Shown here piece after piece: positions 1 through 64,000 of a stretch of DNA of 64,000 nt. The first letter of the stretch is position 1. The number at the start of each line of letters is the position of its first letter. The stretch is from assembly GCA_965238075.1 (NCBI GenBank), contig OZ250173.1, positions 1,824,001-1,888,000 on the forward strand, written 5' to 3'. The DNA is from Candidatus Entotheonellaceae bacterium (GTDB taxonomy: Bacteria; Tectomicrobia; Entotheonellia; Entotheonellales; Entotheonellaceae). The notes under the pieces are model-generated. The model was not told where the DNA came from. It worked only from the letters and a program-made list of their open reading frames with translations, and searched no databases. A program made the position numbers and the translations under genes.

Positions 1-928
1 GGGCCATTTCCAGCAGCAGCAAGCCCAGGGCGGGGAGCAGAAACCAGGCAAAGCGCTCGGCGTATTGTTGGTAATGCTCCGAGACCGTGGCGGTCGTTTC
101 CAGCCGGTCGATGGCGGCGTAAATACGGTTCAGTGCCTCGTCGTCGGTGGCGTGGAAGTATTGCCCGCCGGTGCGGGCGGCGATTTCCAGGAGGGTCAAC
201 TCGTCGATGGCGCGCTCGTTGCCGGTGCCGATGGCGTAGATTTTGACCCCGAGCGCCTGGGCGATTTGCGCGGCCTGCAGCGGCGGCGTGGCGCCGGCGT
301 TGTTGGTACCGTCGGTGAGCAGGATCATGATGCGGCTGGGCGCCTGGCTGCCCTGCAGACGCTCGACGCCGAGCGCAATCGCCTCGCCGATGGCGGTGCC
401 GTCCTCTTCCGCCTGCGGCACGATGTCCACCTGATCGAGCAGTGACAACAGCGTCTCGTAGTCCAGGGTCAGGGGGCAGACGCTGTCGGCGTAGCGGGCG
501 AAGGTCACCATGCCGATCAGGTCGCCGTCCCGGCCGCGCAGGCTCGCGCCGCCGCGCACGAAATCCCGGAAGGTCCGCTTGACGAGCTCCAGCCGGTTGC
601 TCACCTGACCGCCGAGAACCGCGTCGGGTGTCGCCATGCTGCTGGAGATGTCCACAATCATCACGATGGCGATGCCGTCACTGTAGATTTTGGTGGCTTC
701 GAGCCCTTGCTGCGGGCGCGCCAAAGCCACTAGGCAGAGAATCAGCACGACGGCGCGCAGCAGGGGCAGCGCCTCGCGCAGGCGGGTCATGAGGGAGCGG
801 GGGAGGGTGGTCAGATCGTGCAGAGCAGAATAACCGATGGCGGCAGGCCGCTGACGGCGGCGGCTGAAGAAGAGAACGAGCGGCACCAAGAGAAGCCCCA
901 GCAGCGCCAAGGGACTCCCCAGGCTCAT
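1..928 (-). CDS. batA: BatA-like VWA domain membrane protein (3' end runs off window)
   Basis: Manual translation from ATG 928 (ATGA overlap with upstream stop): MSLGSPLALLGLL...ALARPQ...VDISSSM (MIDAS)...GTAIGEAI...ILLTDGTNNAG. Confidence 0.85.
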   Translation of the reverse strand, partial: MSLGSPLALLGLLLVPLVLFFSRRRQRPAAIGYSALHDLTTLPRSLMTRLREALPLLRAVVLILCLVALARPQQGLEATKIYSDGIAIVMIVDISSSMATPDAVLGGQVSNRLELVKRTFRDFVRGGASLRGRDGDLIGMVTFARYADSVCPLTLDYETLLSLLDQVDIVPQAEEDGTAIGEAIALGVERLQGSQAPSRIMILLTDGTNNAGATPPLQAAQIAQALGVKIYAIGTGNERAIDELTLLEIAARTGGQYFHATDDEALNRIYAAIDRLETTATVSEHYQQYAERFAWFLLPALGLLLLEMA

Positions 929-1992
929 GCAGCGTAGGCCCTCGCCGTTTCGGCGCTGACGAGGGCCTCCGGGTCCGCCGTCTGCTCGACGAAGTCGCGC
1001 GCCCGCTGCAAGGCGTTGTGCATGTCTTCGGTGGCGGGCTGGTGGCGGGCGAATTTCACCAAGTCGCAGTGTTCCAGGAAGGCACTGAGCAGATCGCGGT
1101 GCGCGGCGATGGGCCCACCGGCAACGAGCATGGCTTCGAGAAACTCCTCGGTGGTCTGCTCAGGGGCGCGCAGGCCGAAGCGCCATTCGATGTAGTGCCG
1201 CAGGATGCCGGACACCCGCACGTAGAACTCCTCGATGCGCTGCAGGGTGATAAGGTCGTCGCTCTGCAACCGGTCCAAGGCGGCCAGGGCCAGCAGGTGC
1301 GCCAGTTGCGACGGCTCACCGCGCAGCAGACGCCGGCGACGCGCTCGCCGCCACCACAAGATCGCCAGCACAAGGAGCACGGGCGCTGCGGCGATGGCGA
1401 TCCACGCCCATATCGGCAGGCCGCGCCAAGCCAGTTCGACCGGCGGCGCGATGTCTTTGGGTTTCTTGAGGTCAGCCCCTTCCGGCAGAACGGAGGTGAC
1501 GACAATCTGGAACGGCTCCGTGGTCAGTTGTTGTGGCTCCGCGTCCTCGGCGGCGCCCTCTTCGAAAAGCGTAATCGTCAGCGGCGGAATGGCAAGCTCG
1601 CCGACCTCCTCGACTTCCAGCAGATACTCCCGCTTCCATTGGCGCAGTTGCGAATCCAACATTTCGGGGTCGGGTATGAAGTCGTTGCGCACCAGGAAGG
1701 GGCCGAGGCGGTCGAAGATCTCCGGGAAGATGACGCCCTTGTCAGCAGGCGCGGTGACCGACAGGGTCAGCCGCAGTTGATCGGCCATCCCCATGCTGCG
1801 CCGGTCGGCGGCCAGGGTGACGATCACGTTGCCCTCGGCGACGTGCTGCTCAAGCGATTCCTCGATCGCGACACCCGATTCCTGTGCAGCCGCCTGTATT
1901 GCCATCAGGGCAACAAGGCATGCCAGAATCACCAGCCAAGTGAACCGCCCGCCACGATCAATAGTCCGAAACGCTCCGCCAAGACGAGTCAT
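925..1992 (-). CDS. Bat-system membrane protein (BatD/DUF4381-like)
   Basis: Signal peptide, Ig-like region, KDIAPP + TM helix, ILRHYIE/EQTTEEFL/DLVKFA motifs; between DUF58 and batA. Confidence 0.7.
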   Translation of the reverse strand: MTRLGGAFRTIDRGGRFTWLVILACLVALMAIQAAAQESGVAIEESLEQHVAEGNVIVTLAADRRSMGMADQLRLTLSVTAPADKGVIFPEIFDRLGPFLVRNDFIPDPEMLDSQLRQWKREYLLEVEEVGELAIPPLTITLFEEGAAEDAEPQQLTTEPFQIVVTSVLPEGADLKKPKDIAPPVELAWRGLPIWAWIAIAAAPVLLVLAILWWRRARRRRLLRGEPSQLAHLLALAALDRLQSDDLITLQRIEEFYVRVSGILRHYIEWRFGLRAPEQTTEEFLEAMLVAGGPIAAHRDLLSAFLEHCDLVKFARHQPATEDMHNALQRARDFVEQTADPEALVSAETARAYAA

Positions 1993-2015
1993 CGTCCATT
2001 CCCCGTTGGGATTCC

Positions 2016-2894
2016 CTAATGCCAGCGCCGCTCCCGCTTGCGGAAGAACCGCACCAGGGACGGCATGTACGGCCGGTCCGTAAATACCTCGATCTCGTCG
2101 ATTCCAATGGATTGGAACAGTTGCCGCCGCCGCTCGGCCGTCGCTGCGCGCCGCCGCCGGTACGCCTCCCGCACCGCCTTGCTACTGGTATCCAGTACCA
2201 TCAGGGCGCCGCTCTCTAAGTCCCGCAGGGTGACAAAACCGAGCCGCGGCAGGCACACCTCGCGCCGGTCGGTAACGCTGACCGGAATCACGTCGTGACG
2301 CCGATACGCCAGGCGCAGCGGCTGGTCATAGCCCGGCGTGAGAAAGTCGGACACCAGGAAGCAAACGGTTCGGCGGCGGCTGATGCGGAGCAGATATTCC
2401 AGCGCCGAACCGATGTCGGTGCGCTGCTGCCGGGGCTGGAAATACAGCACGTCCCGGATGATCCGCAGCACGTGGCGCTTGCCCTTCTGCGGCGGGACGA
2501 ATTTCTCGACGCGGTCCGTGAACAGGATGAGGCCCACCCGGTCATTGTTCATGACCGCGCTGAGCGCCAGCACGGCGCACAACTCGGTGGCCACCTCCGC
2601 CTTCAGCCGAACCGTGCTGCTGAAGCGGCCCGAAGCACTCAGGTCCACCAGCAGCATGACGGTCAGCTCTCGCTCTTCCACGTACTGTTTGACATACGGC
2701 TGACCGCGGCGAGCCGTGACGTTCCAGTCGATCGTGCGAATTTCGTCGCCCGGCGCGTACTCCCGAACCTCGGAAAATTCCATTCCCCGGCCCTTGAAGG
2801 CGCTGTGATATTCGCCCCCCAGGACATCCCGCACCAAGCGGCTGGTGCGGATATGAATCTGGCGCACGTGCTTGAGAATGTCGGGTGGAAGCAT
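2016..2894 (-). CDS. DUF58 (MoxR-associated VWA-like) protein
   Basis: GEYHSAFKGRGMEFSEVREY, IDWNVTAR; start moved to ATG 2894 because the upstream ORF extension is repeat DNA. Confidence 0.9.
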   Translation of the reverse strand: MLPPDILKHVRQIHIRTSRLVRDVLGGEYHSAFKGRGMEFSEVREYAPGDEIRTIDWNVTARRGQPYVKQYVEERELTVMLLVDLSASGRFSSTVRLKAEVATELCAVLALSAVMNNDRVGLILFTDRVEKFVPPQKGKRHVLRIIRDVLYFQPRQQRTDIGSALEYLLRISRRRTVCFLVSDFLTPGYDQPLRLAYRRHDVIPVSVTDRREVCLPRLGFVTLRDLESGALMVLDTSSKAVREAYRRRRAATAERRRQLFQSIGIDEIEVFTDRPYMPSLVRFFRKRERRWH

Positions 2895-2941
2895 GTCCGG
2901 CAGCCTGGAGCCCTTTCGGATCAAGACGACGCTTAATCCGG

Positions 2942-3062
2942 GGCTTTCCCCCTCATCCCGACCCTCTCCCTCCAGGGGAGAGGGAGTAAAAACCTCTCTC
3001 AGGGGAAAGCCAATCTCTTGATTCCCTCCCCCCACCGAGGGAGAGGGCTAGGGAGGGGGGGG
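2942..3062. repeat. Inverted pair of CCCTC..ACCCTCTCCC-N4-GGGAGAGGG-type REP-like palindromes
   Basis: Copy 1 at ~2948-2985, enclosed by 10-bp IR GGCTTTCCCC/GGGGAAAGCC (2942-2951, 3002-3011); inverted copy at ~3022-3062. Confidence 0.75.
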
Positions 3063-3108
3063 GCGGGTGCAATCAGATATGGAAATGCTCTAGCCGGCCG
3101 ACGCCGAC

Positions 3109-4098
3109 TCAAGGCACCGGCAGGTGATCGAAAATCTGCTGAACGATGTGCTCGGCCGTCACGTCCGCGGCTTCCGCTTCGTAGGTGATGAGGACACGGT
3201 GGCGCAGAACGTCCATACCGATCCACTTGACGTCCTGCGGCGTGACGTAGCCGCGGCCGTGCAGGAAAGCCGCTGCCTTGGACGCCAGCGCCAAGTATAT
3301 GGTAGCGCGCGGCGAGGCGCCGTATTCGATGTAGTGGCCGAGGTCCAGCTGGTAGTCCTGCGGCTCGCGCGTGGCGTACACGATGTCGACGATGTACTGC
3401 TTGATTTTGTCGTCCAGATAGATCGAATCCACCACCTCGCGCAGTTGCAGAATATCGGCCGGGCTGACCACCGCCTTGACCTCGATATGGGGCTGCGTGT
3501 GGGCCATGCGCTCGAGGATTTGCAACTCTTCCTCGCGATTGGGGTAGGGGATGTGCAGCTTCAGCATGAAGCGATCGACCTGGGCTTCCGGCAGGGGGTA
3601 AGTACCCTCTTGCTCCAGCGGGTTCTGGGTGGCGAGCACGAGAAAGGGTTGCGGCAGGGGAAAGGTGTCGTCGCCGATAGTCACCTGGCCTTCCTGCATG
3701 GCTTCCAGAAGCGCGCTCTGCACCTTGGCGGGTGCGCGGTTGATCTCGTCGGCCAGTACCAGATTGGCAAACACCGGACCCTTGCGCACTTGAAAGCTGC
3801 CCGTCTGCGGCTGGTAGATGAGGGTGCCGATCAGGTCCGCCGGCAGCAGGTCGGGGGTGAACTGTATCCGCTGGTACTCCGCCTGCAGGGTCTGTGCCAG
3901 GGTGGTCACGGAGAGCGTCTTGGCCAGTCCCGGCACGCCCTCCAGAAGCACGTGGCCATTGGCGAGAAGGCCGATCAAAAGCCGTTCAATCATGTAGCGC
4001 TGACCCACGATAACCTGCTCCATTTCGTGCGTCAGGCTCTGCACGATATGGGCGTGCTTTTCTACTTCAGCGCCAATTTCTTCCACGTCAACAGACAT
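3109..4098 (-). CDS. moxR: MoxR family AAA+ ATPase
   Basis: EGVPGLAKT Walker A, RIQFTPDLLPAD, LADEINRAPAKVQSALLEAMQE, ATQNP.EQEGTYPLPEAQVDRF. Confidence 0.95.
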   Translation of the reverse strand: MSVDVEEIGAEVEKHAHIVQSLTHEMEQVIVGQRYMIERLLIGLLANGHVLLEGVPGLAKTLSVTTLAQTLQAEYQRIQFTPDLLPADLIGTLIYQPQTGSFQVRKGPVFANLVLADEINRAPAKVQSALLEAMQEGQVTIGDDTFPLPQPFLVLATQNPLEQEGTYPLPEAQVDRFMLKLHIPYPNREEELQILERMAHTQPHIEVKAVVSPADILQLREVVDSIYLDDKIKQYIVDIVYATREPQDYQLDLGHYIEYGASPRATIYLALASKAAAFLHGRGYVTPQDVKWIGMDVLRHRVLITYEAEAADVTAEHIVQQIFDHLPVP

Positions 4099-4143
4099 AA
4101 GATCACTTCCTCAGGTAATCGTAAGGACTCGGCAGCGCCGACT

Positions 4144-4212
4144 GTGGGGCGTGCTGGATACCATTCGTGCCCTGGAAAGGGCCGGGAGGGTATGGTACAC
4201 GACGCACACCCC
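4144..4212. repeat. Degenerate inverted repeat (possible decayed REP pair)
   Basis: GGGGCGTGC..TACCAT versus ATGGTA..GCACACCCC in the rluD-moxR gap. Confidence 0.35.
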
Positions 4213-4239
4213 GGAATACAGGACGAAACGCGCCGCGCC

Positions 4240-5202
4240 TCAGCTGGAAAGGCCGCGCAACTGCGCCAGAAGCGTTGCCATGTCCGTCGGAACGGGCGAC
4301 GAAAACGTCATGCAACCGCCGTGCGTCGGGTGCTGAAACCGCACCTGCGCGGCGTGCAACGCCTGCCGCGAAAAGGACCGCATGGCCTGCTCCAGCGCCG
4401 GCTGACCCGGCCAGTGGCGGGCGCCGGGTCCGTAGGTGGCGTCGCTCAGCACGGGGTGGCCGAGAAAAAGCAAGTGAACACGGATCTGATGCGTGCGGCC
4501 CGTCTCCAGAGCCAGTTCCAGCAGGCTGAGGGCACCCCACGCTTCGAGCACCCGGTAATGGGTGCGCGCTTCCCGGCCGCCGCGTGCCACAACGGCCATT
4601 TTCTTGCGTTGGGTGGGGTGTCGGCCAACCGGCGCGTCGATTGTTCCCTCTTGCGCCGGCATCGCACCATGCACCAGCGCCTGGTAGCGCCGCTGCAGCT
4701 TTTTCGCCTTGAGTTGCGCCGCCAGATGGCGATGGCTGCGGTCGTGCTTGGCCACCACCAGCAGCCCGGAGGTGTCCTTGTCCAGCCGGTGGATGATGCC
4801 CGGGCGCTCCTCGCCGCCGATGCCCGAGAGCGATCGGCAGTGAAACAGCAGCGCGTTGACCAGCGTGCCGCTGGGATGTCCGGGCGCCGGATGGACGACC
4901 AGACCGGCCGGCTTGTCGATCACCAGCAGATCGTCGTCTTCGTGCAGGATGTTGAGCGCCAGGGGCTCAGCGGCATGATCGGAGGGCCGCGGCGGCGGGA
5001 CGTGCAAATCGATGGTTTCGCCCTCGCGCACCCGGTAGTTGACGGATGCCGGGCCGTTCGCGGCGGCCGCTTGCCCCTCCTGAATGAGCCGCTGGACCTG
5101 CGTGCGTGACAGATCGGTGAGGTGCGACGCCAAGTACTTGTCCAGCCGCATGCCGGCGTCTTCAGCCGCGACAACAAGGGTGAACCGTTGGCCCGTGCTC
5201 AA
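4240..5202 (-). CDS. rluD: RluA/RluD family 23S rRNA pseudouridine synthase
   Basis: S4-like RLDKYL, HRLDKDTSG catalytic motif, TGRTHQIRVH; TTG start overlaps lspA stop. Confidence 0.93.
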   Translation of the reverse strand: MSTGQRFTLVVAAEDAGMRLDKYLASHLTDLSRTQVQRLIQEGQAAAANGPASVNYRVREGETIDLHVPPPRPSDHAAEPLALNILHEDDDLLVIDKPAGLVVHPAPGHPSGTLVNALLFHCRSLSGIGGEERPGIIHRLDKDTSGLLVVAKHDRSHRHLAAQLKAKKLQRRYQALVHGAMPAQEGTIDAPVGRHPTQRKKMAVVARGGREARTHYRVLEAWGALSLLELALETGRTHQIRVHLLFLGHPVLSDATYGPGARHWPGQPALEQAMRSFSRQALHAAQVRFQHPTHGGCMTFSSPVPTDMATLLAQLRGLSS

Positions 5203-5693
5203 CTCTCGACCCTCACGGTGCGGAACGCGTCGAGGACCAGCAACCCCACGCCCACGCAAATGGCGCTGTCGGCCACGTTGAAGGCGGGCCAGTGGTAGAC
5301 GTCGTACCAGTGCACGTCGAGGAAGTCGATCACCTGCCCGATGCGGAAGCGGTCGATGCCGTTGCCGACAGCGCCGCCGATCACCAGGCAGACGCCCCAC
5401 AGCGTCAGGGTCTGGGAGGCAGGCAGGCGCGACAGGTACCACACCAGGAGCACCACCGCCAGCACGGTGACGGCCGGAAAGAAGATACGCAGAACGTCCG
5501 GGTCGTAGCGGGCCAGCAGGCCGAAGGCGGAACCGGAATTGCGCACGTAGGTGAGGGCGAAGAAGTTCTCCACCAGCGGGCGGGATTCGTACAACGCGAA
5601 GGCGTTGTGCACGTGGAGCTTGGTGGCTTGATCGAGGACCAGGACGAGGCCGGCAACCCAGCCCAACAGGCACCATCTGCTGCGTATCTGCAT
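5199..5693 (-). CDS. lspA: Lipoprotein signal peptidase II
   Basis: DQATK, NSGSAFG, GGAVGNGIDR, VIDF, WPAFNVAD. Confidence 0.96.
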   Translation of the reverse strand: MQIRSRWCLLGWVAGLVLVLDQATKLHVHNAFALYESRPLVENFFALTYVRNSGSAFGLLARYDPDVLRIFFPAVTVLAVVLLVWYLSRLPASQTLTLWGVCLVIGGAVGNGIDRFRIGQVIDFLDVHWYDVYHWPAFNVADSAICVGVGLLVLDAFRTVRVES

Positions 5694-5716
5694 CCCTGCT
5701 CCCTGCCGTGCGCCCG

Positions 5717-6703
5717 TCAGATGTGCATGGCGTCGCGCACTTCCGCCATCGTCTGCTGCGCGACCTGGCGGGCGCGCTGGCTGCCGTCGCGCATCACGTC
5801 CATCGCCTCGTCCGGGTGCGCCGTGTAGTGGGCGCGCTTCTCGTGCAGGGGCTGCAGGTCCTCCACCATGTGGCTGATCAATTTGCCCTTGCAGTCGATG
5901 CAGCCGATGCCCGCGGTGCGGCAGCCGTGCGCCACCTCCTGGCGCTCTTCCTCGGTGCTGTAGATGCGATGGAAGTCGAACACGGGGCAGAGTTCCGGGT
6001 CGCCGGGGTCCGTTCTCCGCTTGCGCGCCGGGTCGGTCATCATCACCTTGACCTTCTTCGACAGCGTGTCCGGGCTGTCGGACAGGTAGATGACATTGTT
6101 ATAGCTCTTGCTCATCTTGCGCCCGTCGAGCCCCGGCAGCTTGGGCACCTCGGTCAGTTTCGGCTGCGGCTCCGGGAAGACCGCGCGATCGTAGGTGTGG
6201 TTGAAGCGCCGCACGATCTCGCGGCTGAGCTCCACGTGCGACACCTGGTCGGCGCCCACGGGCACCCAGTTGGCCTTGTACATGATGATGTCGGCGGTTT
6301 GCAGCAAGGGGTAGCCGAGGAAGCCGTAGGTGTTGAGCTCGCGGTCCTTGATCTCTTGTTGCTGCTCCTTGAACGTCGGCACGCGCTCTAGCCAGGCGAG
6401 CGGCGTCAGCATCGACAGCAGCAGGTGCAGTTCGGCATGCTCCGGCACCTGGGACTGGACGAACAGCACGCTTTCGTTTGGGTCGAGCCCGGCGCTGAGG
6501 TAGTCGATGGCGATTTCCCGCACCCAGGTACGAATCTGAGCCGTGTCCGCGTAGCCGGTGGTCAGGGCGTGCCAGTCGGCGATAAAGTAGAAGGCCTCGT
6601 AATCCTTCTGCAACTGCACCCAGTTTTGCAGCGCGCCGAGAAGGTTGCCCAGGTGCAGCGCGCCGGACGACCGCATGCCACTCAGAATCCGCTCTTTCGT
6701 CAT
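5717..6703 (-). CDS. trpS: Tryptophan--tRNA ligase
   Basis: HLGN and KMSKS signatures, YPLLQTADI, VPVGADQ. Confidence 0.97.
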   Translation of the reverse strand: MTKERILSGMRSSGALHLGNLLGALQNWVQLQKDYEAFYFIADWHALTTGYADTAQIRTWVREIAIDYLSAGLDPNESVLFVQSQVPEHAELHLLLSMLTPLAWLERVPTFKEQQQEIKDRELNTYGFLGYPLLQTADIIMYKANWVPVGADQVSHVELSREIVRRFNHTYDRAVFPEPQPKLTEVPKLPGLDGRKMSKSYNNVIYLSDSPDTLSKKVKVMMTDPARKRRTDPGDPELCPVFDFHRIYSTEEERQEVAHGCRTAGIGCIDCKGKLISHMVEDLQPLHEKRAHYTAHPDEAMDVMRDGSQRARQVAQQTMAEVRDAMHI

Positions 6704-7063
6704 GCTGTTTCCTTACGACAGGGAGGAAGAATCTTTGGAGGAAAACGCTCGGATGGGCGTCCTGGCGCAAGCATTGGGGGGCTAATGTAGCGAATCGCCT
6801 TGAGTGCGTCAAGCAACCGTGCGAGGCTCAGCCAGGCCACGTCCTGTTCGGCACGACTGCGGTTCGGGTTGTCCGGGACGGCTCTGGGTGGCGCCCGTTG
6901 GACGAGGCGTCCTTTGGAGAGTTATTGGACCAATGAGCGTGCACCTCGGACAAGGCTGATCGCCGCCTGCCGCTCCTGCAAGGCGTCCGACACTTTGCGC
7001 GTGCCGACGCGAGTCTGATAAATTTGGCGGGCGTCAATCAGCCTGGAGCATTTCAAGGTTGTT

Positions 7064-7198
7064 TAGAACCTGCAACCTGGCTTGCGATTGCATCCGCGTC
7101 ACTCCGGCGGAAGCCGAAGTCCAGACGGGCTTGCCAGGGAACGAGGTCGCTGGATTCCGGCGTACGTCGGAATGACAATTTGGCCCTTGGAGGGTCTA
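7064..7198. repeat. TA-bounded short IR element containing an inverted GTCA(C/T)TCCG..ATCCAG REP pair
   Basis: REP arms at 7098-7124 and 7150-7176; outer IR TAGAACCTGCAA (7064-7075) / TTGGAGGGTCTA (7187-7198), 10/12 match. Confidence 0.65.
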
Positions 7199-7322
7199 TT
7201 TCCATAAGGTGAAGCTGGATATGGTGCTGACCAATCTTGAATTGCTGTCGTTCGCTTATGCGGCATGAACCTTCGAGACGGCAATTTTGTTGGTACTCCG
7301 GTAACCACTATGCACGACGAAG

Positions 7323-7351
7323 CCCCCCTGAGAAGGGGGGTTGGGGAGGTT
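7323..7351 (+). repeat. CCCCCCTGANAAGGGGGGTTGGG(G)AGGTT palindromic repeat, copy 1
   Basis: Near-identical direct copy at 10987-11015; related inverted copy at ~10908-10936. Confidence 0.75.
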
Positions 7352-7355
7352 CCTG

Positions 7356-7943
7356 ATGAACCATAAAAAAATGAAGTCAGCGACGATGACCGTACGCAAG
7401 GCGCCGCGACAATGTCTGGGAGCATTATCCGCCGCGCTGCTGTTTCTGGCGGGCGCCCACACCGCCGCGCAGGCACAGAACGCACCGTTGCACGTCATGC
7501 GCTCGGCGACCATCGAACGGCCCTTGCTGGTCATGTCCACCGGCGCGGCGGCGCCCGGCGAGGTCTACGTGGGTGACGTGCGTATCCGCGTCGCCATTGA
7601 GGGCGACTTTCGCGTCTATCGAGTATTCCACAAAGGCACCACGCGCACCCTGCACGTCTCCCTGGATACCCCGCTGCACTACGTGGCCTTCGACCCCAGG
7701 CGTAACCGCTTCGAGCGGCTGTCCCACAGCCTGCGGATCGAGCTGGAGGACGATGGACGGCTCGACCAGATCGTCGCTGCGGTCGACGGCACCGGCGGCA
7801 AGGCGTATCCGATGCTGGGGTTCGCCATCGTGCAGTTGTCACCACAGGACAATCCGGTGGCCGCGGCCCGAGCCTTGGAGGCTCTGCCGGGCGTCCTGGA
7901 CGTGCGGTTGATGGTCGAGGGGCCGCGTCGTGTACCGCGCTAA
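7356..7943 (+). CDS. Secreted protein; putative external chaperone/propeptide-like partner of the downstream S8 protease
   Basis: Signal peptide (AHTAAQA), C-terminal region resembling protease propeptide/inhibitor folds, overlaps protease start. Confidence 0.55.
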   Translation: MNHKKMKSATMTVRKAPRQCLGALSAALLFLAGAHTAAQAQNAPLHVMRSATIERPLLVMSTGAAAPGEVYVGDVRIRVAIEGDFRVYRVFHKGTTRTLHVSLDTPLHYVAFDPRRNRFERLSHSLRIELEDDGRLDQIVAAVDGTGGKAYPMLGFAIVQLSPQDNPVAAARALEALPGVLDVRLMVEGPRRVPR

Positions 7944-10725
7944 CGGCACGGGCGGCAACCCGTTTGCGGCCGTGTTGCTGGCGATGGCCCTGGGCCTGAG
8001 CGGCGGCGGCTGCGGCGGTGGTGACGCGGACAGCAGGTCGGCCTTCGAACCAAGCAGCCTGGCGGACAGGAGTTACGACCAGAATCGGGAGATCGATGGC
8101 GAGACCCTGCCGGAAGCCAACGGCGGCGGCGGCGCGCTGACCTACAGTATTTCCCCGCCCCTGCCGGCGGGCCTGACCTTTGACGCGACGACGCGGGTCC
8201 TGTCCGGCACCCCTACCACGCCGCAGGCCGCCATCCTCTACACCTACACGGCGACCGACGGCGATGCAGAAAAGCCGTACTCGGCGTCGCTGACCTTCCG
8301 CATCACCGTGGAGGCGGTGGCCGCGGTGACCCTCTCGGTAGCCTCCACGGAGGTGGACGAGGGCGAAGACCGCCGGCCGCTCATCGTCACGGTGAATCTG
8401 AGCCAGCCCGTCAGGGGCGCGCTGACCGTTGCCCTGGCCTCCACCGGCACGGCGGTGCTAAGCAGCGACTTCGACCTCGCCAGCAGTCAACTTACCGTCG
8501 CCCAGGGCAGCACCCGCGCCTTGACGACGGTCACACCGATTCGCGATCTGGAGGCGGAAACCGAAACCATCCGCCTCGAGATCGAAGCGCTGGGCGGCAG
8601 GGGGGAAATCGGCTCGCCGTCCTCGGTCCGTATCGCCGTCCGCGACCGCGGCGCCCCGCAGGCCAAGCTGGATTACGCGGCCCTGGAGGCCTTCCTCCTG
8701 ATTCATCGTCTGGAGGAAGACGCCGTCAGCTTTGTTGTGTATGTGACCAATATCGGCGATGTCGCTGCGTCCTCAACCCGGGCCGTTTTGTATACGACGA
8801 CGGACGACCTGTTTTCCTCATCACCCGACCTGGCGGGCCTGGAGGTGCTGCGGGTGCCCGCCCTGGAGCAGGGTGGTTGGTGGCTCAGCGCCCCGATCTG
8901 GGTTTCCTTCAAGGATCTGGTCCGCGGCAAAAACAACTACTTCTATTTCTGCGCCAGGGCGGCTTCGGGAGAGGACCCGGCCTTGGTCGGCTGCGGCGCG
9001 GTGGATTACACTGCCGTTTTTCTGACCGACGGAAACCGTATCCCCACCACCTGCACGGGCTTCAGCCGAGACACCGAGCCGGGGACCCAAGATCCCCTGT
9101 TCGGGCAGCAGTGGTCGCTCAACAACACCGGCCAGGCGTCCTTCGCAGCCAATGGCGGGGTGGCCGGCCAAGACCTGAACATGAGGCAGACGCTGGTCGA
9201 CGGTCCAACCGGCGCCGGCGTGCAGGTGGCGGTGGTGGACACCGGTCTTGAAATCTGCCATCCGGACCTCGCCGCCAACATCGAACAGGACCTGTCTTAC
9301 AACTTCAGCCACTCGCTCTGGCACGGCGCGCAGGCCGATGATCCGTTCCTGCCGACAGTGATGGGCGATCACGGCACCAGCGTGGCGGGGCTGATCGCCG
9401 CGGCGGCGAACAACGGTGTCGGCGGGCGCGGCGTGGCGCCGGAAGTGCGCCTGCGCGGTTTCAACTTCCTTCTTTCTCCCGATCAACCGATGTCCGAATA
9501 TCTCAATTCCCTCGGCATGAACAGCGCAGACCTGCGGTCCAACGACGTGCACGTCTTCAACATGAGCTTTGGTTCCATCGGCAGCGCAGAGAACCTGCCT
9601 GCCGACCAGAGGGAGCTGTTCAAGTTCGGCGTCACCGACCTGCGCGAAGGCCGGGGCGCTCTGTACGTCAAGGCGGCCGGCAACGAATTCAACGACTGCA
9701 CCGAAATAGACGAGAATCGCCAGCCGGTGTCGCCGCTGCTCGATCTCAGCGTCGAACTCGGCTGCACTGCCGCCAATCGGGACGGCGAGAACAATCTGCC
9801 CTACGTCATCGTGGCGGGCGGTTTCAGCGCCGACGGAAAGCGCTCGAGCTACTCGTCGGCCGGCGCCACCCTGTGGGTCGTGGCCCCGGCGGGGGAATAT
9901 GGCAGGCGCCAACCGGCCATGATCACCACCGACCAGATGGGCACCGACCGCGGTTATGGGCTGTACGGCGGGCCCTTGGGCAGCGACCGGGCAGCCAACC
10001 CGCTGGGCGACTACACCAGCATCTTCAACGGCACCTCGTCCGCCGCCCCCAATACGTCGGGCGCCATCGCCCTGCTGCTGCAGACGCAGCCCGAGCTCAC
10101 TTGGCGCGACGTGAAGCACATCCTCGCCAAAACGGCCCGCCGGCTGGACGCCGGCATCCCTCGCGTGCGGGTGGCGTTCGGCGGCACGCCGGCAGTGCTG
10201 CAGCACGGCTGGATCACCAATGCTGCCGGCTACCACTTCCACAACTGGTACGGCTTCGGCGCCATCGACGTGGACGCCGCGGTGGCCCTTGCAGCCACCC
10301 ATACCCCGAACAGCCTGGGTGTGTTCACCCAAAGCGCCCCTGTCCGGCTGGCTGTTGCCGTCACCATACCGGACCACGACGGCGGCGGCCTGACGCAGAC
10401 CCAGAACGTCACGGGCCTGTCCCGCACCGCCAACATCGAGGCCGTGCAACTGCGCATCGAGGTGACGCACGCCAATCCCCGCGAACTCGGCGTTGAACTG
10501 ATCTCGCCGGCCGGCACCCGAAGTATCATCAATCCGGTGTTCAACGGCGCCCTGAAGGGCGCCCCGAATCCCCTCGACTGGACGATCCTCAGCAACGCCT
10601 TCTACGGCGAGTCGCCAAGCGGCGAATGGACGCTCAACGTCATCGACGTCGCCGAGGACAACATTGGCACCCTCTATGCCTGGTCGTTGATTTTCTACCT
10701 GGGGGAGCATCCGGAAGACCGTTAG
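7930..10725 (+). CDS. Kexin-like S8 serine protease, probable lipoprotein (Ig, Calx-beta-like, CARDB-like, S8 and P domains)
   Basis: Triad VVDTG / DHGTSVAG / NGTSSAAP, oxyanion AAGN, TWRDVKH, HFHNWYGFG, C-terminal P-domain FYGESPSGEWTL. Confidence 0.92.
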   Translation: MYRANGTGGNPFAAVLLAMALGLSGGGCGGGDADSRSAFEPSSLADRSYDQNREIDGETLPEANGGGGALTYSISPPLPAGLTFDATTRVLSGTPTTPQAAILYTYTATDGDAEKPYSASLTFRITVEAVAAVTLSVASTEVDEGEDRRPLIVTVNLSQPVRGALTVALASTGTAVLSSDFDLASSQLTVAQGSTRALTTVTPIRDLEAETETIRLEIEALGGRGEIGSPSSVRIAVRDRGAPQAKLDYAALEAFLLIHRLEEDAVSFVVYVTNIGDVAASSTRAVLYTTTDDLFSSSPDLAGLEVLRVPALEQGGWWLSAPIWVSFKDLVRGKNNYFYFCARAASGEDPALVGCGAVDYTAVFLTDGNRIPTTCTGFSRDTEPGTQDPLFGQQWSLNNTGQASFAANGGVAGQDLNMRQTLVDGPTGAGVQVAVVDTGLEICHPDLAANIEQDLSYNFSHSLWHGAQADDPFLPTVMGDHGTSVAGLIAAAANNGVGGRGVAPEVRLRGFNFLLSPDQPMSEYLNSLGMNSADLRSNDVHVFNMSFGSIGSAENLPADQRELFKFGVTDLREGRGALYVKAAGNEFNDCTEIDENRQPVSPLLDLSVELGCTAANRDGENNLPYVIVAGGFSADGKRSSYSSAGATLWVVAPAGEYGRRQPAMITTDQMGTDRGYGLYGGPLGSDRAANPLGDYTSIFNGTSSAAPNTSGAIALLLQTQPELTWRDVKHILAKTARRLDAGIPRVRVAFGGTPAVLQHGWITNAAGYHFHNWYGFGAIDVDAAVALAATHTPNSLGVFTQSAPVRLAVAVTIPDHDGGGLTQTQNVTGLSRTANIEAVQLRIEVTHANPRELGVELISPAGTRSIINPVFNGALKGAPNPLDWTILSNAFYGESPSGEWTLNVIDVAEDNIGTLYAWSLIFYLGEHPEDR

Positions 10726-11114
10726 AGCGGTTTGCGTTCGTATGTCTGGCCTATCTACGCGCCATGTTGTGATGCGCCCCATCGAGATCGTTCGTGATCG
10801 CGGCGTTTGTTTTGCAGGACCTCGATCCAGCACATGGGTTCTGCGGGGGTTGGGTTTTTGCGGTTCTGACGCGCCTTTTCGGCCAGGGATTTGTTGTCGG
10901 GGATAGAACCCCCCGTGCCCCCCTTATCAGGGGGAATTTCTGAAAACCGCAAGGGCTCAAGGACAACACCTCCAAGGACAACACCTCCCCCCCTGACAAG
11001 GGGGGTTGGGAGGTTAGGCCAACGCAGGCGCAGGGCCGCTCGGGTGCACGTCTTTGTCCGACGCCTTACACTGCTGCGGATATCCCCCATATAGGCATGC
11101 GAAAACCGCTCTAA
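10722..11114. mobile_element. Putative MITE-like non-autonomous element (~390 bp) carrying REP copies
   Basis: Perfect 12-bp IR TTAGAGCGGTTT (10722-10733) / AAACCGCTCTAA (11103-11114), extendable imperfectly; TA at both ends; internal 15-bp tandem duplication CAAGGACAACACCTC (10958-10987). Confidence 0.6.
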
Positions 11115-11183
11115 GAAACCGTTTCCGCGCCCGGCGGCTTGTTTCCACAACAACTCAACTTCAAATTAAGGAGGACTGAATCG

Positions 11184-12836
11184 ATGGCTGCGTTCCAATA
11201 CCAGGAGTTGTTTGAGCACCGCGCCGACACGACACCGTACCGGCAGCTCACCTCCGACTATGTCTCCACCGCCGCGTTCGGCGAACAGGAGATTTTGCAG
11301 GTCGCGCCCGAGGCGCTGACGCTGATCGCCCGCGAGGCCATGGACGACGTGGCCCACCTGCTGCGCAGCAGCCATCTCAAACAGTTGGCCGCCATCCTCG
11401 ACGACCCCGAGGCCTCCGACAACGACCGGTTCGTGGCTCTCGAACTCCTGAAGAACGCCAACATTGCCGCCAGCCGCGTGCTGCCCGGCTGCCAGGATAC
11501 CGGCACGGCGATCGCCATCGGCTACAAGGGAGAGAACGTCTTCACCTTCGCCAACGACGCCGAGGCGCTGTCGCGGGGCATCTATCAGGCTTATGACGAG
11601 CGCAACCTGCGCTACTCGCAGATGGCGCCGCTCGACATGTACAGCGAAAAGAACACCGGCACCAACCTGCCGGCGCAGGTCGAGCTGTACGCCGAGCCGG
11701 GCGGCGAATACCGCTTCCTGTTCATTGCCAAGGGCGGCGGGTCGGCCAACAAGACCTTTCTGTACCAGGAAACCAAGGCGCTGCTGAACCCGGCGTCGCT
11801 GCTCAAGTTCATCGCCGAGAAGATCCGCAGCCTTGGCACCTCCGCCTGTCCGCCCTACCACTTGGCCCTGGTTATCGGCGGCCTGTCCGCGGAGTTGACG
11901 CTCAAGACCGTCAAGCTGGCCAGCACGCATTACCTGGACGACCTGCCGACCTCGGGCAACGAGCTGGGGCGCGCCTTCCGGGACGTCGAGCTGGAGCGGA
12001 AAATCTTCGAGCTGTGCGTGCAAACCGGCATCGGCGCGCAGTTCGGCGGCAAGTATTTCGCCCACGACGTACGCGTCATCCGGTTGCCGCGCCACGGCGC
12101 CTCGTGCCCGGTCGGCCTCGGCGTGTCGTGCGCCGCGGACCGGCAGATTCTCGGCAAGATCACCAAGGATGGCGTCTTCCTGGAGCAACTGGAAACCAAC
12201 CCGGGGCAGTATCTGCCGGAGGTCATGGAAGACGACCTGAGCAGCGAGGTGGTGGCCGTCGACCTCAACCAGCCAATGCCCGACATCCTCGCCCGGCTGC
12301 GCCAATATCCCGTTGGCACCCGGTTGGCCCTCAGCGGCCCCATGGTAGTGGCGCGCGACATCGCCCACGCCCGGCTCAAGGACCGGCTCGACGCCGGCGA
12401 CGGGCTGCCGCAGTACATCAAGGATCACGTCATTTATTACGCCGGTCCCGCCAAGAAGCCCGACGGCTACGCCTCCGGCTCCTTCGGTCCCACCACCGCC
12501 GGGCGCATGGACGCTTACGTGGACGCCTTCCAGAGCCTCGGCGGCAGCATGGTCATGCTGGCCAAGGGCAACCGCTCGGCGCAGGTGAGCCAGGCCTGCG
12601 GCGCCCACGGCGGCTTCTACCTCGGCTCCATCGGCGGCCCCGCCGCTCGCCTCGCCGAGCACAGCATCAAGAACGTCGAAGTGCTGGAGTATGAAGACCT
12701 CGGCATGGAGGCCATCTGGCGCATTGACGTGGAAGACTTTCCCGCCTTCATCGTCATCAACTACGAAGGCAAGGATTTTTACGGCGAGCTGGCCGAGAAA
12801 TTCCAGCCGCTGGTGCAGTTGGAAGGGGCTGTGTAA
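11184..12836 (+). CDS. fumA: Fumarate hydratase class I (Fe-S)
   Basis: [44 protein letters not shown]; strong RBS AAGGAGG. Confidence 0.96.
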
Positions 12837-12904
12837 TACTCGCCGCCGGTGAGACGACAGGAAACCGCGTGCGGCAGAGGACCCATGATAAACGGAGGCA
12901 GGTT

Positions 12905-13321
12905 ATGAAATTGCGCGTCCTATTGGTGCCGTGGCCGATACTGCTCATCGGCCTCGGCTTGGTATTGCCTGGATGCGTGCCAGCGCCGCAACCCCTTACG
13001 GAACGAAACGCCGCCCTGACGCAGGGGAACATCCAGATGCACCTGGCCGTTGGCCAGACGACCAAGGCCGAGGTGCTGGAGATCTTCGGCGCGCCGAACA
13101 TCACCACCCGCGACGGCAGCGGCCGCGAGGTCTGGACCTACCAGCGGGCCGCCCAGGTGTCGCAGTCGTCGAGCCGCTCCGGCTACTGGACGATCATCCT
13201 CGGCGGCCAAAGCTCGTCGGCTTCCGGCTTCGAGAGCGGCTCGCGGATGATCACGCTCATCATCAAGTTTGACAGCAGCGACGTGGTGACGGATTTCCGA
13301 AGCAGGACCTCCGACTTCTAG
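12905..13321 (+). CDS. SmpA/OmlA (BamE-like fold) lipoprotein
   Basis: Lipobox LPGC; GQTTKAEVLEIFGAP...EVWTY...LIIKFD..DVV. Confidence 0.7.
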   Translation: MKLRVLLVPWPILLIGLGLVLPGCVPAPQPLTERNAALTQGNIQMHLAVGQTTKAEVLEIFGAPNITTRDGSGREVWTYQRAAQVSQSSSRSGYWTIILGGQSSSASGFESGSRMITLIIKFDSSDVVTDFRSRTSDF

Positions 13322-13337
13322 GTCCGAAGGAGAGGCC

Positions 13338-13853
13338 ATGACAAGCAACCATACGAAACTGCCGGTGGCCATCGCCATAGGGCTGGTCTTTCTGGCCGGC
13401 TGCACCCCGCCGGGCCCTGTCCTGACGCCGCTGGAGATCCAGAGCCTGCAGACGCGCGAGTTCGAGCACGACAAGGCCGTCGTGTTCGGCAGCACCATGT
13501 CGGTGTTCCAGGACCTTGGCTACATCGTCAACAGCGCCGACCTCGACACCGGGCTCATCACCACGGAAAGCCCCGCCACGAGTGACCGCGCGACGTTTCC
13601 CGCACGGCTGACGATATTGCCGGACCTGATGGTATGGTCGGACGTGACCAGCGTGGTACAAACAAAAGCGACAGCGTTCATTGAACAAATTGGCAACCGG
13701 TCCAGGGTGCGGCTCAATTTCGTCACCACCCGCCAAGACTCCAGCGTACACGGCCAGACCAGCCGGCGGGATACGCCGATTCTTGATGCCGCCGTCTACC
13801 AGAACGCCTTTGAGCGGATTGAAAACGCCATCTTCGTGAGGGCCGGCAACTAA
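13338..13853 (+). CDS. Hypothetical lipoprotein
   Basis: Lipobox LAGC; QTREF, VFQDLGYIVNSADLDTGLIT. Confidence 0.7.
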   Translation: MTSNHTKLPVAIAIGLVFLAGCTPPGPVLTPLEIQSLQTREFEHDKAVVFGSTMSVFQDLGYIVNSADLDTGLITTESPATSDRATFPARLTILPDLMVWSDVTSVVQTKATAFIEQIGNRSRVRLNFVTTRQDSSVHGQTSRRDTPILDAAVYQNAFERIENAIFVRAGN

Positions 13854-13967
13854 GGAGGACCCGACATGGGATTGGGCTTTTGACTCATGGTTCGGCTTCC
13901 TTGCGATAAAACCGTGCGGGTAGTTTCGTGAAAGCCATGGTCATTCCCTGCAGCCGACAACCGCGGG

Positions 13968-14909
13968 CTACAGCCGCCCGATGCGCTCGATCAGAAGGTG
14001 GAGAACGCCCTCGCCGTCAACATCCGTGATCCAGTGCGCATTCGGCGGTTTGCCGGTCACGCCCCACCAATCCACCACGGTAGCGCCCAGGGTGTGCGCA
14101 CCCTCGGTCTCCACGGCGACCGGGACGGGCTCGGCCCGGAACAACGCCGGTTGCAGCAGCCAGGCAATGGTGCAGGGATCGTGAATCGGCAGGCGGTCCG
14201 GACCGAAGCGGGCCGCGCGGCTGTGGGCGGCGGGGCGCAGCAGGGCGGCCAGGCGGCGCGCCGGTTCGCCGCCGGCGCGCGCCAGACGCTCGGCGTGAGT
14301 GGGGCTGGCGAGCACTTGATGGGTGGCGTCGAGGCTGACGATGGTCATCGGACGTCCGCAGTCGAAAACCCGTGCCGCAGCGTGCGGGTCGGCGTAGATA
14401 TTGAACTCGGCCGCCGGCGTCACGTTGCCGCCGGCCCGCGACGCCCCACCCATGAGGACGATCTGCCGAATTTTCGGCAAAAGCTCCGGGGAATCCGCAA
14501 CAAGAATCGCGACATTGGTCAGCGGACCGATTGCAACCAGGGTGATTTCGTCATCCTCGGCAGCGCGCAGTGTTTCCTTCATAAAGGCGACCGCGCCGCC
14601 CGGTTCGACCGCTACCGGCGGCATGTCCACCTCCATGCCCTCCAGCCCGCTTTCCCCGTGCGCCCGCGTGCCGATCACGGGTTGCCGCGCCAGCGGCCTG
14701 TCGGCGCCCGCGAGCACCAGCACTCCCGGAAAGCCGCACAACTCACAGACAAATCGCGCATTGCGGTACGTCAACGCCAGTGGCACGTTGCCGGCTACCG
14801 CAGTGATGCCGACGAGTTCGATCTCCGCCGTCGAAGCGAGCAGCATCGCAATGGCCAGAGCGTCATCGCGGCCCGGGTCGCAGTCCAGGATGATTCGGTG
14901 CTTCTGCAT
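13968..14909 (-). CDS. Nucleoside hydrolase (IU-NH/Rih family)
   Basis: DCDPGRDD, VAGN, HGESGL, GPLTN, AEFNIYADP, HDP. Confidence 0.93.
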   Translation of the reverse strand: MQKHRIILDCDPGRDDALAIAMLLASTAEIELVGITAVAGNVPLALTYRNARFVCELCGFPGVLVLAGADRPLARQPVIGTRAHGESGLEGMEVDMPPVAVEPGGAVAFMKETLRAAEDDEITLVAIGPLTNVAILVADSPELLPKIRQIVLMGGASRAGGNVTPAAEFNIYADPHAAARVFDCGRPMTIVSLDATHQVLASPTHAERLARAGGEPARRLAALLRPAAHSRAARFGPDRLPIHDPCTIAWLLQPALFRAEPVPVAVETEGAHTLGATVVDWWGVTGKPPNAHWITDVDGEGVLHLLIERIGRL

Positions 14910-15169
14910 CTACGGCTCCTCCATCCATGCCTGCATGAGGTTCTTGATCTGCGTTTGGCAAGGTACCCCATGCAGCCGTGCCTTGGCCTTGAACGCCGCC
15001 ATCAGCGGTTCGGACACCTTCAGCTGATGAGACGCGAGCGGGTGGTTGCGGCGCCGTGGAGTCTGCGGAAATCGTCCAGGAAGCGAACGATGTCCTCGGG
15101 GGACAGCTCACGGCAACGCTCGAGGTACGCGTCGGAGAATCGCTGCAAGGGACGTTCAGGTGCCGTCAT
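14910..15169 (-). pseudogene. Frameshifted CopG/BrnA-like antitoxin
   Basis: MTAPERPLQRFSDAYLERCRELSPEDIVRFLDDFRRLHGAATTRSRLIS* then, one base out of frame, LKVSEPLMAAFKAKARLHGVPCQTQIKNLMQAWMEEP*; 260 nt = 87 codons minus 1. Confidence 0.7.
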
Positions 15170-16716
15170 AGCCGCTCCAATGCCTGCAGGGCCTCAGTGT
15201 CCTGAGGTCTGCCGCGCATGTCGCGGTCGAGTTGCCGGCCGAGTTGCTGCAGCAGCGCGAGGGTTTCGTCCACGCTGGCGCGGGTGACGGGATGGCTGAC
15301 AATGCAAGCGCGGAGGACACGGGTGCCGTTGAGCTCGGTGCCGGAGACGAGGGCGCGGCCATCGGCAGCGAGGGCCATTTCGAGGGCCTGGTTGAGGGCG
15401 TTGAGGTAAGTTTCGACGGACGGCATGCCGGGGGTCAGATCGGGCGGAACGTAGCGGAAGCAACAGATGCTCAGCACGGCGGGGGTCACCAGCTCGAAAT
15501 CAGCGGCGGCCTCGAGACGGTCGGCGAGGTGGCGGGCGAGGGCGAGGTGATTGGCGATCAACTCGGCGTAGCGGTCGACGCCGTGCTGTCGCAGGGCGAG
15601 CCAGACTTTGAGGGCGCGGTCGGTGCGGCTCAGCTCGAAGCCGTATTCGTACTGGTTGTGCTCGCTGCCCATGGCGCCGCGCAGGTAGGGCGGAATGAGG
15701 CTGAAGGTGTCGCCGAGGTCGCGCCACTCCCTGGTGAGGATGCAGCCGGCCTCGAAGGGGGTATTCAGCCATTTGTGGGGGTCGAGGGTGAGCGAGTCGG
15801 CGCGCTCCAGCCCCTTGAACAGATGGCGCGCTTCGGAGACAAGGCATGCCAGGGCACCGTATGCGCCGTCGACGTGGAACCACATGTCGTAGCGCTGGGC
15901 GATATCGGCCAGGCGGTCGAGGGGATCGACGGCGCCGGTGTTCACCGTGCCGGCGTTGCCGATGAGGCAGAACGGCTTGCAGCCGGCGCGGACATCGGCC
16001 CGGATCGACGACACCAGGGCGTCCAGATCGATGCGGAAACCGTCATCCACCGGGATTTTGCGCAGTTGGGCGGCGCCCATGCCGAGAAGCTCGGCGCTGC
16101 GGTCGATACACGAATGGGCTTCGCTGGAGACGTAAGCCGTTAGCAACGGGCGCTGCGCAACGCCCTCGGAGCGCACGTTCCAACCGGCCCGGCGCACCCG
16201 CGCGACAGCCAGGGCCACCAGATTGGCCCACGAACCGCCGGTGGTGACGTAGCCGGCGGCGTTGTCGGAAAAGCCCACCATGTCGCCGAGCCAGCGCGCC
16301 ACCGTAACCTCGATCTGGCAACTCGCCGGTTGGTTCTTCCACGTGGTCGGACGCAGCTTGATGCTGCTGACCAGCGCCTCGATGAGCCCCGTCAGAGGCG
16401 TAGACGCGGAAAGGACGTACGCCATCATGCGCGGGTGGTTGGGATTGCCCGCCGCGGGCAGCAGCTGATCGCGGATGATCGTCAGCAGATCGTCGGCGTC
16501 CATGCCGCCGCGCGGAACCGGGCCGCCAAAGACCGCCTCCATCGCCTCGCGTGTCTGGGCGGGGGGGAACACCGGCCGGCGGGTGGGATGGGTCAGATCA
16601 TCGGTAATCATGTCGACGATGCGGTATCCCAGCTCCCGCATCGTCTTGGCGTCCATCGCCAGGGTGCAGTCCTCTGACAGGGGTTGATTCTCCACTTGTT
16701 GTCGCGTATCTTGCAT
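15166..16716 (-). CDS. Group II PLP-dependent decarboxylase (aromatic-amino-acid/DABA type)
   Basis: GGSWAN, AHSC, GTVNTGAVD, HVDGAYG, DPHKW. Confidence 0.92.
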   Translation of the reverse strand: MQDTRQQVENQPLSEDCTLAMDAKTMRELGYRIVDMITDDLTHPTRRPVFPPAQTREAMEAVFGGPVPRGGMDADDLLTIIRDQLLPAAGNPNHPRMMAYVLSASTPLTGLIEALVSSIKLRPTTWKNQPASCQIEVTVARWLGDMVGFSDNAAGYVTTGGSWANLVALAVARVRRAGWNVRSEGVAQRPLLTAYVSSEAHSCIDRSAELLGMGAAQLRKIPVDDGFRIDLDALVSSIRADVRAGCKPFCLIGNAGTVNTGAVDPLDRLADIAQRYDMWFHVDGAYGALACLVSEARHLFKGLERADSLTLDPHKWLNTPFEAGCILTREWRDLGDTFSLIPPYLRGAMGSEHNQYEYGFELSRTDRALKVWLALRQHGVDRYAELIANHLALARHLADRLEAAADFELVTPAVLSICCFRYVPPDLTPGMPSVETYLNALNQALEMALAADGRALVSGTELNGTRVLRACIVSHPVTRASVDETLALLQQLGRQLDRDMRGRPQDTEALQALERL

Positions 16717-16832
16717 CACCAAGTTCTCTCATCTGCTTGGGAGTTCATCCTCAGACTCGTTTCAACACCGCCGATCACGATGACAAGCCTGTCACTTCCA
16801 GCGACCATGCGCAATCAACCAAGGATTCGCCA

Positions 16833-18092
16833 ATGAGCAAAAGGCTTCGGCACTTGGCATCGGCGGCTGTGTGGTTCGTTCTCCTGAGCCTCGTCCTGAC
16901 GCCCGCAACCGCGCTGCCGAAAGAGCATGACCGCGCTGCCCGGCAGGCCCTGCAGCGTTATCTCGCCAACACCGCCAAGCACGGCAGAACCCAGAACGCG
17001 CAGGGCGTGTGGCTGCAATCGGCGCAGTCGGTCCTGCTGCACCATCGAGGCAACGTGCCGTTGCCGGCCGCATCCCTCACCAAAGTCGCCACTACCCTGG
17101 CCGCCCTCCGCACCTGGGGGCCTCTGCACCGCTTCCCCACGCTGATCGGGGCCATCGGCACCATCAGCAAGGGCGTCTTGCACGGCGATCTCGTGGTGTA
17201 CGGCGGCAGCGATCCGTTTTTCGTCTGGGAAGACGCCATCGTGCTGGGCAACACCCTGGAGCAGGTCGGTATCACGCGGGTCGACGGCAGCCTGCTCATC
17301 GTCGGCAGGTTCTACATGAATTTCGTCATGGAGCCCGCCAAGGCCGGCGGCCTGCTCAAACGGGGACTGAACGCCGCCGTCTGGCCCAAGAGCGTTAAGG
17401 CGCAATATCGCGCGCTGCCCAAGGGCACACCCAAGCCGCGCGTCGCCATTTCCGGCCCCGTGAAAGTGGCGAAGGCGCCGGACGGACAGCCGCCGCTCAT
17501 CCGGCACCGCTCACTGCCGCTGTTCGACATCCTCAAGCGCATGAACATCTACAGCAACAACGCCATGGCCACAATGCTCACCATCGCTGTAGGTGGAAGC
17601 GGCAAAATGCGGCAAATAGCCGCCCAGGCGGCGGGCGTAAGCAAAAACGAACTGCGTCTGAACAACGGCTCCGGGATCGACAGGAGCAATCAGATATCTC
17701 CCCGAGCGGTCTGCGCCCTGTTCATGGCCATTCACAACACGCTGCAACCCGACGGCCTGAACATCTCGGATGTCTTTCCCATCGCCGGACGCGATAAAGG
17801 CACCATCGCACGCCGCAATCTGCCATCGCACGCCGTCGTCAAAACGGGCACCCTGCGGAACGTCAGCACCCTGGGTGGCGTCATCTTTACCCGCAAGCAC
17901 GGACCGGTGTGGTTCGCGCTGCTCAATCAGGGCAGCAGCCGCCCCGCTCTGCGCACCCATCAGGACACCCTGCTGACAAGCCTCACGCAATCCTGGGGCA
18001 GTCTGGACGATCCACCTGCTCCCTTCAAGCCCTTCGACTTCGTAATGGAGTTCGAGCGCGACTCCATCTTAATCCGCCAGTCACGATATTGA
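16833..18092 (+). CDS. dacB: D-Ala-D-Ala carboxypeptidase/endopeptidase (peptidase S13, PBP4)
   Basis: SxxK (ASLTK), SNN, KTGT; signal peptide. Confidence 0.85.
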   Translation: MSKRLRHLASAAVWFVLLSLVLTPATALPKEHDRAARQALQRYLANTAKHGRTQNAQGVWLQSAQSVLLHHRGNVPLPAASLTKVATTLAALRTWGPLHRFPTLIGAIGTISKGVLHGDLVVYGGSDPFFVWEDAIVLGNTLEQVGITRVDGSLLIVGRFYMNFVMEPAKAGGLLKRGLNAAVWPKSVKAQYRALPKGTPKPRVAISGPVKVAKAPDGQPPLIRHRSLPLFDILKRMNIYSNNAMATMLTIAVGGSGKMRQIAAQAAGVSKNELRLNNGSGIDRSNQISPRAVCALFMAIHNTLQPDGLNISDVFPIAGRDKGTIARRNLPSHAVVKTGTLRNVSTLGGVIFTRKHGPVWFALLNQGSSRPALRTHQDTLLTSLTQSWGSLDDPPAPFKPFDFVMEFERDSILIRQSRY

Positions 18093-18200
18093 CTTCACGT
18101 TTCGGCCAACCTAGGATTGAGACACCCTCCGGGAAGGACCGGTATTCAGCAACATGAACACCTTCCCTCCCTTTCACGATACCCTCCTCGAAGGAATGCC

Positions 18201-19055
18201 ATGAGTACACCGCGACGCGGTTTCGACGCCGTTACCCCCAGTTCTCTATCCGCATATCTGGTGGAGGTTCGTCGCAGGTCCGTACCCGCCCCCGAAGAAG
18301 AAACCGCCCTGGGTCAGCGCATCAAAACCGGGAGCACCGAGGCGCTGCACGAATTGGTCGAGCGCAACCTGCGCTTCGTCGTGCAGGTGGCCAGCAAGTA
18401 CCAGGGCTACGGCCTGCCCCTCTCCGACCTCATCAACGAGGGCAACCTCGGCCTGCTGCACGCCGCCGGGAAATTCGACTCGGAGCGCGGCGTGCGCTTC
18501 ATCACCTATGCCGTGTGGTGGATTCGCCAAGCCATCATGCACGCCATCGCTGAGGGCGGCAACGCCGTCCGCCTGCCCATCAAGCAGGCCGAGGCGCTCT
18601 CCAAGCTGCGCCAGAAATTCGATGAGATGCAACGCGCGATGGGCACCGAGCCAACGGTGGCCGAGTTGGCCAACGCCCTGGATATGAAGGAGATGGATAT
18701 CCAGGACCTGCTCCGCGTGCACCGCCCTTGCCTGTCTCTGGATGCGCCGATTCAAGAGGATGGCGACGTCACCCAACTCGACTTCCTGCAGTCGAGCACC
18801 CTGCCTTCCAGCGAGGAAATCTATTTTCAGGCTTCCATGGCCAAGGAAATGCAACAACTCCTGCAGCGCCTCGAACCGCGCGAGGCCAAAATCCTGCGCG
18901 CCCGCTTCGGTTTTGACGACACCCCCAAGAGCTTGGCGGCCATCGGGCGGGAACTCGGCCTGTCCCGCGAACGGGTTCGCCAGATCGAGACCCGCGCCCG
19001 CAACAAGCTGCGCACCATGGCCAAGGAAAAGGCCCTTAATCACTACCTGAATTAA
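18201..19055 (+). CDS. Sigma-70 family factor, RpoD/RpoS-like, lacking region 1.1
   Basis: NLRFVV, DLINEGNLGL, FITYAVWWIRQAI, SLDAP, LSRERVRQIE. Confidence 0.92.
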   Translation: MSTPRRGFDAVTPSSLSAYLVEVRRRSVPAPEEETALGQRIKTGSTEALHELVERNLRFVVQVASKYQGYGLPLSDLINEGNLGLLHAAGKFDSERGVRFITYAVWWIRQAIMHAIAEGGNAVRLPIKQAEALSKLRQKFDEMQRAMGTEPTVAELANALDMKEMDIQDLLRVHRPCLSLDAPIQEDGDVTQLDFLQSSTLPSSEEIYFQASMAKEMQQLLQRLEPREAKILRARFGFDDTPKSLAAIGRELGLSRERVRQIETRARNKLRTMAKEKALNHYLN

Positions 19056-19065
19056 CCCGGCCCCC

Positions 19066-19815
19066 TTACTGCGCCGTATATCCCCCATCGATGACCAGCT
19101 CCGCCCCCGTCACGTAGGCAGCCTCGTCGGACGCCAGATACAACACCCCATAGGCAATGTCCTCAGACGTACCCAAGCGGCCCAGGGGCATGTCACGCAA
19201 GCGTCGTTCCAGCATTTCCGGATCGGAATACGTGCTCTCGGTCATGGGGGTGCGCACCGGCCCCGGATGGATGGAATTACAGCGAATGTTGTCATCGGCA
19301 TGATGCACGGCCGTCACCTTCGTAAACACCCGCACGGCGCCCTTGGAGGCGTTGTAGGCCGGCCCGCCGAGAGCCACCATGCCGGAAATCGACGAGATAT
19401 TGACGATCGAGCCGCCGCCCGCCTTGCGCATTTCCGGAATGGCGTACTTGGTGCCCAGAAACACGCCGGTGGCGTTCACCGCCAGAATCGTGTCCCATAG
19501 CTCCTTGGTCGTCTCCTCGATGCCATCGCGCCGCAGAATACCGGCGTTGTTCACCAGGATGTCCAGCTTGCCGTACGTCGACACCGCGGTGGCCACGGCC
19601 TGCTGCCAATCCGCCTCCTGGGTCACGTCGAGGTGAACGTAGGTGGCCTCGCCGCCGGCTTGGCGAATGGCCGCCTCGACCTGCTTGCCTTCCTCGTCCA
19701 GGATGTCGCCAAACACCACCTTGGCGCCTTCCTGCACGAAGAGCTTTGCCTCCACCTCGCCCTGACCCCGCGCGCCACCGCTGATGATCGCTACTTTTCC
19801 GTCCAGCCTGCCCAT
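19066..19815 (-). CDS. Short-chain dehydrogenase/reductase
   Basis: SGGARGQG, NNAG, YNASK, HPG, VIDGG. Confidence 0.93.
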   Translation of the reverse strand: MGRLDGKVAIISGGARGQGEVEAKLFVQEGAKVVFGDILDEEGKQVEAAIRQAGGEATYVHLDVTQEADWQQAVATAVSTYGKLDILVNNAGILRRDGIEETTKELWDTILAVNATGVFLGTKYAIPEMRKAGGGSIVNISSISGMVALGGPAYNASKGAVRVFTKVTAVHHADDNIRCNSIHPGPVRTPMTESTYSDPEMLERRLRDMPLGRLGTSEDIAYGVLYLASDEAAYVTGAELVIDGGYTAQ

Positions 19816-19939
19816 GTTTCCTCCTTGGTGAAGTCGTACGGCGTCATGCCCTACTGCTGTCACTGCCATCGCCCCTGCAGCGCGCTCTATATACACCAAA
19901 GCCCGTAGCGACACCAGAAAGCCGCCGTGCCCGCGCGAT

Positions 19940-19968
19940 TTGACGCCCTGCCGCTATCTCCCTACACT
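19940..19968 (+). promoter_or_regulatory. Sigma-70-type promoter for the SDR/MDR genes
   Basis: TTGACG-N17-TACACT. Confidence 0.55.
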
Positions 19969-19986
19969 ACGCGCCCTGCATTCGGC

Positions 19987-20073
19987 GTAGATCGGATTAG
20001 CGAAGCGTCATCCGACAAGAACAGAGGCACCGCGGCGGGACGTCGGGTTACGCCTGCGGCTAACCCGACCTAC
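19987..20073. repeat. Inverted GTAG-family REP pair (REPIN-like)
   Basis: GTAGATCGGATTAGCGAAGCGTCATCCGAC (19987-20016) and GTCGGGTTACGCCTGCGGCTAACCCGACCTAC (20042-20073). Confidence 0.8.
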
Positions 20074-20122
20074 ATGCTACGGCGTTTGGACAACACGGCC
20101 TGTTGGCGAGGAGGAAAGCGCA

Positions 20123-20896
20123 ATGCGATTGGCGGGGAAGGTAGCCCTGATCACCGGGGCGGCGGCTGGCGTGGAAGGCGAAGTTATGGGATTCGGCGGC
20201 GCCGCGGCGCGTCTGTTCGCGCAGCACGGCGCCAAGGTCGTCCTCACCGACATCCTGGAGGACAAGGGGCAACGGACCGCGGAGCAGATTCAGGCGGACG
20301 GCGGCGACGTCATGTTCGTGCGGCTTGACGTCACCAGCGAGGAAGACTGGCAGGAGGCCGTGCAAACCGCGGTATCGCGCTTCGGTGGCCTGAACGTCAT
20401 GGTCAACAACGCCGGCACCGCGGCGCGCGAGCGGATAGAGGAAACCACCGTGGACATCTGGGACGGCCAGATGGACGTGCACGCCAAGGGCGTCTTCCTG
20501 GGCACGAAATTCGCCATCCCGGAAATGCGCAAGGCCGGCGGCGGCTCAATCATCAACATATCGTCCATCTACGGCATCGTCGGCAGCCCGTATTCCACCG
20601 CCTACCACGCCGCCAAGGGCGCCATCCGCACGTTCACCAAAACGGCCGCCATCCAGTGCGCGGCGGACAACATCCGGGTCAACTCGATTCACCCCGGATT
20701 CTGCCACACACCGCTCACCGACGACGGCTATAACAACGAGGTCGGACGGCGCCAGTGGTGCCTGGACCGCACCCCGATCGGCCGCCTGGGCAATGCCGAC
20801 GACATCGCCTACGGCATGCTGTACCTGGCCTCGGACGAGTCGCGCTACGTCACCGGCACCGAATTGGTCATCGACGGCGGCATGACCGCGCAGTAG
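20123..20896 (+). CDS. Short-chain dehydrogenase/reductase (paralog of 19066-19815)
   Basis: NNAG, GVFLGTKFAIPEMRKAGGGSI, YHAAK, HPG. Confidence 0.93.
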   Translation: MRLAGKVALITGAAAGVEGEVMGFGGAAARLFAQHGAKVVLTDILEDKGQRTAEQIQADGGDVMFVRLDVTSEEDWQEAVQTAVSRFGGLNVMVNNAGTAARERIEETTVDIWDGQMDVHAKGVFLGTKFAIPEMRKAGGGSIINISSIYGIVGSPYSTAYHAAKGAIRTFTKTAAIQCAADNIRVNSIHPGFCHTPLTDDGYNNEVGRRQWCLDRTPIGRLGNADDIAYGMLYLASDESRYVTGTELVIDGGMTAQ

Positions 20897-20929
20897 AGCA
20901 GCCAGTAAAGACAAAAGAGGGACAAAAGT

Positions 20930-21853
20930 ATGAAGGCGGTTCTGTTAACAGGGCATGGTGGGCCGGAAATGCTGCACTACGGCGAGGCGCCGGACCCGAC
21001 GGCCGGATTCGGCGAGGTGGTGGTGGACGTGCGCGCCGCCAGCGTCAACGCGGCCGACTACAAGGTGCGGCTCGGCGGCGGGTACTCAATTTCCAGCTTC
21101 CCGTACATCCTGGGCCGTGACTTTTCGGGCGTGGTCAGCGTTGCCGGGCCGGGCGTCAGCGACCTCGCCGTCGGTGACGCCGTGTTCGGCGTGCTTGACC
21201 AAGGCGTGGAAGGCGCCTACGCCGAAAAGCTCGCCATCAAGGCCGCCATCATCGCCAAGAAGCCCGACAGCCTCGGTCATGCCGAAGCCGCGGCCATGGC
21301 GCTGACCAGCCTCACGGCACTGTGGGCGCTCGAAGACGAGGCGAAGCTCGCCAGCGCCGAGACCATCCTCATCCAGGGCGGCGCCGGCGGCGTGGCCGGG
21401 TTCGCCATCCAGTTCGCCAAGCACCTCGGCGCCACGGTCATCACCACCGCCAGCCCCGACAACCACGACTACGTCCGCAGCCTCGGCGCCGACCGGGTCA
21501 TCGACTACCACACCGAGGACTTCACCCGCACGGTTTCCGACTGTGACATGGTGTTCGATACCGTCGGCGGCGAGGTCCAGGTGCGCTCCTACGAGGTCCT
21601 CAAGCCCGGCGGCCGCCTCGTGTGGATCGCCCCGGCTCCGGAGGGCTACCAACCGACCCGCACCGACGTCCACACCCTGCGCCCCAACGTCCGCCGCGAC
21701 CGCCCCCACCTGGAACGCATGCTCGAGCTGCTCGCCGCCGGCGCCGTCTGGCCGCCCCACATCACCCGCTACCCTCTCTCCGAAGCGCCCGCCGCCCACC
21801 GCATCAGCGAAGCCCGCCACCTGCGCGGCAAGCTGGTGTTCGAGGTGCGGTGA
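20930..21853 (+). CDS. NADPH:quinone reductase-like MDR oxidoreductase
   Basis: ASVNAAD, GRDFSGVV, GGAGGVAG, RGKLV. Confidence 0.9.
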   Translation: MKAVLLTGHGGPEMLHYGEAPDPTAGFGEVVVDVRAASVNAADYKVRLGGGYSISSFPYILGRDFSGVVSVAGPGVSDLAVGDAVFGVLDQGVEGAYAEKLAIKAAIIAKKPDSLGHAEAAAMALTSLTALWALEDEAKLASAETILIQGGAGGVAGFAIQFAKHLGATVITTASPDNHDYVRSLGADRVIDYHTEDFTRTVSDCDMVFDTVGGEVQVRSYEVLKPGGRLVWIAPAPEGYQPTRTDVHTLRPNVRRDRPHLERMLELLAAGAVWPPHITRYPLSEAPAAHRISEARHLRGKLVFEVR

Positions 21854-22040
21854 GCGCGGGCTGGGACGCCAACACCGTCACGTATGCTCTGGAGCGGCTC
21901 CGCAGCCCGAACGACATTCCCGATTTCATTATGGTCCAGGGTAACGACAGCGACGAGACGCTGAAATACACTGAGATCGGCACCATATTAGTGCGCACGA
22001 ATTCAGGGCGCATTGAGCGAAACGAATGAAGGGATGACCC

Positions 22041-22133
22041 GTGAAAAACATTACTCTGAGTGCCGACGAGAATCTGATCGAAGCGGCGCGTCGCACCTGC
22101 TCGCATAGCCACAGTCGGGCCCTATTGCAGTGA
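22041..22133 (+). pseudogene. N-terminal fragment of an RHH-type antitoxin
   Basis: VKNITLSADENLIEAARR, after which the resemblance ends. Confidence 0.5.
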
Positions 22134-22183
22134 AGGTCATCAATCAACTGGGGGACGAGATGATGAAGGTGCTCCGGGTGTGA
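22109..22183 (+). pseudogene. C-terminal fragment of a type III R-M Mod-like DNA methyltransferase
   Basis: PQSGPIAVKVINQLGDEMMKVLRV* matches the recalled C-terminal motif GRIAVKVINHLGDEVMKVF. Confidence 0.6.
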
Positions 22184-22187
22184 CAAA

Positions 22188-22242
22188 TATAGGTAAATTA
22201 GCTAAGTTATCATCCTAGTATAACTTCCCTAATTCTCCTATA
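22188..22242. promoter_or_regulatory. AT-rich imperfect palindrome, putative operator of the AAA ATPase gene
   Basis: ATAGGTAAATTAGCTAAGTTAT-N9-ATAACTTCCCTAATTCTCCTAT, 18/22 complementary. Confidence 0.55.
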
Positions 22243-22256
22243 AATGGATTTGTCCC

Positions 22257-23453
22257 ATGGACCCAATACGCAACCCGTATGCGCCCGGAGCGGGCACCCG
22301 GCCGCCTGAGCTGGCCGGCCGCGACGCAATCCGTGACTCCGCAAAAATCGTGCTGGAGCGGACCAGAATCGGGCGCCCCACCAAGAGCATCGTGATGGTT
22401 GGCTTGCGGGGTGTTGGTAAAACCGTGCTCTTGGACTTCATTCGGCAGGAAGCCGAATCGAGCGGCATTCACGCGCTGCGAATAGAGGCGCCTGAAAACC
22501 GCTCCCTTCCCGCGATTCTGGCGCCCCAACTGCGTGTTGCACTGCTGAAGCTCTCGAGGCGGCGGAGGGCAACCCAACTGGCGCAAAGGGCGCTCAAAGG
22601 TTTGGCGGGATTTGCCAGCGCCCTGAAGGTGACGTACCAGGACATCGAAGTGGGGTTGGACTTCGACCCGGAACCCGGGTTAGCGGACAACGGCAACCTG
22701 GAAATCGACTTGCAGGAATTATTTGAGGTCGTCGGCGCTGCAGCCAAGGCGGATGAGACCTGTGTGGCCCTTCTGGTTGATGAGCTCCAATATGTGAAAG
22801 AGGACGAACTGGCGGCCTTGATCACCGCCTTGCACCGGACTGCGCAGCGGCAACTCCCCGTGGTCATGTTTGGCGCTGGCCTGCCCCAGGTGCGAGGTCG
22901 CATGGGGAAGGCGAAGTCATACGCCGAACGGCTGTTCGAGTTTCCTGACATCGGCCCGCTCTCGCCTGAAGACGCCAAGCGCGCCATCGCCAAGCCAGCA
23001 AGCGACGAAGGCGTGAAGATAAAGTCTGCCGCTCTCGATGCCATCGTTTCGCAGACTAAATGCTATCCCTACTTTCTGCAGGAATGGGGCAAGCACGTCT
23101 GGGACGTTGCCGAGCGGTCACCCATCACGGCTAGCAACGTTGAAATCGCGTCCAAACAGGCGATAGCGACCCTCGATGAAAGCTTCTTCCGAGTTCGATT
23201 CGACAGGTTGACGCCCGCAGAAAAGAGATACGTGCGTGCGATGGCGCAACTCGGCACAGGACCGCATCGTTCCGGCGATATCGCTAACGAACTGAACCGT
23301 CAAGTAAGCTCTCTGGCTCCCACGCGCAATCAACTGATCAACAAAGGCATGATTTGGAGTCCAAGTCACGGCGACACCGCGTTCACCGTCCCCATGTTCG
23401 ACGAATTCATGCGGCGTATCATGCCCGGCGATGGGTGGCTATCGTCCGGTTAG
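22257..23453 (+). CDS. AAA family ATPase with C-terminal winged helix
   Basis: NPYAPGAG, GLRGVGKT, LLVDELQ, YPYFLQEWG, LINKGMIW..FTVPMF. Confidence 0.88.
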   Translation: MDPIRNPYAPGAGTRPPELAGRDAIRDSAKIVLERTRIGRPTKSIVMVGLRGVGKTVLLDFIRQEAESSGIHALRIEAPENRSLPAILAPQLRVALLKLSRRRRATQLAQRALKGLAGFASALKVTYQDIEVGLDFDPEPGLADNGNLEIDLQELFEVVGAAAKADETCVALLVDELQYVKEDELAALITALHRTAQRQLPVVMFGAGLPQVRGRMGKAKSYAERLFEFPDIGPLSPEDAKRAIAKPASDEGVKIKSAALDAIVSQTKCYPYFLQEWGKHVWDVAERSPITASNVEIASKQAIATLDESFFRVRFDRLTPAEKRYVRAMAQLGTGPHRSGDIANELNRQVSSLAPTRNQLINKGMIWSPSHGDTAFTVPMFDEFMRRIMPGDGWLSSG

Positions 23454-23468
23454 CGCGAGGGGGCGATT

Positions 23469-23642
23469 ATGAAGTTGAAGGTCGTCATCCACGAAGCAGA
23501 AGAAGGCGGTTATTGGGCCAAGGTGCCAGCCATTTCCGGATGCGCCACACAGGGGGACTCGTTTGAAGAACTGCTTGGCAATCTCTACGAAGCCGTCGAA
23601 GGTTGCCTTTCGGTGGATGCCCCGGCCACCGACGGCTTTTGA
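23469..23642 (+). CDS. hicB: Short HicB-family antitoxin (no hicA nearby)
   Basis: Manual translation MKLKVVIHEAEEGGYWAKVPAISGCATQGDSFEELLGNLYEAVEGCLSVDAPATDGF. Confidence 0.8.
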   Translation: MKLKVVIHEAEEGGYWAKVPAISGCATQGDSFEELLGNLYEAVEGCLSVDAPATDGF

Positions 23643-23751
23643 CGCAGCAACCAAAATGCGGTAGAAACCAACACTTCCCAGCTCGCATTGCATCTTCCCA
23701 CTGTGCCGGCTCGCCTTGCGACGCCCTCGCTCAACACACTTGGAGGTCACC

Positions 23752-24984
23752 ATGCCCAGGCTTCAATTTGGCGCCTTTCTTGCCCCGCATCACCCGATTG
23801 CCGAGAATCCGACGCTGCAGTTCCGCGGCGACCTGGATTTCGTGGAACATCTGGACAAGCTCGGTTACGACGAGTTCTGGTGCGGGGAACATCACTCGAC
23901 GGGCTGGGAGATGATCGCCTCCCCGGAAATGTTTCTGGCGGCTGCCGGCGAGCGCACCCATCGCATCAAGCTCGGCACGGGCGTGGTGTCGCTGCCGTAT
24001 CATCACCCCTTCATCGTGGCGCAGCGCATCGTGCAGCTCGACCACATGACGGGCGGGCGCGCCATCTTCGGCTCCGGGCCGGGGGCGCTGCCTTCCGACG
24101 CCCATACGCTGGGCATCGACCCGATGGTGCAGCGCGACCGGCAGGACGAGGCGATTGGCGTCATCCGGCGCCTGCTGCGCGGTGAGGAACGCTTCAGCTA
24201 CGAGTCGGACTGGTTCACCCTGCGCGACGCGCGCCTGCACCTGCTACCGCTGCAGGAGGACCTGCCCTTTGCCGTCGCCTCCATCATCAGCCCGTCCGGC
24301 ATGACCCTGGCGGGCAAGCACGGCACGGGGATACTGTCGATCGGCTCGATGTCCACCGAGGGTTTGCAAGCCCTGCCGCTGCAGTGGAGCTTCGCGGAGG
24401 AATCGGCGGCCAAGCACGGCAACACGATGGACCGCCGCGACTGGCGCATCGTGATGTCGTGGCACGTCGCCGAGACGCGCGAGCAGGCCCGCAAGGAGGC
24501 GCGGGAAGGGCTGATGCACTGGCACAACGAGTACACCGTCGGCACCCTCATGCGGCCCGGCACGGAGCCGTTCAGCGACCCGGATGAGGCGGTGGACAAA
24601 ACGGCTTTCGGCGAGGATTCGGCGTCGGTGATCGGCACGCCCGACGATCTGGTGACCGCCATCCAGCGCATGACGGAGTTGACCGGCGGCTTCGGAACGG
24701 TCATCGGCTTCGTGCACGACTGGGCGAACCGGGAGAACACGCTGCGGAGTTGGGACCTGGTGGCCCGCTACGTCATTCCGCAGGTGAACGGCATGCTGAC
24801 GGCGTACCACGACTCGCGCCAGTTCGTGGTGGAGCACCGCGACTCATTCCAGCGCGCCAACCAGGCGGTGCTGTCCAAGATCATGGAAAACGAGCGCGCC
24901 GCCGCGGCCGCGAAGCAGACCGGCAACGGGCGCTTCGCCATCCCGGCGCACCACGCGCCGGACATGGAGAAAACGCCGTCGTAA
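23752..24984 (+). CDS. Luciferase-like (LLM) flavin monooxygenase, limonene 1,2-monooxygenase-like
   Basis: FGAFLAPHH, GEHHSTGWE, SLPYHHP, GPGALPSDA. Confidence 0.88.
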   Translation: MPRLQFGAFLAPHHPIAENPTLQFRGDLDFVEHLDKLGYDEFWCGEHHSTGWEMIASPEMFLAAAGERTHRIKLGTGVVSLPYHHPFIVAQRIVQLDHMTGGRAIFGSGPGALPSDAHTLGIDPMVQRDRQDEAIGVIRRLLRGEERFSYESDWFTLRDARLHLLPLQEDLPFAVASIISPSGMTLAGKHGTGILSIGSMSTEGLQALPLQWSFAEESAAKHGNTMDRRDWRIVMSWHVAETREQARKEAREGLMHWHNEYTVGTLMRPGTEPFSDPDEAVDKTAFGEDSASVIGTPDDLVTAIQRMTELTGGFGTVIGFVHDWANRENTLRSWDLVARYVIPQVNGMLTAYHDSRQFVVEHRDSFQRANQAVLSKIMENERAAAAAKQTGNGRFAIPAHHAPDMEKTPS

Positions 24985-24999
24985 GGTGGGAAACGGGGA

Positions 25000-26448
25000 T
25001 CAGTAACCGGGCGGCGGGGTGAAGGCGAAACCGGCGCTTTCGAGCAGCTTGGCGAGACCAATGGTTTTGAGGTCGCCGAACTCCGGCCCGATGATCTGCA
25101 CCCCAATGGGCAAGCCGTCGGCGCTCAGACCCGCCGGCACGATGGTGGCTGGCAGGTAGGCGCAGATCGCCAGGCCGGCCCAGAAAATCTGCTGAAAATA
25201 CGGCTGCGGTACGCCGTCTACCTTGATGGTCCGCTTCTCAAAACGCTGGTGATCGTGCTCGAACGCCGGCGTCGCCATGATCGGCGTAATCAGCGCGTCA
25301 TGCGTCTTGAAAAAGTCATGCCAGGCCCAGCGCAGATGGGTGCGCGCCTCGTTGGCCCGGGCGTATTCCCAGTGGCTGGCGATCTGCCGCCGCAGCGTGC
25401 GGGCGCGGTCGCTCTGGTCGTCGGGGCTCAGGGCCGCCACGTCCGCCTGCATCTTGGCGTAGGCATCTTCCGGCTGCCGGGCGGCCAGCGTGGCTTGCAG
25501 AAGCAGTTGATAAATGTCATTGGCCTCACGCGCCACGAAGTTCGGCCTGGCCGTTTCGTCCACCGTGCCCCCTGACCGTGAAATGGCCTCGGCAACCGCT
25601 TCGACTCGCCCCACCACCTCCTGACTCACCGGCGCGATGTCGTCATTCTTCCACACTGCCACGCGATATTCGCCCAGCGCCGTTTGGCTGGGCGCTTGCA
25701 GGTCCAGCCGATAACCGGCCCGCTGCAGCTCGTCGGGACCGGCGGTGGCCTGCACGCTGAGCTCGAGGTCCGCGGCGCTGCGCGCCAGCGGGCCAATGAC
25801 GGAAAGGTCCGACTGCGCCAGGATGCCCGGCGTGGCGTGACCTCGGGGCGGCAGCAGGCCCCACGTTGGCTTGTGCCCGAAGACACCGCAAAAGTGGGCC
25901 GGATTACGGATCGAACCGCCGATATCCGAACCGATTTCCAAGGCCGTCATGCCGCTCGCCAGCGCCGCCGCGGAGCCGCCGGACGAGCCGCCGGGGGCGC
26001 GCTGCGGGTCCCACGGGTTGTTGGTGGTGCCGTAGACGTCGTTGTAACTCTGGAAATCCGCCAGCCACAGCGGCACGTTCGTCTTGCCGAAGACAACCGC
26101 CCCGGCCGCCTTCAGCCGCTGGATCGCCAGCGCGTCCTCGGCGGCGACGTTGTCCTTCAACTGCGGCGAGCCAAACGTCGTCGGCAGCCCTGACACGTTA
26201 AACGAGTCCTTGCACGTCATCGGCACGCCGTGCAGCGGCCCCCAGACTTCCCCGCGCGCCAGCGCCGCGTCGGCCTGCCGGGCACGTTCGCGGGCGCGGT
26301 CGGCGTCCAGCACAACGATGGCATTGAGCTGCGGATTGAACTGGTCTACACGCTCCAGGTAGTGATCGAGAAGCTCCAGGCAGCCGATCTGCCGGTCGCG
26401 GATCAATTGCGCCAGCTCAGCAGCCGGCTTGAACGTCACGTCAGTCAT
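25000..26448 (-). CDS. Amidase signature family protein
   Basis: GPLHGVPMTCKD, GGSSGGS, GSDIGGSIRNPA. Confidence 0.93.
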   Translation of the reverse strand: MTDVTFKPAAELAQLIRDRQIGCLELLDHYLERVDQFNPQLNAIVVLDADRARERARQADAALARGEVWGPLHGVPMTCKDSFNVSGLPTTFGSPQLKDNVAAEDALAIQRLKAAGAVVFGKTNVPLWLADFQSYNDVYGTTNNPWDPQRAPGGSSGGSAAALASGMTALEIGSDIGGSIRNPAHFCGVFGHKPTWGLLPPRGHATPGILAQSDLSVIGPLARSAADLELSVQATAGPDELQRAGYRLDLQAPSQTALGEYRVAVWKNDDIAPVSQEVVGRVEAVAEAISRSGGTVDETARPNFVAREANDIYQLLLQATLAARQPEDAYAKMQADVAALSPDDQSDRARTLRRQIASHWEYARANEARTHLRWAWHDFFKTHDALITPIMATPAFEHDHQRFEKRTIKVDGVPQPYFQQIFWAGLAICAYLPATIVPAGLSADGLPIGVQIIGPEFGDLKTIGLAKLLESAGFAFTPPPGY

Positions 26449-26487
26449 GTCCCTTCCTTCATTCAAAGCTTGCTAGCCAGGGGCGGC

Positions 26488-28941
26488 CTACTCGCGCATC
26501 TCGGCGCCCAGTTCGGCGGCGGTGCGCTCCTGGATGCGCCGGTACAACACGCGCACCTCGTCCTCGGTCAAACTGCGGTCGTCGGCCTGGAACGTCAGCG
26601 CATACGCCAGGCTCTTCTTGCCGGCTGGAATCGGCTCACCGACATACAGGTCGAAAAGCGTCACCTCGCGCAGCCACTCGCCGCCGGCAGTGCGAATGGC
26701 ATCCTCGACGGCCTGAGCGGGCAAGTCGTCGTCAACCACCAGCGCCACGTCCTCCAGAACGGCCGGGAAGCGCGAGATGGGCTGGTAGCGCCGCGGTTGG
26801 CGACGCGCCAGCAAGAGGTCGAGATTCAGTTCCAGCATGGCCACCGACCGGTCCGCCAGATCGAACCGCTCGCAAACCTGCGGGTGCACGTCACCGGCGA
26901 TGCCGAGCGGCTCGCCGCCGATGGACAGAGCAGCGGTGCGCGCCGGATGCAGGACGGCGTGCGTGGCGGCGGCAAAGCGCACCTGCGGCACGTTAAGGCG
27001 CTGCATCAGAATATCGATAATGCCCTTGAGGTGCGTCCAGCCGAACCGCGGCGGCTCGTCGGCGTCGTGCCACGAACGGGGCAGCAGCGGGCCGGTGACG
27101 GCAATACCGAGATAGCGCTGCTCCAGCGGCAGTTCCTCCCCGGCCTGCGGCCAGTACACCCGCCCGATCTCGAACAACGCCATGCGCTGGCGGTAGCGCC
27201 GGTTCGTGCTCAGGGTTTCCAGCAGGCTGGGCAGCAGCGATTGCCTCAGAAGCTGGCGCTCCTGGCTGATCGGGTTGGCCAGGCTGATGTAATCCTCGGC
27301 CAGCGCCGCCGGCCCCTCGGCGCGGGCGCGGTTGATGCTTTCCAGGCTGGACAGGGAGTACGAGAGAATTTCGGTCAGGCCGCAGCCGACCAGAATGTCG
27401 CGGGTCTGCTCCAAACCCTCCAGGTGGGGCTGCGAGCGCTGCGGCGGCAGCACGTCCCGGATCAGCGTCGTCGGGATCGCATCGTAGCCGTGGATGCGGG
27501 CGATTTCTTCAATCAGGTCGGCAGGCTCGGACACGTCGAGCCGGCGGCTCGGCACAGCGACTTCAAGACAAGTGTCGCCGTTCTCGTGATGCGTCGTACA
27601 GCCGAATTCCAGAGAGGTCAAAATCCTCGTCGTGTCGGCAGGGCTGAATTCCATGCCCAGGATGCGCGTGACCTCCGCCGTGCGCAGTGTGATGGTCTTG
27701 GGGCTCGGCGGCGCCGGGTAGGTATCGGCGATCTCGGGGTGCAGGGTGCCGCCGCCCAGGGTCTCCATGAGCCGCGAGGCGCGCAGCAGGGCCGGGACCG
27801 TCAGGTCGGTGTCCACCCCGCGGCCAAAGCGCTGCGCCGCCTCGCTGTGCAGGCGCAACTGTTGCGAGGTGCGGCGGATATTGACAAAATTGAAATTCGC
27901 CGACTCCAGAAAGATGTGCCGGGTGCCCTCGGTCACCTCGGTCGCCGCGCCGCCCATGACGCCGGCAAGGGCGATGGGGCCGGAGTCATCGGTGATCAGC
28001 AGCATGTCGGTGGTCAGCTGGCGCTCGACGCCGTCCAAAGTTTGCATCGTCTCGCCCCGGCGCGCCCGCCGCACCACGACGCCGCCCTGCAGCGTCTCGT
28101 AGTCGAAGGCGTGAAGGGGCTGCCCCGTTTCGAGCATAACGTAATTGGTGATGTCCACGATATTGTTGATCGGGCGCTGGCCGGCGACCTGCAGGCGCCG
28201 CTGCATCCACGGCGGAGAGGGCTGGATGGTGACGTTCTCGATCAGGGAAGCCGAGTAGCGGGCGCACAGGTCGGCGTCGGAACTGGCCACGGAGCCATAC
28301 GCGGTGGCAGCGGCATGGGGTCCGGCGGCGGCATCGGCAGGCCCGGCGCGCCAGGGCTGGCCGGTGAGGGCGGCGATTTCCCGCGCCAGCCCGATAATGC
28401 AGTTGGCGCGCGCCAGGTTGGGTGTCAGCTCGACGTCCAGAACGGTGTCCCCCAGCGCGTTCGTTAACGGCTGTCCCACCGGCAGGTCGGGGTCGAGAAT
28501 GATCACGCCAGTGTGATCATCGGACAACCCCAGCTCCTTTTCCGAGCAGACCATGCCGGCCGACTCCACGCCGCGGATGCTGGTGCGGCTGAGTGTCTGG
28601 AGGCGCGGCGTCTCGCTGTATCCGTCCCGTAGCCGCGCGCCCTCGACCGCGAAAGCCACCTTCTGCCCGCAATCACCCGGCCTCAGGTTGGGCGCCCCGG
28701 TTACCACCGTCTGGGGCTCGCCTTGCCCGTAAGCCACCGTCGCCAGCACCAGCCGATCGGCGTGCGGATGGGCGATGACGTCCATCACCTCGCCGACGAA
28801 CAGCTTGTCGCGCTGCCAGTCGGCCCCGATATGCTCGACCCCGCCCACCTCCAGGCCGGCCATCGTCATGCGGTCCACGAGGGTGTCGAGGGGTATCGCG
28901 ATGTCCACAAAATCTTTCAACCAACTCAGCGGCGCGCGCAT
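26488..28941 (-). CDS. pheT: Phenylalanine--tRNA ligase beta subunit
   Basis: HPHADRL, SAGMVCS, INNIVDITNY, DLIEEIARIHGYD, FDX-ACB C-terminus. Confidence 0.97.
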   Translation of the reverse strand: MRAPLSWLKDFVDIAIPLDTLVDRMTMAGLEVGGVEHIGADWQRDKLFVGEVMDVIAHPHADRLVLATVAYGQGEPQTVVTGAPNLRPGDCGQKVAFAVEGARLRDGYSETPRLQTLSRTSIRGVESAGMVCSEKELGLSDDHTGVIILDPDLPVGQPLTNALGDTVLDVELTPNLARANCIIGLAREIAALTGQPWRAGPADAAAGPHAAATAYGSVASSDADLCARYSASLIENVTIQPSPPWMQRRLQVAGQRPINNIVDITNYVMLETGQPLHAFDYETLQGGVVVRRARRGETMQTLDGVERQLTTDMLLITDDSGPIALAGVMGGAATEVTEGTRHIFLESANFNFVNIRRTSQQLRLHSEAAQRFGRGVDTDLTVPALLRASRLMETLGGGTLHPEIADTYPAPPSPKTITLRTAEVTRILGMEFSPADTTRILTSLEFGCTTHHENGDTCLEVAVPSRRLDVSEPADLIEEIARIHGYDAIPTTLIRDVLPPQRSQPHLEGLEQTRDILVGCGLTEILSYSLSSLESINRARAEGPAALAEDYISLANPISQERQLLRQSLLPSLLETLSTNRRYRQRMALFEIGRVYWPQAGEELPLEQRYLGIAVTGPLLPRSWHDADEPPRFGWTHLKGIIDILMQRLNVPQVRFAAATHAVLHPARTAALSIGGEPLGIAGDVHPQVCERFDLADRSVAMLELNLDLLLARRQPRRYQPISRFPAVLEDVALVVDDDLPAQAVEDAIRTAGGEWLREVTLFDLYVGEPIPAGKKSLAYALTFQADDRSLTEDEVRVLYRRIQERTAAELGAEMRE

Positions 28942-29019
28942 GCTTGCGTCCCTTATGCAGCCATGAAGCACCGAGGCACGCCTCGGCCCCCGCGATACGG
29001 CCTGTGTTGCCGGTGCGGT

Positions 29020-30069
29020 CTATCCGAATTGTTCGAGGAAGCGAAGGTCGTTGCTGAAGAAGTAGCGGATGTCGTCGATGCCGTACTTCTGCATCATGAT
29101 ACGTTCCGGCCCCATGCCGAAGGCGAAGCCGCTGAAGCGCTCCGGGTCGTAACCGCCGTTGCGCAGCACGGTGGGATGCACCATGCCGGCGCCCAGTATC
29201 TCCAGCCAGCCGGTACGCTTGCACAGGGTGCAGCCGTCACCGTTGCAGACAATGCAGTCCATGTCGACCTCGACGCTCGGCTCGGTGAAGGGAAAGTGGC
29301 TGCAGCGGAAGCGGACCTGACGCTCGGCGCCGTACATGCGGCGGGCGAAGTTGACCAGCACGCCTTTCAGATCGGCCATGGTGATGTTCTCGCCGACCGC
29401 CAGCCCCTCCACTTGGTGGAACATGATTTCCGAACGAGCAGTGATGGCCTCGTAGCGGTAGCACATACCCGGCAGAATGACCCGGATGGGGTCGGGATGA
29501 AAGGCCTGCATGGCGCGAATCTGCCCCGGCGAGGTATGGGTGCGCAACACCACGCGCTCGTCAATGTAAAAAGTGTCCCACATATCGCGGGCGGGGTGGT
29601 AGGGCGGGATGTTGAGCAGCTCGAAGTTGTAGTAGTCGCTTTCCACCTCACGGCTGTCGAATATCTGAAAGCCCATGTCGCCGAAAATGGCGGCGATCTC
29701 GCGCAGCGTCTGGGTGCTGGGATGCAACCGGCCCAGGCTCAGCGGATAGCCGGGGAGGGTCACGTCGACCCGCTCCTGCGCCAGGGTCCTGGCCAGCTTG
29801 GCCTGCTTGATCGCCCCAACCTGTGCCTCGAAGGCCGCCTCCAGAGCGCTTTTGACCTCGTTCGATACCTGCCCGACTTGCGGCCGCTGTTCCGTCGGCA
29901 GGGTTCCGATGCCCCGCATCACCTGCGTCAGCGCGCCCTTGCGACCCAGGTAATGCACCCGCCAGCCGTCGAGCGTGGTGAGGTCGCTCACTTGCGCCAA
30001 GCGCTCCAGCGCCTCCGTGTGCACCTCGCGCAACTGGTCAACCAACGGGTTCCGATCGCTCACTGACAT
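29020..30069 (-). CDS. pheS: Phenylalanine--tRNA ligase alpha subunit
   Basis: HPARDMWDTF, LRTHTSP, FPFTEPS, GFAFGMGPER. Confidence 0.97.
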   Translation of the reverse strand: MSVSDRNPLVDQLREVHTEALERLAQVSDLTTLDGWRVHYLGRKGALTQVMRGIGTLPTEQRPQVGQVSNEVKSALEAAFEAQVGAIKQAKLARTLAQERVDVTLPGYPLSLGRLHPSTQTLREIAAIFGDMGFQIFDSREVESDYYNFELLNIPPYHPARDMWDTFYIDERVVLRTHTSPGQIRAMQAFHPDPIRVILPGMCYRYEAITARSEIMFHQVEGLAVGENITMADLKGVLVNFARRMYGAERQVRFRCSHFPFTEPSVEVDMDCIVCNGDGCTLCKRTGWLEILGAGMVHPTVLRNGGYDPERFSGFAFGMGPERIMMQKYGIDDIRYFFSNDLRFLEQFG

Positions 30070-30111
30070 GCTGTTCTCCGGCTGTGAAACGGGGCTGTTG
30101 AGAGCGCGGCA

Positions 30112-30179
30112 ATTATACGCTTGACCGCAGCGCCGTGACAACGCGGACTTTTGTATTCAAGGCGATACCGGGATACAAT
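30112..30179. promoter_or_regulatory. Back-to-back sigma-70 promoters
   Basis: Minus strand TTGTCA-N18-TATAAT (30141-30112) for pheS; plus strand TTGTAT-N17-TACAAT (30151-30179). Confidence 0.5.
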
Positions 30180-30229
30180 GAGCCGTTTTTCGACCGCGTA
30201 TCGCGCACGCTTTTCAAGCGGGAGACATC

Positions 30230-30535
30230 ATGGCTGCGGACAACGAATCAGCCAAACTCACCTGTCCTTGCTGCCAGGCGACCCTGGTGGTCGATCGTGA
30301 AACGCTGCGGATCCTGTATGCCACCGAAAACCGCGTCAAAGCCGGCGGCGCCTCCTTTGAACAATCCCTGCAAGACCTGCGGGAGCGGGAGAAGCAAAAG
30401 GGCGGCCGCTTCCAGCAAGCCGTAGAAGAGGAAAAGGCGCGCAAGGCTTTGCTTGGCAAGAAGTTCCAGGAACTCCGCAAAGAGGCTGAGGAAACGCCGA
30501 CCGAGCGCCCGTTGCGCCCCTTCGACCTCGATTAG
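30230..30535 (+). CDS. Small hypothetical protein (CPCC motif, coiled coil)
   Basis: RBS GGAGA, LTCPCCQATLVVD, charged helix, ends RPFDLD. Confidence 0.75.
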   Translation: MAADNESAKLTCPCCQATLVVDRETLRILYATENRVKAGGASFEQSLQDLREREKQKGGRFQQAVEEEKARKALLGKKFQELRKEAEETPTERPLRPFDLD

Positions 30536-30546
30536 AAGCCGGACAG

Positions 30547-31728
30547 ATGACAGATGCGTTGCAAGGCGTCACGGTTCTGGAAGTATCCGGGGCCTCTCCT
30601 GGAAGCTTCTGCACCATGCTACTGGCCTGCATGGGCGCTGAAGTGCTGAAGATCGAACCGCCGGCTGCGGACAAACGGTCGGTTGCCAGCGCCTATCTGG
30701 ACCGGAACAAGAAGAGCCTGGGTCTGGACTTAGACAGCGCTGCCGGTCAGGAGATTTTGCACCAACTTGCCGGCCGCGCCGACGTGTTGGTGGAAAGCTT
30801 CAGACCCGGCGCCATGCAGCGGCTCAACGCCGACTACCCCACCCTCAGCCGGATCAATCCCCGCCTCATCTATTGCTCGCTCAGCGGTTACGGCCAAACC
30901 GGCCCGTACCGCGACCTGCCGGGCTCGGACGTGACGTACCTCGCCATGAGCGGCGTGCTGGACCTGATTGGCGAGGCCGACCGTCCGCCCGCTATCCCCC
31001 TCAATCTGATCGCCGATTACGGCGGTGCCGCCATGCACGGCGCCGTCGGCATTCTGCTGGCCTTGTACGCCCGCGGCAACAGTGGGCGCGGTCAGCACGT
31101 GGACGTGTCGCACCTTGACGCCACCCTGTCCATGCTCGCCGCCACTCCGCTGATGGTGCCGTTCTTCGACGGCGGTGTGCTACCGCGGCGCGGCCAAGGG
31201 CCCTACAGCGGTCGGTATGCGTTCTACACCACGTACGAAACGCAGGACGGGAAGTTGCTGTCGGTGGGAAGCAGCGAGCCTTGGCTGTGGAGCAACCTGT
31301 GCGAGGCCCTGGGCCGACCCGATCTGTCGAAGTATTCGCGCGGCCCCGAGCATCTGACCCGCGGCCCCACACCCGAAGAAGCCCAAGTGCGCGAAGAATT
31401 GCAGGCCGTCTTCCGGCGGCGCAGCCGCGACGACTGGCTGGCCTATCTGGCTGACAAAAACGTCTGCGTCAGTGCGGTCAATACCTTGTCGGAGGTATTT
31501 GAGGACCCGCAAGTGCAGCACCGCGGCATGCTCGTGCAGCATGAGGGCTCGGCAGGGGAGGGCCAACTCGACCGCCAAGTCGGCATGGGCATCAAGCTCA
31601 GTGACACGCCGGGCCGTTTCCGCCACTCGGCGCCGCAACCGGGGCAGCACACCGATGAGATTTTATCCAGCCTGGGATATGGTGAATCCGATCTGAAAGG
31701 CCTGCGCGAACAACGCGTGGTGGGATAG
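30547..31728 (+). CDS. CaiB/BaiF family III CoA-transferase
   Basis: GAEVLKIEPP, RNKKS, ESFRPG, SGYGQTGPY, ADYGG. Confidence 0.93.
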   Translation: MTDALQGVTVLEVSGASPGSFCTMLLACMGAEVLKIEPPAADKRSVASAYLDRNKKSLGLDLDSAAGQEILHQLAGRADVLVESFRPGAMQRLNADYPTLSRINPRLIYCSLSGYGQTGPYRDLPGSDVTYLAMSGVLDLIGEADRPPAIPLNLIADYGGAAMHGAVGILLALYARGNSGRGQHVDVSHLDATLSMLAATPLMVPFFDGGVLPRRGQGPYSGRYAFYTTYETQDGKLLSVGSSEPWLWSNLCEALGRPDLSKYSRGPEHLTRGPTPEEAQVREELQAVFRRRSRDDWLAYLADKNVCVSAVNTLSEVFEDPQVQHRGMLVQHEGSAGEGQLDRQVGMGIKLSDTPGRFRHSAPQPGQHTDEILSSLGYGESDLKGLREQRVVG

Positions 31729-31746
31729 TAGCCTGACGTCGGCCGC

Positions 31747-33114
31747 CTACTGCTCTTCAGCGATAGCCCCCTCATCGACGAGAATCAGGACTTCGGCCAG
31801 CATGCCGGCCCGGAAGCCGGGGTCGGCGTCCTCGATGGCTATCTTAACGGGGACTTTTTGCTCGCGGCGGGTGAAGAAGCGTTCAGGAGGCAGTCCCGAC
31901 ATTTCGGCCGCGGTGGTGGGGTTGATACGCGTCACGCGCCCGCGGTAGGGCTTGCCGCGTCCCAGGACGTGGGTACGATAAGCGTCGACCCAGACCTCCG
32001 CCGGGCGGCCGATACGCACGCGGCTGATGTCCGACTCCCAGACGTTGGCGGTTACATACAGGCTCTGGGGGTCATGGATGACCAAAATGGGCGGGTCGCT
32101 AGGGTCACCCGTCACCATTTCTCCGGGCTCGATCCTGTTGTAACCGACGACGCCGTCGCTCGGACTGCGCAGCACCGTTCTGGACAGCTTTAGGTCGAGG
32201 GCTTGCACCCGCGCCTTGGCTTCTTCGTGCCGCGCTTCCAGAACCTTCAGGCGCTGCTGACCCAACTCCGCAAGACGCAACTCGGTGCGCGCCAGACCCA
32301 GTGCCGCGCGGTGCTCCTCGACTTGTGCCGCGGCGCCGTGAGTATCTTTTTCGTACACCCGGATCATTTCCGGCGAATCCCCCGACGGGTAGTGCTGCTG
32401 CGTCTGCCGCACTTGCTCCTGAGCCACCGACAGTCGTGCCTGCACGCGTTCGAAGGTCATGAGCGCGGCGTCCAGACGTTCCTCCGACACAATCCCCTCC
32501 TCAAACAGGCTGCGGGTCCGTCCGAGCGCCATTTCCGTTTCGCGCAGAGCGGCCTCCTGCTCCCGCAGTCGCGCGCGGGCGGCCTCCAGACCGGCCTGCT
32601 GTTCGGCTACCATCTTGGCAATGCGGTCGCGCTGCACGTCGAGCAGCACCTGGGCGCGCTGAGTGGCCTGCTGGCTGATTTCCAACGCAGCCGCGGCACG
32701 ATCGATCTTGTACCGAGCCTGCTCGATGGCCAGCGGCAGTTCGAGGCGCAATTCCTCCATCTGCTGCGCGATACCCTCGGCAATGGCCTGCGCCTGGCGC
32801 AGTTCCGTGAGCACGTCCTCCTGATCCAGACGCACCAACACCTGATCCTTGCTCACTCTGTCGCCCTCGGTAACCAGAACCTCCAGCACTCTGGCGGTCA
32901 CCACCGGGGTGATGGCGTAGGAGTCCATTCTGACCTGCGCGTCGTTGGTGTATACATTCACCAAGCGGTCCAGGAGAAGGAATTCCTGCAAGGCCAGGCG
33001 GGAAAACCAGATCGCCCCGATGATCAGGACCACCGCGGCCATGAGCAGATACGGCCGTCCCAGGACACGGCGTATGGCCCGCACCATCGCAAACTGCCGG
33101 CCTCCCGCCCTCAT
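31747..33114 (-). CDS. HlyD/EmrA-type membrane fusion protein
   Basis: N-terminal TM, YTNDAQV, lipoyl-like EGDRV, long coiled coil, LRSPSDGVV, FRAGMLAEV. Confidence 0.85.
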   Translation of the reverse strand: MRAGGRQFAMVRAIRRVLGRPYLLMAAVVLIIGAIWFSRLALQEFLLLDRLVNVYTNDAQVRMDSYAITPVVTARVLEVLVTEGDRVSKDQVLVRLDQEDVLTELRQAQAIAEGIAQQMEELRLELPLAIEQARYKIDRAAAALEISQQATQRAQVLLDVQRDRIAKMVAEQQAGLEAARARLREQEAALRETEMALGRTRSLFEEGIVSEERLDAALMTFERVQARLSVAQEQVRQTQQHYPSGDSPEMIRVYEKDTHGAAAQVEEHRAALGLARTELRLAELGQQRLKVLEARHEEAKARVQALDLKLSRTVLRSPSDGVVGYNRIEPGEMVTGDPSDPPILVIHDPQSLYVTANVWESDISRVRIGRPAEVWVDAYRTHVLGRGKPYRGRVTRINPTTAAEMSGLPPERFFTRREQKVPVKIAIEDADPGFRAGMLAEVLILVDEGAIAEEQ

Positions 33115-33176
33115 ATCCGTCCCCCTGTCTCGTCCGCTTGGCGACTGCGTCTCGCCATCAGTCCGATACTTCCTTG

Positions 33177-33398
33177 TTAATCCAAACCATGTTCGTCGTC
33201 ATCGTCGATGTCCTCAGGGGTGGCGCGCACCAAGAAATAGACCACCGTAACCAGTCCGGCCACGAAGGCAAGGGCGCCAAACAGCAGGAAGAACATGCCG
33301 CCCAAATGCATGTGCCCACCGTTGGCGTGTACGGGCTGAGAGAATATGAGAAACAGGAAGAGGCCGATGCTGGCACTGATTTTGGCGTCGAGCCCCAC
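33177..33398 (-). CDS. Small membrane protein
   Basis: Signal-like N-terminus, HANGGHMH, TM helix, acidic tail. Confidence 0.5.
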   Translation of the reverse strand: MGLDAKISASIGLFLFLIFSQPVHANGGHMHLGGMFFLLFGALAFVAGLVTVVYFLVRATPEDIDDDDEHGLD

Positions 33399-33413
33399 GG
33401 CACCTGCCCCCGG

Positions 33414-33710
33414 CTACACGGCATCTCCGGCAATGTTCTGCGTTTCTCCCTCCTCAGGCGGACCGAACTGGATGAGGTTGCGGAGTCCGATAATGTAGCC
33501 AAAGGCAACAATGTGGGAGAGCAGCGTCAGCAATAAGCCGGCGTAGGTCAGCACCAGGTGGGTCAGCGGCGAGGTGTCCTGCATGCGGATGGTCACGTCG
33601 GTAACCAGTCCCAAAAAAACCAGTACCAACGAGCCCAGCATCAGCAAGACGATAAAGATCACACCGTTCCTCACGACAGGATGGAATTGGAGGCAAGAAG
33701 GCGAACCCAT
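33414..33710 (-). CDS. Small two-TM membrane protein
   Basis: Two hydrophobic helices; co-oriented with the HlyD gene. Confidence 0.5.
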   Translation of the reverse strand: MGSPSCLQFHPVVRNGVIFIVLLMLGSLVLVFLGLVTDVTIRMQDTSPLTHLVLTYAGLLLTLLSHIVAFGYIIGLRNLIQFGPPEEGETQNIAGDAV

Positions 33711-33837
33711 GATTGCGACGTGTGCGCCACTATATCACGACGGCGAGCGGCTATTCAATCGACAGCGGCGCGCAAAGCCTTGACCTACATTGCGTAATAG
33801 CCCCGCGCAAGGAGTGGGAGGCATTGGGGAAGCAGTT

Positions 33838-35061
33838 TTACAAGGCGGCCAGCTCCCGCGTCTCGTCAGCAAATGCCGCGGGGTCAGTCACCGGACGCCG
33901 CTGCGCGATACGCTCACGGGCAGCCTGCAGAAGGTCAGGCTTGCCGTTGATGAAGAGGGCCGCTTGCAGGAAACCATCGGCGAAGTAGAACTGCGCGAAT
34001 CCGGGCTCCAGGCTCAGGGGGCCGCGCCGCACGCACCGATGACGGACGCTCATATCGCCGATGACATCGATGTGCAGGGCGCCCATGTGGGAGAAGAAAT
34101 AGGGCAGCTCCGTGTAGGCAAGATGGGCGCCTGCCATGTTCGCGCCAGCCGTGCGGCCGTGCTGCAGCGCCACGTCGTAGTGTTCGACGCGCAGATGGCG
34201 CCCCAGGGTCGGACTGTAGTAACGCGCGATGTCACCGGCGGCGTAGATGGCATCCGCCGCCTCAAGGTATTCGTTCACCACCACACCGTTATCGACGCTG
34301 AGCCCGGCAGCAACAGCCAGTTCGGTGTTTGGGGCAATACCCACCCCGATAACCACCACGTCCGCTTCGATATCTTCGCCGCCGTTCGTGACCACCCGCT
34401 CGACACGGCCCTGCGCGCCGACGAATTGCGCCGCTGCCGTATCGGTGCGCAGCGTGACGCCCTGTTGGCTCAGGAACGACGTGATGAAGGCGCTGGTTTC
34501 GGCGTCGAGCACCAGACTCAACGGCGCCGGGGTGACTTCGATCAGGGTCGTCTGCAAACCCGATTGGGCGAACGCAGTTGCGACCTCGCAACCAATAAAA
34601 CCGCCGCCTACCACGACCGCCCGCCGCGCGTTGGCCATGGCGGCTCGCAAGGCGTCAGAATCCTCAAGGGTGCGAAGGTAATAGATGCCGTCCAGGTCGG
34701 CACCCGTTATCGACAACCGGCGCGGACGCCCTCCGGTGGCCAGCAACAGCTTCTCAAACCCCACCTCGCTGCCATCGTCGAGCGTGACGGTGCGCGTGCT
34801 CACGTCCGCCGCCGTCGCCGACTGCCCCAGAAATTGTTCCACCCGGTGGCGCTCGTAGAATCGCGGCCGGCGGAGGAACACGTCCTCTCGCTCCATACGG
34901 CCCAGCAAGTAATCCTTCGATAACGGCACACGATCATAGGGCAGGTGGACCTCGGCACCGATCAACACCAAACGCCCCGTCTTGTCGCGGCGGCGAATGG
35001 CGTCAATGGCCGCGGTGGCTGCCAAGCCGCCGCCGATGATGACGTACGGAATCCGTTCCAC
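33838..35061 (-). CDS. FAD-dependent NAD(P)H ferredoxin reductase-like oxidoreductase
   Basis: GGGLAA, PYDRVPLSK, LATG, GGGFIGCE, YAAGD. Confidence 0.92.
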   Translation of the reverse strand: MERIPYVIIGGGLAATAAIDAIRRRDKTGRLVLIGAEVHLPYDRVPLSKDYLLGRMEREDVFLRRPRFYERHRVEQFLGQSATAADVSTRTVTLDDGSEVGFEKLLLATGGRPRRLSITGADLDGIYYLRTLEDSDALRAAMANARRAVVVGGGFIGCEVATAFAQSGLQTTLIEVTPAPLSLVLDAETSAFITSFLSQQGVTLRTDTAAAQFVGAQGRVERVVTNGGEDIEADVVVIGVGIAPNTELAVAAGLSVDNGVVVNEYLEAADAIYAAGDIARYYSPTLGRHLRVEHYDVALQHGRTAGANMAGAHLAYTELPYFFSHMGALHIDVIGDMSVRHRCVRRGPLSLEPGFAQFYFADGFLQAALFINGKPDLLQAARERIAQRRPVTDPAAFADETRELAAL

Positions 35062-35185
35062 AGGGACGTTCCTTTGCACTGGAGTGTTGGAATCGCTCGA
35101 TACGAGGTGAGCCTGTACCATACGCAGCAGGCCGAAAACGTGTCAATATCACCCCTGCAAATTCGTCCGTTCAGGTCTGTCTGGA

Positions 35186-35648
35186 CATGCTAGCCGGGAT
35201 AGGCTAGAGTGCGCCGCACAAACATGGCGGGTCTCCGTCTGTCCTACATGCCCAGTATTGAGCCAACGCCATAACGGTCTTACCTTACAGCCACTTCAAA
35301 ATAGATGTTTATGGCTGGCCAGAAATCCCGCCATGTAGGTCGTCTACCATGATAGATTCATGTTCATGGATGAAGAACTGTAAACTCATGTTGCAATTGG
35401 ATGTCCACAACCAGATTACTGATGAATACTGATCAGATAATTGAGGCCCAATAAGACGTAGCTCCATATTTGTTGTGTCCCCCTTGTTGTACGTAGTCCC
35501 GTGAAACCCTCACAATACCTGGAACTTTCGTGCAGAATTTGCTCATTTTGTCATTCACGAAGGTTTTTCTCAATCTGTGGAAAAGCTCAGAGTCATAACG
35601 TGCCGCCTTGGGATGGTTATTGACAAAATGTCTCTGTCGGAATATACA
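35186..35648. other. Candidate replication origin / dnaA regulatory region
   Basis: AT-richer gap upstream of dnaA; consensus box TGTGGAAAA (=TTTTCCACA) at 35576-35584, degenerate ATGTCCACA at 35401-35409 and TCATTCACG at 35551-35559; 8 CATG sites at 35186-35390; TTGACA at 35620. Confidence 0.5.
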
Positions 35649-35700
35649 GGCGTGTTTCGTACCTGCACGGGAAGGAAGGCGACTGTATAGGGGTATCACG

Positions 35701-37092
35701 TTGAGCGAGAAGCTATTGGCCGAGAACGAAGCGGGCCATATAGACAGGCGTCGTAATGATGACGCGGAAATAATCTGGCTCAAGGTGCTGCAAATTGTTC
35801 GCGAGCATGTGGACGATACCAAATTCAGCACTTGGTTCAAGCCACTTTACCTGCTCTCGGGCTCAAGCGGCATGTTGCGTGTGGCAGCCCCCAATAAATT
35901 CGTTCGCGACTGGGTTCTTGAGCACTACCACGGTCTGCTCGTTGACTTGTTGCAGCAGATCACTGGTATTCCCTACCAGATTTTTATCGTTGTGGGCGAA
36001 CCAAAGGCCGAGCCTACCCCGCAACCAGAGCCGGCGGCCGAGGTGGTCATGCCACCCAGCGCCAGCAGCGGATACACACAATTCAATTCCCGCTTTACCT
36101 TTGAAACGTTTGTCGTCGGCTCAAGCAATCAGTTTACGCAAGCCGCTTGCCTTGCGGTGTCGCGGCATCCGGCGGGCACGTACAATCCCCTCTTCATATA
36201 CGGCGACGTTGGCTTGGGCAAAACCCACTTGCTGCACGCCATTGGCCACTACGTTCAACAGCACCACCCGCATTTAGTGACCTGCTACGTTTCATCCGAA
36301 AAATTCCTCAATGATCTCGTCGGTGCACTAAGCCATGACAAGATGGAGGATTTCCGTAATCGTTACCGCAGAAACGATGTGATCCTCGTTGATGACGTGC
36401 AGTTTCTCATCGGCAAGGAGCGCACCCAGGAAGAATTTTTTCACACCTTCAACGTGCTGTTCAACGCCAACAAGCAGATCGTGCTGACCAGCGACAAACT
36501 GCCGAAGGCCATGACGGGACTGGAAAAACGTCTGCAGTCACGCTTCGAGTGGGGTCTGGTAACCGATTTGCAGCCGCCGGACCTGGAGACCAAGATCGCC
36601 ATCCTCAAGAGGAAGGCGGAGTACCGACAGTTCGAGTTGCCCGATGACGTGGTGTTGTATATCGCCCGTCTGATTCGCAGCGATGCGCGCAGGCTCGAGG
36701 GCGCGCTCACCACGGTGGAAGCGTTCGCCTCCATAACCGGGCAGGAGATCACCCTCGGACTAGCCAAGAGCTTGCTCGGCGACTTGGCAGAGGGAGAAGA
36801 CAAACCGATCACGATCGCTGAAATCGAGCGCGTCGTCGCGGATCACTATCACATCAAGACTGCCTTACTACGCTCAAAAAGGCGCCACAAGGACATCGCG
36901 CACGCCCGACATGTTGCCATGTACCTGACACGTCAACTGACCGGCGCATCGCTACCGCACATCGGCAAGACGTATGGCGACCGCGATCACACCTCTGTCA
37001 TACACGCCTGTAATAAAATAAAAGGGATGCTAAAGGAAAACTGGAATTTTCAGGAGGAAGTCGAGCAACTCATTCGCGTGCTCCAGAGTTAG
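35701..37092 (+). CDS. dnaA: Chromosomal replication initiator DnaA
   Basis: FTFETFVVGSSN, YNPLFIYGDVGLGKTHL, DDVQF, TQEEFFHTFN, RLQSRFEWG, RDHTSVIHA; TTG start approximate. Confidence 0.96.
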   Translation: MSEKLLAENEAGHIDRRRNDDAEIIWLKVLQIVREHVDDTKFSTWFKPLYLLSGSSGMLRVAAPNKFVRDWVLEHYHGLLVDLLQQITGIPYQIFIVVGEPKAEPTPQPEPAAEVVMPPSASSGYTQFNSRFTFETFVVGSSNQFTQAACLAVSRHPAGTYNPLFIYGDVGLGKTHLLHAIGHYVQQHHPHLVTCYVSSEKFLNDLVGALSHDKMEDFRNRYRRNDVILVDDVQFLIGKERTQEEFFHTFNVLFNANKQIVLTSDKLPKAMTGLEKRLQSRFEWGLVTDLQPPDLETKIAILKRKAEYRQFELPDDVVLYIARLIRSDARRLEGALTTVEAFASITGQEITLGLAKSLLGDLAEGEDKPITIAEIERVVADHYHIKTALLRSKRRHKDIAHARHVAMYLTRQLTGASLPHIGKTYGDRDHTSVIHACNKIKGMLKENWNFQEEVEQLIRVLQS

Positions 37093-37117
37093 GGTAAGGG
37101 GGTCACGACAAGCAGAC

Positions 37118-37798
37118 ATGTTGAAATCACGAATCAGATTTACGGGCGTGGATTACGGTCTGCTGGTGTGCATGGACTGGGAGGTGCCCCTGTCACAGCT
37201 TCTGGTCGAGGTGGAGGAACACATCCAGAAATCGCCCGCCTTTTTTGCCGATGCAAAAGTATTTCTTGAGGTAGACACGCGGCCAGTTCTACAACACGAA
37301 ATGGAACAACTCGGTGTGGTGCTCGCGCGCTACGGGCTTACATTACAGGGCGTCGTTTCCGCTGCCAGTAGGGTCGAGGGCATCAGCCGGCCCCGGCCCG
37401 CGCCGGAACAACCCAAGGTGATTACGCCGATCATTAACGAAAAAGAGGCCACGGTGGTTGAACACCGCACCGTGCGTTCCGGCGAGAAGGTTGCCTCCGA
37501 AGGCCATCTTATCATCATGGGCGATGTCAACCCTGGGGCCGAGGTCATCGCCGAAAATAACATCATCGTTTGGGGTTCCCTCAAGGGTACGGCCTACGCC
37601 GGCGTGCCCAATCACGAGGACGCCGTGATTGCCGCGCTGCATCTCTCTCCCATTCAATTGCGAATCGCCGGATACATTGCCCGGTCGCCTGATGTGCGAC
37701 CGGTGACGACGGCGGTTCCCGAGTTGGCACGCATCGACCAGAACGAAATCGTGGTCGAATCCTGGGAGCGAGGCCGAGTCTCTCAAAAAGGGGGATAG
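37118..37798 (+). CDS. minC: Septum site-determining protein MinC
   Basis: TVRSG, GDVNPGAEVIA, WGSLKG.AYAG, QLRIA. Confidence 0.92.
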   Translation: MLKSRIRFTGVDYGLLVCMDWEVPLSQLLVEVEEHIQKSPAFFADAKVFLEVDTRPVLQHEMEQLGVVLARYGLTLQGVVSAASRVEGISRPRPAPEQPKVITPIINEKEATVVEHRTVRSGEKVASEGHLIIMGDVNPGAEVIAENNIIVWGSLKGTAYAGVPNHEDAVIAALHLSPIQLRIAGYIARSPDVRPVTTAVPELARIDQNEIVVESWERGRVSQKGG

Positions 37799-37801
37799 TC
37801 T

Positions 37802-38602
37802 GTGGCGGGACAAGTTATCACCATAACTTCCGGCAAGGGAGGGGTTGGCAAAACCACTCTGAGTGCCAACGTCAGCGCAGCGCTTGCCAAGCTCGGCAAA
37901 AAGACGATCGCGGTGGATACGGATGTGGGGCTGCGTAATCTGGACATCGTCATGGGCTTGGAAAATCGCATCGTCTTCGACCTGGTCGACGTGGTGGAGG
38001 GGCGTTGCGACCTTTCAAAGGCCTGTATCCGCGACAGGCGCATCCCCTCTCTACAGTTGCTACCGGCAGCCCAAACACGTGACAAGACTGCGGTGAGCCC
38101 AAATGCTATGCGCAAGGTTTGCGACGATCTGCGGTCGCTTTGCGACTACGTCATCATTGACTCGCCAGCGGGTATCGAAAACGGTTTCGAAACAGCCACT
38201 ATCGGTGCTGATAACGTCATCATCGTCGTGACGCCGCACGTCTCATCGGTCCGTGATGCCGACCGCGTCATTGGCTTGCTGGAGTCGCGCGACAAACACG
38301 ATATTCACCTCGTGATCAACCGTCTGCAGCCGGAAATGGTGCGCCGCGGCGACATGCTCGGCATCAACGACATAATAGAAATTCTGGCAGTCGACCTCTT
38401 GGGCATCGTTCCTGAGGACGAATACATCGTTGTGTCCAGCAACCGCGGTGAGCTGGCCACCCTGAACCCCGACGAGTCGCCAGCCGGTCAGGAGTATCAG
38501 AACATCGCACGGCGCATGCAGGGTGAGGAAGTGCCGTTTATGACGATCGACGACAAGGCGAATATGTTTCAACGGCTGTTTCGTATGTTCAAAAGCAAAT
38601 AA
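37802..38602 (+). CDS. minD: Septum site-determining ATPase MinD
   Basis: SGKGGVGKTT, DVGLRNLD, DSPAGIE, SSVRDADR, C-terminal amphipathic helix. Confidence 0.97.
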   Translation: MAGQVITITSGKGGVGKTTLSANVSAALAKLGKKTIAVDTDVGLRNLDIVMGLENRIVFDLVDVVEGRCDLSKACIRDRRIPSLQLLPAAQTRDKTAVSPNAMRKVCDDLRSLCDYVIIDSPAGIENGFETATIGADNVIIVVTPHVSSVRDADRVIGLLESRDKHDIHLVINRLQPEMVRRGDMLGINDIIEILAVDLLGIVPEDEYIVVSSNRGELATLNPDESPAGQEYQNIARRMQGEEVPFMTIDDKANMFQRLFRMFKSK

Positions 38603-38640
38603 CCCGCCACCCCGGATACCTCCTGCAAAGGGGCTCCCCC

Positions 38641-38988
38641 GTGAAGAAACTCATCAGCAAAATCTTTGGATTCGGCCTGTCGGAGGACGATGCTCCCCAC
38701 CCAAGCAGACAGGCAGCGCGAGAGCGTTTGAAATTGGCTTTGACATACGACCGCGCGAGCATCGGTTACAACGCCCTGGAACGACTGCGTGACGAAATCA
38801 TCCAGGTAATTGCCAAACACCTGGACCTCGACCAGGAAGACATTACCATCCAACTCGACCGCACCATGGATCAGGACAAGCTGATCGCCAGCATTCCACT
38901 GCGCATCAACACTCGATCACACGGTTCAAAATCACCCGTCACCATGAAGGCCATGCCGCGCCCTTCCACGCGGCGGCGCCGGCGTTAG
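38641..38988 (+). CDS. minE: Cell division topological specificity factor MinE
   Basis: ARERLKLALTYDR, EIIQVIAKH, LIASIP. Confidence 0.9.
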   Translation: MKKLISKIFGFGLSEDDAPHPSRQAARERLKLALTYDRASIGYNALERLRDEIIQVIAKHLDLDQEDITIQLDRTMDQDKLIASIPLRINTRSHGSKSPVTMKAMPRPSTRRRRR

Positions 38989-39020
38989 GGTCAACCCGCC
39001 AAAATAATTTTACCCGCCCA

Positions 39021-39063
39021 TTGACACATGCCAATTTGAGCAGTATGCTCATTTGTGCACTAT
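39021..39063 (+). promoter_or_regulatory. lexA promoter with overlapping candidate operator
   Basis: TTGACA(39021)-N17-TATGCT(39044); palindrome TGAGCA-GTA-TGCTCA at 39037-39051; direct repeat ATTTGAGCAGTAT/ATTTGTGCACTAT. Confidence 0.7.
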
Positions 39064-39151
39064 CTGCCTGATTGGCAGGTATGTCTCTGCAGCATACGGG
39101 GAAAAGGAACCTCCCCAATTCCTCATGGCAATGTCAACATCGGGGCGGATT

Positions 39152-39778
39152 ATGAGACCAAAGCTCACCGCGAGACAGCAGGAAATGCTCGATTACATCG
39201 AGCGCGAAACCAGTGCAACCGGTGTTCCCCCCAGCATCCGACAAATCGGCGCGGCATTGGGCATCAGTTCCACAAACGGCGTCCGACTGCATCTGCAAGC
39301 ACTCCAGAAGAAAGGCTACATCCGTCGTAGCCAACGCACCTCTAGAGGCATCGTCAGCCTCAACCGCCTTTCAAATGCGGCTTCTCCATCCTGTTCGACA
39401 ACCGTGGATATCCCCATTTTGGGACGGGTAGCAGCAGGCATGCCCGTCATGGCCGCCGAAAACCACGAGGGCTCCCTAACCCTCGATGCAAACCTGATCA
39501 AGAACCAGGAATCGTTCGCCCTGAGGGTGAACGGCGACAGTATGATCAACGCCGGAATTCTCGACGGCGACATTGTGGTGGTGCGTTTACAACAAGGTGC
39601 GGACAACGGCGACATTGTGGTTGCGCTCATGGGCGAAGAGGCCACCGTCAAGCGTTTTTATCGAGAGAAGGACACCATTCGCCTGCAGCCGGAAAATCCC
39701 GCCATGGCACCCATTTACAGCACCGACGTAGACATCTGCGGCAAGGTCATTGCCCTCATACGGCCCCACGTGTTCTAA
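39152..39778 (+). CDS. lexA: SOS repressor LexA
   Basis: LTARQ, PPSIRQI..STNGV HTH, VAAG cleavage site, GDSM Ser, ATVKR Lys. Confidence 0.96.
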   Translation: MRPKLTARQQEMLDYIERETSATGVPPSIRQIGAALGISSTNGVRLHLQALQKKGYIRRSQRTSRGIVSLNRLSNAASPSCSTTVDIPILGRVAAGMPVMAAENHEGSLTLDANLIKNQESFALRVNGDSMINAGILDGDIVVVRLQQGADNGDIVVALMGEEATVKRFYREKDTIRLQPENPAMAPIYSTDVDICGKVIALIRPHVF

Positions 39779-39793
39779 CGCGAGATGCGGATC

Positions 39794-41269
39794 ATGAGCA
39801 AGAAAAAGCGTGCATACAACTGTCAGGCGTGCGGTTGGCAAGCGGCCAGGTGGCTCGGACACTGCCCGGATTGCGGCGGTTGGGACACCTTTGTCGAAAC
39901 GCTGCAGATGTCGACCCCAGCGACGCGCCAGACGCAGCCAGGGACAACCCAGTCACCGCTGCCGCTAACGGAAATCGTCCACGACGACGCGGAGCGTTTG
40001 CTGACGGGCATTGGGGAATTCGACCGCGCGCTCGGCGGAGGTATCGTACGCGGATCTCTCGTGCTCATCGGCGGCGACCCGGGCATCGGCAAGTCGACCC
40101 TGCTTTTGCAAGCCGCCCGCGGTCTGAGCCGGGCTCACAAGGGCAACAGTTCCGCGGTCCTCTACGTCTCGGGCGAAGAATCGGCCAGCCAACTCCGCAT
40201 GCACGCCGAGCGGCTCGGCTTGCAGAATCAGAACATCCACATTCTGACCGAAACTTCCGTGACGCATATCTGCGCTCAGGCTGAAGCGCTGCGACCGGAC
40301 GTTCTGATTATCGACTCCATCCAGACCGTGTTCACGGAAAATTCGACCTCGGCACCAGGCAGCGTCAATCAAGTGCGCGAGAGCACCGCCCAACTGATGA
40401 ACCTCGCCAAGACACATGACCTGCCGATTTTAATCATCGGACACGTTACCAAAGAGGGCACCATTGCCGGCCCTCGGGTCATGGAGCACATGGTGGACAC
40501 CGTGCTCTACTTCGAGGGTGAACGGCACCACGTCTACCGCGTGTTGCGGGCGGTCAAGAACCGCTTCGGCCCGACGCACGAAATTGGCGTGTTCGAAATG
40601 CAATCAGCGGGCCTCATGGAAGTGGAAAGTCCGTCGGAACTCTTTCTGGCCGAACGGCCGTCACAAGCCAGCGGTTCGGTGGTGGTGGCGAGTCTGGAGG
40701 GCACCCGCCCGCTCCTCGTCGAGCTGCAGGCCCTGGGCAGTCCGAATGTCTTCGGCAACCCGCGGCGCGTTGCCAACGGCGTGGATTACCAGCGGCTCCT
40801 GCTCCTGCTGGCGGTTATGGAGAAGCGCCTGGGACTTCCCCTGCAAATAAACGATGTGTACGTCAATGTCGTTGGCGGCCTCAGCTTGAACGAGCCAGCC
40901 ATCGACCTCGGAGTCGTAGTAGCGGTTGCGTCGAGCTTGCAGGACGCGGTAATCGATGCCGATCTGGTCGTCCTGGGCGAGATTGGCTTAACAGGAGAAG
41001 TACGCGCCGTGGGGCATGTGGAAGCCCGCTTGCGGGAAGCGGCCAAACTCGGCTTTCGCCGCTGCCTGATTCCGCAGGCGAATGTTCAAGCCGCTTCGAT
41101 GGTGGCTGGAATTGAAAGCATCGGGATTCGGACGGTCTCGGAGGCACTGCAAATAGTACTGCCGCCGGAGCCATCTTTCAGCAGTCTGAAGGAACGCGAT
41201 AGACACGTGGTTGCTTCGGCACCATTTCGGAGAAGGGGAGGAAAAAAACATGACGAAACATACGCCTGA
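39794..41269 (+). CDS. radA: DNA repair protein RadA/Sms
   Basis: CQACG..CPDC zinc finger, [14 protein letters not shown], Lon-like C-terminus. Confidence 0.97.
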
Positions 41270-42368
41270 TCGGCAAAGCGAGAAACAACGTGTCCTGAGC
41301 CTGGCTTTCAGCCAGATCGAAAAACAGTTCGGCAAGGGTGCCATCATGCGCCTCGGCGAGAGCCAAGCCCTGGATATTCCGGTCATTCCCACCGGTTCCC
41401 TGGCCTTGGACATTGCCTTGGGGGTTGGCGGCCTGCCACGCGGCCGTATCATTGAGATCTACGGGCCCGAAGCCTCCGGCAAAACCACTCTGGCCCTGCA
41501 CGTCGTAGCGTCAGCACAGCGCAGCGGTGGCGAGGCGGCGTTCATCGACGCCGAACACGCCCTTGATCCCTCCTACGCGGGCAAAGTGGGTGTCAACACG
41601 GACAATTTACTCATCTCACAGCCCGACAGTGGTGAGCAGGCATTGGAGATTGCCGACGTCCTGGTCCGAAGTGGGGCTTTGGATGTCGTCGTTATCGACT
41701 CAGTGGCAGCCCTCGTGCCCCAAGCCGAGATCGACGGCGATATGGGCGAACCCCAGATGGGCCTGCAAGCGCGTCTGATGTCGCAGGCCATGCGCAAGCT
41801 CACCGGCATCATCCACAAAACGAAGACCTGCATGATCTTCGTCAACCAGATCCGCCAAAAGATTGGTGTTTTCTTTGGCAGCCCGGAGACGACGACCGGC
41901 GGCAATGCCCTGAAGTTCTATGCTTCCGTCCGTCTCGATATCCGCCGCATCGACTCGATCAAATCCGGCCAAGAAGTCCTCGGAAACCGTACTCGGGTCA
42001 AGATCGTCAAAAACAAGGTGGCCCCGCCCTTCCGGCAGGCCGAGTTTGACGTGCTGTACGGTACGGGAATTTGCGCGATCGGAGAATTACTTGACTTGGC
42101 GGTACAGCGTGACATGGTGCAGAAAAGCGGTTCCTGGTTCTCCTACGCCGGCGAGCGTATTGGCCAGGGGAGAGAGAACGCCAAGGGTTTCCTGGAGGAA
42201 CACGCCGATGTGGCCACGGCCATCGAAGCGCGGATACGTGCAGCCTACGACATTCCGCAGGTAGCCAGCGAAAAGCTTGCCGCTGCCGCCGAGGCCGCCA
42301 GCACCGGAGAGGATCTGTATGAGCCTGCTTCCGTGGAAGAGGACGGCGATCGACTGGAAATCAGTTGA
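41250..42368 (+). CDS. recA: Recombinase RecA
   Basis: [49 protein letters not shown]. Confidence 0.99.
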
Positions 42369-42423
42369 ATGCGCCCCAGGGCGCTGACGATAGGCAATCT
42401 CGATGGGAAGGAGCAGCGCGGTC

Positions 42424-42909
42424 ATGCGCGAAATGTTTGCCGGTGAATACGCATGCAAACTGGATGACAAGGGTCGCTTTTCCGTCCCGACGTCCCTCCG
42501 GGAGCCGTTCAGTCTTTCGGAAAGTAGCGATGCGAAGCGGGCAATGCTGGTCAAATCGCAACAGGAACGATGCCTTTGGCTTCTTCCCGTACCGCACTGG
42601 CGCGCGCTGCTTGAGTTCCAGCAGGAGCGGCTGAGCGAGCGTGAAAGCCGGCTCTTCATGCACCACGTGGTGTATGACGTGGTCGAGGTTGAAATGGACC
42701 GCGCCAATCGTCTTCTGGTACCCCGCAGGCTGCGAGAGCACATTGGCGCCAATGACAACGTCGTGCTCGTCGGTATGTACGATCACCTGGAGGTGTGGGG
42801 TAGTCAGGCTTGGTCTTCTCACCTCGCCGCCTTGGAAGAGGAACATGAAACGACCCTGAGCGACGTGCTCCGCATGCCCAGTTTCAAGCCAGCCCTTTCA
42901 GGCGCGTAA
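42424..42909 (+). CDS. MraZ-family (double SpoVT/AbrB) regulator, outside the dcw cluster
   Basis: MFAGEY..KLDDKGRFSVP..LRE; second repeat MDRANRLLVP..LRE..VVLVGMYDHLEVW. Confidence 0.85.
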   Translation: MREMFAGEYACKLDDKGRFSVPTSLREPFSLSESSDAKRAMLVKSQQERCLWLLPVPHWRALLEFQQERLSERESRLFMHHVVYDVVEVEMDRANRLLVPRRLREHIGANDNVVLVGMYDHLEVWGSQAWSSHLAALEEEHETTLSDVLRMPSFKPALSGA

Positions 42910-42971
42910 CCTGGCGGAGCGCGGCGATTTGCTCCAACGATTCCAGACCCCGGGACAAAAGAAAGGCTCGC

Positions 42972-44147
42972 ATGCTTGACTTGATGGAGGTGAATCAGCA
43001 AATCACCAAGATGGCTACTGAGAGGCATCTCGTTGCCGATGACATGGCCAAACGGCTCGCCTTGGCCGTGGAACGCCTGCATCTGGAATCCGCCCGCTGG
43101 CAGGAATTCGTTGACAAACTTGCGATGAGCAAGACCTCCTGGTTGGTTGCCACCATTCACGAGCCTCTCAACCGCACCTACGACCTGCCGCCGCGCCCCG
43201 AGACGGTCACCGTCGTGGCCGCTGACGGTTCGCAAATCATGCCGAGCCATCACGAGGTGATACCGGCTTTTCTGCTCAATATCGCCACGGTCGTCCTACA
43301 CTACGGCAACGGTGGAGGAGCAGCGTTTACCAGCACGCCAAGCCTGTTTTATCGTGACGAGGACCTGTACCTGGATTACGGCGGCGAGCGCGTGCAGGTA
43401 ACCGGTGACCTGCTGGGCATGCGCCGGACGCTGATGGAATTCGGCAGCCTTATCGAACAGGCGGTCGCCGCCCGCAAGGGTGGCGATGTTGTTTGTGCGC
43501 TTAGTGACGGCAGTCTGATTCTCTGGCAGCTCGAGGGGCGACCGCCGGATTACCAGGAATCCATGCTGACGGATTATCTGGCATGTCTTGATCAGGGCAA
43601 CCATCAAGACGTTCCGATCATTGGCTACATCAGTCGGCCACGCAGCCGCGACGTTGTGAACGCCTTGCGGGTTGGGCTTTGCCCCGAAGACGCCCCGAAC
43701 TACGATCGCTGCCCGTACGAACAGGATGAGCGACCGCCGTGTGCGCAGATCGAGGGGCTGACGGATCGCCGCCTTTTCGCCAATCTCCTGAAGGCGGGTG
43801 AGCGCTCCCAGGTCTTTGGCAGCACGTCCCGAATCCTCAGCAAGTACGGGGTGCACCGCATCGGCTTTTTCTATCTTCACGTGGGGTCGGAGATTGTGCG
43901 TATCGAGTTGCCGCAATGGGTCGGCGCAAACGCCGCGCTGCTTGATCTGGTCCATGCCGTCGCCTATGATCAGGCCCAGAAAGGCATGGGCTATCCGGTT
44001 GCCTTGGCTGAGGCCCATCAGCAAGCCGTGGTGCGGGGCGCCGAACGCGATCTATTTTACGACATGGTAACCGCCGTGTTCCGGCAACGTGGCGCACCCA
44101 TGGCCGTGTCACCCAAAAACCTTCGCAAACGCAGAATGACGGTGTAG
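42972..44147 (+). CDS. nurA: DNA double-strand break repair nuclease NurA
   Basis: VAADGSQ, LSDGSL, GYISRP, RIELPQW, GYPVALAEAHQQA. Confidence 0.9.
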   Translation: MLDLMEVNQQITKMATERHLVADDMAKRLALAVERLHLESARWQEFVDKLAMSKTSWLVATIHEPLNRTYDLPPRPETVTVVAADGSQIMPSHHEVIPAFLLNIATVVLHYGNGGGAAFTSTPSLFYRDEDLYLDYGGERVQVTGDLLGMRRTLMEFGSLIEQAVAARKGGDVVCALSDGSLILWQLEGRPPDYQESMLTDYLACLDQGNHQDVPIIGYISRPRSRDVVNALRVGLCPEDAPNYDRCPYEQDERPPCAQIEGLTDRRLFANLLKAGERSQVFGSTSRILSKYGVHRIGFFYLHVGSEIVRIELPQWVGANAALLDLVHAVAYDQAQKGMGYPVALAEAHQQAVVRGAERDLFYDMVTAVFRQRGAPMAVSPKNLRKRRMTV

Positions 44148-44149
44148 CC

Positions 44150-44725
44150 ATGCAAGACGGCGAAATTGGTGAGGTGATCGGCAGCAGCAATACCGAATTC
44201 ATTGCCGAAAGCGTTTTGCTGCATAATTCCCCGCCCTTTGGCACCTTCATCAAGGTGCAGTCGCGCGAGACGATCTACGCTGCCGTGTTCAACTCCTATA
44301 CCCACAGCCTGGAGCCCAACCGCCTGGCCATTGCCTACCACCGCTCGGAGCAGGAACTGCGCGACGAGCAGCCGCAGATTTTCGAGCTCCTGAAGACAAA
44401 ATTCGAGGCGGTCATCATCGGGTACGAGTCCGAAGGCACTGTCCGCTACCATCTACCGCCGCAACCGCCCCGCATCCACAGTTTCGTCTATCCGTGTCGC
44501 CCCTTGGAAGTTCGCCGCCTGACCTCGCAATTCCACTTCCTGCGTTCGCTGATGAGCGTCGAGAAAACCCCGCGCGACGAGCTGATCGCCGCCGCTATCC
44601 GCAGCGCCTACGCGGAACACAAGGGCGAGCGGTCGTTCCTGGTCAAGGTCGGCAAGGAATTGATCAAAATCATCGGCGACGATTACGAGTTGCTTTCCTC
44701 TATCTTACGCAGAATCCAGGATTGA
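44150..44725 (+). CDS. Stand-alone HAS-barrel protein associated with NurA/HerA
   Basis: IGEVI..S.TEFIAE, PPFGTFIK, LPPQPPRIH, DDYELL; between nurA and herA. Confidence 0.8.
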   Translation: MQDGEIGEVIGSSNTEFIAESVLLHNSPPFGTFIKVQSRETIYAAVFNSYTHSLEPNRLAIAYHRSEQELRDEQPQIFELLKTKFEAVIIGYESEGTVRYHLPPQPPRIHSFVYPCRPLEVRRLTSQFHFLRSLMSVEKTPRDELIAAAIRSAYAEHKGERSFLVKVGKELIKIIGDDYELLSSILRRIQD

Positions 44726-44747
44726 CCACTGGGTTAAAGGCCAACAA

Positions 44748-46406
44748 ATGGATAACGTGCAGAAGGGCAGACGGCGCGTCGGCGTGATCGTCAACGGCTC
44801 CCTGATTAACGGTTTGGAGATGAAGCTGGACGAATGGTACTCCGTGGAGGACATTCGCGCCGGCCGGTTCGTGGTCATCGAAGGCGAGAAGAGCTGCTTC
44901 TTTTGCATGGTCACCGACGTGCGTCTCGACACCACCAACCCCCAGGTGCTGGCCGACCCGCCCGACGAGGCGGAAGAGCTCATGCGCCAGGTGCTGCACG
45001 GCACGACGACCTACGGCACCGTCTGCCTGCGCCCCCTCCTGATGACGGAGAAGGACGACGTTGTCGGCGACAGACCGGGGGAACCCCACCTCGTCAAAAC
45101 CATCCCCATTCACTTTTCCGTAGTCGGCGAGGCCGAAGAGGAAGACGTCAACCACATCTTTGGCCACGAGGGCAACCCCCGCTATTTTCACATCGGCCAA
45201 CCTCTGGACATGGATACGCCGGTCTGCATCGACTTGGAAAGCTTTATCGAGCGCAGCAACGGGATTTTCGGCAAGACGGGCACCGGCAAGACCTTCCTGA
45301 CCCGCCTGATGCTGGCGGGCCTGATTCATAAAGACCGTGCAGTCAACCTCATCTTCGACATGCACAGCGAATACGGCTGGCAGGCGACGCAGGAATCCGG
45401 CAGCGGCGGGCGGCAGGGATTCGTCAAGGGCCTGAAGCAACTCTTCGGCAGCAAGGTAGCCATCTTTACCATCGATCCCGAGTCGGCCCGGCGGCGCGGC
45501 GTGCAGAGCGATTTTGTGGTCAACATCCCTTACAGCCAGATCACCGTGGAAGACATCGCCTCTCTGTCAGACGAGCTCAACCTGCACCCAACCGCGGTGG
45601 AATCGGCGTACTTGATATGGAACAAGCACGGGCGCGAGTGGCTATCCACCCTGCTAAGCCAGGAGCCTGAGCAGATCAAGGACTTTGCCGACAACGTTGG
45701 CGCACACCCGGAATCCATTTCGGCCCTCCACCGCAAGCTCAAACGCCTGGAAAAATTCGACTTTCTGCAAAAGCAGGTGCACGAGGACGCCGTCTACAAA
45801 ATCATGGAGTTCCTTGGCAAGGGCATGCACATCGTCCTGGAATTCGGCCAACAAAGCAGCTTCCTGTGCTACATGCTGGTCGCCAACATCCTGACCCGCC
45901 GCATCCACGACCTCTACGTCAGGAAAACCGAGCAATACCTCGCCACCCACCAGCCGCAGGACAAGCCGAAGCAGCTCATCATCACCATCGAAGAGGCGCA
46001 CAAGTTTCTCAACCCGGTTGCCGCCCGACAGACCATCTTCGGTACCATTGCGCGTGAAATGCGCAAGTATTTCGTCTCCCTGCTCATTGTCGATCAGCGG
46101 CCCTCCAGTATCGATGATGAAATCCTGTCGCAGGTGGGCACCCGCATCACCGCGCTGTTGAACGACGAGAAGGACATTGGCGCCGTGCTCACCGGCGTCA
46201 GCAACGCCAGTTGGCTACGCGGCGTCCTGGCAAGCCTGGATTCCAAGCAACAAGCCCTGCTCATGGGACACGCCGTGCCGATGCCGGTCGTCATCCGCAC
46301 GCGAGACTACAATCCCGCCTTTTACAGCGCGCTGGGGTACGTGGAGGGCGAGGACCTGACCCGCAAAGCCGAGTCCAACATCGCGGATCTGTTCGGCGAC
46401 CGGTAG
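44748..46406 (+). CDS. herA: HerA/FtsK-like ATPase (DUF87)
   Basis: HAS-like N-terminus, GKTGTGKT, FDMHSEYG, IEEAHKF, AREMRKY, DQRPS. Confidence 0.92.
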   Translation: MDNVQKGRRRVGVIVNGSLINGLEMKLDEWYSVEDIRAGRFVVIEGEKSCFFCMVTDVRLDTTNPQVLADPPDEAEELMRQVLHGTTTYGTVCLRPLLMTEKDDVVGDRPGEPHLVKTIPIHFSVVGEAEEEDVNHIFGHEGNPRYFHIGQPLDMDTPVCIDLESFIERSNGIFGKTGTGKTFLTRLMLAGLIHKDRAVNLIFDMHSEYGWQATQESGSGGRQGFVKGLKQLFGSKVAIFTIDPESARRRGVQSDFVVNIPYSQITVEDIASLSDELNLHPTAVESAYLIWNKHGREWLSTLLSQEPEQIKDFADNVGAHPESISALHRKLKRLEKFDFLQKQVHEDAVYKIMEFLGKGMHIVLEFGQQSSFLCYMLVANILTRRIHDLYVRKTEQYLATHQPQDKPKQLIITIEEAHKFLNPVAARQTIFGTIAREMRKYFVSLLIVDQRPSSIDDEILSQVGTRITALLNDEKDIGAVLTGVSNASWLRGVLASLDSKQQALLMGHAVPMPVVIRTRDYNPAFYSALGYVEGEDLTRKAESNIADLFGDR

Positions 46407-46435
46407 CGCCGTACCGGAGAGGATGGCATTTCGAT

Positions 46436-47668
46436 ATGCTCCACCTGCTGCACCTCGCCGACATCCATTTTGGCATGGAAAACCACGGCCGCCTCGACCC
46501 CGCCAGCGGGCTGAACCGCCGCCTGCTCGACTTCACCCGCTCGGTGCACACGGCGATTGATTACGCCCTCGACCACGACGTCCATCTCGCCATTTTCGCC
46601 GGCGATATCTACAAACACCGCGACCCCGACCCCTCCTGGCAACGCGCTTTCGCCGGATGCGTGCGACGCCTGGCCGAGGCCGAGATTCCCGTGGTCATCC
46701 TGGTCGGCAATCACGACCAGCCGAACACCTTCGGCAAAGCCCACGCCGTGGAAATCTTCGATACCCTTGGACTTCCCCGCGTGACGGTCATTAACAAGCC
46801 GAAACTGCACACGATCGCGACAGCCGCCGGCCCCGTGCAGGTCGCGGGCTTTCCCTATATGACGCGCAGTTTCATGCTGTCGCGCGAACAGTACAAAGCG
46901 CTCTCGATCGCCGACGCTCACCGGTTGATGGTCAAGCAGGCCGAAGAAATCCTGCGTTCCCTGGCGGCGCAACTCGACCCCTCGCTGCCGGCTGTGCTCA
47001 CCCTCCACGGCAGCGTGTCCAACGCCATCCTCAGCTCCGAACAAAGCATCATGATGATAGGGCACGATCCGATCATACCGCTCAGTATCCTGACCAATCC
47101 CGCCTGGGATTACGTCGCCCTGGGGCATATCCATCGCCATCAGGACTTACACCACGGGGCGCAGCCGCCGGTGGTGTATGCGGGCAGCATCGAGCGCATC
47201 GATTTCGGCGAGGAAAAGGAAGACAAAGGGTTCGTGTGGGCGCAGGTCGAAAAGGGGCATACCACGTTCACCTTCATTCCCGTGCCGGCGCGGCGCTTCG
47301 TCACCCTGCGCCTGGATGCTCGAAACGGCGACCCGGTTCAGTTACTGGAGGAAGGGCTGGCCACACACGATATCGACGACGCCATCGTGCGGGTTATCGT
47401 CACCATACCTGCCGAACACACCGCTCCCTTCGACGAGCGCCGGATGCGCGAGCGCCTTCGGTCCGCCTATCTCGTCGCCGGCATTGTCAGGGATGAGGTG
47501 CGCGGCCCGGCGCGCACGCGCGATTCCGGTCTGACCGAAACGCTGACACCGCTGCAGGCCATGGAGCGCTACCTGCAAAGCCGCCCGGAATACGCCGACC
47601 GCCAGCAGGCTCTGCTGGAACGCACGCAACGGTTGCTCCAGGAAATGCAGGAGGAACTCCTGGCATGA
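46436..47668 (+). CDS. sbcD: SbcD/Mre11 nuclease
   Basis: ADIHFG, AGDIY, GNHD, ALGHIH, YAGSIERIDFGE. Confidence 0.95.
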   Translation: MLHLLHLADIHFGMENHGRLDPASGLNRRLLDFTRSVHTAIDYALDHDVHLAIFAGDIYKHRDPDPSWQRAFAGCVRRLAEAEIPVVILVGNHDQPNTFGKAHAVEIFDTLGLPRVTVINKPKLHTIATAAGPVQVAGFPYMTRSFMLSREQYKALSIADAHRLMVKQAEEILRSLAAQLDPSLPAVLTLHGSVSNAILSSEQSIMMIGHDPIIPLSILTNPAWDYVALGHIHRHQDLHHGAQPPVVYAGSIERIDFGEEKEDKGFVWAQVEKGHTTFTFIPVPARRFVTLRLDARNGDPVQLLEEGLATHDIDDAIVRVIVTIPAEHTAPFDERRMRERLRSAYLVAGIVRDEVRGPARTRDSGLTETLTPLQAMERYLQSRPEYADRQQALLERTQRLLQEMQEELLA

Positions 47669-50600
47669 TTCCGCTCAGCCTGCGACTGCGGAATTTCATG
47701 AGCTATGGCGAGCATGTGCCACCCCTCAATTTCACCCCCATCACTACTGCTTGCCTCACGGGTGACAACGGACACGGCAAATCGGCCCTGCTGGACGCCA
47801 TCACCTGGGCGCTCTGGGGCCAGACGCGCGCCAAAAACCTCGACGACATCGTGCGCCTCGGCCAGGAGGAATGCGAGGTCGAGTTCGTCTTCGACCTCGA
47901 GGGCGACCGCTACCGCGTGCTGCGCAAGCGCAGTCTGCGGACCCGCAGCGGCCTCTCAGCTCTCGAACTGCACGGCTTCGACCCGGCGGCACAAAGCTAC
48001 CGCGCCCTGAGCGGCAACTCCATCCGCGAGACCGAAGCCAAAATCGCGCAAATCCTGCACATGAACTACGACACGTTCGTCAACTCGGTGTTCATCCTGC
48101 AAGGCCGGGCCGATGAATTCACCACCCGCCGTCCCGGCGAGCGCAAACGTATCCTGTCGGAAATACTGGGCTTGTCCGTTTTCGATGAGCTCCAAACACG
48201 CGCCCGAATTCATCACGGCAGCCTGGACCAGGAAGCCAAGACGATCGCCGAACATCTGCACGAGTTGCAACAACAGGTCGCGCGCAAAGCCGACCTTGCC
48301 GCCGCGGTGGATACCCACCGGAAAACACTAACCAGCTTGCAGGCCGAACTACACGAAGCCCAGAAAAACCTGACGCACCTGCAGCAACGGCAAAACGCTC
48401 TGGAATTGCAACAGCAGCGGCTCCAGGACGTGTCCCGACGCTTGCAGCAACTCCGTCAGGAACAGGGCGATCTGGCTCCGCAATTGGCCCTTCACCGTCA
48501 GCATCTCGCCGATTATGAAACCCTGCTGAAACAGGAACAAGCCATCACCACCGCCTATCAAGCATTGCAACAACTCCGCGACCAGGAACGTGTCTACAGC
48601 CAACAGGCGGACGAATACGCGGCGCTAAACCAGAAGCGCACAACCCTGCAACATGCCGTCGCATCGGCCCGCCAGCGCCTCGACATCCAACTGCAGAACG
48701 CCGAGCAGCGGGGCACGGAGATCGACGCGAAACGCCGGGATTGCGAGGTCATCGTGCTAGAGGAGCCGTGCATCGTGCAGGCATACGAGGCATTGCAAGC
48801 GGCCCGCCGACGCGATGGTGAAATGGCCCAGACACTGCAACAACGATACGTCCGGGAGCAGGAGAAGGGCCAGATTGAATTGAGCATCCAGCAGAAACGG
48901 CACGCACTGGAGCTGGAACAACGCTCCCTCCTGGACAGGCAGAAGGAATACCAGCGGAAGGAAGCCACGCTGCCGACCTGGCAGGAACAGACGGAGCAAT
49001 TGCGCCAGCAACTGGGCAACGTCGAACAGCAGGCACTGCAACTTGAGGGAGTGCGTGCAGCCGGCGCGACGCTGACATTTCAACTCGACCACGCCCTGCC
49101 GCAGAAGCACGATGCGTTGCGTACGGAAATCAGGGACTACGAGGGCAAACGTCTGCTGATTGAGAGTGCCGAGGCGCACTGCCCTTTGTGCGAAAACGCC
49201 CTGACCGATCAGGAACGGCACCGCGTGATGCGGAAGTTGAAGCTGGAAACCGAGCAGCGCGAGCAGCGCATCCGCGACATGCAGGACGAACGTAATCAGT
49301 TACAGGCGCGGCAGCAGGAACTGCATCTGACGTACAAGCAGTTAGAAGAGCAAATCAAGCAGGGCAGGACGCTCACACAACAGCTTGCCGCCGCGCAGGC
49401 AGGCCTCGAAGAGGCCACACGCGCCCGCGACCACTGCGCCGCGGTCTTGCAGGCGTTGCAAGAGATTGACGCTCAACTCGCGGCGGGCGCATACGCCCGC
49501 GAGGACTTGGCACATCTGGAACGGCTGAACATCGAGCTCGAACAACTGGCCTATGACCCCGAAGCATACGAGGCGTTGCGCGAAAAGCTGGCCCGACTCG
49601 CCGAAGCCGAGACCCGGCACCTGCAGTTGCAGCAGGCAAAGGCCGACCTGCTAACCTTAAACACCCAGCGCCAGGAGATAACCCAACAACAGGCCGTGCT
49701 GCGAGAGACCCTGACCTCAAACCGGTTCGCCCTCAGCGAGCAGCAGGAACTACAGGAAATAGCCGAGCGCCTCCAGCGCCTGGATTATCAGCCCGAACAG
49801 CACAACCTTCTGCGCCGCAAGCTGCAAGAACAGCAGGGTGTCGAACGCCCGTTCGCGCAGCTCGAAACCGCCCGCCAACACCTGAGCGAAACGCACGCCG
49901 CCCTCCAAGACCTCGAAGCTCGTCAGGCGCGTACCGATATAGAAATCGGGGCACGGGAAGAAGACCGCCAACGATTCGAGCACGAGGTGCAATCCCTCGA
50001 CGCGGTGCGCGCTGACGCCGACACCGTCGAGGACCTTGTGCGCGCGCTGCGGGAACGGGAAGGAGAGACCCGCCTCGCCTTGGGTCGTAGCCAGTCGCAA
50101 TATGAGGTGTGTTTACAGCAGGAGGCCGAGCTACAGGCACAACAACAGCAGCGGCAACGCGTGGTATCCGAACGGCAGCTCTACGACGACCTCACCCGCA
50201 TGTTCGGGAAGAACGGCATCCAAGCCATCATGATCGAGAACGCCATACCCGAGTTGGAAGAAGAGGCCAACCGCATCCTTTCCCGGGTCAGCGATAACGC
50301 CATGCACGTGACGCTCGAAACGCAGCGCGACACCCGCACTGGTGGCGTTGCCGAAACGCTCGACATCAAGATCAGCGACGACCTGGGCACCCGCAACTAC
50401 GAACTGTTCTCCGGCGGCGAGGCGTTTCGCATCAATTTCGCCCTGCGTATCGCACTGTCCCGCATGCTGGCCCGGCGCGCCGGCGCCCGCCTCCGCACCC
50501 TGGTGATCGACGAGGGCTTTGGCACCCAGGACACCCAGGGCCTCGAACGTTTGGTCGAGGTGATCAAGGCCATCCAGGACGACTTCGCCAAGATCATCAT

Positions 50601-50694
50601 CATTACCCATCTACGCGAATTGAAGAACGCCTTCGAGACCCATATCGAGGTCACCAAGCACCCCGTGCTCGGCTCTTCCTTCGAGGTGGTTTGA
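47665..50694 (+). CDS. sbcC: SbcC/Rad50 SMC-like ATPase
   Basis: GDNGHGKS, coiled coil with CPLC hook, FSGGE, LVIDEGFGTQD, ITH. Confidence 0.96.
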   Translation: MIPLSLRLRNFMSYGEHVPPLNFTPITTACLTGDNGHGKSALLDAITWALWGQTRAKNLDDIVRLGQEECEVEFVFDLEGDRYRVLRKRSLRTRSGLSALELHGFDPAAQSYRALSGNSIRETEAKIAQILHMNYDTFVNSVFILQGRADEFTTRRPGERKRILSEILGLSVFDELQTRARIHHGSLDQEAKTIAEHLHELQQQVARKADLAAAVDTHRKTLTSLQAELHEAQKNLTHLQQRQNALELQQQRLQDVSRRLQQLRQEQGDLAPQLALHRQHLADYETLLKQEQAITTAYQALQQLRDQERVYSQQADEYAALNQKRTTLQHAVASARQRLDIQLQNAEQRGTEIDAKRRDCEVIVLEEPCIVQAYEALQAARRRDGEMAQTLQQRYVREQEKGQIELSIQQKRHALELEQRSLLDRQKEYQRKEATLPTWQEQTEQLRQQLGNVEQQALQLEGVRAAGATLTFQLDHALPQKHDALRTEIRDYEGKRLLIESAEAHCPLCENALTDQERHRVMRKLKLETEQREQRIRDMQDERNQLQARQQELHLTYKQLEEQIKQGRTLTQQLAAAQAGLEEATRARDHCAAVLQALQEIDAQLAAGAYAREDLAHLERLNIELEQLAYDPEAYEALREKLARLAEAETRHLQLQQAKADLLTLNTQRQEITQQQAVLRETLTSNRFALSEQQELQEIAERLQRLDYQPEQHNLLRRKLQEQQGVERPFAQLETARQHLSETHAALQDLEARQARTDIEIGAREEDRQRFEHEVQSLDAVRADADTVEDLVRALREREGETRLALGRSQSQYEVCLQQEAELQAQQQQRQRVVSERQLYDDLTRMFGKNGIQAIMIENAIPELEEEANRILSRVSDNAMHVTLETQRDTRTGGVAETLDIKISDDLGTRNYELFSGGEAFRINFALRIALSRMLARRAGARLRTLVIDEGFGTQDTQGLERLVEVIKAIQDDFAKIIIITHLRELKNAFETHIEVTKHPVLGSSFEVV

Positions 50695-50756
50695 GCAACT
50701 ACGCTGCGGGCTTTTTTCAACTCCGCTGAATCTCTTGAATGGGAACTCGATTCTCT

Positions 50757-51512
50757 ATGGTTAGCGGCAAAGTCTATCTCGTCGGCGCGGGACCGGGCGC
50801 CGCAGACCTGCTGACCGTGCGCGCCGTCAACGTGCTGGCGCGAGCCGAGATTGTCTTTCACGACGCACTGATCAACAAGGAAACGCTGTCGCATTGCGCC
50901 GCCGGGTGCGTCCTGGTTCCGGTCGGCACGCGTGGTGGTTTTCGTGTTCCCAACCGGCAAGAGCGCATCCACGAGCTTCTGGCCGAGGCAGCCGGGCGGT
51001 ACGGCACGATCGTCCGTCTCAAGGGCGGTGACCCGTGCGTTTTCGGCCGCGGCGGCGAAGAAATGGAGTTTCTCACCGCGTCCGGCATACCGTGGGAGGT
51101 CGTCCCTGGCATCAGCGCCGGCGTTGGTGGACTCTCGCTGCTCGGCTTTCCCGTTACGCATCGGGACGTGTCGTCATCGGTGACGCTGCTGACCGGCAGC
51201 CGCACGACCACCGGCATGTTTGACGAACTACCGCTGCCGGCACCTCTCACGCCCTCCCAAACCCTGGTGTTCTACATGTCGTTCCAGCATGTCGGCAACA
51301 TTGCGCACACGCTGATGACGCGCGGCATGCCGCCGGAGACGCCGGCTCTGTGCGTTTCCTGGCTGTCGTATCCGCATCAGGCGCTGCTCACAGCGCCGCT
51401 GTCGCAGATCGGCGATGCGGTAGCTGCCTCCGAGTTGACACCGCCGTCCCTGCTGGTCGTCGGCGACGTTGTGGCGTTCTGGCAACGCCTGCAAGCTGGC
51501 AGAGACGTGTGA
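50757..51512 (+). CDS. cobA: Uroporphyrinogen-III C-methyltransferase
   Basis: VYLVGAGPG..DLLT, RLKGGDP.VFGRGGEE, VPGISA, PVTHR. Confidence 0.9.
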   Translation: MVSGKVYLVGAGPGAADLLTVRAVNVLARAEIVFHDALINKETLSHCAAGCVLVPVGTRGGFRVPNRQERIHELLAEAAGRYGTIVRLKGGDPCVFGRGGEEMEFLTASGIPWEVVPGISAGVGGLSLLGFPVTHRDVSSSVTLLTGSRTTTGMFDELPLPAPLTPSQTLVFYMSFQHVGNIAHTLMTRGMPPETPALCVSWLSYPHQALLTAPLSQIGDAVAASELTPPSLLVVGDVVAFWQRLQAGRDV

Positions 51513-51520
51513 ACCATTTC

Positions 51521-53197
51521 ATGGATCAGCAATACGTCAGCGCCATCTTTGACGAAATCGCCAATCTGCTGGAACTGCGGCGCGACGATCCGTTTCGTAT
51601 CCGCGCCTATCGACGGGCCGCGCAAGCGATCCTGTCCGTCGACGAGAGCTTGCAGGCAATCGCTCGGCGCGGTGGGCTTGAAGACATTTCGGGCATTGGC
51701 AAGACACTCGCCAGCGAAATCGACGAACTCCTCGACACCGGCCGACTGCGTTATCACGACCACCTGAAAAGTACGGTGCCCGAGGGCCTGCCGGGCCTGC
51801 TGCGCCTCCCGAGTCTGACGATCCAGCAGGCACGCACCTTGTGGCAGCAGCATCGGATCACCTCTCTGAAGCAACTTGCCCAGGCTTACCGAGCCGACCA
51901 GACGCCCCTGGACGCAGCCACGCTTGCCGTCTTGGGTAGGGACCTTGCAGCCTGGGAGCGGGGCGAGAATCGCATGTTGCTCGGCACCGCCTGCCCGCGC
52001 GCCGAAGCCCTGACGCATAACCTCGCAAAGCTCTCGACCGTTCAACAGATTGAAATTGCTGGTAGTATCCGCCGCGGCGCGATCCTGGTAGGCGATATCA
52101 ATATCGTCATGGGCTCCGAGGACCCGGAGGGCCTGATTCGATATTGCCGTCGTCAGCCGGAAGTAACCCAGATTCTTGACAGCGGAGCGACCTCAACGGC
52201 GATGCGCATCTCCGAGGGTCTGCGCGTCTCGCTCGTCGCCGTGCCGCCGACGGAATTTGGCGGCGCCCTGCTGCTGGGGACCGGTTCCGACGCCCACTTG
52301 GCCGCGCTGCAGCAGTGGGCTCAACTTCACGGCTGGTGCCTCAACGAGCGCGCCGCGGCAGAAGAAGCGGACCTGTACGAACTGCTGGGATTGCCGTTTA
52401 TCGCTCCTGAATTGCGCGAGGGCCGCGGGGAGATTGAGGCGGCGGAAGCGGACAATCTGCCGCAACTCGTGTCGCAGCAAGATGTGCTTGGCGATTTTCG
52501 CGTCGGCAGCCATTGGGGAAACGGTGCCAACGGCCTGGACCAGATTGCCCAGGCCGCTCGGAAGATGGGCTACCAATACGTGGGCATCTGCGATGCCGCC
52601 TACTCAGCCGCCACAGGCCGCGGGCTCACCCCTGGCGAACTCGAGCAGCAGATCGCTTCGATCGAGTTGATGAACGCCGCCTTGCCGGACGATTTTCGCC
52701 TGCTGGCCGGCGTGGAAGTCGACATTTCACCCGACGGCGGCCTCCAGACCCCTGCGGAACTGCTACAGACGTGCGATGTGGTGGTCGCCGCCGCACGCAC
52801 TGGCCTCAAAGAACCGCGCCGTCAACTGACCCGCCGTTTGTGCAAGGCCATGGAGAATCCACTCGTCCACATTCTGGCACCCCCGCCCGGACGCCCTCCG
52901 GGTGACCCGGAGATGCCGCCCATCGACACGGAAGCGATCCTGGAAACCGCGGCTGCCACCAATACTTGTCTGGAAATCAATAGCCACCCCCTACGCCCTG
53001 GTCTGCCGGATGTCCACGTACGCACAGCCAGGGACCGCGGCGTGATGCTCGCCCTTGGCTCCGGCGCGCAGCACATACGCGAGATGCAATCCATGGCCCT
53101 CGGCGTGACGACGGCGCGCCGCGGCTGGGCCGAACCGCGGCATCTGCTCAATACCCGGCCACTCCAGGCAGTTCTGCAGTTTCTGAAAAAGGCGTGA
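51521..53197 (+). CDS. polX: PolX-PHP fusion with degenerate active sites
   Basis: PFRIRAYRRAA, GIGK HhH, AGSIRR, TGS.AH, IAPELRE, ARRGW; catalytic Asp and PHP His/Asp ligands substituted. Confidence 0.88.
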   Translation: MDQQYVSAIFDEIANLLELRRDDPFRIRAYRRAAQAILSVDESLQAIARRGGLEDISGIGKTLASEIDELLDTGRLRYHDHLKSTVPEGLPGLLRLPSLTIQQARTLWQQHRITSLKQLAQAYRADQTPLDAATLAVLGRDLAAWERGENRMLLGTACPRAEALTHNLAKLSTVQQIEIAGSIRRGAILVGDINIVMGSEDPEGLIRYCRRQPEVTQILDSGATSTAMRISEGLRVSLVAVPPTEFGGALLLGTGSDAHLAALQQWAQLHGWCLNERAAAEEADLYELLGLPFIAPELREGRGEIEAAEADNLPQLVSQQDVLGDFRVGSHWGNGANGLDQIAQAARKMGYQYVGICDAAYSAATGRGLTPGELEQQIASIELMNAALPDDFRLLAGVEVDISPDGGLQTPAELLQTCDVVVAAARTGLKEPRRQLTRRLCKAMENPLVHILAPPPGRPPGDPEMPPIDTEAILETAAATNTCLEINSHPLRPGLPDVHVRTARDRGVMLALGSGAQHIREMQSMALGVTTARRGWAEPRHLLNTRPLQAVLQFLKKA

Positions 53198-53223
53198 GGA
53201 AACGGGGAGGGGGAGTTGCGCTT

Positions 53224-53820
53224 TCAGATGTCGCGCCGGCCTTCCAGCGAGCGGCTCAGCGTGATTTCGTCGGCGTATTCAAGATGACCACCGACCGGCA
53301 GACCATGCGCGAGGCGTGTGAGGCGGATGCCGTGGGGTTTCACGAGCCGGGCGAGATAGAGGACCGTGGCTTCGCCTTCTATGTTGGGATTGGTCGCACA
53401 AATGATTTCGTGGATGCCGCCCCGTTCCACCCGGGCCAGCAAGGCATCAATCGTCAGTTGATCGGGTCCGATTCCGTCGAGCGGCGAAAGCGCGCCCATC
53501 AGGACGTGGTACAGCCCATTGTACACCCCGGTGCGCTCGATGAGAAACACATCGCTCGGGTCTTCCACCACGCAAATGAGACCGCCGTCGCGCGACGGGT
53601 CGGTGCACAGTGCGCAGGGATCGGCCTCCGTAATGCCGCGGCAGCGCGAACAAAAGATGATTTTCTCTTTCACTTCCACAATCGCCTGAGCGAGGCGCTG
53701 AGCGCGCTCCTGTGGGGTTCGCAGGATATAAAAGGCAAGGCGCTGGGCGGTTTTCTCACCGATGCCGGGCAGGCGGCAAAGCTCTTCCATCAGGGTGGAG
53801 AGCGTACGGGGTCGGAACAT
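53224..53820 (-). CDS. recR: Recombination mediator RecR
   Basis: LPGIGEKTAQRLA, C4 zinc finger, EGEAT, LEYADEITL. Confidence 0.97.
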   Translation of the reverse strand: MFRPRTLSTLMEELCRLPGIGEKTAQRLAFYILRTPQERAQRLAQAIVEVKEKIIFCSRCRGITEADPCALCTDPSRDGGLICVVEDPSDVFLIERTGVYNGLYHVLMGALSPLDGIGPDQLTIDALLARVERGGIHEIICATNPNIEGEATVLYLARLVKPHGIRLTRLAHGLPVGGHLEYADEITLSRSLEGRRDI

Positions 53821-53839
53821 AGCGATTCCCTGTAGCAGC

Positions 53840-54157
53840 TCAGAAGAGACCGGGGATTTTCATTCCACCAGTCAGCTTGCTCATCTCGTCGGAAATCATC
53901 TCCTGAGACTTGCGCAGGGCTTCGTTAACACCAGCCAGAACAAGGTCTTCAAGCATTTCGATGTCGTCCGGGTCAACGACCTGCGGCTCAATCTTGAGGC
54001 GCAGGAGTTCATTTTTGCCGTTGACCGTGACCGAAACCATGCCACCGCCGACCGACGCCTCGACGGTCCGCTGCGCGAGTTCTTCTTGCATCTTGACCAT
54101 CTTCTGCTGCATCTGCTGGGCCTGCTTGAACAGATTGCCCATACCACCTTTCATCAT
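53840..54157 (-). CDS. ybaB: YbaB/EbfC nucleoid-associated protein
   Basis: [21 protein letters not shown]. Confidence 0.95.
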
Positions 54158-54164
54158 ATACTCC

Positions 54165-55808
54165 TCATCGAGGTACGGCTTGAAAGATCTCCACGACAGC
54201 TTCCTTGAAAGCAAGTTTGTTCTTCTGCATGTCCTCTAAGGTGGACTCGCCGGAGTTGGTTGCGGCGGCGCCGGGGGTCGGAGCGATGTCCGGCTCTGGC
54301 TCTAGTAAAGGTTCGATAGCCACATGAAAGTCCGGTCCGAAAAGCTCCTGGGCGATTTCCCGGATCGTGGCGAGGTTTTCAGGCTCGCTTAATGTCGACA
54401 GATGGAACGCGTCGCGTTCGCGTATGCCAACCGTCAACTTGTTGTCCTGACTGGAAACGACGGTGCCCTGCTCCAGACAACCCGCCAACGAGGGGCGTTT
54501 CCGTGCAACCCGCTCCTGCAACATGGGCCAGGGGTCACCTTCGGATGAAGGCGGCGCCTCGGACGCTGTAGCAACAGTTGATTCCGACGCTGACGATTCA
54601 TGCACCGCGCTCGCAGCCGGCTCGGGGGCGGCTGCAGGGTAGGAGGTCGGCGGCGGCGACGGAGCTTGATCGTCGCCATACTGTTGCAGGTAGTCCAGCA
54701 CCGATTGCAGCGGCTGCACCCGGCCAATGCAAGCCATTCGCACCAGTGCCATTTCGAGAATCAGCATCGGATTGCTAGCATACCGCAGCGACCCTTCCGC
54801 CGTTGACAGCGTGTGAAACTGCCCGTAGATCTCCTCCGGGCTAACCGCGTCCGCAATACGGCGCAACGCCGTCATGTCTGACTCCGACAACGGGATTAAA
54901 CTCTCCGGATGCGGCACCGTCTTGAGCACAATGAGATGGCGCAGCGCCTCCAGCAGCGCCTTCATGATACTGCCGGCCTCATAACCCTCCATCTGTAGCT
55001 GGCCGACGGTATGTAAAGCCATTTCAGCGTCCTGTCTGAACAAGGCGCCCAGACAAGCCACCAACGGTTCGCTGCCCACGTGCCCGAGGAGCTGCCGCAC
55101 GTCGTCATCCTGAATCTCCGTGCCACAGAAGGCAATAACCTGATCGAGTAGACTCTGGCTGTCACGCATGCTGCCCTCAGCGGCTCGCGCAATATGCGCC
55201 AAGCTGGTCGGCGATATGGTGATGCCCTCGCTTTGCGTGATGGAGGCCAGTTGTGCGCAGATACCCGTGAGGGAGACGCGCTTGAACTCGAACCGCTGGC
55301 AGCGGGAGACAATGGTGAGGGGGATTTTTTCCAACTCGGTGGTGGCGAAGACGAACACGACGTGGGGCGGCGGCTCCTCAAGCGTCTTGAGCAGCGCGTT
55401 AAACGCCTCCTTGGTCAACATGTGGACTTCATCAATGATGTAAATCTTGTAGCGCCCGCCGGACGGCAGGTAGCGCAACTGCTCACGCAGGTCACGTATC
55501 TCGTCGATGCCGCGGTTGGAAGCGCCGTCGATTTCAATGATGTCCAGGTAGGAACCTTGCGTGATTTCTTGGCAGGATCGGCAGGTGTTGCACGGTTGAA
55601 CGGTGGGGCCTTGCTCACAATTGAGGGCTTTGGCCAGCAGGCGGGCCATGGTGGTTTTGCCGACGCCGCGGGTACCCGAGAACAGGTAGGCGTGGGCGAC
55701 GCGGTTGAGTTGGATGGCGTTTTTCAGGGTTCGGGTGACGTGTTGCTGCTCGACGACGTCGTCGAATGTTTGGGGGCGCCATCTCCGTGCGGTGACTTGG
55801 TACCCCAT
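54165..55808 (-). CDS. dnaX: DNA polymerase III subunit gamma/tau
   Basis: [39 protein letters not shown]. Confidence 0.97.
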
Positions 55809-55853
55809 AGATATCTCCATCAGCATCGACTGCAGTGGACCGCGATTCCAGAC

Positions 55854-56126
55854 GGCCGTGCACCCAGTCTCGACCTACCGGGACGAAACGCCGCTTCCCA
55901 TAGCGAGCTCAGATCAGGCACTCCTGCGGCCCCCGAGGAAAGCTGCTTACGGCTGCTTCCTTCCGGACCTGACCGGGTTCACAACGCCTCGTGGCACAGG
56001 ACCCAACCTTCAAAGCTGTTTATGGGGCGAACCTTCCGCCCGATGGGGCCTCAACATGAGGAATTCCGTCCCGCTATAGCGGATTGCGGGTTACAGGGCA
56101 CCGCTACCTCCCCACCTAGCACGACC
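55854..56126 (-). ncRNA. ffs: Large (Alu-domain) bacterial SRP RNA
   Basis: 5' GTCGTGCTAGGTGGGGAGGTAGCGGTGCCCTGTA..GCAATCCGCTATAGC Alu motif, helix 8 TCAGGTCCGGAAGGAAGCAGC, 3' GTGCACGGCC pairs with 5' end; upstream of dnaX. Confidence 0.92.
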
Positions 56127-56152
56127 TTTCTTGCGCTCTTCACGCTGGTGAA

Positions 56153-56240
56153 CGGAGAGGGTGGGATTCGAACCCACGGGGCGCTTTTGGCACCCACGCG
56201 CTCTCCAGGCGCGCCGATTCGACCGCTCTCGCACCTCTCC
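56153..56240 (-). tRNA. tRNA-Ser(GGA)
   Basis: Anticodon arm CGCGC-CTGGAGA-GCGCG, long variable arm, GTTCGAATC; CCA not encoded. Confidence 0.95.
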
Positions 56241-56261
56241 TCTTCACTGGCGACAAAAAAG

Positions 56262-56346
56262 CGGAGAGAGAGGGATTTGAACCCCCGGTACCCGTAGGTA
56301 CAGTTGATTTCGAATCAACCGCCTTCAACCGCTCGGCCATCTCTCC
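56262..56346 (-). tRNA. tRNA-Ser(CGA)
   Basis: GTTGA-TTCGAAA-TCAAC, variable arm, GTTCAAATC. Confidence 0.95.
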
Positions 56347-56390
56347 GTGGTTGCTGGTTCCGCGTGTGCATGCGGCGGCAATGCGTTGGG

Positions 56391-56882
56391 CTAAACGCCG
56401 CACCACCGCGCGCTCTGCGAACGCTGTTGCTGACGTAAGTTCCGAAAGAACGCGCTGAGCAAAACGCTACATTCCGCCTCGCAGACGCCGCTAACGACCG
56501 GAAATGTGTGATTGAGTCGTTGGCTACCCAGGATGTCGAATTGCGAGCCGCAGGCACCGGCCTTCGGGTCGTGACAGCCAAACACGAGCCGCGCAATTCG
56601 GCTCAGAATCGCGGCGCCGAGACACATGATACAGGGTTCAAGGGTGACGTACAAGACGGCCCCAGTGAGGTACCAAGTGCCCATTTTCTGGGCTGCCTGG
56701 CGCAGCGCCAACACCTCCGCGTGGGCTGTCGGATCGCCCAGCGCCTGCCGCTGGTTGCAACCCCGGCCGACGATCACGTCATCCACGACGACAACCGCCC
56801 CGACCGGCACGTCCGCGGCATGCAACGCTTTGCGCGCCTCGCCCAACGCCGCTTGCATGAAGTGTTGGTGATCGACTTGCAC
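56391..56882 (-). CDS. tadA: tRNA adenosine(34) deaminase
   Basis: [27 protein letters not shown]; start approximate. Confidence 0.95.
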
Positions 56883-56909
56883 GGCTGCGGGACTTCCTGA
56901 CGTTCGGGG

Positions 56910-56945
56910 AAAAAAGAAGGGCACCCTTTTTCAGGAGGTGCCCTT
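56910..56945 (-). terminator. Intrinsic terminator after the tRNA trio
   Basis: AAGGGCACC/GGTGCCCTT stem followed on the minus strand by CTTTTTT. Confidence 0.7.
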
Positions 56946-56955
56946 GCGTGGGAAA

Positions 56956-57029
56956 CGCGCCGAAGAGGAGTTGAACCCCCAGCCTCCAGATCCGTAGTCT
57001 GGCGCTCTATCCAATTGAGCTACCGGCGC
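56956..57029 (-). tRNA. tRNA-Arg(ACG)
   Basis: GCGCCGGTAGCTCAATTGGATAGAGC; CCAGA-CTACGGA-TCTGG. Confidence 0.95.
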
Positions 57030-57044
57030 TCAGGAGCAATGTGA

Positions 57045-57134
57045 CGGAGAGGGAGGGATTCGAACCCTCGTAGCACTTTTTAGGCGCTAAATCGCTTAGC
57101 AGGCGATCACCTTCAGCCGCTCGGTCACCTCTCC
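57045..57134 (-). tRNA. tRNA-Ser(GCT)
   Basis: ATCGC-CTGCTAA-GCGAT, long variable arm. Confidence 0.95.
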
Positions 57135-57176
57135 AGGGTATGAACGGATGTGCGCGATTCGACGTGAGTGGAGCCA

Positions 57177-57260
<84 letters not shown>

Positions 57261-57346
57261 CGTGTCCAAGAACATCACGCTTGGTATTCGTTCAGAGCTG
57301 GAGAGAATAGCACGACATCATGGAAACCTTCAAGACATTCCTCTGG

Positions 57347-59920
57347 CTAGGCCGACGCACCGTTGGAGCTTCCCGGAAGCAGCGGGCTGCCCTCGCCCGT
57401 ATCATCCGTCTCATCGATGTCGTCCTCCCCGTCCTCCTCAATGCGTACCGCGCCGACGAGGCGTTGATCGGCTCGCAGATTGATGAGCCGTACGCCCTGT
57501 GTATTGCGACCGGTGGGCCGGATATCGCCGACCGGTAGGCGGACCAGGTTGCCTTGATCGCTCATAACCATGACGTCGTCATCATCGAAAACCTGCAAGA
57601 TACCCATGACAGGCCCGGTTTTGGCCGTGATGCGCAGGTTGATGAGTCCCTTGCCGCCGCGGCTTTGGGTACGGTATTCGGACTCGGTGGTACGTTTGCC
57701 GTAACCACTTTCGGAAACACTCAGAATCGTAGAATCGGGACTGAGGACCTCCATGCCGACGACCTCGTCGTCCTTAGCGAGCCGGAGACCCTTGACGCCG
57801 CGAGCCGTACGCCCGATGGCCCGTGCGTCCGATTCGTTGAAGCGAATGGCCTTGCCCTTTCGGGTGCCGAGGAGAATGTCCTGGTCGCCCTGGGTGACGC
57901 CGACGCGAATGAGTTCGTCGCCGTCGTCGAGGTTCAGAGCGATGATACCGGCTTGCCTGGGGTTGCTGTACGCCTTGAGGGAGGTCTTTTTCACGACGCC
58001 GAACTTGGTGGCCATAATCAGGTAGCGGTCGATCTCGAAGCGCCGGATCGGCACCACCGTGGAAATGCGCTCGTCGGGCTGGAGCTGCAACAGGTTGACC
58101 ACCGCCTTGCCCTTGGCGATTCGGCTGGCTAATGGTAGTTGGTAGACCTTGAGCCAATGGACCTTACCGATGTTGGTAAAGAATAACAAGTAGTCATGCG
58201 TCGAGGCGATGAAAAGTTGCTCGACGAAGTCCTCCTCGCGCGTCTGCATGGCCATCTTGCCTTTGCCGCCGCGGTGCTGGTTCTGGTACAGGTTGACAGG
58301 CTGGCGCTTGATGTAGCCGGTGTGGCTTTTCGTCACCACCATGTCTTCTTCGACGATGAGGTCTTCGAGGTGGATTTCTTCCTCGGCATCGACGATCTCC
58401 GTGCGCCTTGCGTCGCCGTACTGTTCCTTGAGAGCGAGAAGGTCATCTTTGATGATGCCTTGCAGGCGGGCGTCATTGGCCAGGATGTCTTCATAGTCCT
58501 GGATGGTTTCGCGGAGCTCGGTGTGCTCGGTGAGGATCTTGTCGCGCTCCAGCCCGGTCAGGCGCTGGAGACGCAAATCCAGAATGGCCTGCGCCTGAAT
58601 GGCCGAGAGCGTCGGGAGTGCTTCGTCGTCCGCAAAATCTAGGGCTCCTTGTTCAACCGCCTCGGTTTCAAGAAGGCGAAACCTGCCCTCCATAAGTCCC
58701 TGGCGTGCCTCGTCCGGCGAAGCAGCGTTGCGAATAAGCTCGATGACGGCGTCGAGATGATCCAAGGCAATCAAGAGACCAACCAGTACATGCTCACGCT
58801 CACGAGCGCGCTCCAGGTCGTGCTGCGTTCGGCGTATGATGACTTCGCGGCGGTGCTCCAGGAAATAGATCAGCATTTCTTTCAGGGTCAGGACACGCGG
58901 CTCGTTGTCGACCAGCGCCAGCATGATGATGCCAAACGTCGACTGCAGTTGCGTATTGGCATAGAGCTGGTTCAGCACTACTTGGGAAACCGCGTCGCGC
59001 TTGAGATCGATGACAATGCGCATGCCGCGGCGGTCGGATTCGTCGCGCAGGTCCGCAATCCCCTCGATCTTCTTGGCCCGCACCATTTCGGCAATGCGTT
59101 CCAGGAGCCTGGTTTTATTCAACTGATAGGGGATCTCACTGACGATGATACACTCGCGCTCAGTGCGGTCCGACACCTCGACATCACACCGGGCGCGAAG
59201 TTGCAGGAAGCCGCGCCCGGTATGGTAGGCCTCCAGGATGCCTTGCCGGCCATGGATGAAGCCCGCGGTAGGGAAATCCGGCCCAGGGACGCATTCTATC
59301 AACTCGGGCAGCGTGCAGTCCGGGTGCTCGAGAACGAGGACCAGGGCCTCGATGACTTCCGCAAGATTGTGCGGCGGGATGTTCGTTGCCATGCCGACAG
59401 CGATGCCGGCCGAACCGTTGACCAGCAAGTTCGGAATGGCGGAGGGTAAAACGGTCGGTTCTTGCCTCGTCTCGTCGTAGTTGGGGACGTAGTCAACGGT
59501 GCTTTTGTTGATGTCGCGCAGCATTTCCTCGCCGAGGCGGGTCATGCGCGCCTCGGTGTAACGCATCGCGGCGGGCGGATCGCCGTCCACCGAGCCAAAA
59601 TTTCCCTGCCCGTCAATCAGCGGATAACGCAGCGAGAAATTCTGCGCCATGCGTACCAGCGATGGATACACGGCGCCCTCGCCGTGCGGATGGTAGTTGC
59701 CGCTGACGTCGCCGGCGATCTTGGCGCATTTACGGTGTGCGCGGTTGGCCGTCAGGTTCAGGTCTCGCATGGTAGTGAGAATGCGCCGATGCACCGGCTT
59801 GAGGCCATCTCGCACGTCGGGCAGCGCCCGGCTGATGATGACCGACATCGCGTAGTCCATGAAGGACGTGCGGAGTTCGTCGGTAATACTAATCGGCGTA
59901 AAGGTTTCTTGAATGGCCAT
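57347..59920 (-). CDS. gyrA: DNA gyrase subunit A
   Basis: [28 protein letters not shown], GyrA box QHRGGKG. Confidence 0.98.
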
Positions 59921-59931
59921 GTCATCCCTGC

Positions 59932-62376
<2,445 letters not shown>

Positions 62377-63558
62377 CTAGTGGGTGCAGGAAGCAGCGTA
62401 TGGCATGTCGTTCCGGAGGGTCGTCTGGTCATTGAGTCGCTGCACTTGGAAGCGAGCCAGCGAGTTGAGATCATCGAACTGCTCCCGCTCCTCGGTAGCG
62501 GTGATAAAGGTTTGAAAAGCATGGGTCTTCAGAAACGTGAAAATGATCTCGCGGTTACGTGCATCGAGCTCGGAAACAATGTCATCAAGTAGCATGACGG
62601 GTCGATGGCCGCGTTGACGCTGGATACCGAGAGCCAATGCAGCTACCAACAGGAAAACGACGAGCCGTTGCTGACCCTGTGAGGCATAGCCACGCGACTC
62701 CCGGCCGCAAAAATTGATCGCAATGTCATCACGTTGTGGGCCGAAAAGGGTTTGCCCCATAGCCGTTTCGGCATGTTGCAGGCGCTGAGCCTCGGCCAGG
62801 AAATGCTCGCGCAATGGCGCGTCCGTACCATTGGTTGGCAGCAGCCTTTCGGATTGCTGGGTCGAACACTTGGCCAGAATGGCTGGACGGTAATCGAGTG
62901 ACAGGGTGCCGATGTCTGACCCCAAATCCTGCAGGAGTTCGGCCGACAGGATGCTGTTCAATAATTCGGTATGCCGCCAACGCGCCCGCATCAATTGGAT
63001 GGCAGCCGTAATAAACCGCTCGGTCCACGCGGCCAGAAAACCGGTGTCGGTTGACGTACGTAGCAACGAGTTGCGCTGTTTCAGAACATGCTGGAAATCC
63101 TGACTGACTCGTACGAAGCCGGGGTGCAAACTGGCAATCCCCCGGTCGATGAGATACCGCCTTCCCACAGGTCCACCCCGGACAACCTGTAACGTTCCCG
63201 GATGAAAGGCAACAGCAGTGAAACGGCTGGTAAATTCCCTCGTCTCCCTCGTTTCCTTACCATTGAGCCATAGGCGTCGAGTGCCCGCCGACAGTTGCAC
63301 GGCCAGCTCGCTTTGCCGATCGGCGCGCCGATCGGCAACCGTTGCCTTAACGATGCCTTGCGTGGCATCCCAGTTTCGTAGTTCTTCCCGATTGTTGGTG
63401 CGAAATGAGGACAGATTGGCCAAGAAAAAAATGGATTCCAACAGGTTCGTTTTGCCGCTGCCATTGAATCCGGTGATATAGGCACCAGCCGAGGGAAATA
63501 CCAAGTCGATATCATGGTAACTTCGGAAGCGATGAAGTGTCAGCTTCTCAAGTAACAT
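62377..63558 (-). CDS. recF: DNA replication/repair protein RecF
   Basis: FRSY, GFNGSGKTN, GPQRDD, ASQGQQR, LLDDIVSELD. Confidence 0.95.
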   Translation of the reverse strand: MLLEKLTLHRFRSYHDIDLVFPSAGAYITGFNGSGKTNLLESIFFLANLSSFRTNNREELRNWDATQGIVKATVADRRADRQSELAVQLSAGTRRLWLNGKETRETREFTSRFTAVAFHPGTLQVVRGGPVGRRYLIDRGIASLHPGFVRVSQDFQHVLKQRNSLLRTSTDTGFLAAWTERFITAAIQLMRARWRHTELLNSILSAELLQDLGSDIGTLSLDYRPAILAKCSTQQSERLLPTNGTDAPLREHFLAEAQRLQHAETAMGQTLFGPQRDDIAINFCGRESRGYASQGQQRLVVFLLVAALALGIQRQRGHRPVMLLDDIVSELDARNREIIFTFLKTHAFQTFITATEEREQFDDLNSLARFQVQRLNDQTTLRNDMPYAASCTH

Positions 63559-63587
63559 TGCTTTATCCTGTTCGCGAACAAGGACGA

Positions 63588-64000
63588 TCAGACCCGCATT
63601 GGCATGATAACGTAGAAGAACGCATCGCTGCCGGACGGCCGGAGAATAACCGGGTTGACCGCGTCGGTAAGTTCCAGGCATACGTCGTTTTCAGTAGTAA
63701 CGGCCAGTACTTCCATCAAATAGCGGGCGTTAAAACCGATTGTCAGGTTATCGCCTTGATAGTCGGTTGAAATCTGATCGGTCGCCTCACCCATTTCCGG
63801 CGTGTTGGAACACAACGTGAGGTGTTGTGGGTCGAAGTCGATACGCACCGGCCGAGTTTTTTCGTTGGACAGGAGTGAAACGCGTCGCAGGGCTCGTAGC
63901 AGGCCCTCGTGGGCAACGGTTGCGGTAGCCTTGTGCTCTTTCGGAATAACACCCTGATAATCCGGGAACTGGCCTTCGATGAGGCGGGTCACCAGAGTGG
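63588..64000 (-). CDS. dnaN: DNA polymerase III beta clamp (C-terminal part; start outside window)
   Basis: RLIEGQFPDY, IGFNARYL, VIMPMR. Confidence 0.96.
   Translation of the reverse strand, partial: TLVTRLIEGQFPDYQGVIPKEHKATATVAHEGLLRALRRVSLLSNEKTRPVRIDFDPQHLTLCSNTPEMGEATDQISTDYQGDNLTIGFNARYLMEVLAVTTENDVCLELTDAVNPVILRPSGSDAFFYVIMPMRV

Follow-up and report, generated by a model that had tools for sequence, protein, structure and literature searches.

The window analysed here is a 64,000-nucleotide stretch from the genome of a sponge-associated Tectimicrobiota bacterium, whose relatives in the family are named Candidatus Entotheonella or Tectimicrobiota. Fifteen genes lie head-to-tail on the + strand between positions 35701 and 53197, and their identities were assigned by Pfam and NCBIfam profile matches. 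An earlier note, made from the letters alone, had listed the same co-directional genes with the same identities, including a guess of "HAS" for one of them, and its intergenic gaps agree with our recount. With the most likely start codons, the gaps are 25 bp (dnaA-minC), 3 bp (minC-minD), 38 bp (minD-minE), 136-163 bp (minE-lexA), 6 bp (lexA-radA), 34-64 bp (recA-mraZ-like), 62 bp (mraZ-like-nurA), 2 bp (nurA-orfX), 22 bp (orfX-herA), 29 bp (herA-sbcD), and 44 bp (sbcC-cobA). radA and recA overlap by 20 bp and sbcD and sbcC by 4 bp; cobA and polX either overlap by 4 bp or are 8 bp apart. A terminator scan found no terminator-like site on the + strand in the intergenic gaps of the cluster, as the earlier note had stated; the scan returned 21 sites in total, compared with 18.9 ± 4.4 in shuffles. 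polX is the last gene of the cluster. A + strand open reading frame behind it (53194-53835) was rejected as a gene, and recR is encoded there on the - strand (53224-53820).

Misassembly, a concern raised at the outset, is unlikely because the source genome is one 3.35-Mb contig, the same gene order occurs in five other genomes of the genus, and single contigs from other sequencing runs span 34800-54700. Co-directional runs of at least 15 genes accounted for 6 of 861 runs in the genome, according to a crude gene call that itself broke the cluster into pieces; hence, the run is long, not unique. The right flank, recR-ybaB-dnaX ... gyrA-gyrB-recF-dnaN, consists of familiar origin-side genes.

dnaA-minCDE and a second DnaA homologue

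The full-length dnaA (DnaA1; 35701..37092, + strand) matches DnaA_N, Bac_DnaA, and Bac_DnaA_C and scores 526 bits against TIGR00362 (cut-off 343.9). Domains I, III (AAA+), and IV are present (PF11638, PF00308, and PF08299), and the start is uncertain between 35701 and 35716, both TTG. The gene is followed on the same strand by minC (37118..37798; MinC_N and MinC_C; TIGR01222, 111 bits), the sole MinC_C match in the genome, minD (37802..38602; TIGR01968, 367.9 bits), and minE (38641..38988; PF03776; TIGR01215, 54.7 bits). The three min genes are adjacent, and their NCBIfam matches are all above the cut-offs. Since the dnaA-minC gap is 18-28 bp in every family genome, we infer that dnaA and the Min system are co-transcribed. 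DnaA_C lies approximately 0.5 kb upstream of MinC_C in all 12 family genomes having MinC and in none of the 18 non-family genomes with both positions listed.

The gene upstream of dnaA (33838-35121) is on the - strand, so the dnaA unit needs a promoter of its own. A sigma-70-like candidate (TGGACA-17-TAGAGT, 9/12) is located at 35182..35210, + strand, in the 580-bp divergent intergenic region. A contig from one of the RNA runs starts at 35229, which is a weak hint, as contigs cannot show transcript starts.

dnaA normally adjoins dnaN in the origin-side dnaA-dnaN-recF-gyrB arrangement, and the earlier note had presented the locus as parting the two. This holds for the full-length copy, which lies approximately 27 kb from dnaN, on the opposite strand and pointing towards the dnaN locus. 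It does not hold for the canonical spot itself, where a second DnaA homologue was found directly upstream of dnaN-recF-gyrB-gyrA, just outside the window. This copy is N-terminally short and without the N-terminal domains; its DNA-reading motif in domain IV, intact in DnaA1, is altered. Four DnaA-box-like sites lie between it and dnaN, and the best DnaA-box cluster of the genome (three sites in 600 bp, at most one mismatch) is upstream of dnaN; at the same threshold, a single site lies upstream of the full-length dnaA. Judged by location, the full-length gene is not in the expected place next to oriC and dnaN.

The lexA-radA-recA promoter and its palindrome

lexA (39152..39778, alternative start 39125, + strand) encodes an N-terminal winged-helix DNA-binding domain and an S24 peptidase domain (PF01726 and PF00717) and scores 216.8 bits against TIGR00498 (cut-off 110.95). 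Alignment to solved Escherichia coli LexA chains revealed conservation of the Ala-Ala-Gly cleavage motif and of the Ser- and Lys-bearing motifs. radA/sms (39785..41269, + strand; TIGR00416, 611.7 bits) encodes a zinc ribbon, a RecA-like ATPase, and a Lon-like C-terminal domain. recA (41250..42368, + strand; TIGR02012, 559 bits) starts 20 nt inside the end of radA, behind a strong Shine-Dalgarno sequence.

The promoter that the earlier note had placed before lexA is present at 39021..39049 on the + strand (TTGACA-17-TATGCT, 10/12) and outscores every other sigma-70-like match in the region. In an alignment made by eye, its -35 hexamer and the next bases are conserved in all 12 family loci. A 14-bp near-palindrome with 5-nt arms and a 4-nt spacer (39046..39059) overlaps the -10 hexamer, and a palindrome fitting the pattern does so at the lexA promoter in 12 of 12 family loci. 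We predict from its pattern and position that this site is a LexA operator. Exact matches to the pattern occur at six places in the 3.35-Mb genome. Elsewhere, the identical 14-mer stands ahead of a radical-SAM gene, in a divergent intergenic region, and a palindrome site is present in the approximately 100 bp before this gene in 5/5 genomes of this genus, 1/1 of genus g6, and 1/2 of genus g3. Within the cluster, a pattern search allowing up to one mismatch found no other intergenic site; it gave no separate box for recA and no LexA-box-like site near dnaA or minCDE, although a weaker, degenerate box may lie before recA or nurA.

The MraZ paralogue and the resection genes

The gene behind recA (42424..42909, alternative starts 42403 and 42433, + strand) has two PF02381 stretches (95.5 bits) and stays below the equivalog level for MraZ (TIGR00242, 86.8 bits; cut-off 98.35). 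The canonical mraZ heads mraZ-rsmH-ftsL-ftsI elsewhere (G000:C1:2798398-2798829) and is 28% identical to the cluster copy. Given the score below the cut-off and this canonical copy, assignment of the cluster gene as the MraZ of the dcw cluster was rejected. Relatives of the paralogue numbered 303 at E <= 1e-5; the best 120 of these are 60-100% identical and annotated as MraZ where named. No conserved operator for the paralogue was found, and 18-nt tandem repeats occur in genus g3 only. One family genome (G012) is missing the paralogue at this locus; hence, it is not indispensable to the genes behind it.

The NurA, HerA, SbcD/Mre11, and SbcC/Rad50 families are all encoded adjacently between 42972 and 50694, on the + strand. 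nurA (42972..44147; PF09376, 126 bits) belongs to a 5'-3' nuclease family and herA (44748..46406; PF01935 (DUF87), 123.8 bits; PF09378, HAS-barrel) to a hexameric translocase family. sbcD/mre11 (46436..47668; TIGR00619, 126 bits) and sbcC/rad50 (47665..50694; TIGR00618; PF04423, the Rad50 zinc hook) follow. orfX (44150..44725, 191 aa) has a weak, sub-threshold HAS-barrel match in Pfam (E 0.008). Its AlphaFold model (pLDDT 88.9) resembles the N-terminal part of HerA, a HAS-barrel plus helices, and its best 10 Foldseek matches are all HerA-type chains (HerA, HerA-NurA, and TdpAB complexes). The position of orfX between nurA and herA is conserved within the family and also in loci labelled Clostridia.

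It is extremely improbable that nurA-orfX-herA-sbcDC serves anti-phage defence, as an island of the HerA-nuclease type, rather than repair. Such a role could be read from the PADLOC HerA models that HerA matches in its C-terminal part (best 100 bits), the partial match of SbcC to LmuB, the solved HerA defence complexes among the orfX fold matches, and the occurrence of nurA-orfX-herA-sbcD in distant Clostridia-labelled loci (L028, L030, and L036), which suggests transfer. However, none of NurA, orfX, SbcD, the MraZ paralogue, and RusA has a match among the PADLOC families, and no set of full-length partner matches to one PADLOC defence system was found; the matches obtained were partial and confined to HerA and the SMC head. 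The surrounding genes are recA, radA, lexA, and polX, and the place is chromosomal, conserved, and beside the origin region, with neither an integrase nor a tRNA at the cluster borders. The NCBIfam HerA scores (anti-phage, 83 bits; repair, 79 bits) are both far under the cut-offs of 800 and do not discriminate.

cobA (50739..51512, + strand; NCBIfam), a cobA/cysG-type uroporphyrinogen-III C-methyltransferase gene, is found at this spot in this genus only. It was not found at the corresponding place in G006 and G007, and G007 has an MrfA-like helicase instead; cobA is a passenger unrelated to its neighbours. The cluster ends with polX (51509..53197, + strand), which encodes a PolX core plus a PHP domain.

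Conservation and transcription units

The order from dnaA to herA is kept on one contig in 11 of the 12 family genomes examined, across five genera. It was not seen in two sister families; in f2 (G015), dnaA, minC, lexA, radA, and recA are spread over different contigs or separated by 42 kb or more. The arrangement, of which the earlier note knew no description, is thus unusual outside the family. The block from dnaA to polX is kept in both G006 and G007, unlike the left flank: in the 100-116 kb retrieved around the cluster in these two genomes, none of the 31 ORFs left of dnaA had a syntenic counterpart. At a NurA identity of 62-69% the left flank is not kept, and in G007 neither flank is kept.

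We consider it rather unlikely that this order has no joint function and reflects historical accident, origin proximity (dosage, low rearrangement rate), and inertia in one family. The restriction to one family, the dispersal of the genes in f2, the differences in gene content among genera, and the well-known origin-side genes of the right flank would all fit. Flanks that are not kept at equal divergence do not, and the very short conserved gaps (dnaA-minC, lexA-radA, and nurA-orfX) suggest co-transcription within units. Moreover, recA would rely on the sole operator-like site of the cluster.

The earlier note had proposed dnaA-minCDE as one unit and, linked to it, one LexA-led operon of approximately 14 kb. 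The separation of dnaA-minCDE from the rest stands; the single operon is not supported in that form, as the only LexA-box-like site is at the lexA promoter and the region behind recA differs in other genera. There (L133, L137, L135, and L027), GC hairpins (stems of 9-12 bp) come after the recA stop codon, and 100-200 bp spacers separate them from the mraZ-like gene; the hairpins are without T runs, and the terminator scan did not pick them up. Gene content downstream of recA also varies: larger relatives carry a second HerA-like ATPase, RusA, and an MrfA-like helicase, and genus g5 is without sbcDC behind herA.

It is very doubtful that the two proposed units form one cell-cycle/DNA-damage checkpoint module that jointly controls damage signalling, initiation, and the choice of division site. 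In the source genome, the gaps after lexA are all at most 64 bp with no terminator-like site between genes, and the order is kept across five genera, unlike the left flank. A contig from RNA runs of one study (35229-39136) extends from dnaA over minE and through the minE-lexA spacer. These runs are contigs only, in which no transcript starts or ends are visible, and two of the four (X6 and X8) probably contain DNA, since their contigs of 16-27 kb run over convergent genes. Several observations speak against such a module. In G012, dnaA-minCD-(HNH insert)-minE is on contig C43, whereas rarA-lexA-radA-recA-... is found on contig C278; each junction is well inside its contig, and each half has other neighbours. 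Between minE and the lexA promoter, G006 (L026) has a long perfect hairpin with T runs that is terminator-like. The hairpins and spacers behind recA, the absence of sbcDC in g5, the unrelated cobA, and the lack of a nearby LexA-box-like site at dnaA and minCDE point the same way.

We therefore favour, with moderate confidence, the interpretation that the cluster is a family-specific, origin-side group of three or more neighbouring transcription units that share one direction, and not one operon. Besides the dnaA-minE contig, others from the same RNA runs bridge lexA-radA, recA-mraZ-like, mraZ-like-nurA, and nurA-orfX-herA. In the first, full-length dnaA would be transcribed together with minC-minD-minE. 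In the second, lexA-radA-recA would be driven by the conserved sigma-70-type promoter, whose -10 hexamer is overlapped by the predicted LexA operator; when DNA is damaged, RecA filaments would set off the cleavage of LexA, and lexA, radA, and recA would be de-repressed jointly. The third would begin with the MraZ paralogue, a putative regulator, and continue with an archaeal-type end-resection set (NurA, the HerA-N-terminal-like protein, HerA, SbcD/Mre11, and SbcC/Rad50), the passenger cobA, and PolX. The third unit of larger relatives has its own spacer after the post-recA hairpin and also includes the second HerA-like ATPase, RusA, and the MrfA-like helicase. In the small source genome, the units appear squeezed, with the recA-mraZ-like spacer down to approximately 55 bp, and read-through from the second unit may render the third damage-inducible. 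None of the 15 genes in the source genome is separated from the next by a terminator-like site, and a long read-through transcript of the kind proposed in the earlier note may be made there.

A cell cycle run by two DnaA proteins, with a hard-wired link among initiation, division, and damage repair at this locus, is quite unlikely. If true, DnaA and MinCDE on one transcript would tie initiator supply to division-site selection, and the short DnaA-like protein near dnaN and the origin would be a local regulator of full-length DnaA. lexA-radA-recA would be a single self-contained damage switch, and the MraZ paralogue would control the break-resection operon as MraZ controls the division cluster.

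Comparison with known systems

The second DnaA homologue precedes dnaN-recF-gyrB-gyrA as dnaA does in the textbook arrangement; however, this copy is N-terminally short with a changed DNA-reading motif, and the full-length DnaA gene instead precedes minCDE. The Escherichia coli minCDE operon has the order minC, minD, minE. The same order and tight spacing are seen here, whereas the min genes here begin 25 bp after dnaA. As with mraZ of the dcw cluster, a two-domain MraZ-family protein comes first in a long co-directional cluster; the paralogue, however, heads repair genes, not division genes.

A tandem lexA-recA-recX arrangement probably occurs in Xanthomonas, and a LexA-box arm sequence similar to that of the palindrome here probably in Fibrobacter. 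In Bacillus and Staphylococcus, according to the portions available of the cited papers, the LexA box is a 5-4-5 palindrome, CGAAC-N4-GTTCG (PMC3091678; PMC9578287). As in the LexA-autoregulated SOS genes described there, LexA has its self-cleavage motifs intact and a palindrome with 5-nt arms and a 4-nt spacer overlaps the lexA promoter; the arm sequence differs from all boxes quoted in those portions. In contrast to the SOS genes of Bacillus and Staphylococcus as covered there, lexA, radA, and recA lie under one promoter region, and recA is without its own box.

Bacterial homologues of the archaeal HerA-NurA pair, tied to recombinational repair, are described for Deinococcus and Thermus in the available parts of two papers (PMC4663267; PMC5448004). 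The solved D. radiodurans HerA was among the orfX fold matches. To our knowledge, the Deinococcus and Thermus genes form two-gene pairs without adjacent sbcDC, recA, or lexA. A close likeness is to the herA-mre11-rad50-nurA operon of thermophilic archaea, as far as the accessible text of its descriptions goes (PMC2288612; PMC3326311). The same four families lie side by side here, and by analogy their expected role would be 5'-3' double-strand-break resection before recombinase loading. Compared with that operon as described in this text, the set here belongs to a bacterium, runs nurA-orfX-herA-sbcD-sbcC, and includes a further, stand-alone HerA-N-terminal-like protein encoded between nurA and herA; the larger relatives add the second HerA-like ATPase, RusA, and the MrfA-like helicase. 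The unit is, furthermore, headed by an MraZ paralogue directly behind lexA-radA-recA.

Gene content and conservation of the cluster

The window (G000:C1:1824001-1888000) was taken from a genome consisting of a single 3.35-Mb contig; the most closely related public genomes are MAGs that carry the names Candidatus Entotheonella sp. or Tectimicrobiota. Fifteen head-to-tail open reading frames (ORFs) occupy window positions 35701-53197 on the + strand. Pfam and NCBIfam searches named their products DnaA, MinC, MinD, MinE, LexA, RadA/Sms, RecA, an MraZ-family protein, NurA, HerA, SbcD, SbcC, uroporphyrinogen-III C-methyltransferase (cobA), and PolX, in agreement with the earlier note; the 191-aa product of orfX (44150..44725), encoded between nurA and herA, gave only a HAS-barrel match below threshold. 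The co-directional fifteen-gene cluster described in that note was confirmed, and its gap sizes were reproduced using the most plausible start codons. The single long spacer (136-163 bp) lies upstream of lexA and contains the best sigma-70-like match of the region, where a promoter had been proposed. As the note had also observed, no obvious terminator is present: the scan placed zero terminator-like sites on the + strand of the intergenic gaps, and the overall number of sites was not above that of shuffled sequence. An Rfam search revealed no RNA family inside the cluster. The cluster ends with polX; an apparent + strand ORF continuing the run past polX was rejected because it is the reverse strand of recR.

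Regions extending 10 kb on either side of NurA relatives, and further genomes of the same phylum, were compared by mapping the window's proteins onto them. The family sample comprised twelve genomes from five genera (NurA identity, 62-99%). The order dnaA-minCDE-lexA-radA-recA-(mraZ-like)-...-nurA-orfX-herA was found on one contig in 11 of the 12, and conservation in relatives, on which the earlier note had made its reading depend, was thereby established. In the two other families of the class, radA is without any of its cluster neighbours. In G015, a 95% complete genome of sister family f2, dnaA, minC, lexA, radA, and recA are either on separate contigs or separated by 42 kb or more. Across 201 sampled genomes, a DnaA C-terminal domain lies approximately 0.5 kb upstream of MinC in all 12 family genomes having MinC and in 0 of 18 non-family genomes with both positions listed; outside these 18 are six non-family MinC genomes without listed DnaA rows and two more without a DnaA_C match. 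Beyond the family, lexA directly beside recA was seen once, in G033, with no radA in between.

For two relatives, G006 and G007, 100-116 kb around the cluster was fetched. No syntenic match to any of the 31 ORFs on the left side of dnaA was found in the fetched region of either genome. The block from dnaA to polX is kept in both, and the right flank is kept in G006 only. Since the block is kept and the left flank is not, the block is a synteny island within its family. The arrangement is real, family-specific, and unusual. The novelty is in the arrangement, while each gene belongs to a known family; a limited literature search, covering open-access text only, found no description of it.

Probable operon structure and the lexA promoter

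Several features of the relatives point to borders inside the cluster. Behind the recA stop codon, the other genera have a GC-rich hairpin (9-12 bp stem) and then a 100-200 bp spacer before the mraZ-like gene. In G006, a long perfect hairpin with T runs separates minE from the lexA promoter. A promoter and terminator scan of a relative failed to detect even the conserved lexA promoter and was hence uninformative. Gene content also varies. In the larger genomes, the interval from the mraZ-like gene to nurA includes two additional genes, for a second HerA-like ATPase (650 aa) and a RusA resolvase, and a gene for an MrfA-like DEAD/MZB helicase separates sbcC from polX (L133:13158-15676 and L134:3446-6229 in the fetched loci). 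The second ATPase was not found in the window's genome with the relatives' ATPase as the query. The window's genus appears to have lost these three genes, which fits its smaller genome size (3.4-4.3 Mb, compared with 4.0-9.7 Mb for the other genera). In genus g5, unrelated genes take the place of sbcDC downstream of herA, and cobA occupies its cluster position in the window's genus only.

In the family genome G012, the cluster is split. Contig C43 carries dnaA-minC-minD, an RRXRR/HNH endonuclease gene (L175:10041-11366), and minE, followed by other genes. Contig C278 carries a RarA/MgsA gene, lexA, radA, recA, the second herA, rusA, nurA, orfX, and herA, with no mraZ-like gene at this locus. 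Both junctions are far from contig ends, and the split holds irrespective of bin quality (89% complete, 7% contamination).

The same -35 hexamer stands before lexA in all 12 family loci, followed in each by a 14-bp near-palindrome that overlaps the -10 region. The LexA of the cluster retains the cleavage and catalytic motifs, and the palindrome has the same layout, 5-nt arms and a 4-nt spacer, as the Gram-positive LexA box given in two publications (PMC3091678, PMC9578287). The palindrome is read as a predicted LexA operator. The pattern occurs at six exact places in the whole genome. One of these is an identical 14-mer (L156:1655-1668; G000:C1:2428155) in the promoter region that separates a radical-SAM gene from a divergently oriented gene of the HlyD family. 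A site within approximately 100 bp upstream of the radical-SAM orthologue is present in 5/5 genomes of the window's genus, 1/1 of genus g6, and 1/2 of genus g3; the site is approximately 470 bp away in G007, and none was found at the orthologue in G006. The radical-SAM gene is likely a second member of the predicted LexA regulon. Pattern matching with up to one mismatch, which weaker boxes could escape, yielded no further palindrome site in the intergenic parts of the cluster, here or in the relatives; hence, recA would be controllable by LexA only via the lexA promoter, and the genes past recA only by read-through. The dnaA-minCDE unit is new here, as is the lexA-radA-recA unit, with the two SOS master proteins sharing one operator-like site. 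One or two extra genes with a LexA DNA-binding domain, away from the cluster, were observed in G002 of the window's own genus and in four larger relatives (G007, G010, G011, and G013); the window's genome has one.

The lone operator-like site, the hairpins and spacers of the relatives, the variable gene content, and the split in G012 speak against reading the cluster as one unit; the earlier note had proposed two linked transcription units. The cluster is best explained as neighbouring operons, which would have been compacted in a reduced genome. The note had also suggested that the cluster works as a cell-cycle/DNA-damage checkpoint module. This suggestion is unlikely though conceivable; it has no direct support, and the unlinked halves in G012 are a natural counter-example.

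Transcript evidence came from assembled contigs of RNA runs; a contig of this kind indicates that its sequence is in an RNA library but does not define a single transcript. In X17 and X18, two runs of one study that are 95-99% like the window, a contig (35229-39136) spans dnaA to minE and part of the spacer. Other contigs of these runs bridge lexA-radA, recA-mraZ-like, mraZ-like-nurA, and nurA-orfX-herA; the 3' half of radA, sbcDC, and polX have no contig cover, and these gaps carry no meaning. The contigs of X6 and X8, from another study, are probably DNA carry-over, because they are 16-27 kb long, have flat depth, and cross convergent genes. The operon borders are those we infer.

A second DnaA homologue at dnaN

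dnaN is encoded on the - strand just past the right end of the window, at the top of the run dnaN-recF-gyrB-gyrA ... SRP RNA-dnaX-ybaB-recR towards polX. Within the window, this run (53224-64000, - strand) converges on polX and includes recR, ybaB, dnaX, the SRP RNA (55856-56124), five tRNAs, a tadA-like deaminase gene, gyrA, gyrB, and recF. Together, this classical origin-side run and the cluster make up about 29 kb composed almost wholly of DNA replication and repair genes.

Directly upstream of dnaN, in the region L158:2690-4025 (G000:C1:1888690-1890025), lies dnaA2, a 400-aa ORF with domains III-IV only, which matches DnaA model positions 107-437 at 364.7 bits. Its product is 37% identical to the DnaA of the cluster, and the conserved DNA-reading motif of domain IV is altered. 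The order dnaA2-dnaN-recF-gyrB is also present in G006, and a second DnaA_C-bearing frame, 335-350 aa long, was recorded in other family genomes. Accordingly, the family has two DnaA homologues, a short one at dnaN and a full-length one before minCDE. This description replaces the idea that dnaA has left dnaN.

Nowhere else in the genome are DnaA-box-like sites as dense as in the dnaA2-dnaN spacer (L158:2690-2900), which has four of them within about 90 bp, and this region is likely the oriC region. Neither GC skew nor gene-strand bias, which is weak, fixed the origin position. The cumulative GC skew does not close (net excess of G over C of 12,833 on the given strand), and the detrended minimum is broad (1.90-1.955 Mb), compatible with a nearby origin but not proof of it. 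On the coding strands of the window, C tends to exceed G. If the dnaA2-dnaN region is oriC, the 17.5-kb cluster is oriented towards the origin and would meet the replication fork head-on. With two DnaA homologues, either copy might be the one that fires the origin.

The MraZ paralogue and the resection genes

The mraZ-like gene of the cluster encodes a paralogue, 28% identical to the canonical MraZ, whose gene heads rsmH-ftsL-ftsI elsewhere in the genome. The paralogue has 303 relatives at E <= 1e-5; the best 120 of these are 60-100% identical and, where named, annotated as MraZ. Its family HMM gave 0 matches in the ORFs of 72 loci from other phyla (L028-L099, 10 kb on each side of nurA). The position of an MraZ paralogue at the head of NurA/HerA/SbcCD genes is new here. 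In genus g3, the mraZ-like gene is directly preceded by 18-nt tandem direct repeats at a spacing of 18 (four copies at L133:12588-12658; two at L137:16338-16372). These repeats may be an operator for the paralogue; they are not conserved in g1, g2, g5, or g6, and no operator is claimed.

orfX is well conserved in alignment. Its predicted fold (pLDDT 88.9) resembles the N-terminal region of the HerA chains in experimentally solved complexes (HerA, HerA-NurA, and TdpAB), and the HAS label of the earlier note was right. Three loci from distant lineages likewise have nurA-orfX-herA-sbcD(-sbcC), and two more have nurA-orfX; at the other 67 of 79 loci, nurA is alone at the thresholds used. In G008, a 62% complete genome, the intact nurA adjoins a second NurA copy (C104:12480-13586; loci L017-L020) that is degraded and interrupted by stop codons. 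An anti-phage defence system is an unlikely alternative for the resection genes: the PADLOC matches, to HerA and an SMC head, were no more than partial, and the repair reading was therefore kept.

Four features stand out: the dnaA-minCDE unit, the lexA-radA-recA unit with its single operator-like site, the MraZ paralogue heading resection genes, and the second DnaA. The dnaA-minCDE, lexA-radA-recA, and MraZ-headed units stay together in a single family that is uncultivated and little studied. If regulation is as we infer, the cluster would offer a compact natural example of SOS control cut down to one promoter, and the MraZ family, which is still poorly understood, would have a second role outside division. 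On the same premise, its resection genes would be a bacterial counterpart of the archaeal resection operon that includes an additional HerA-like adaptor.
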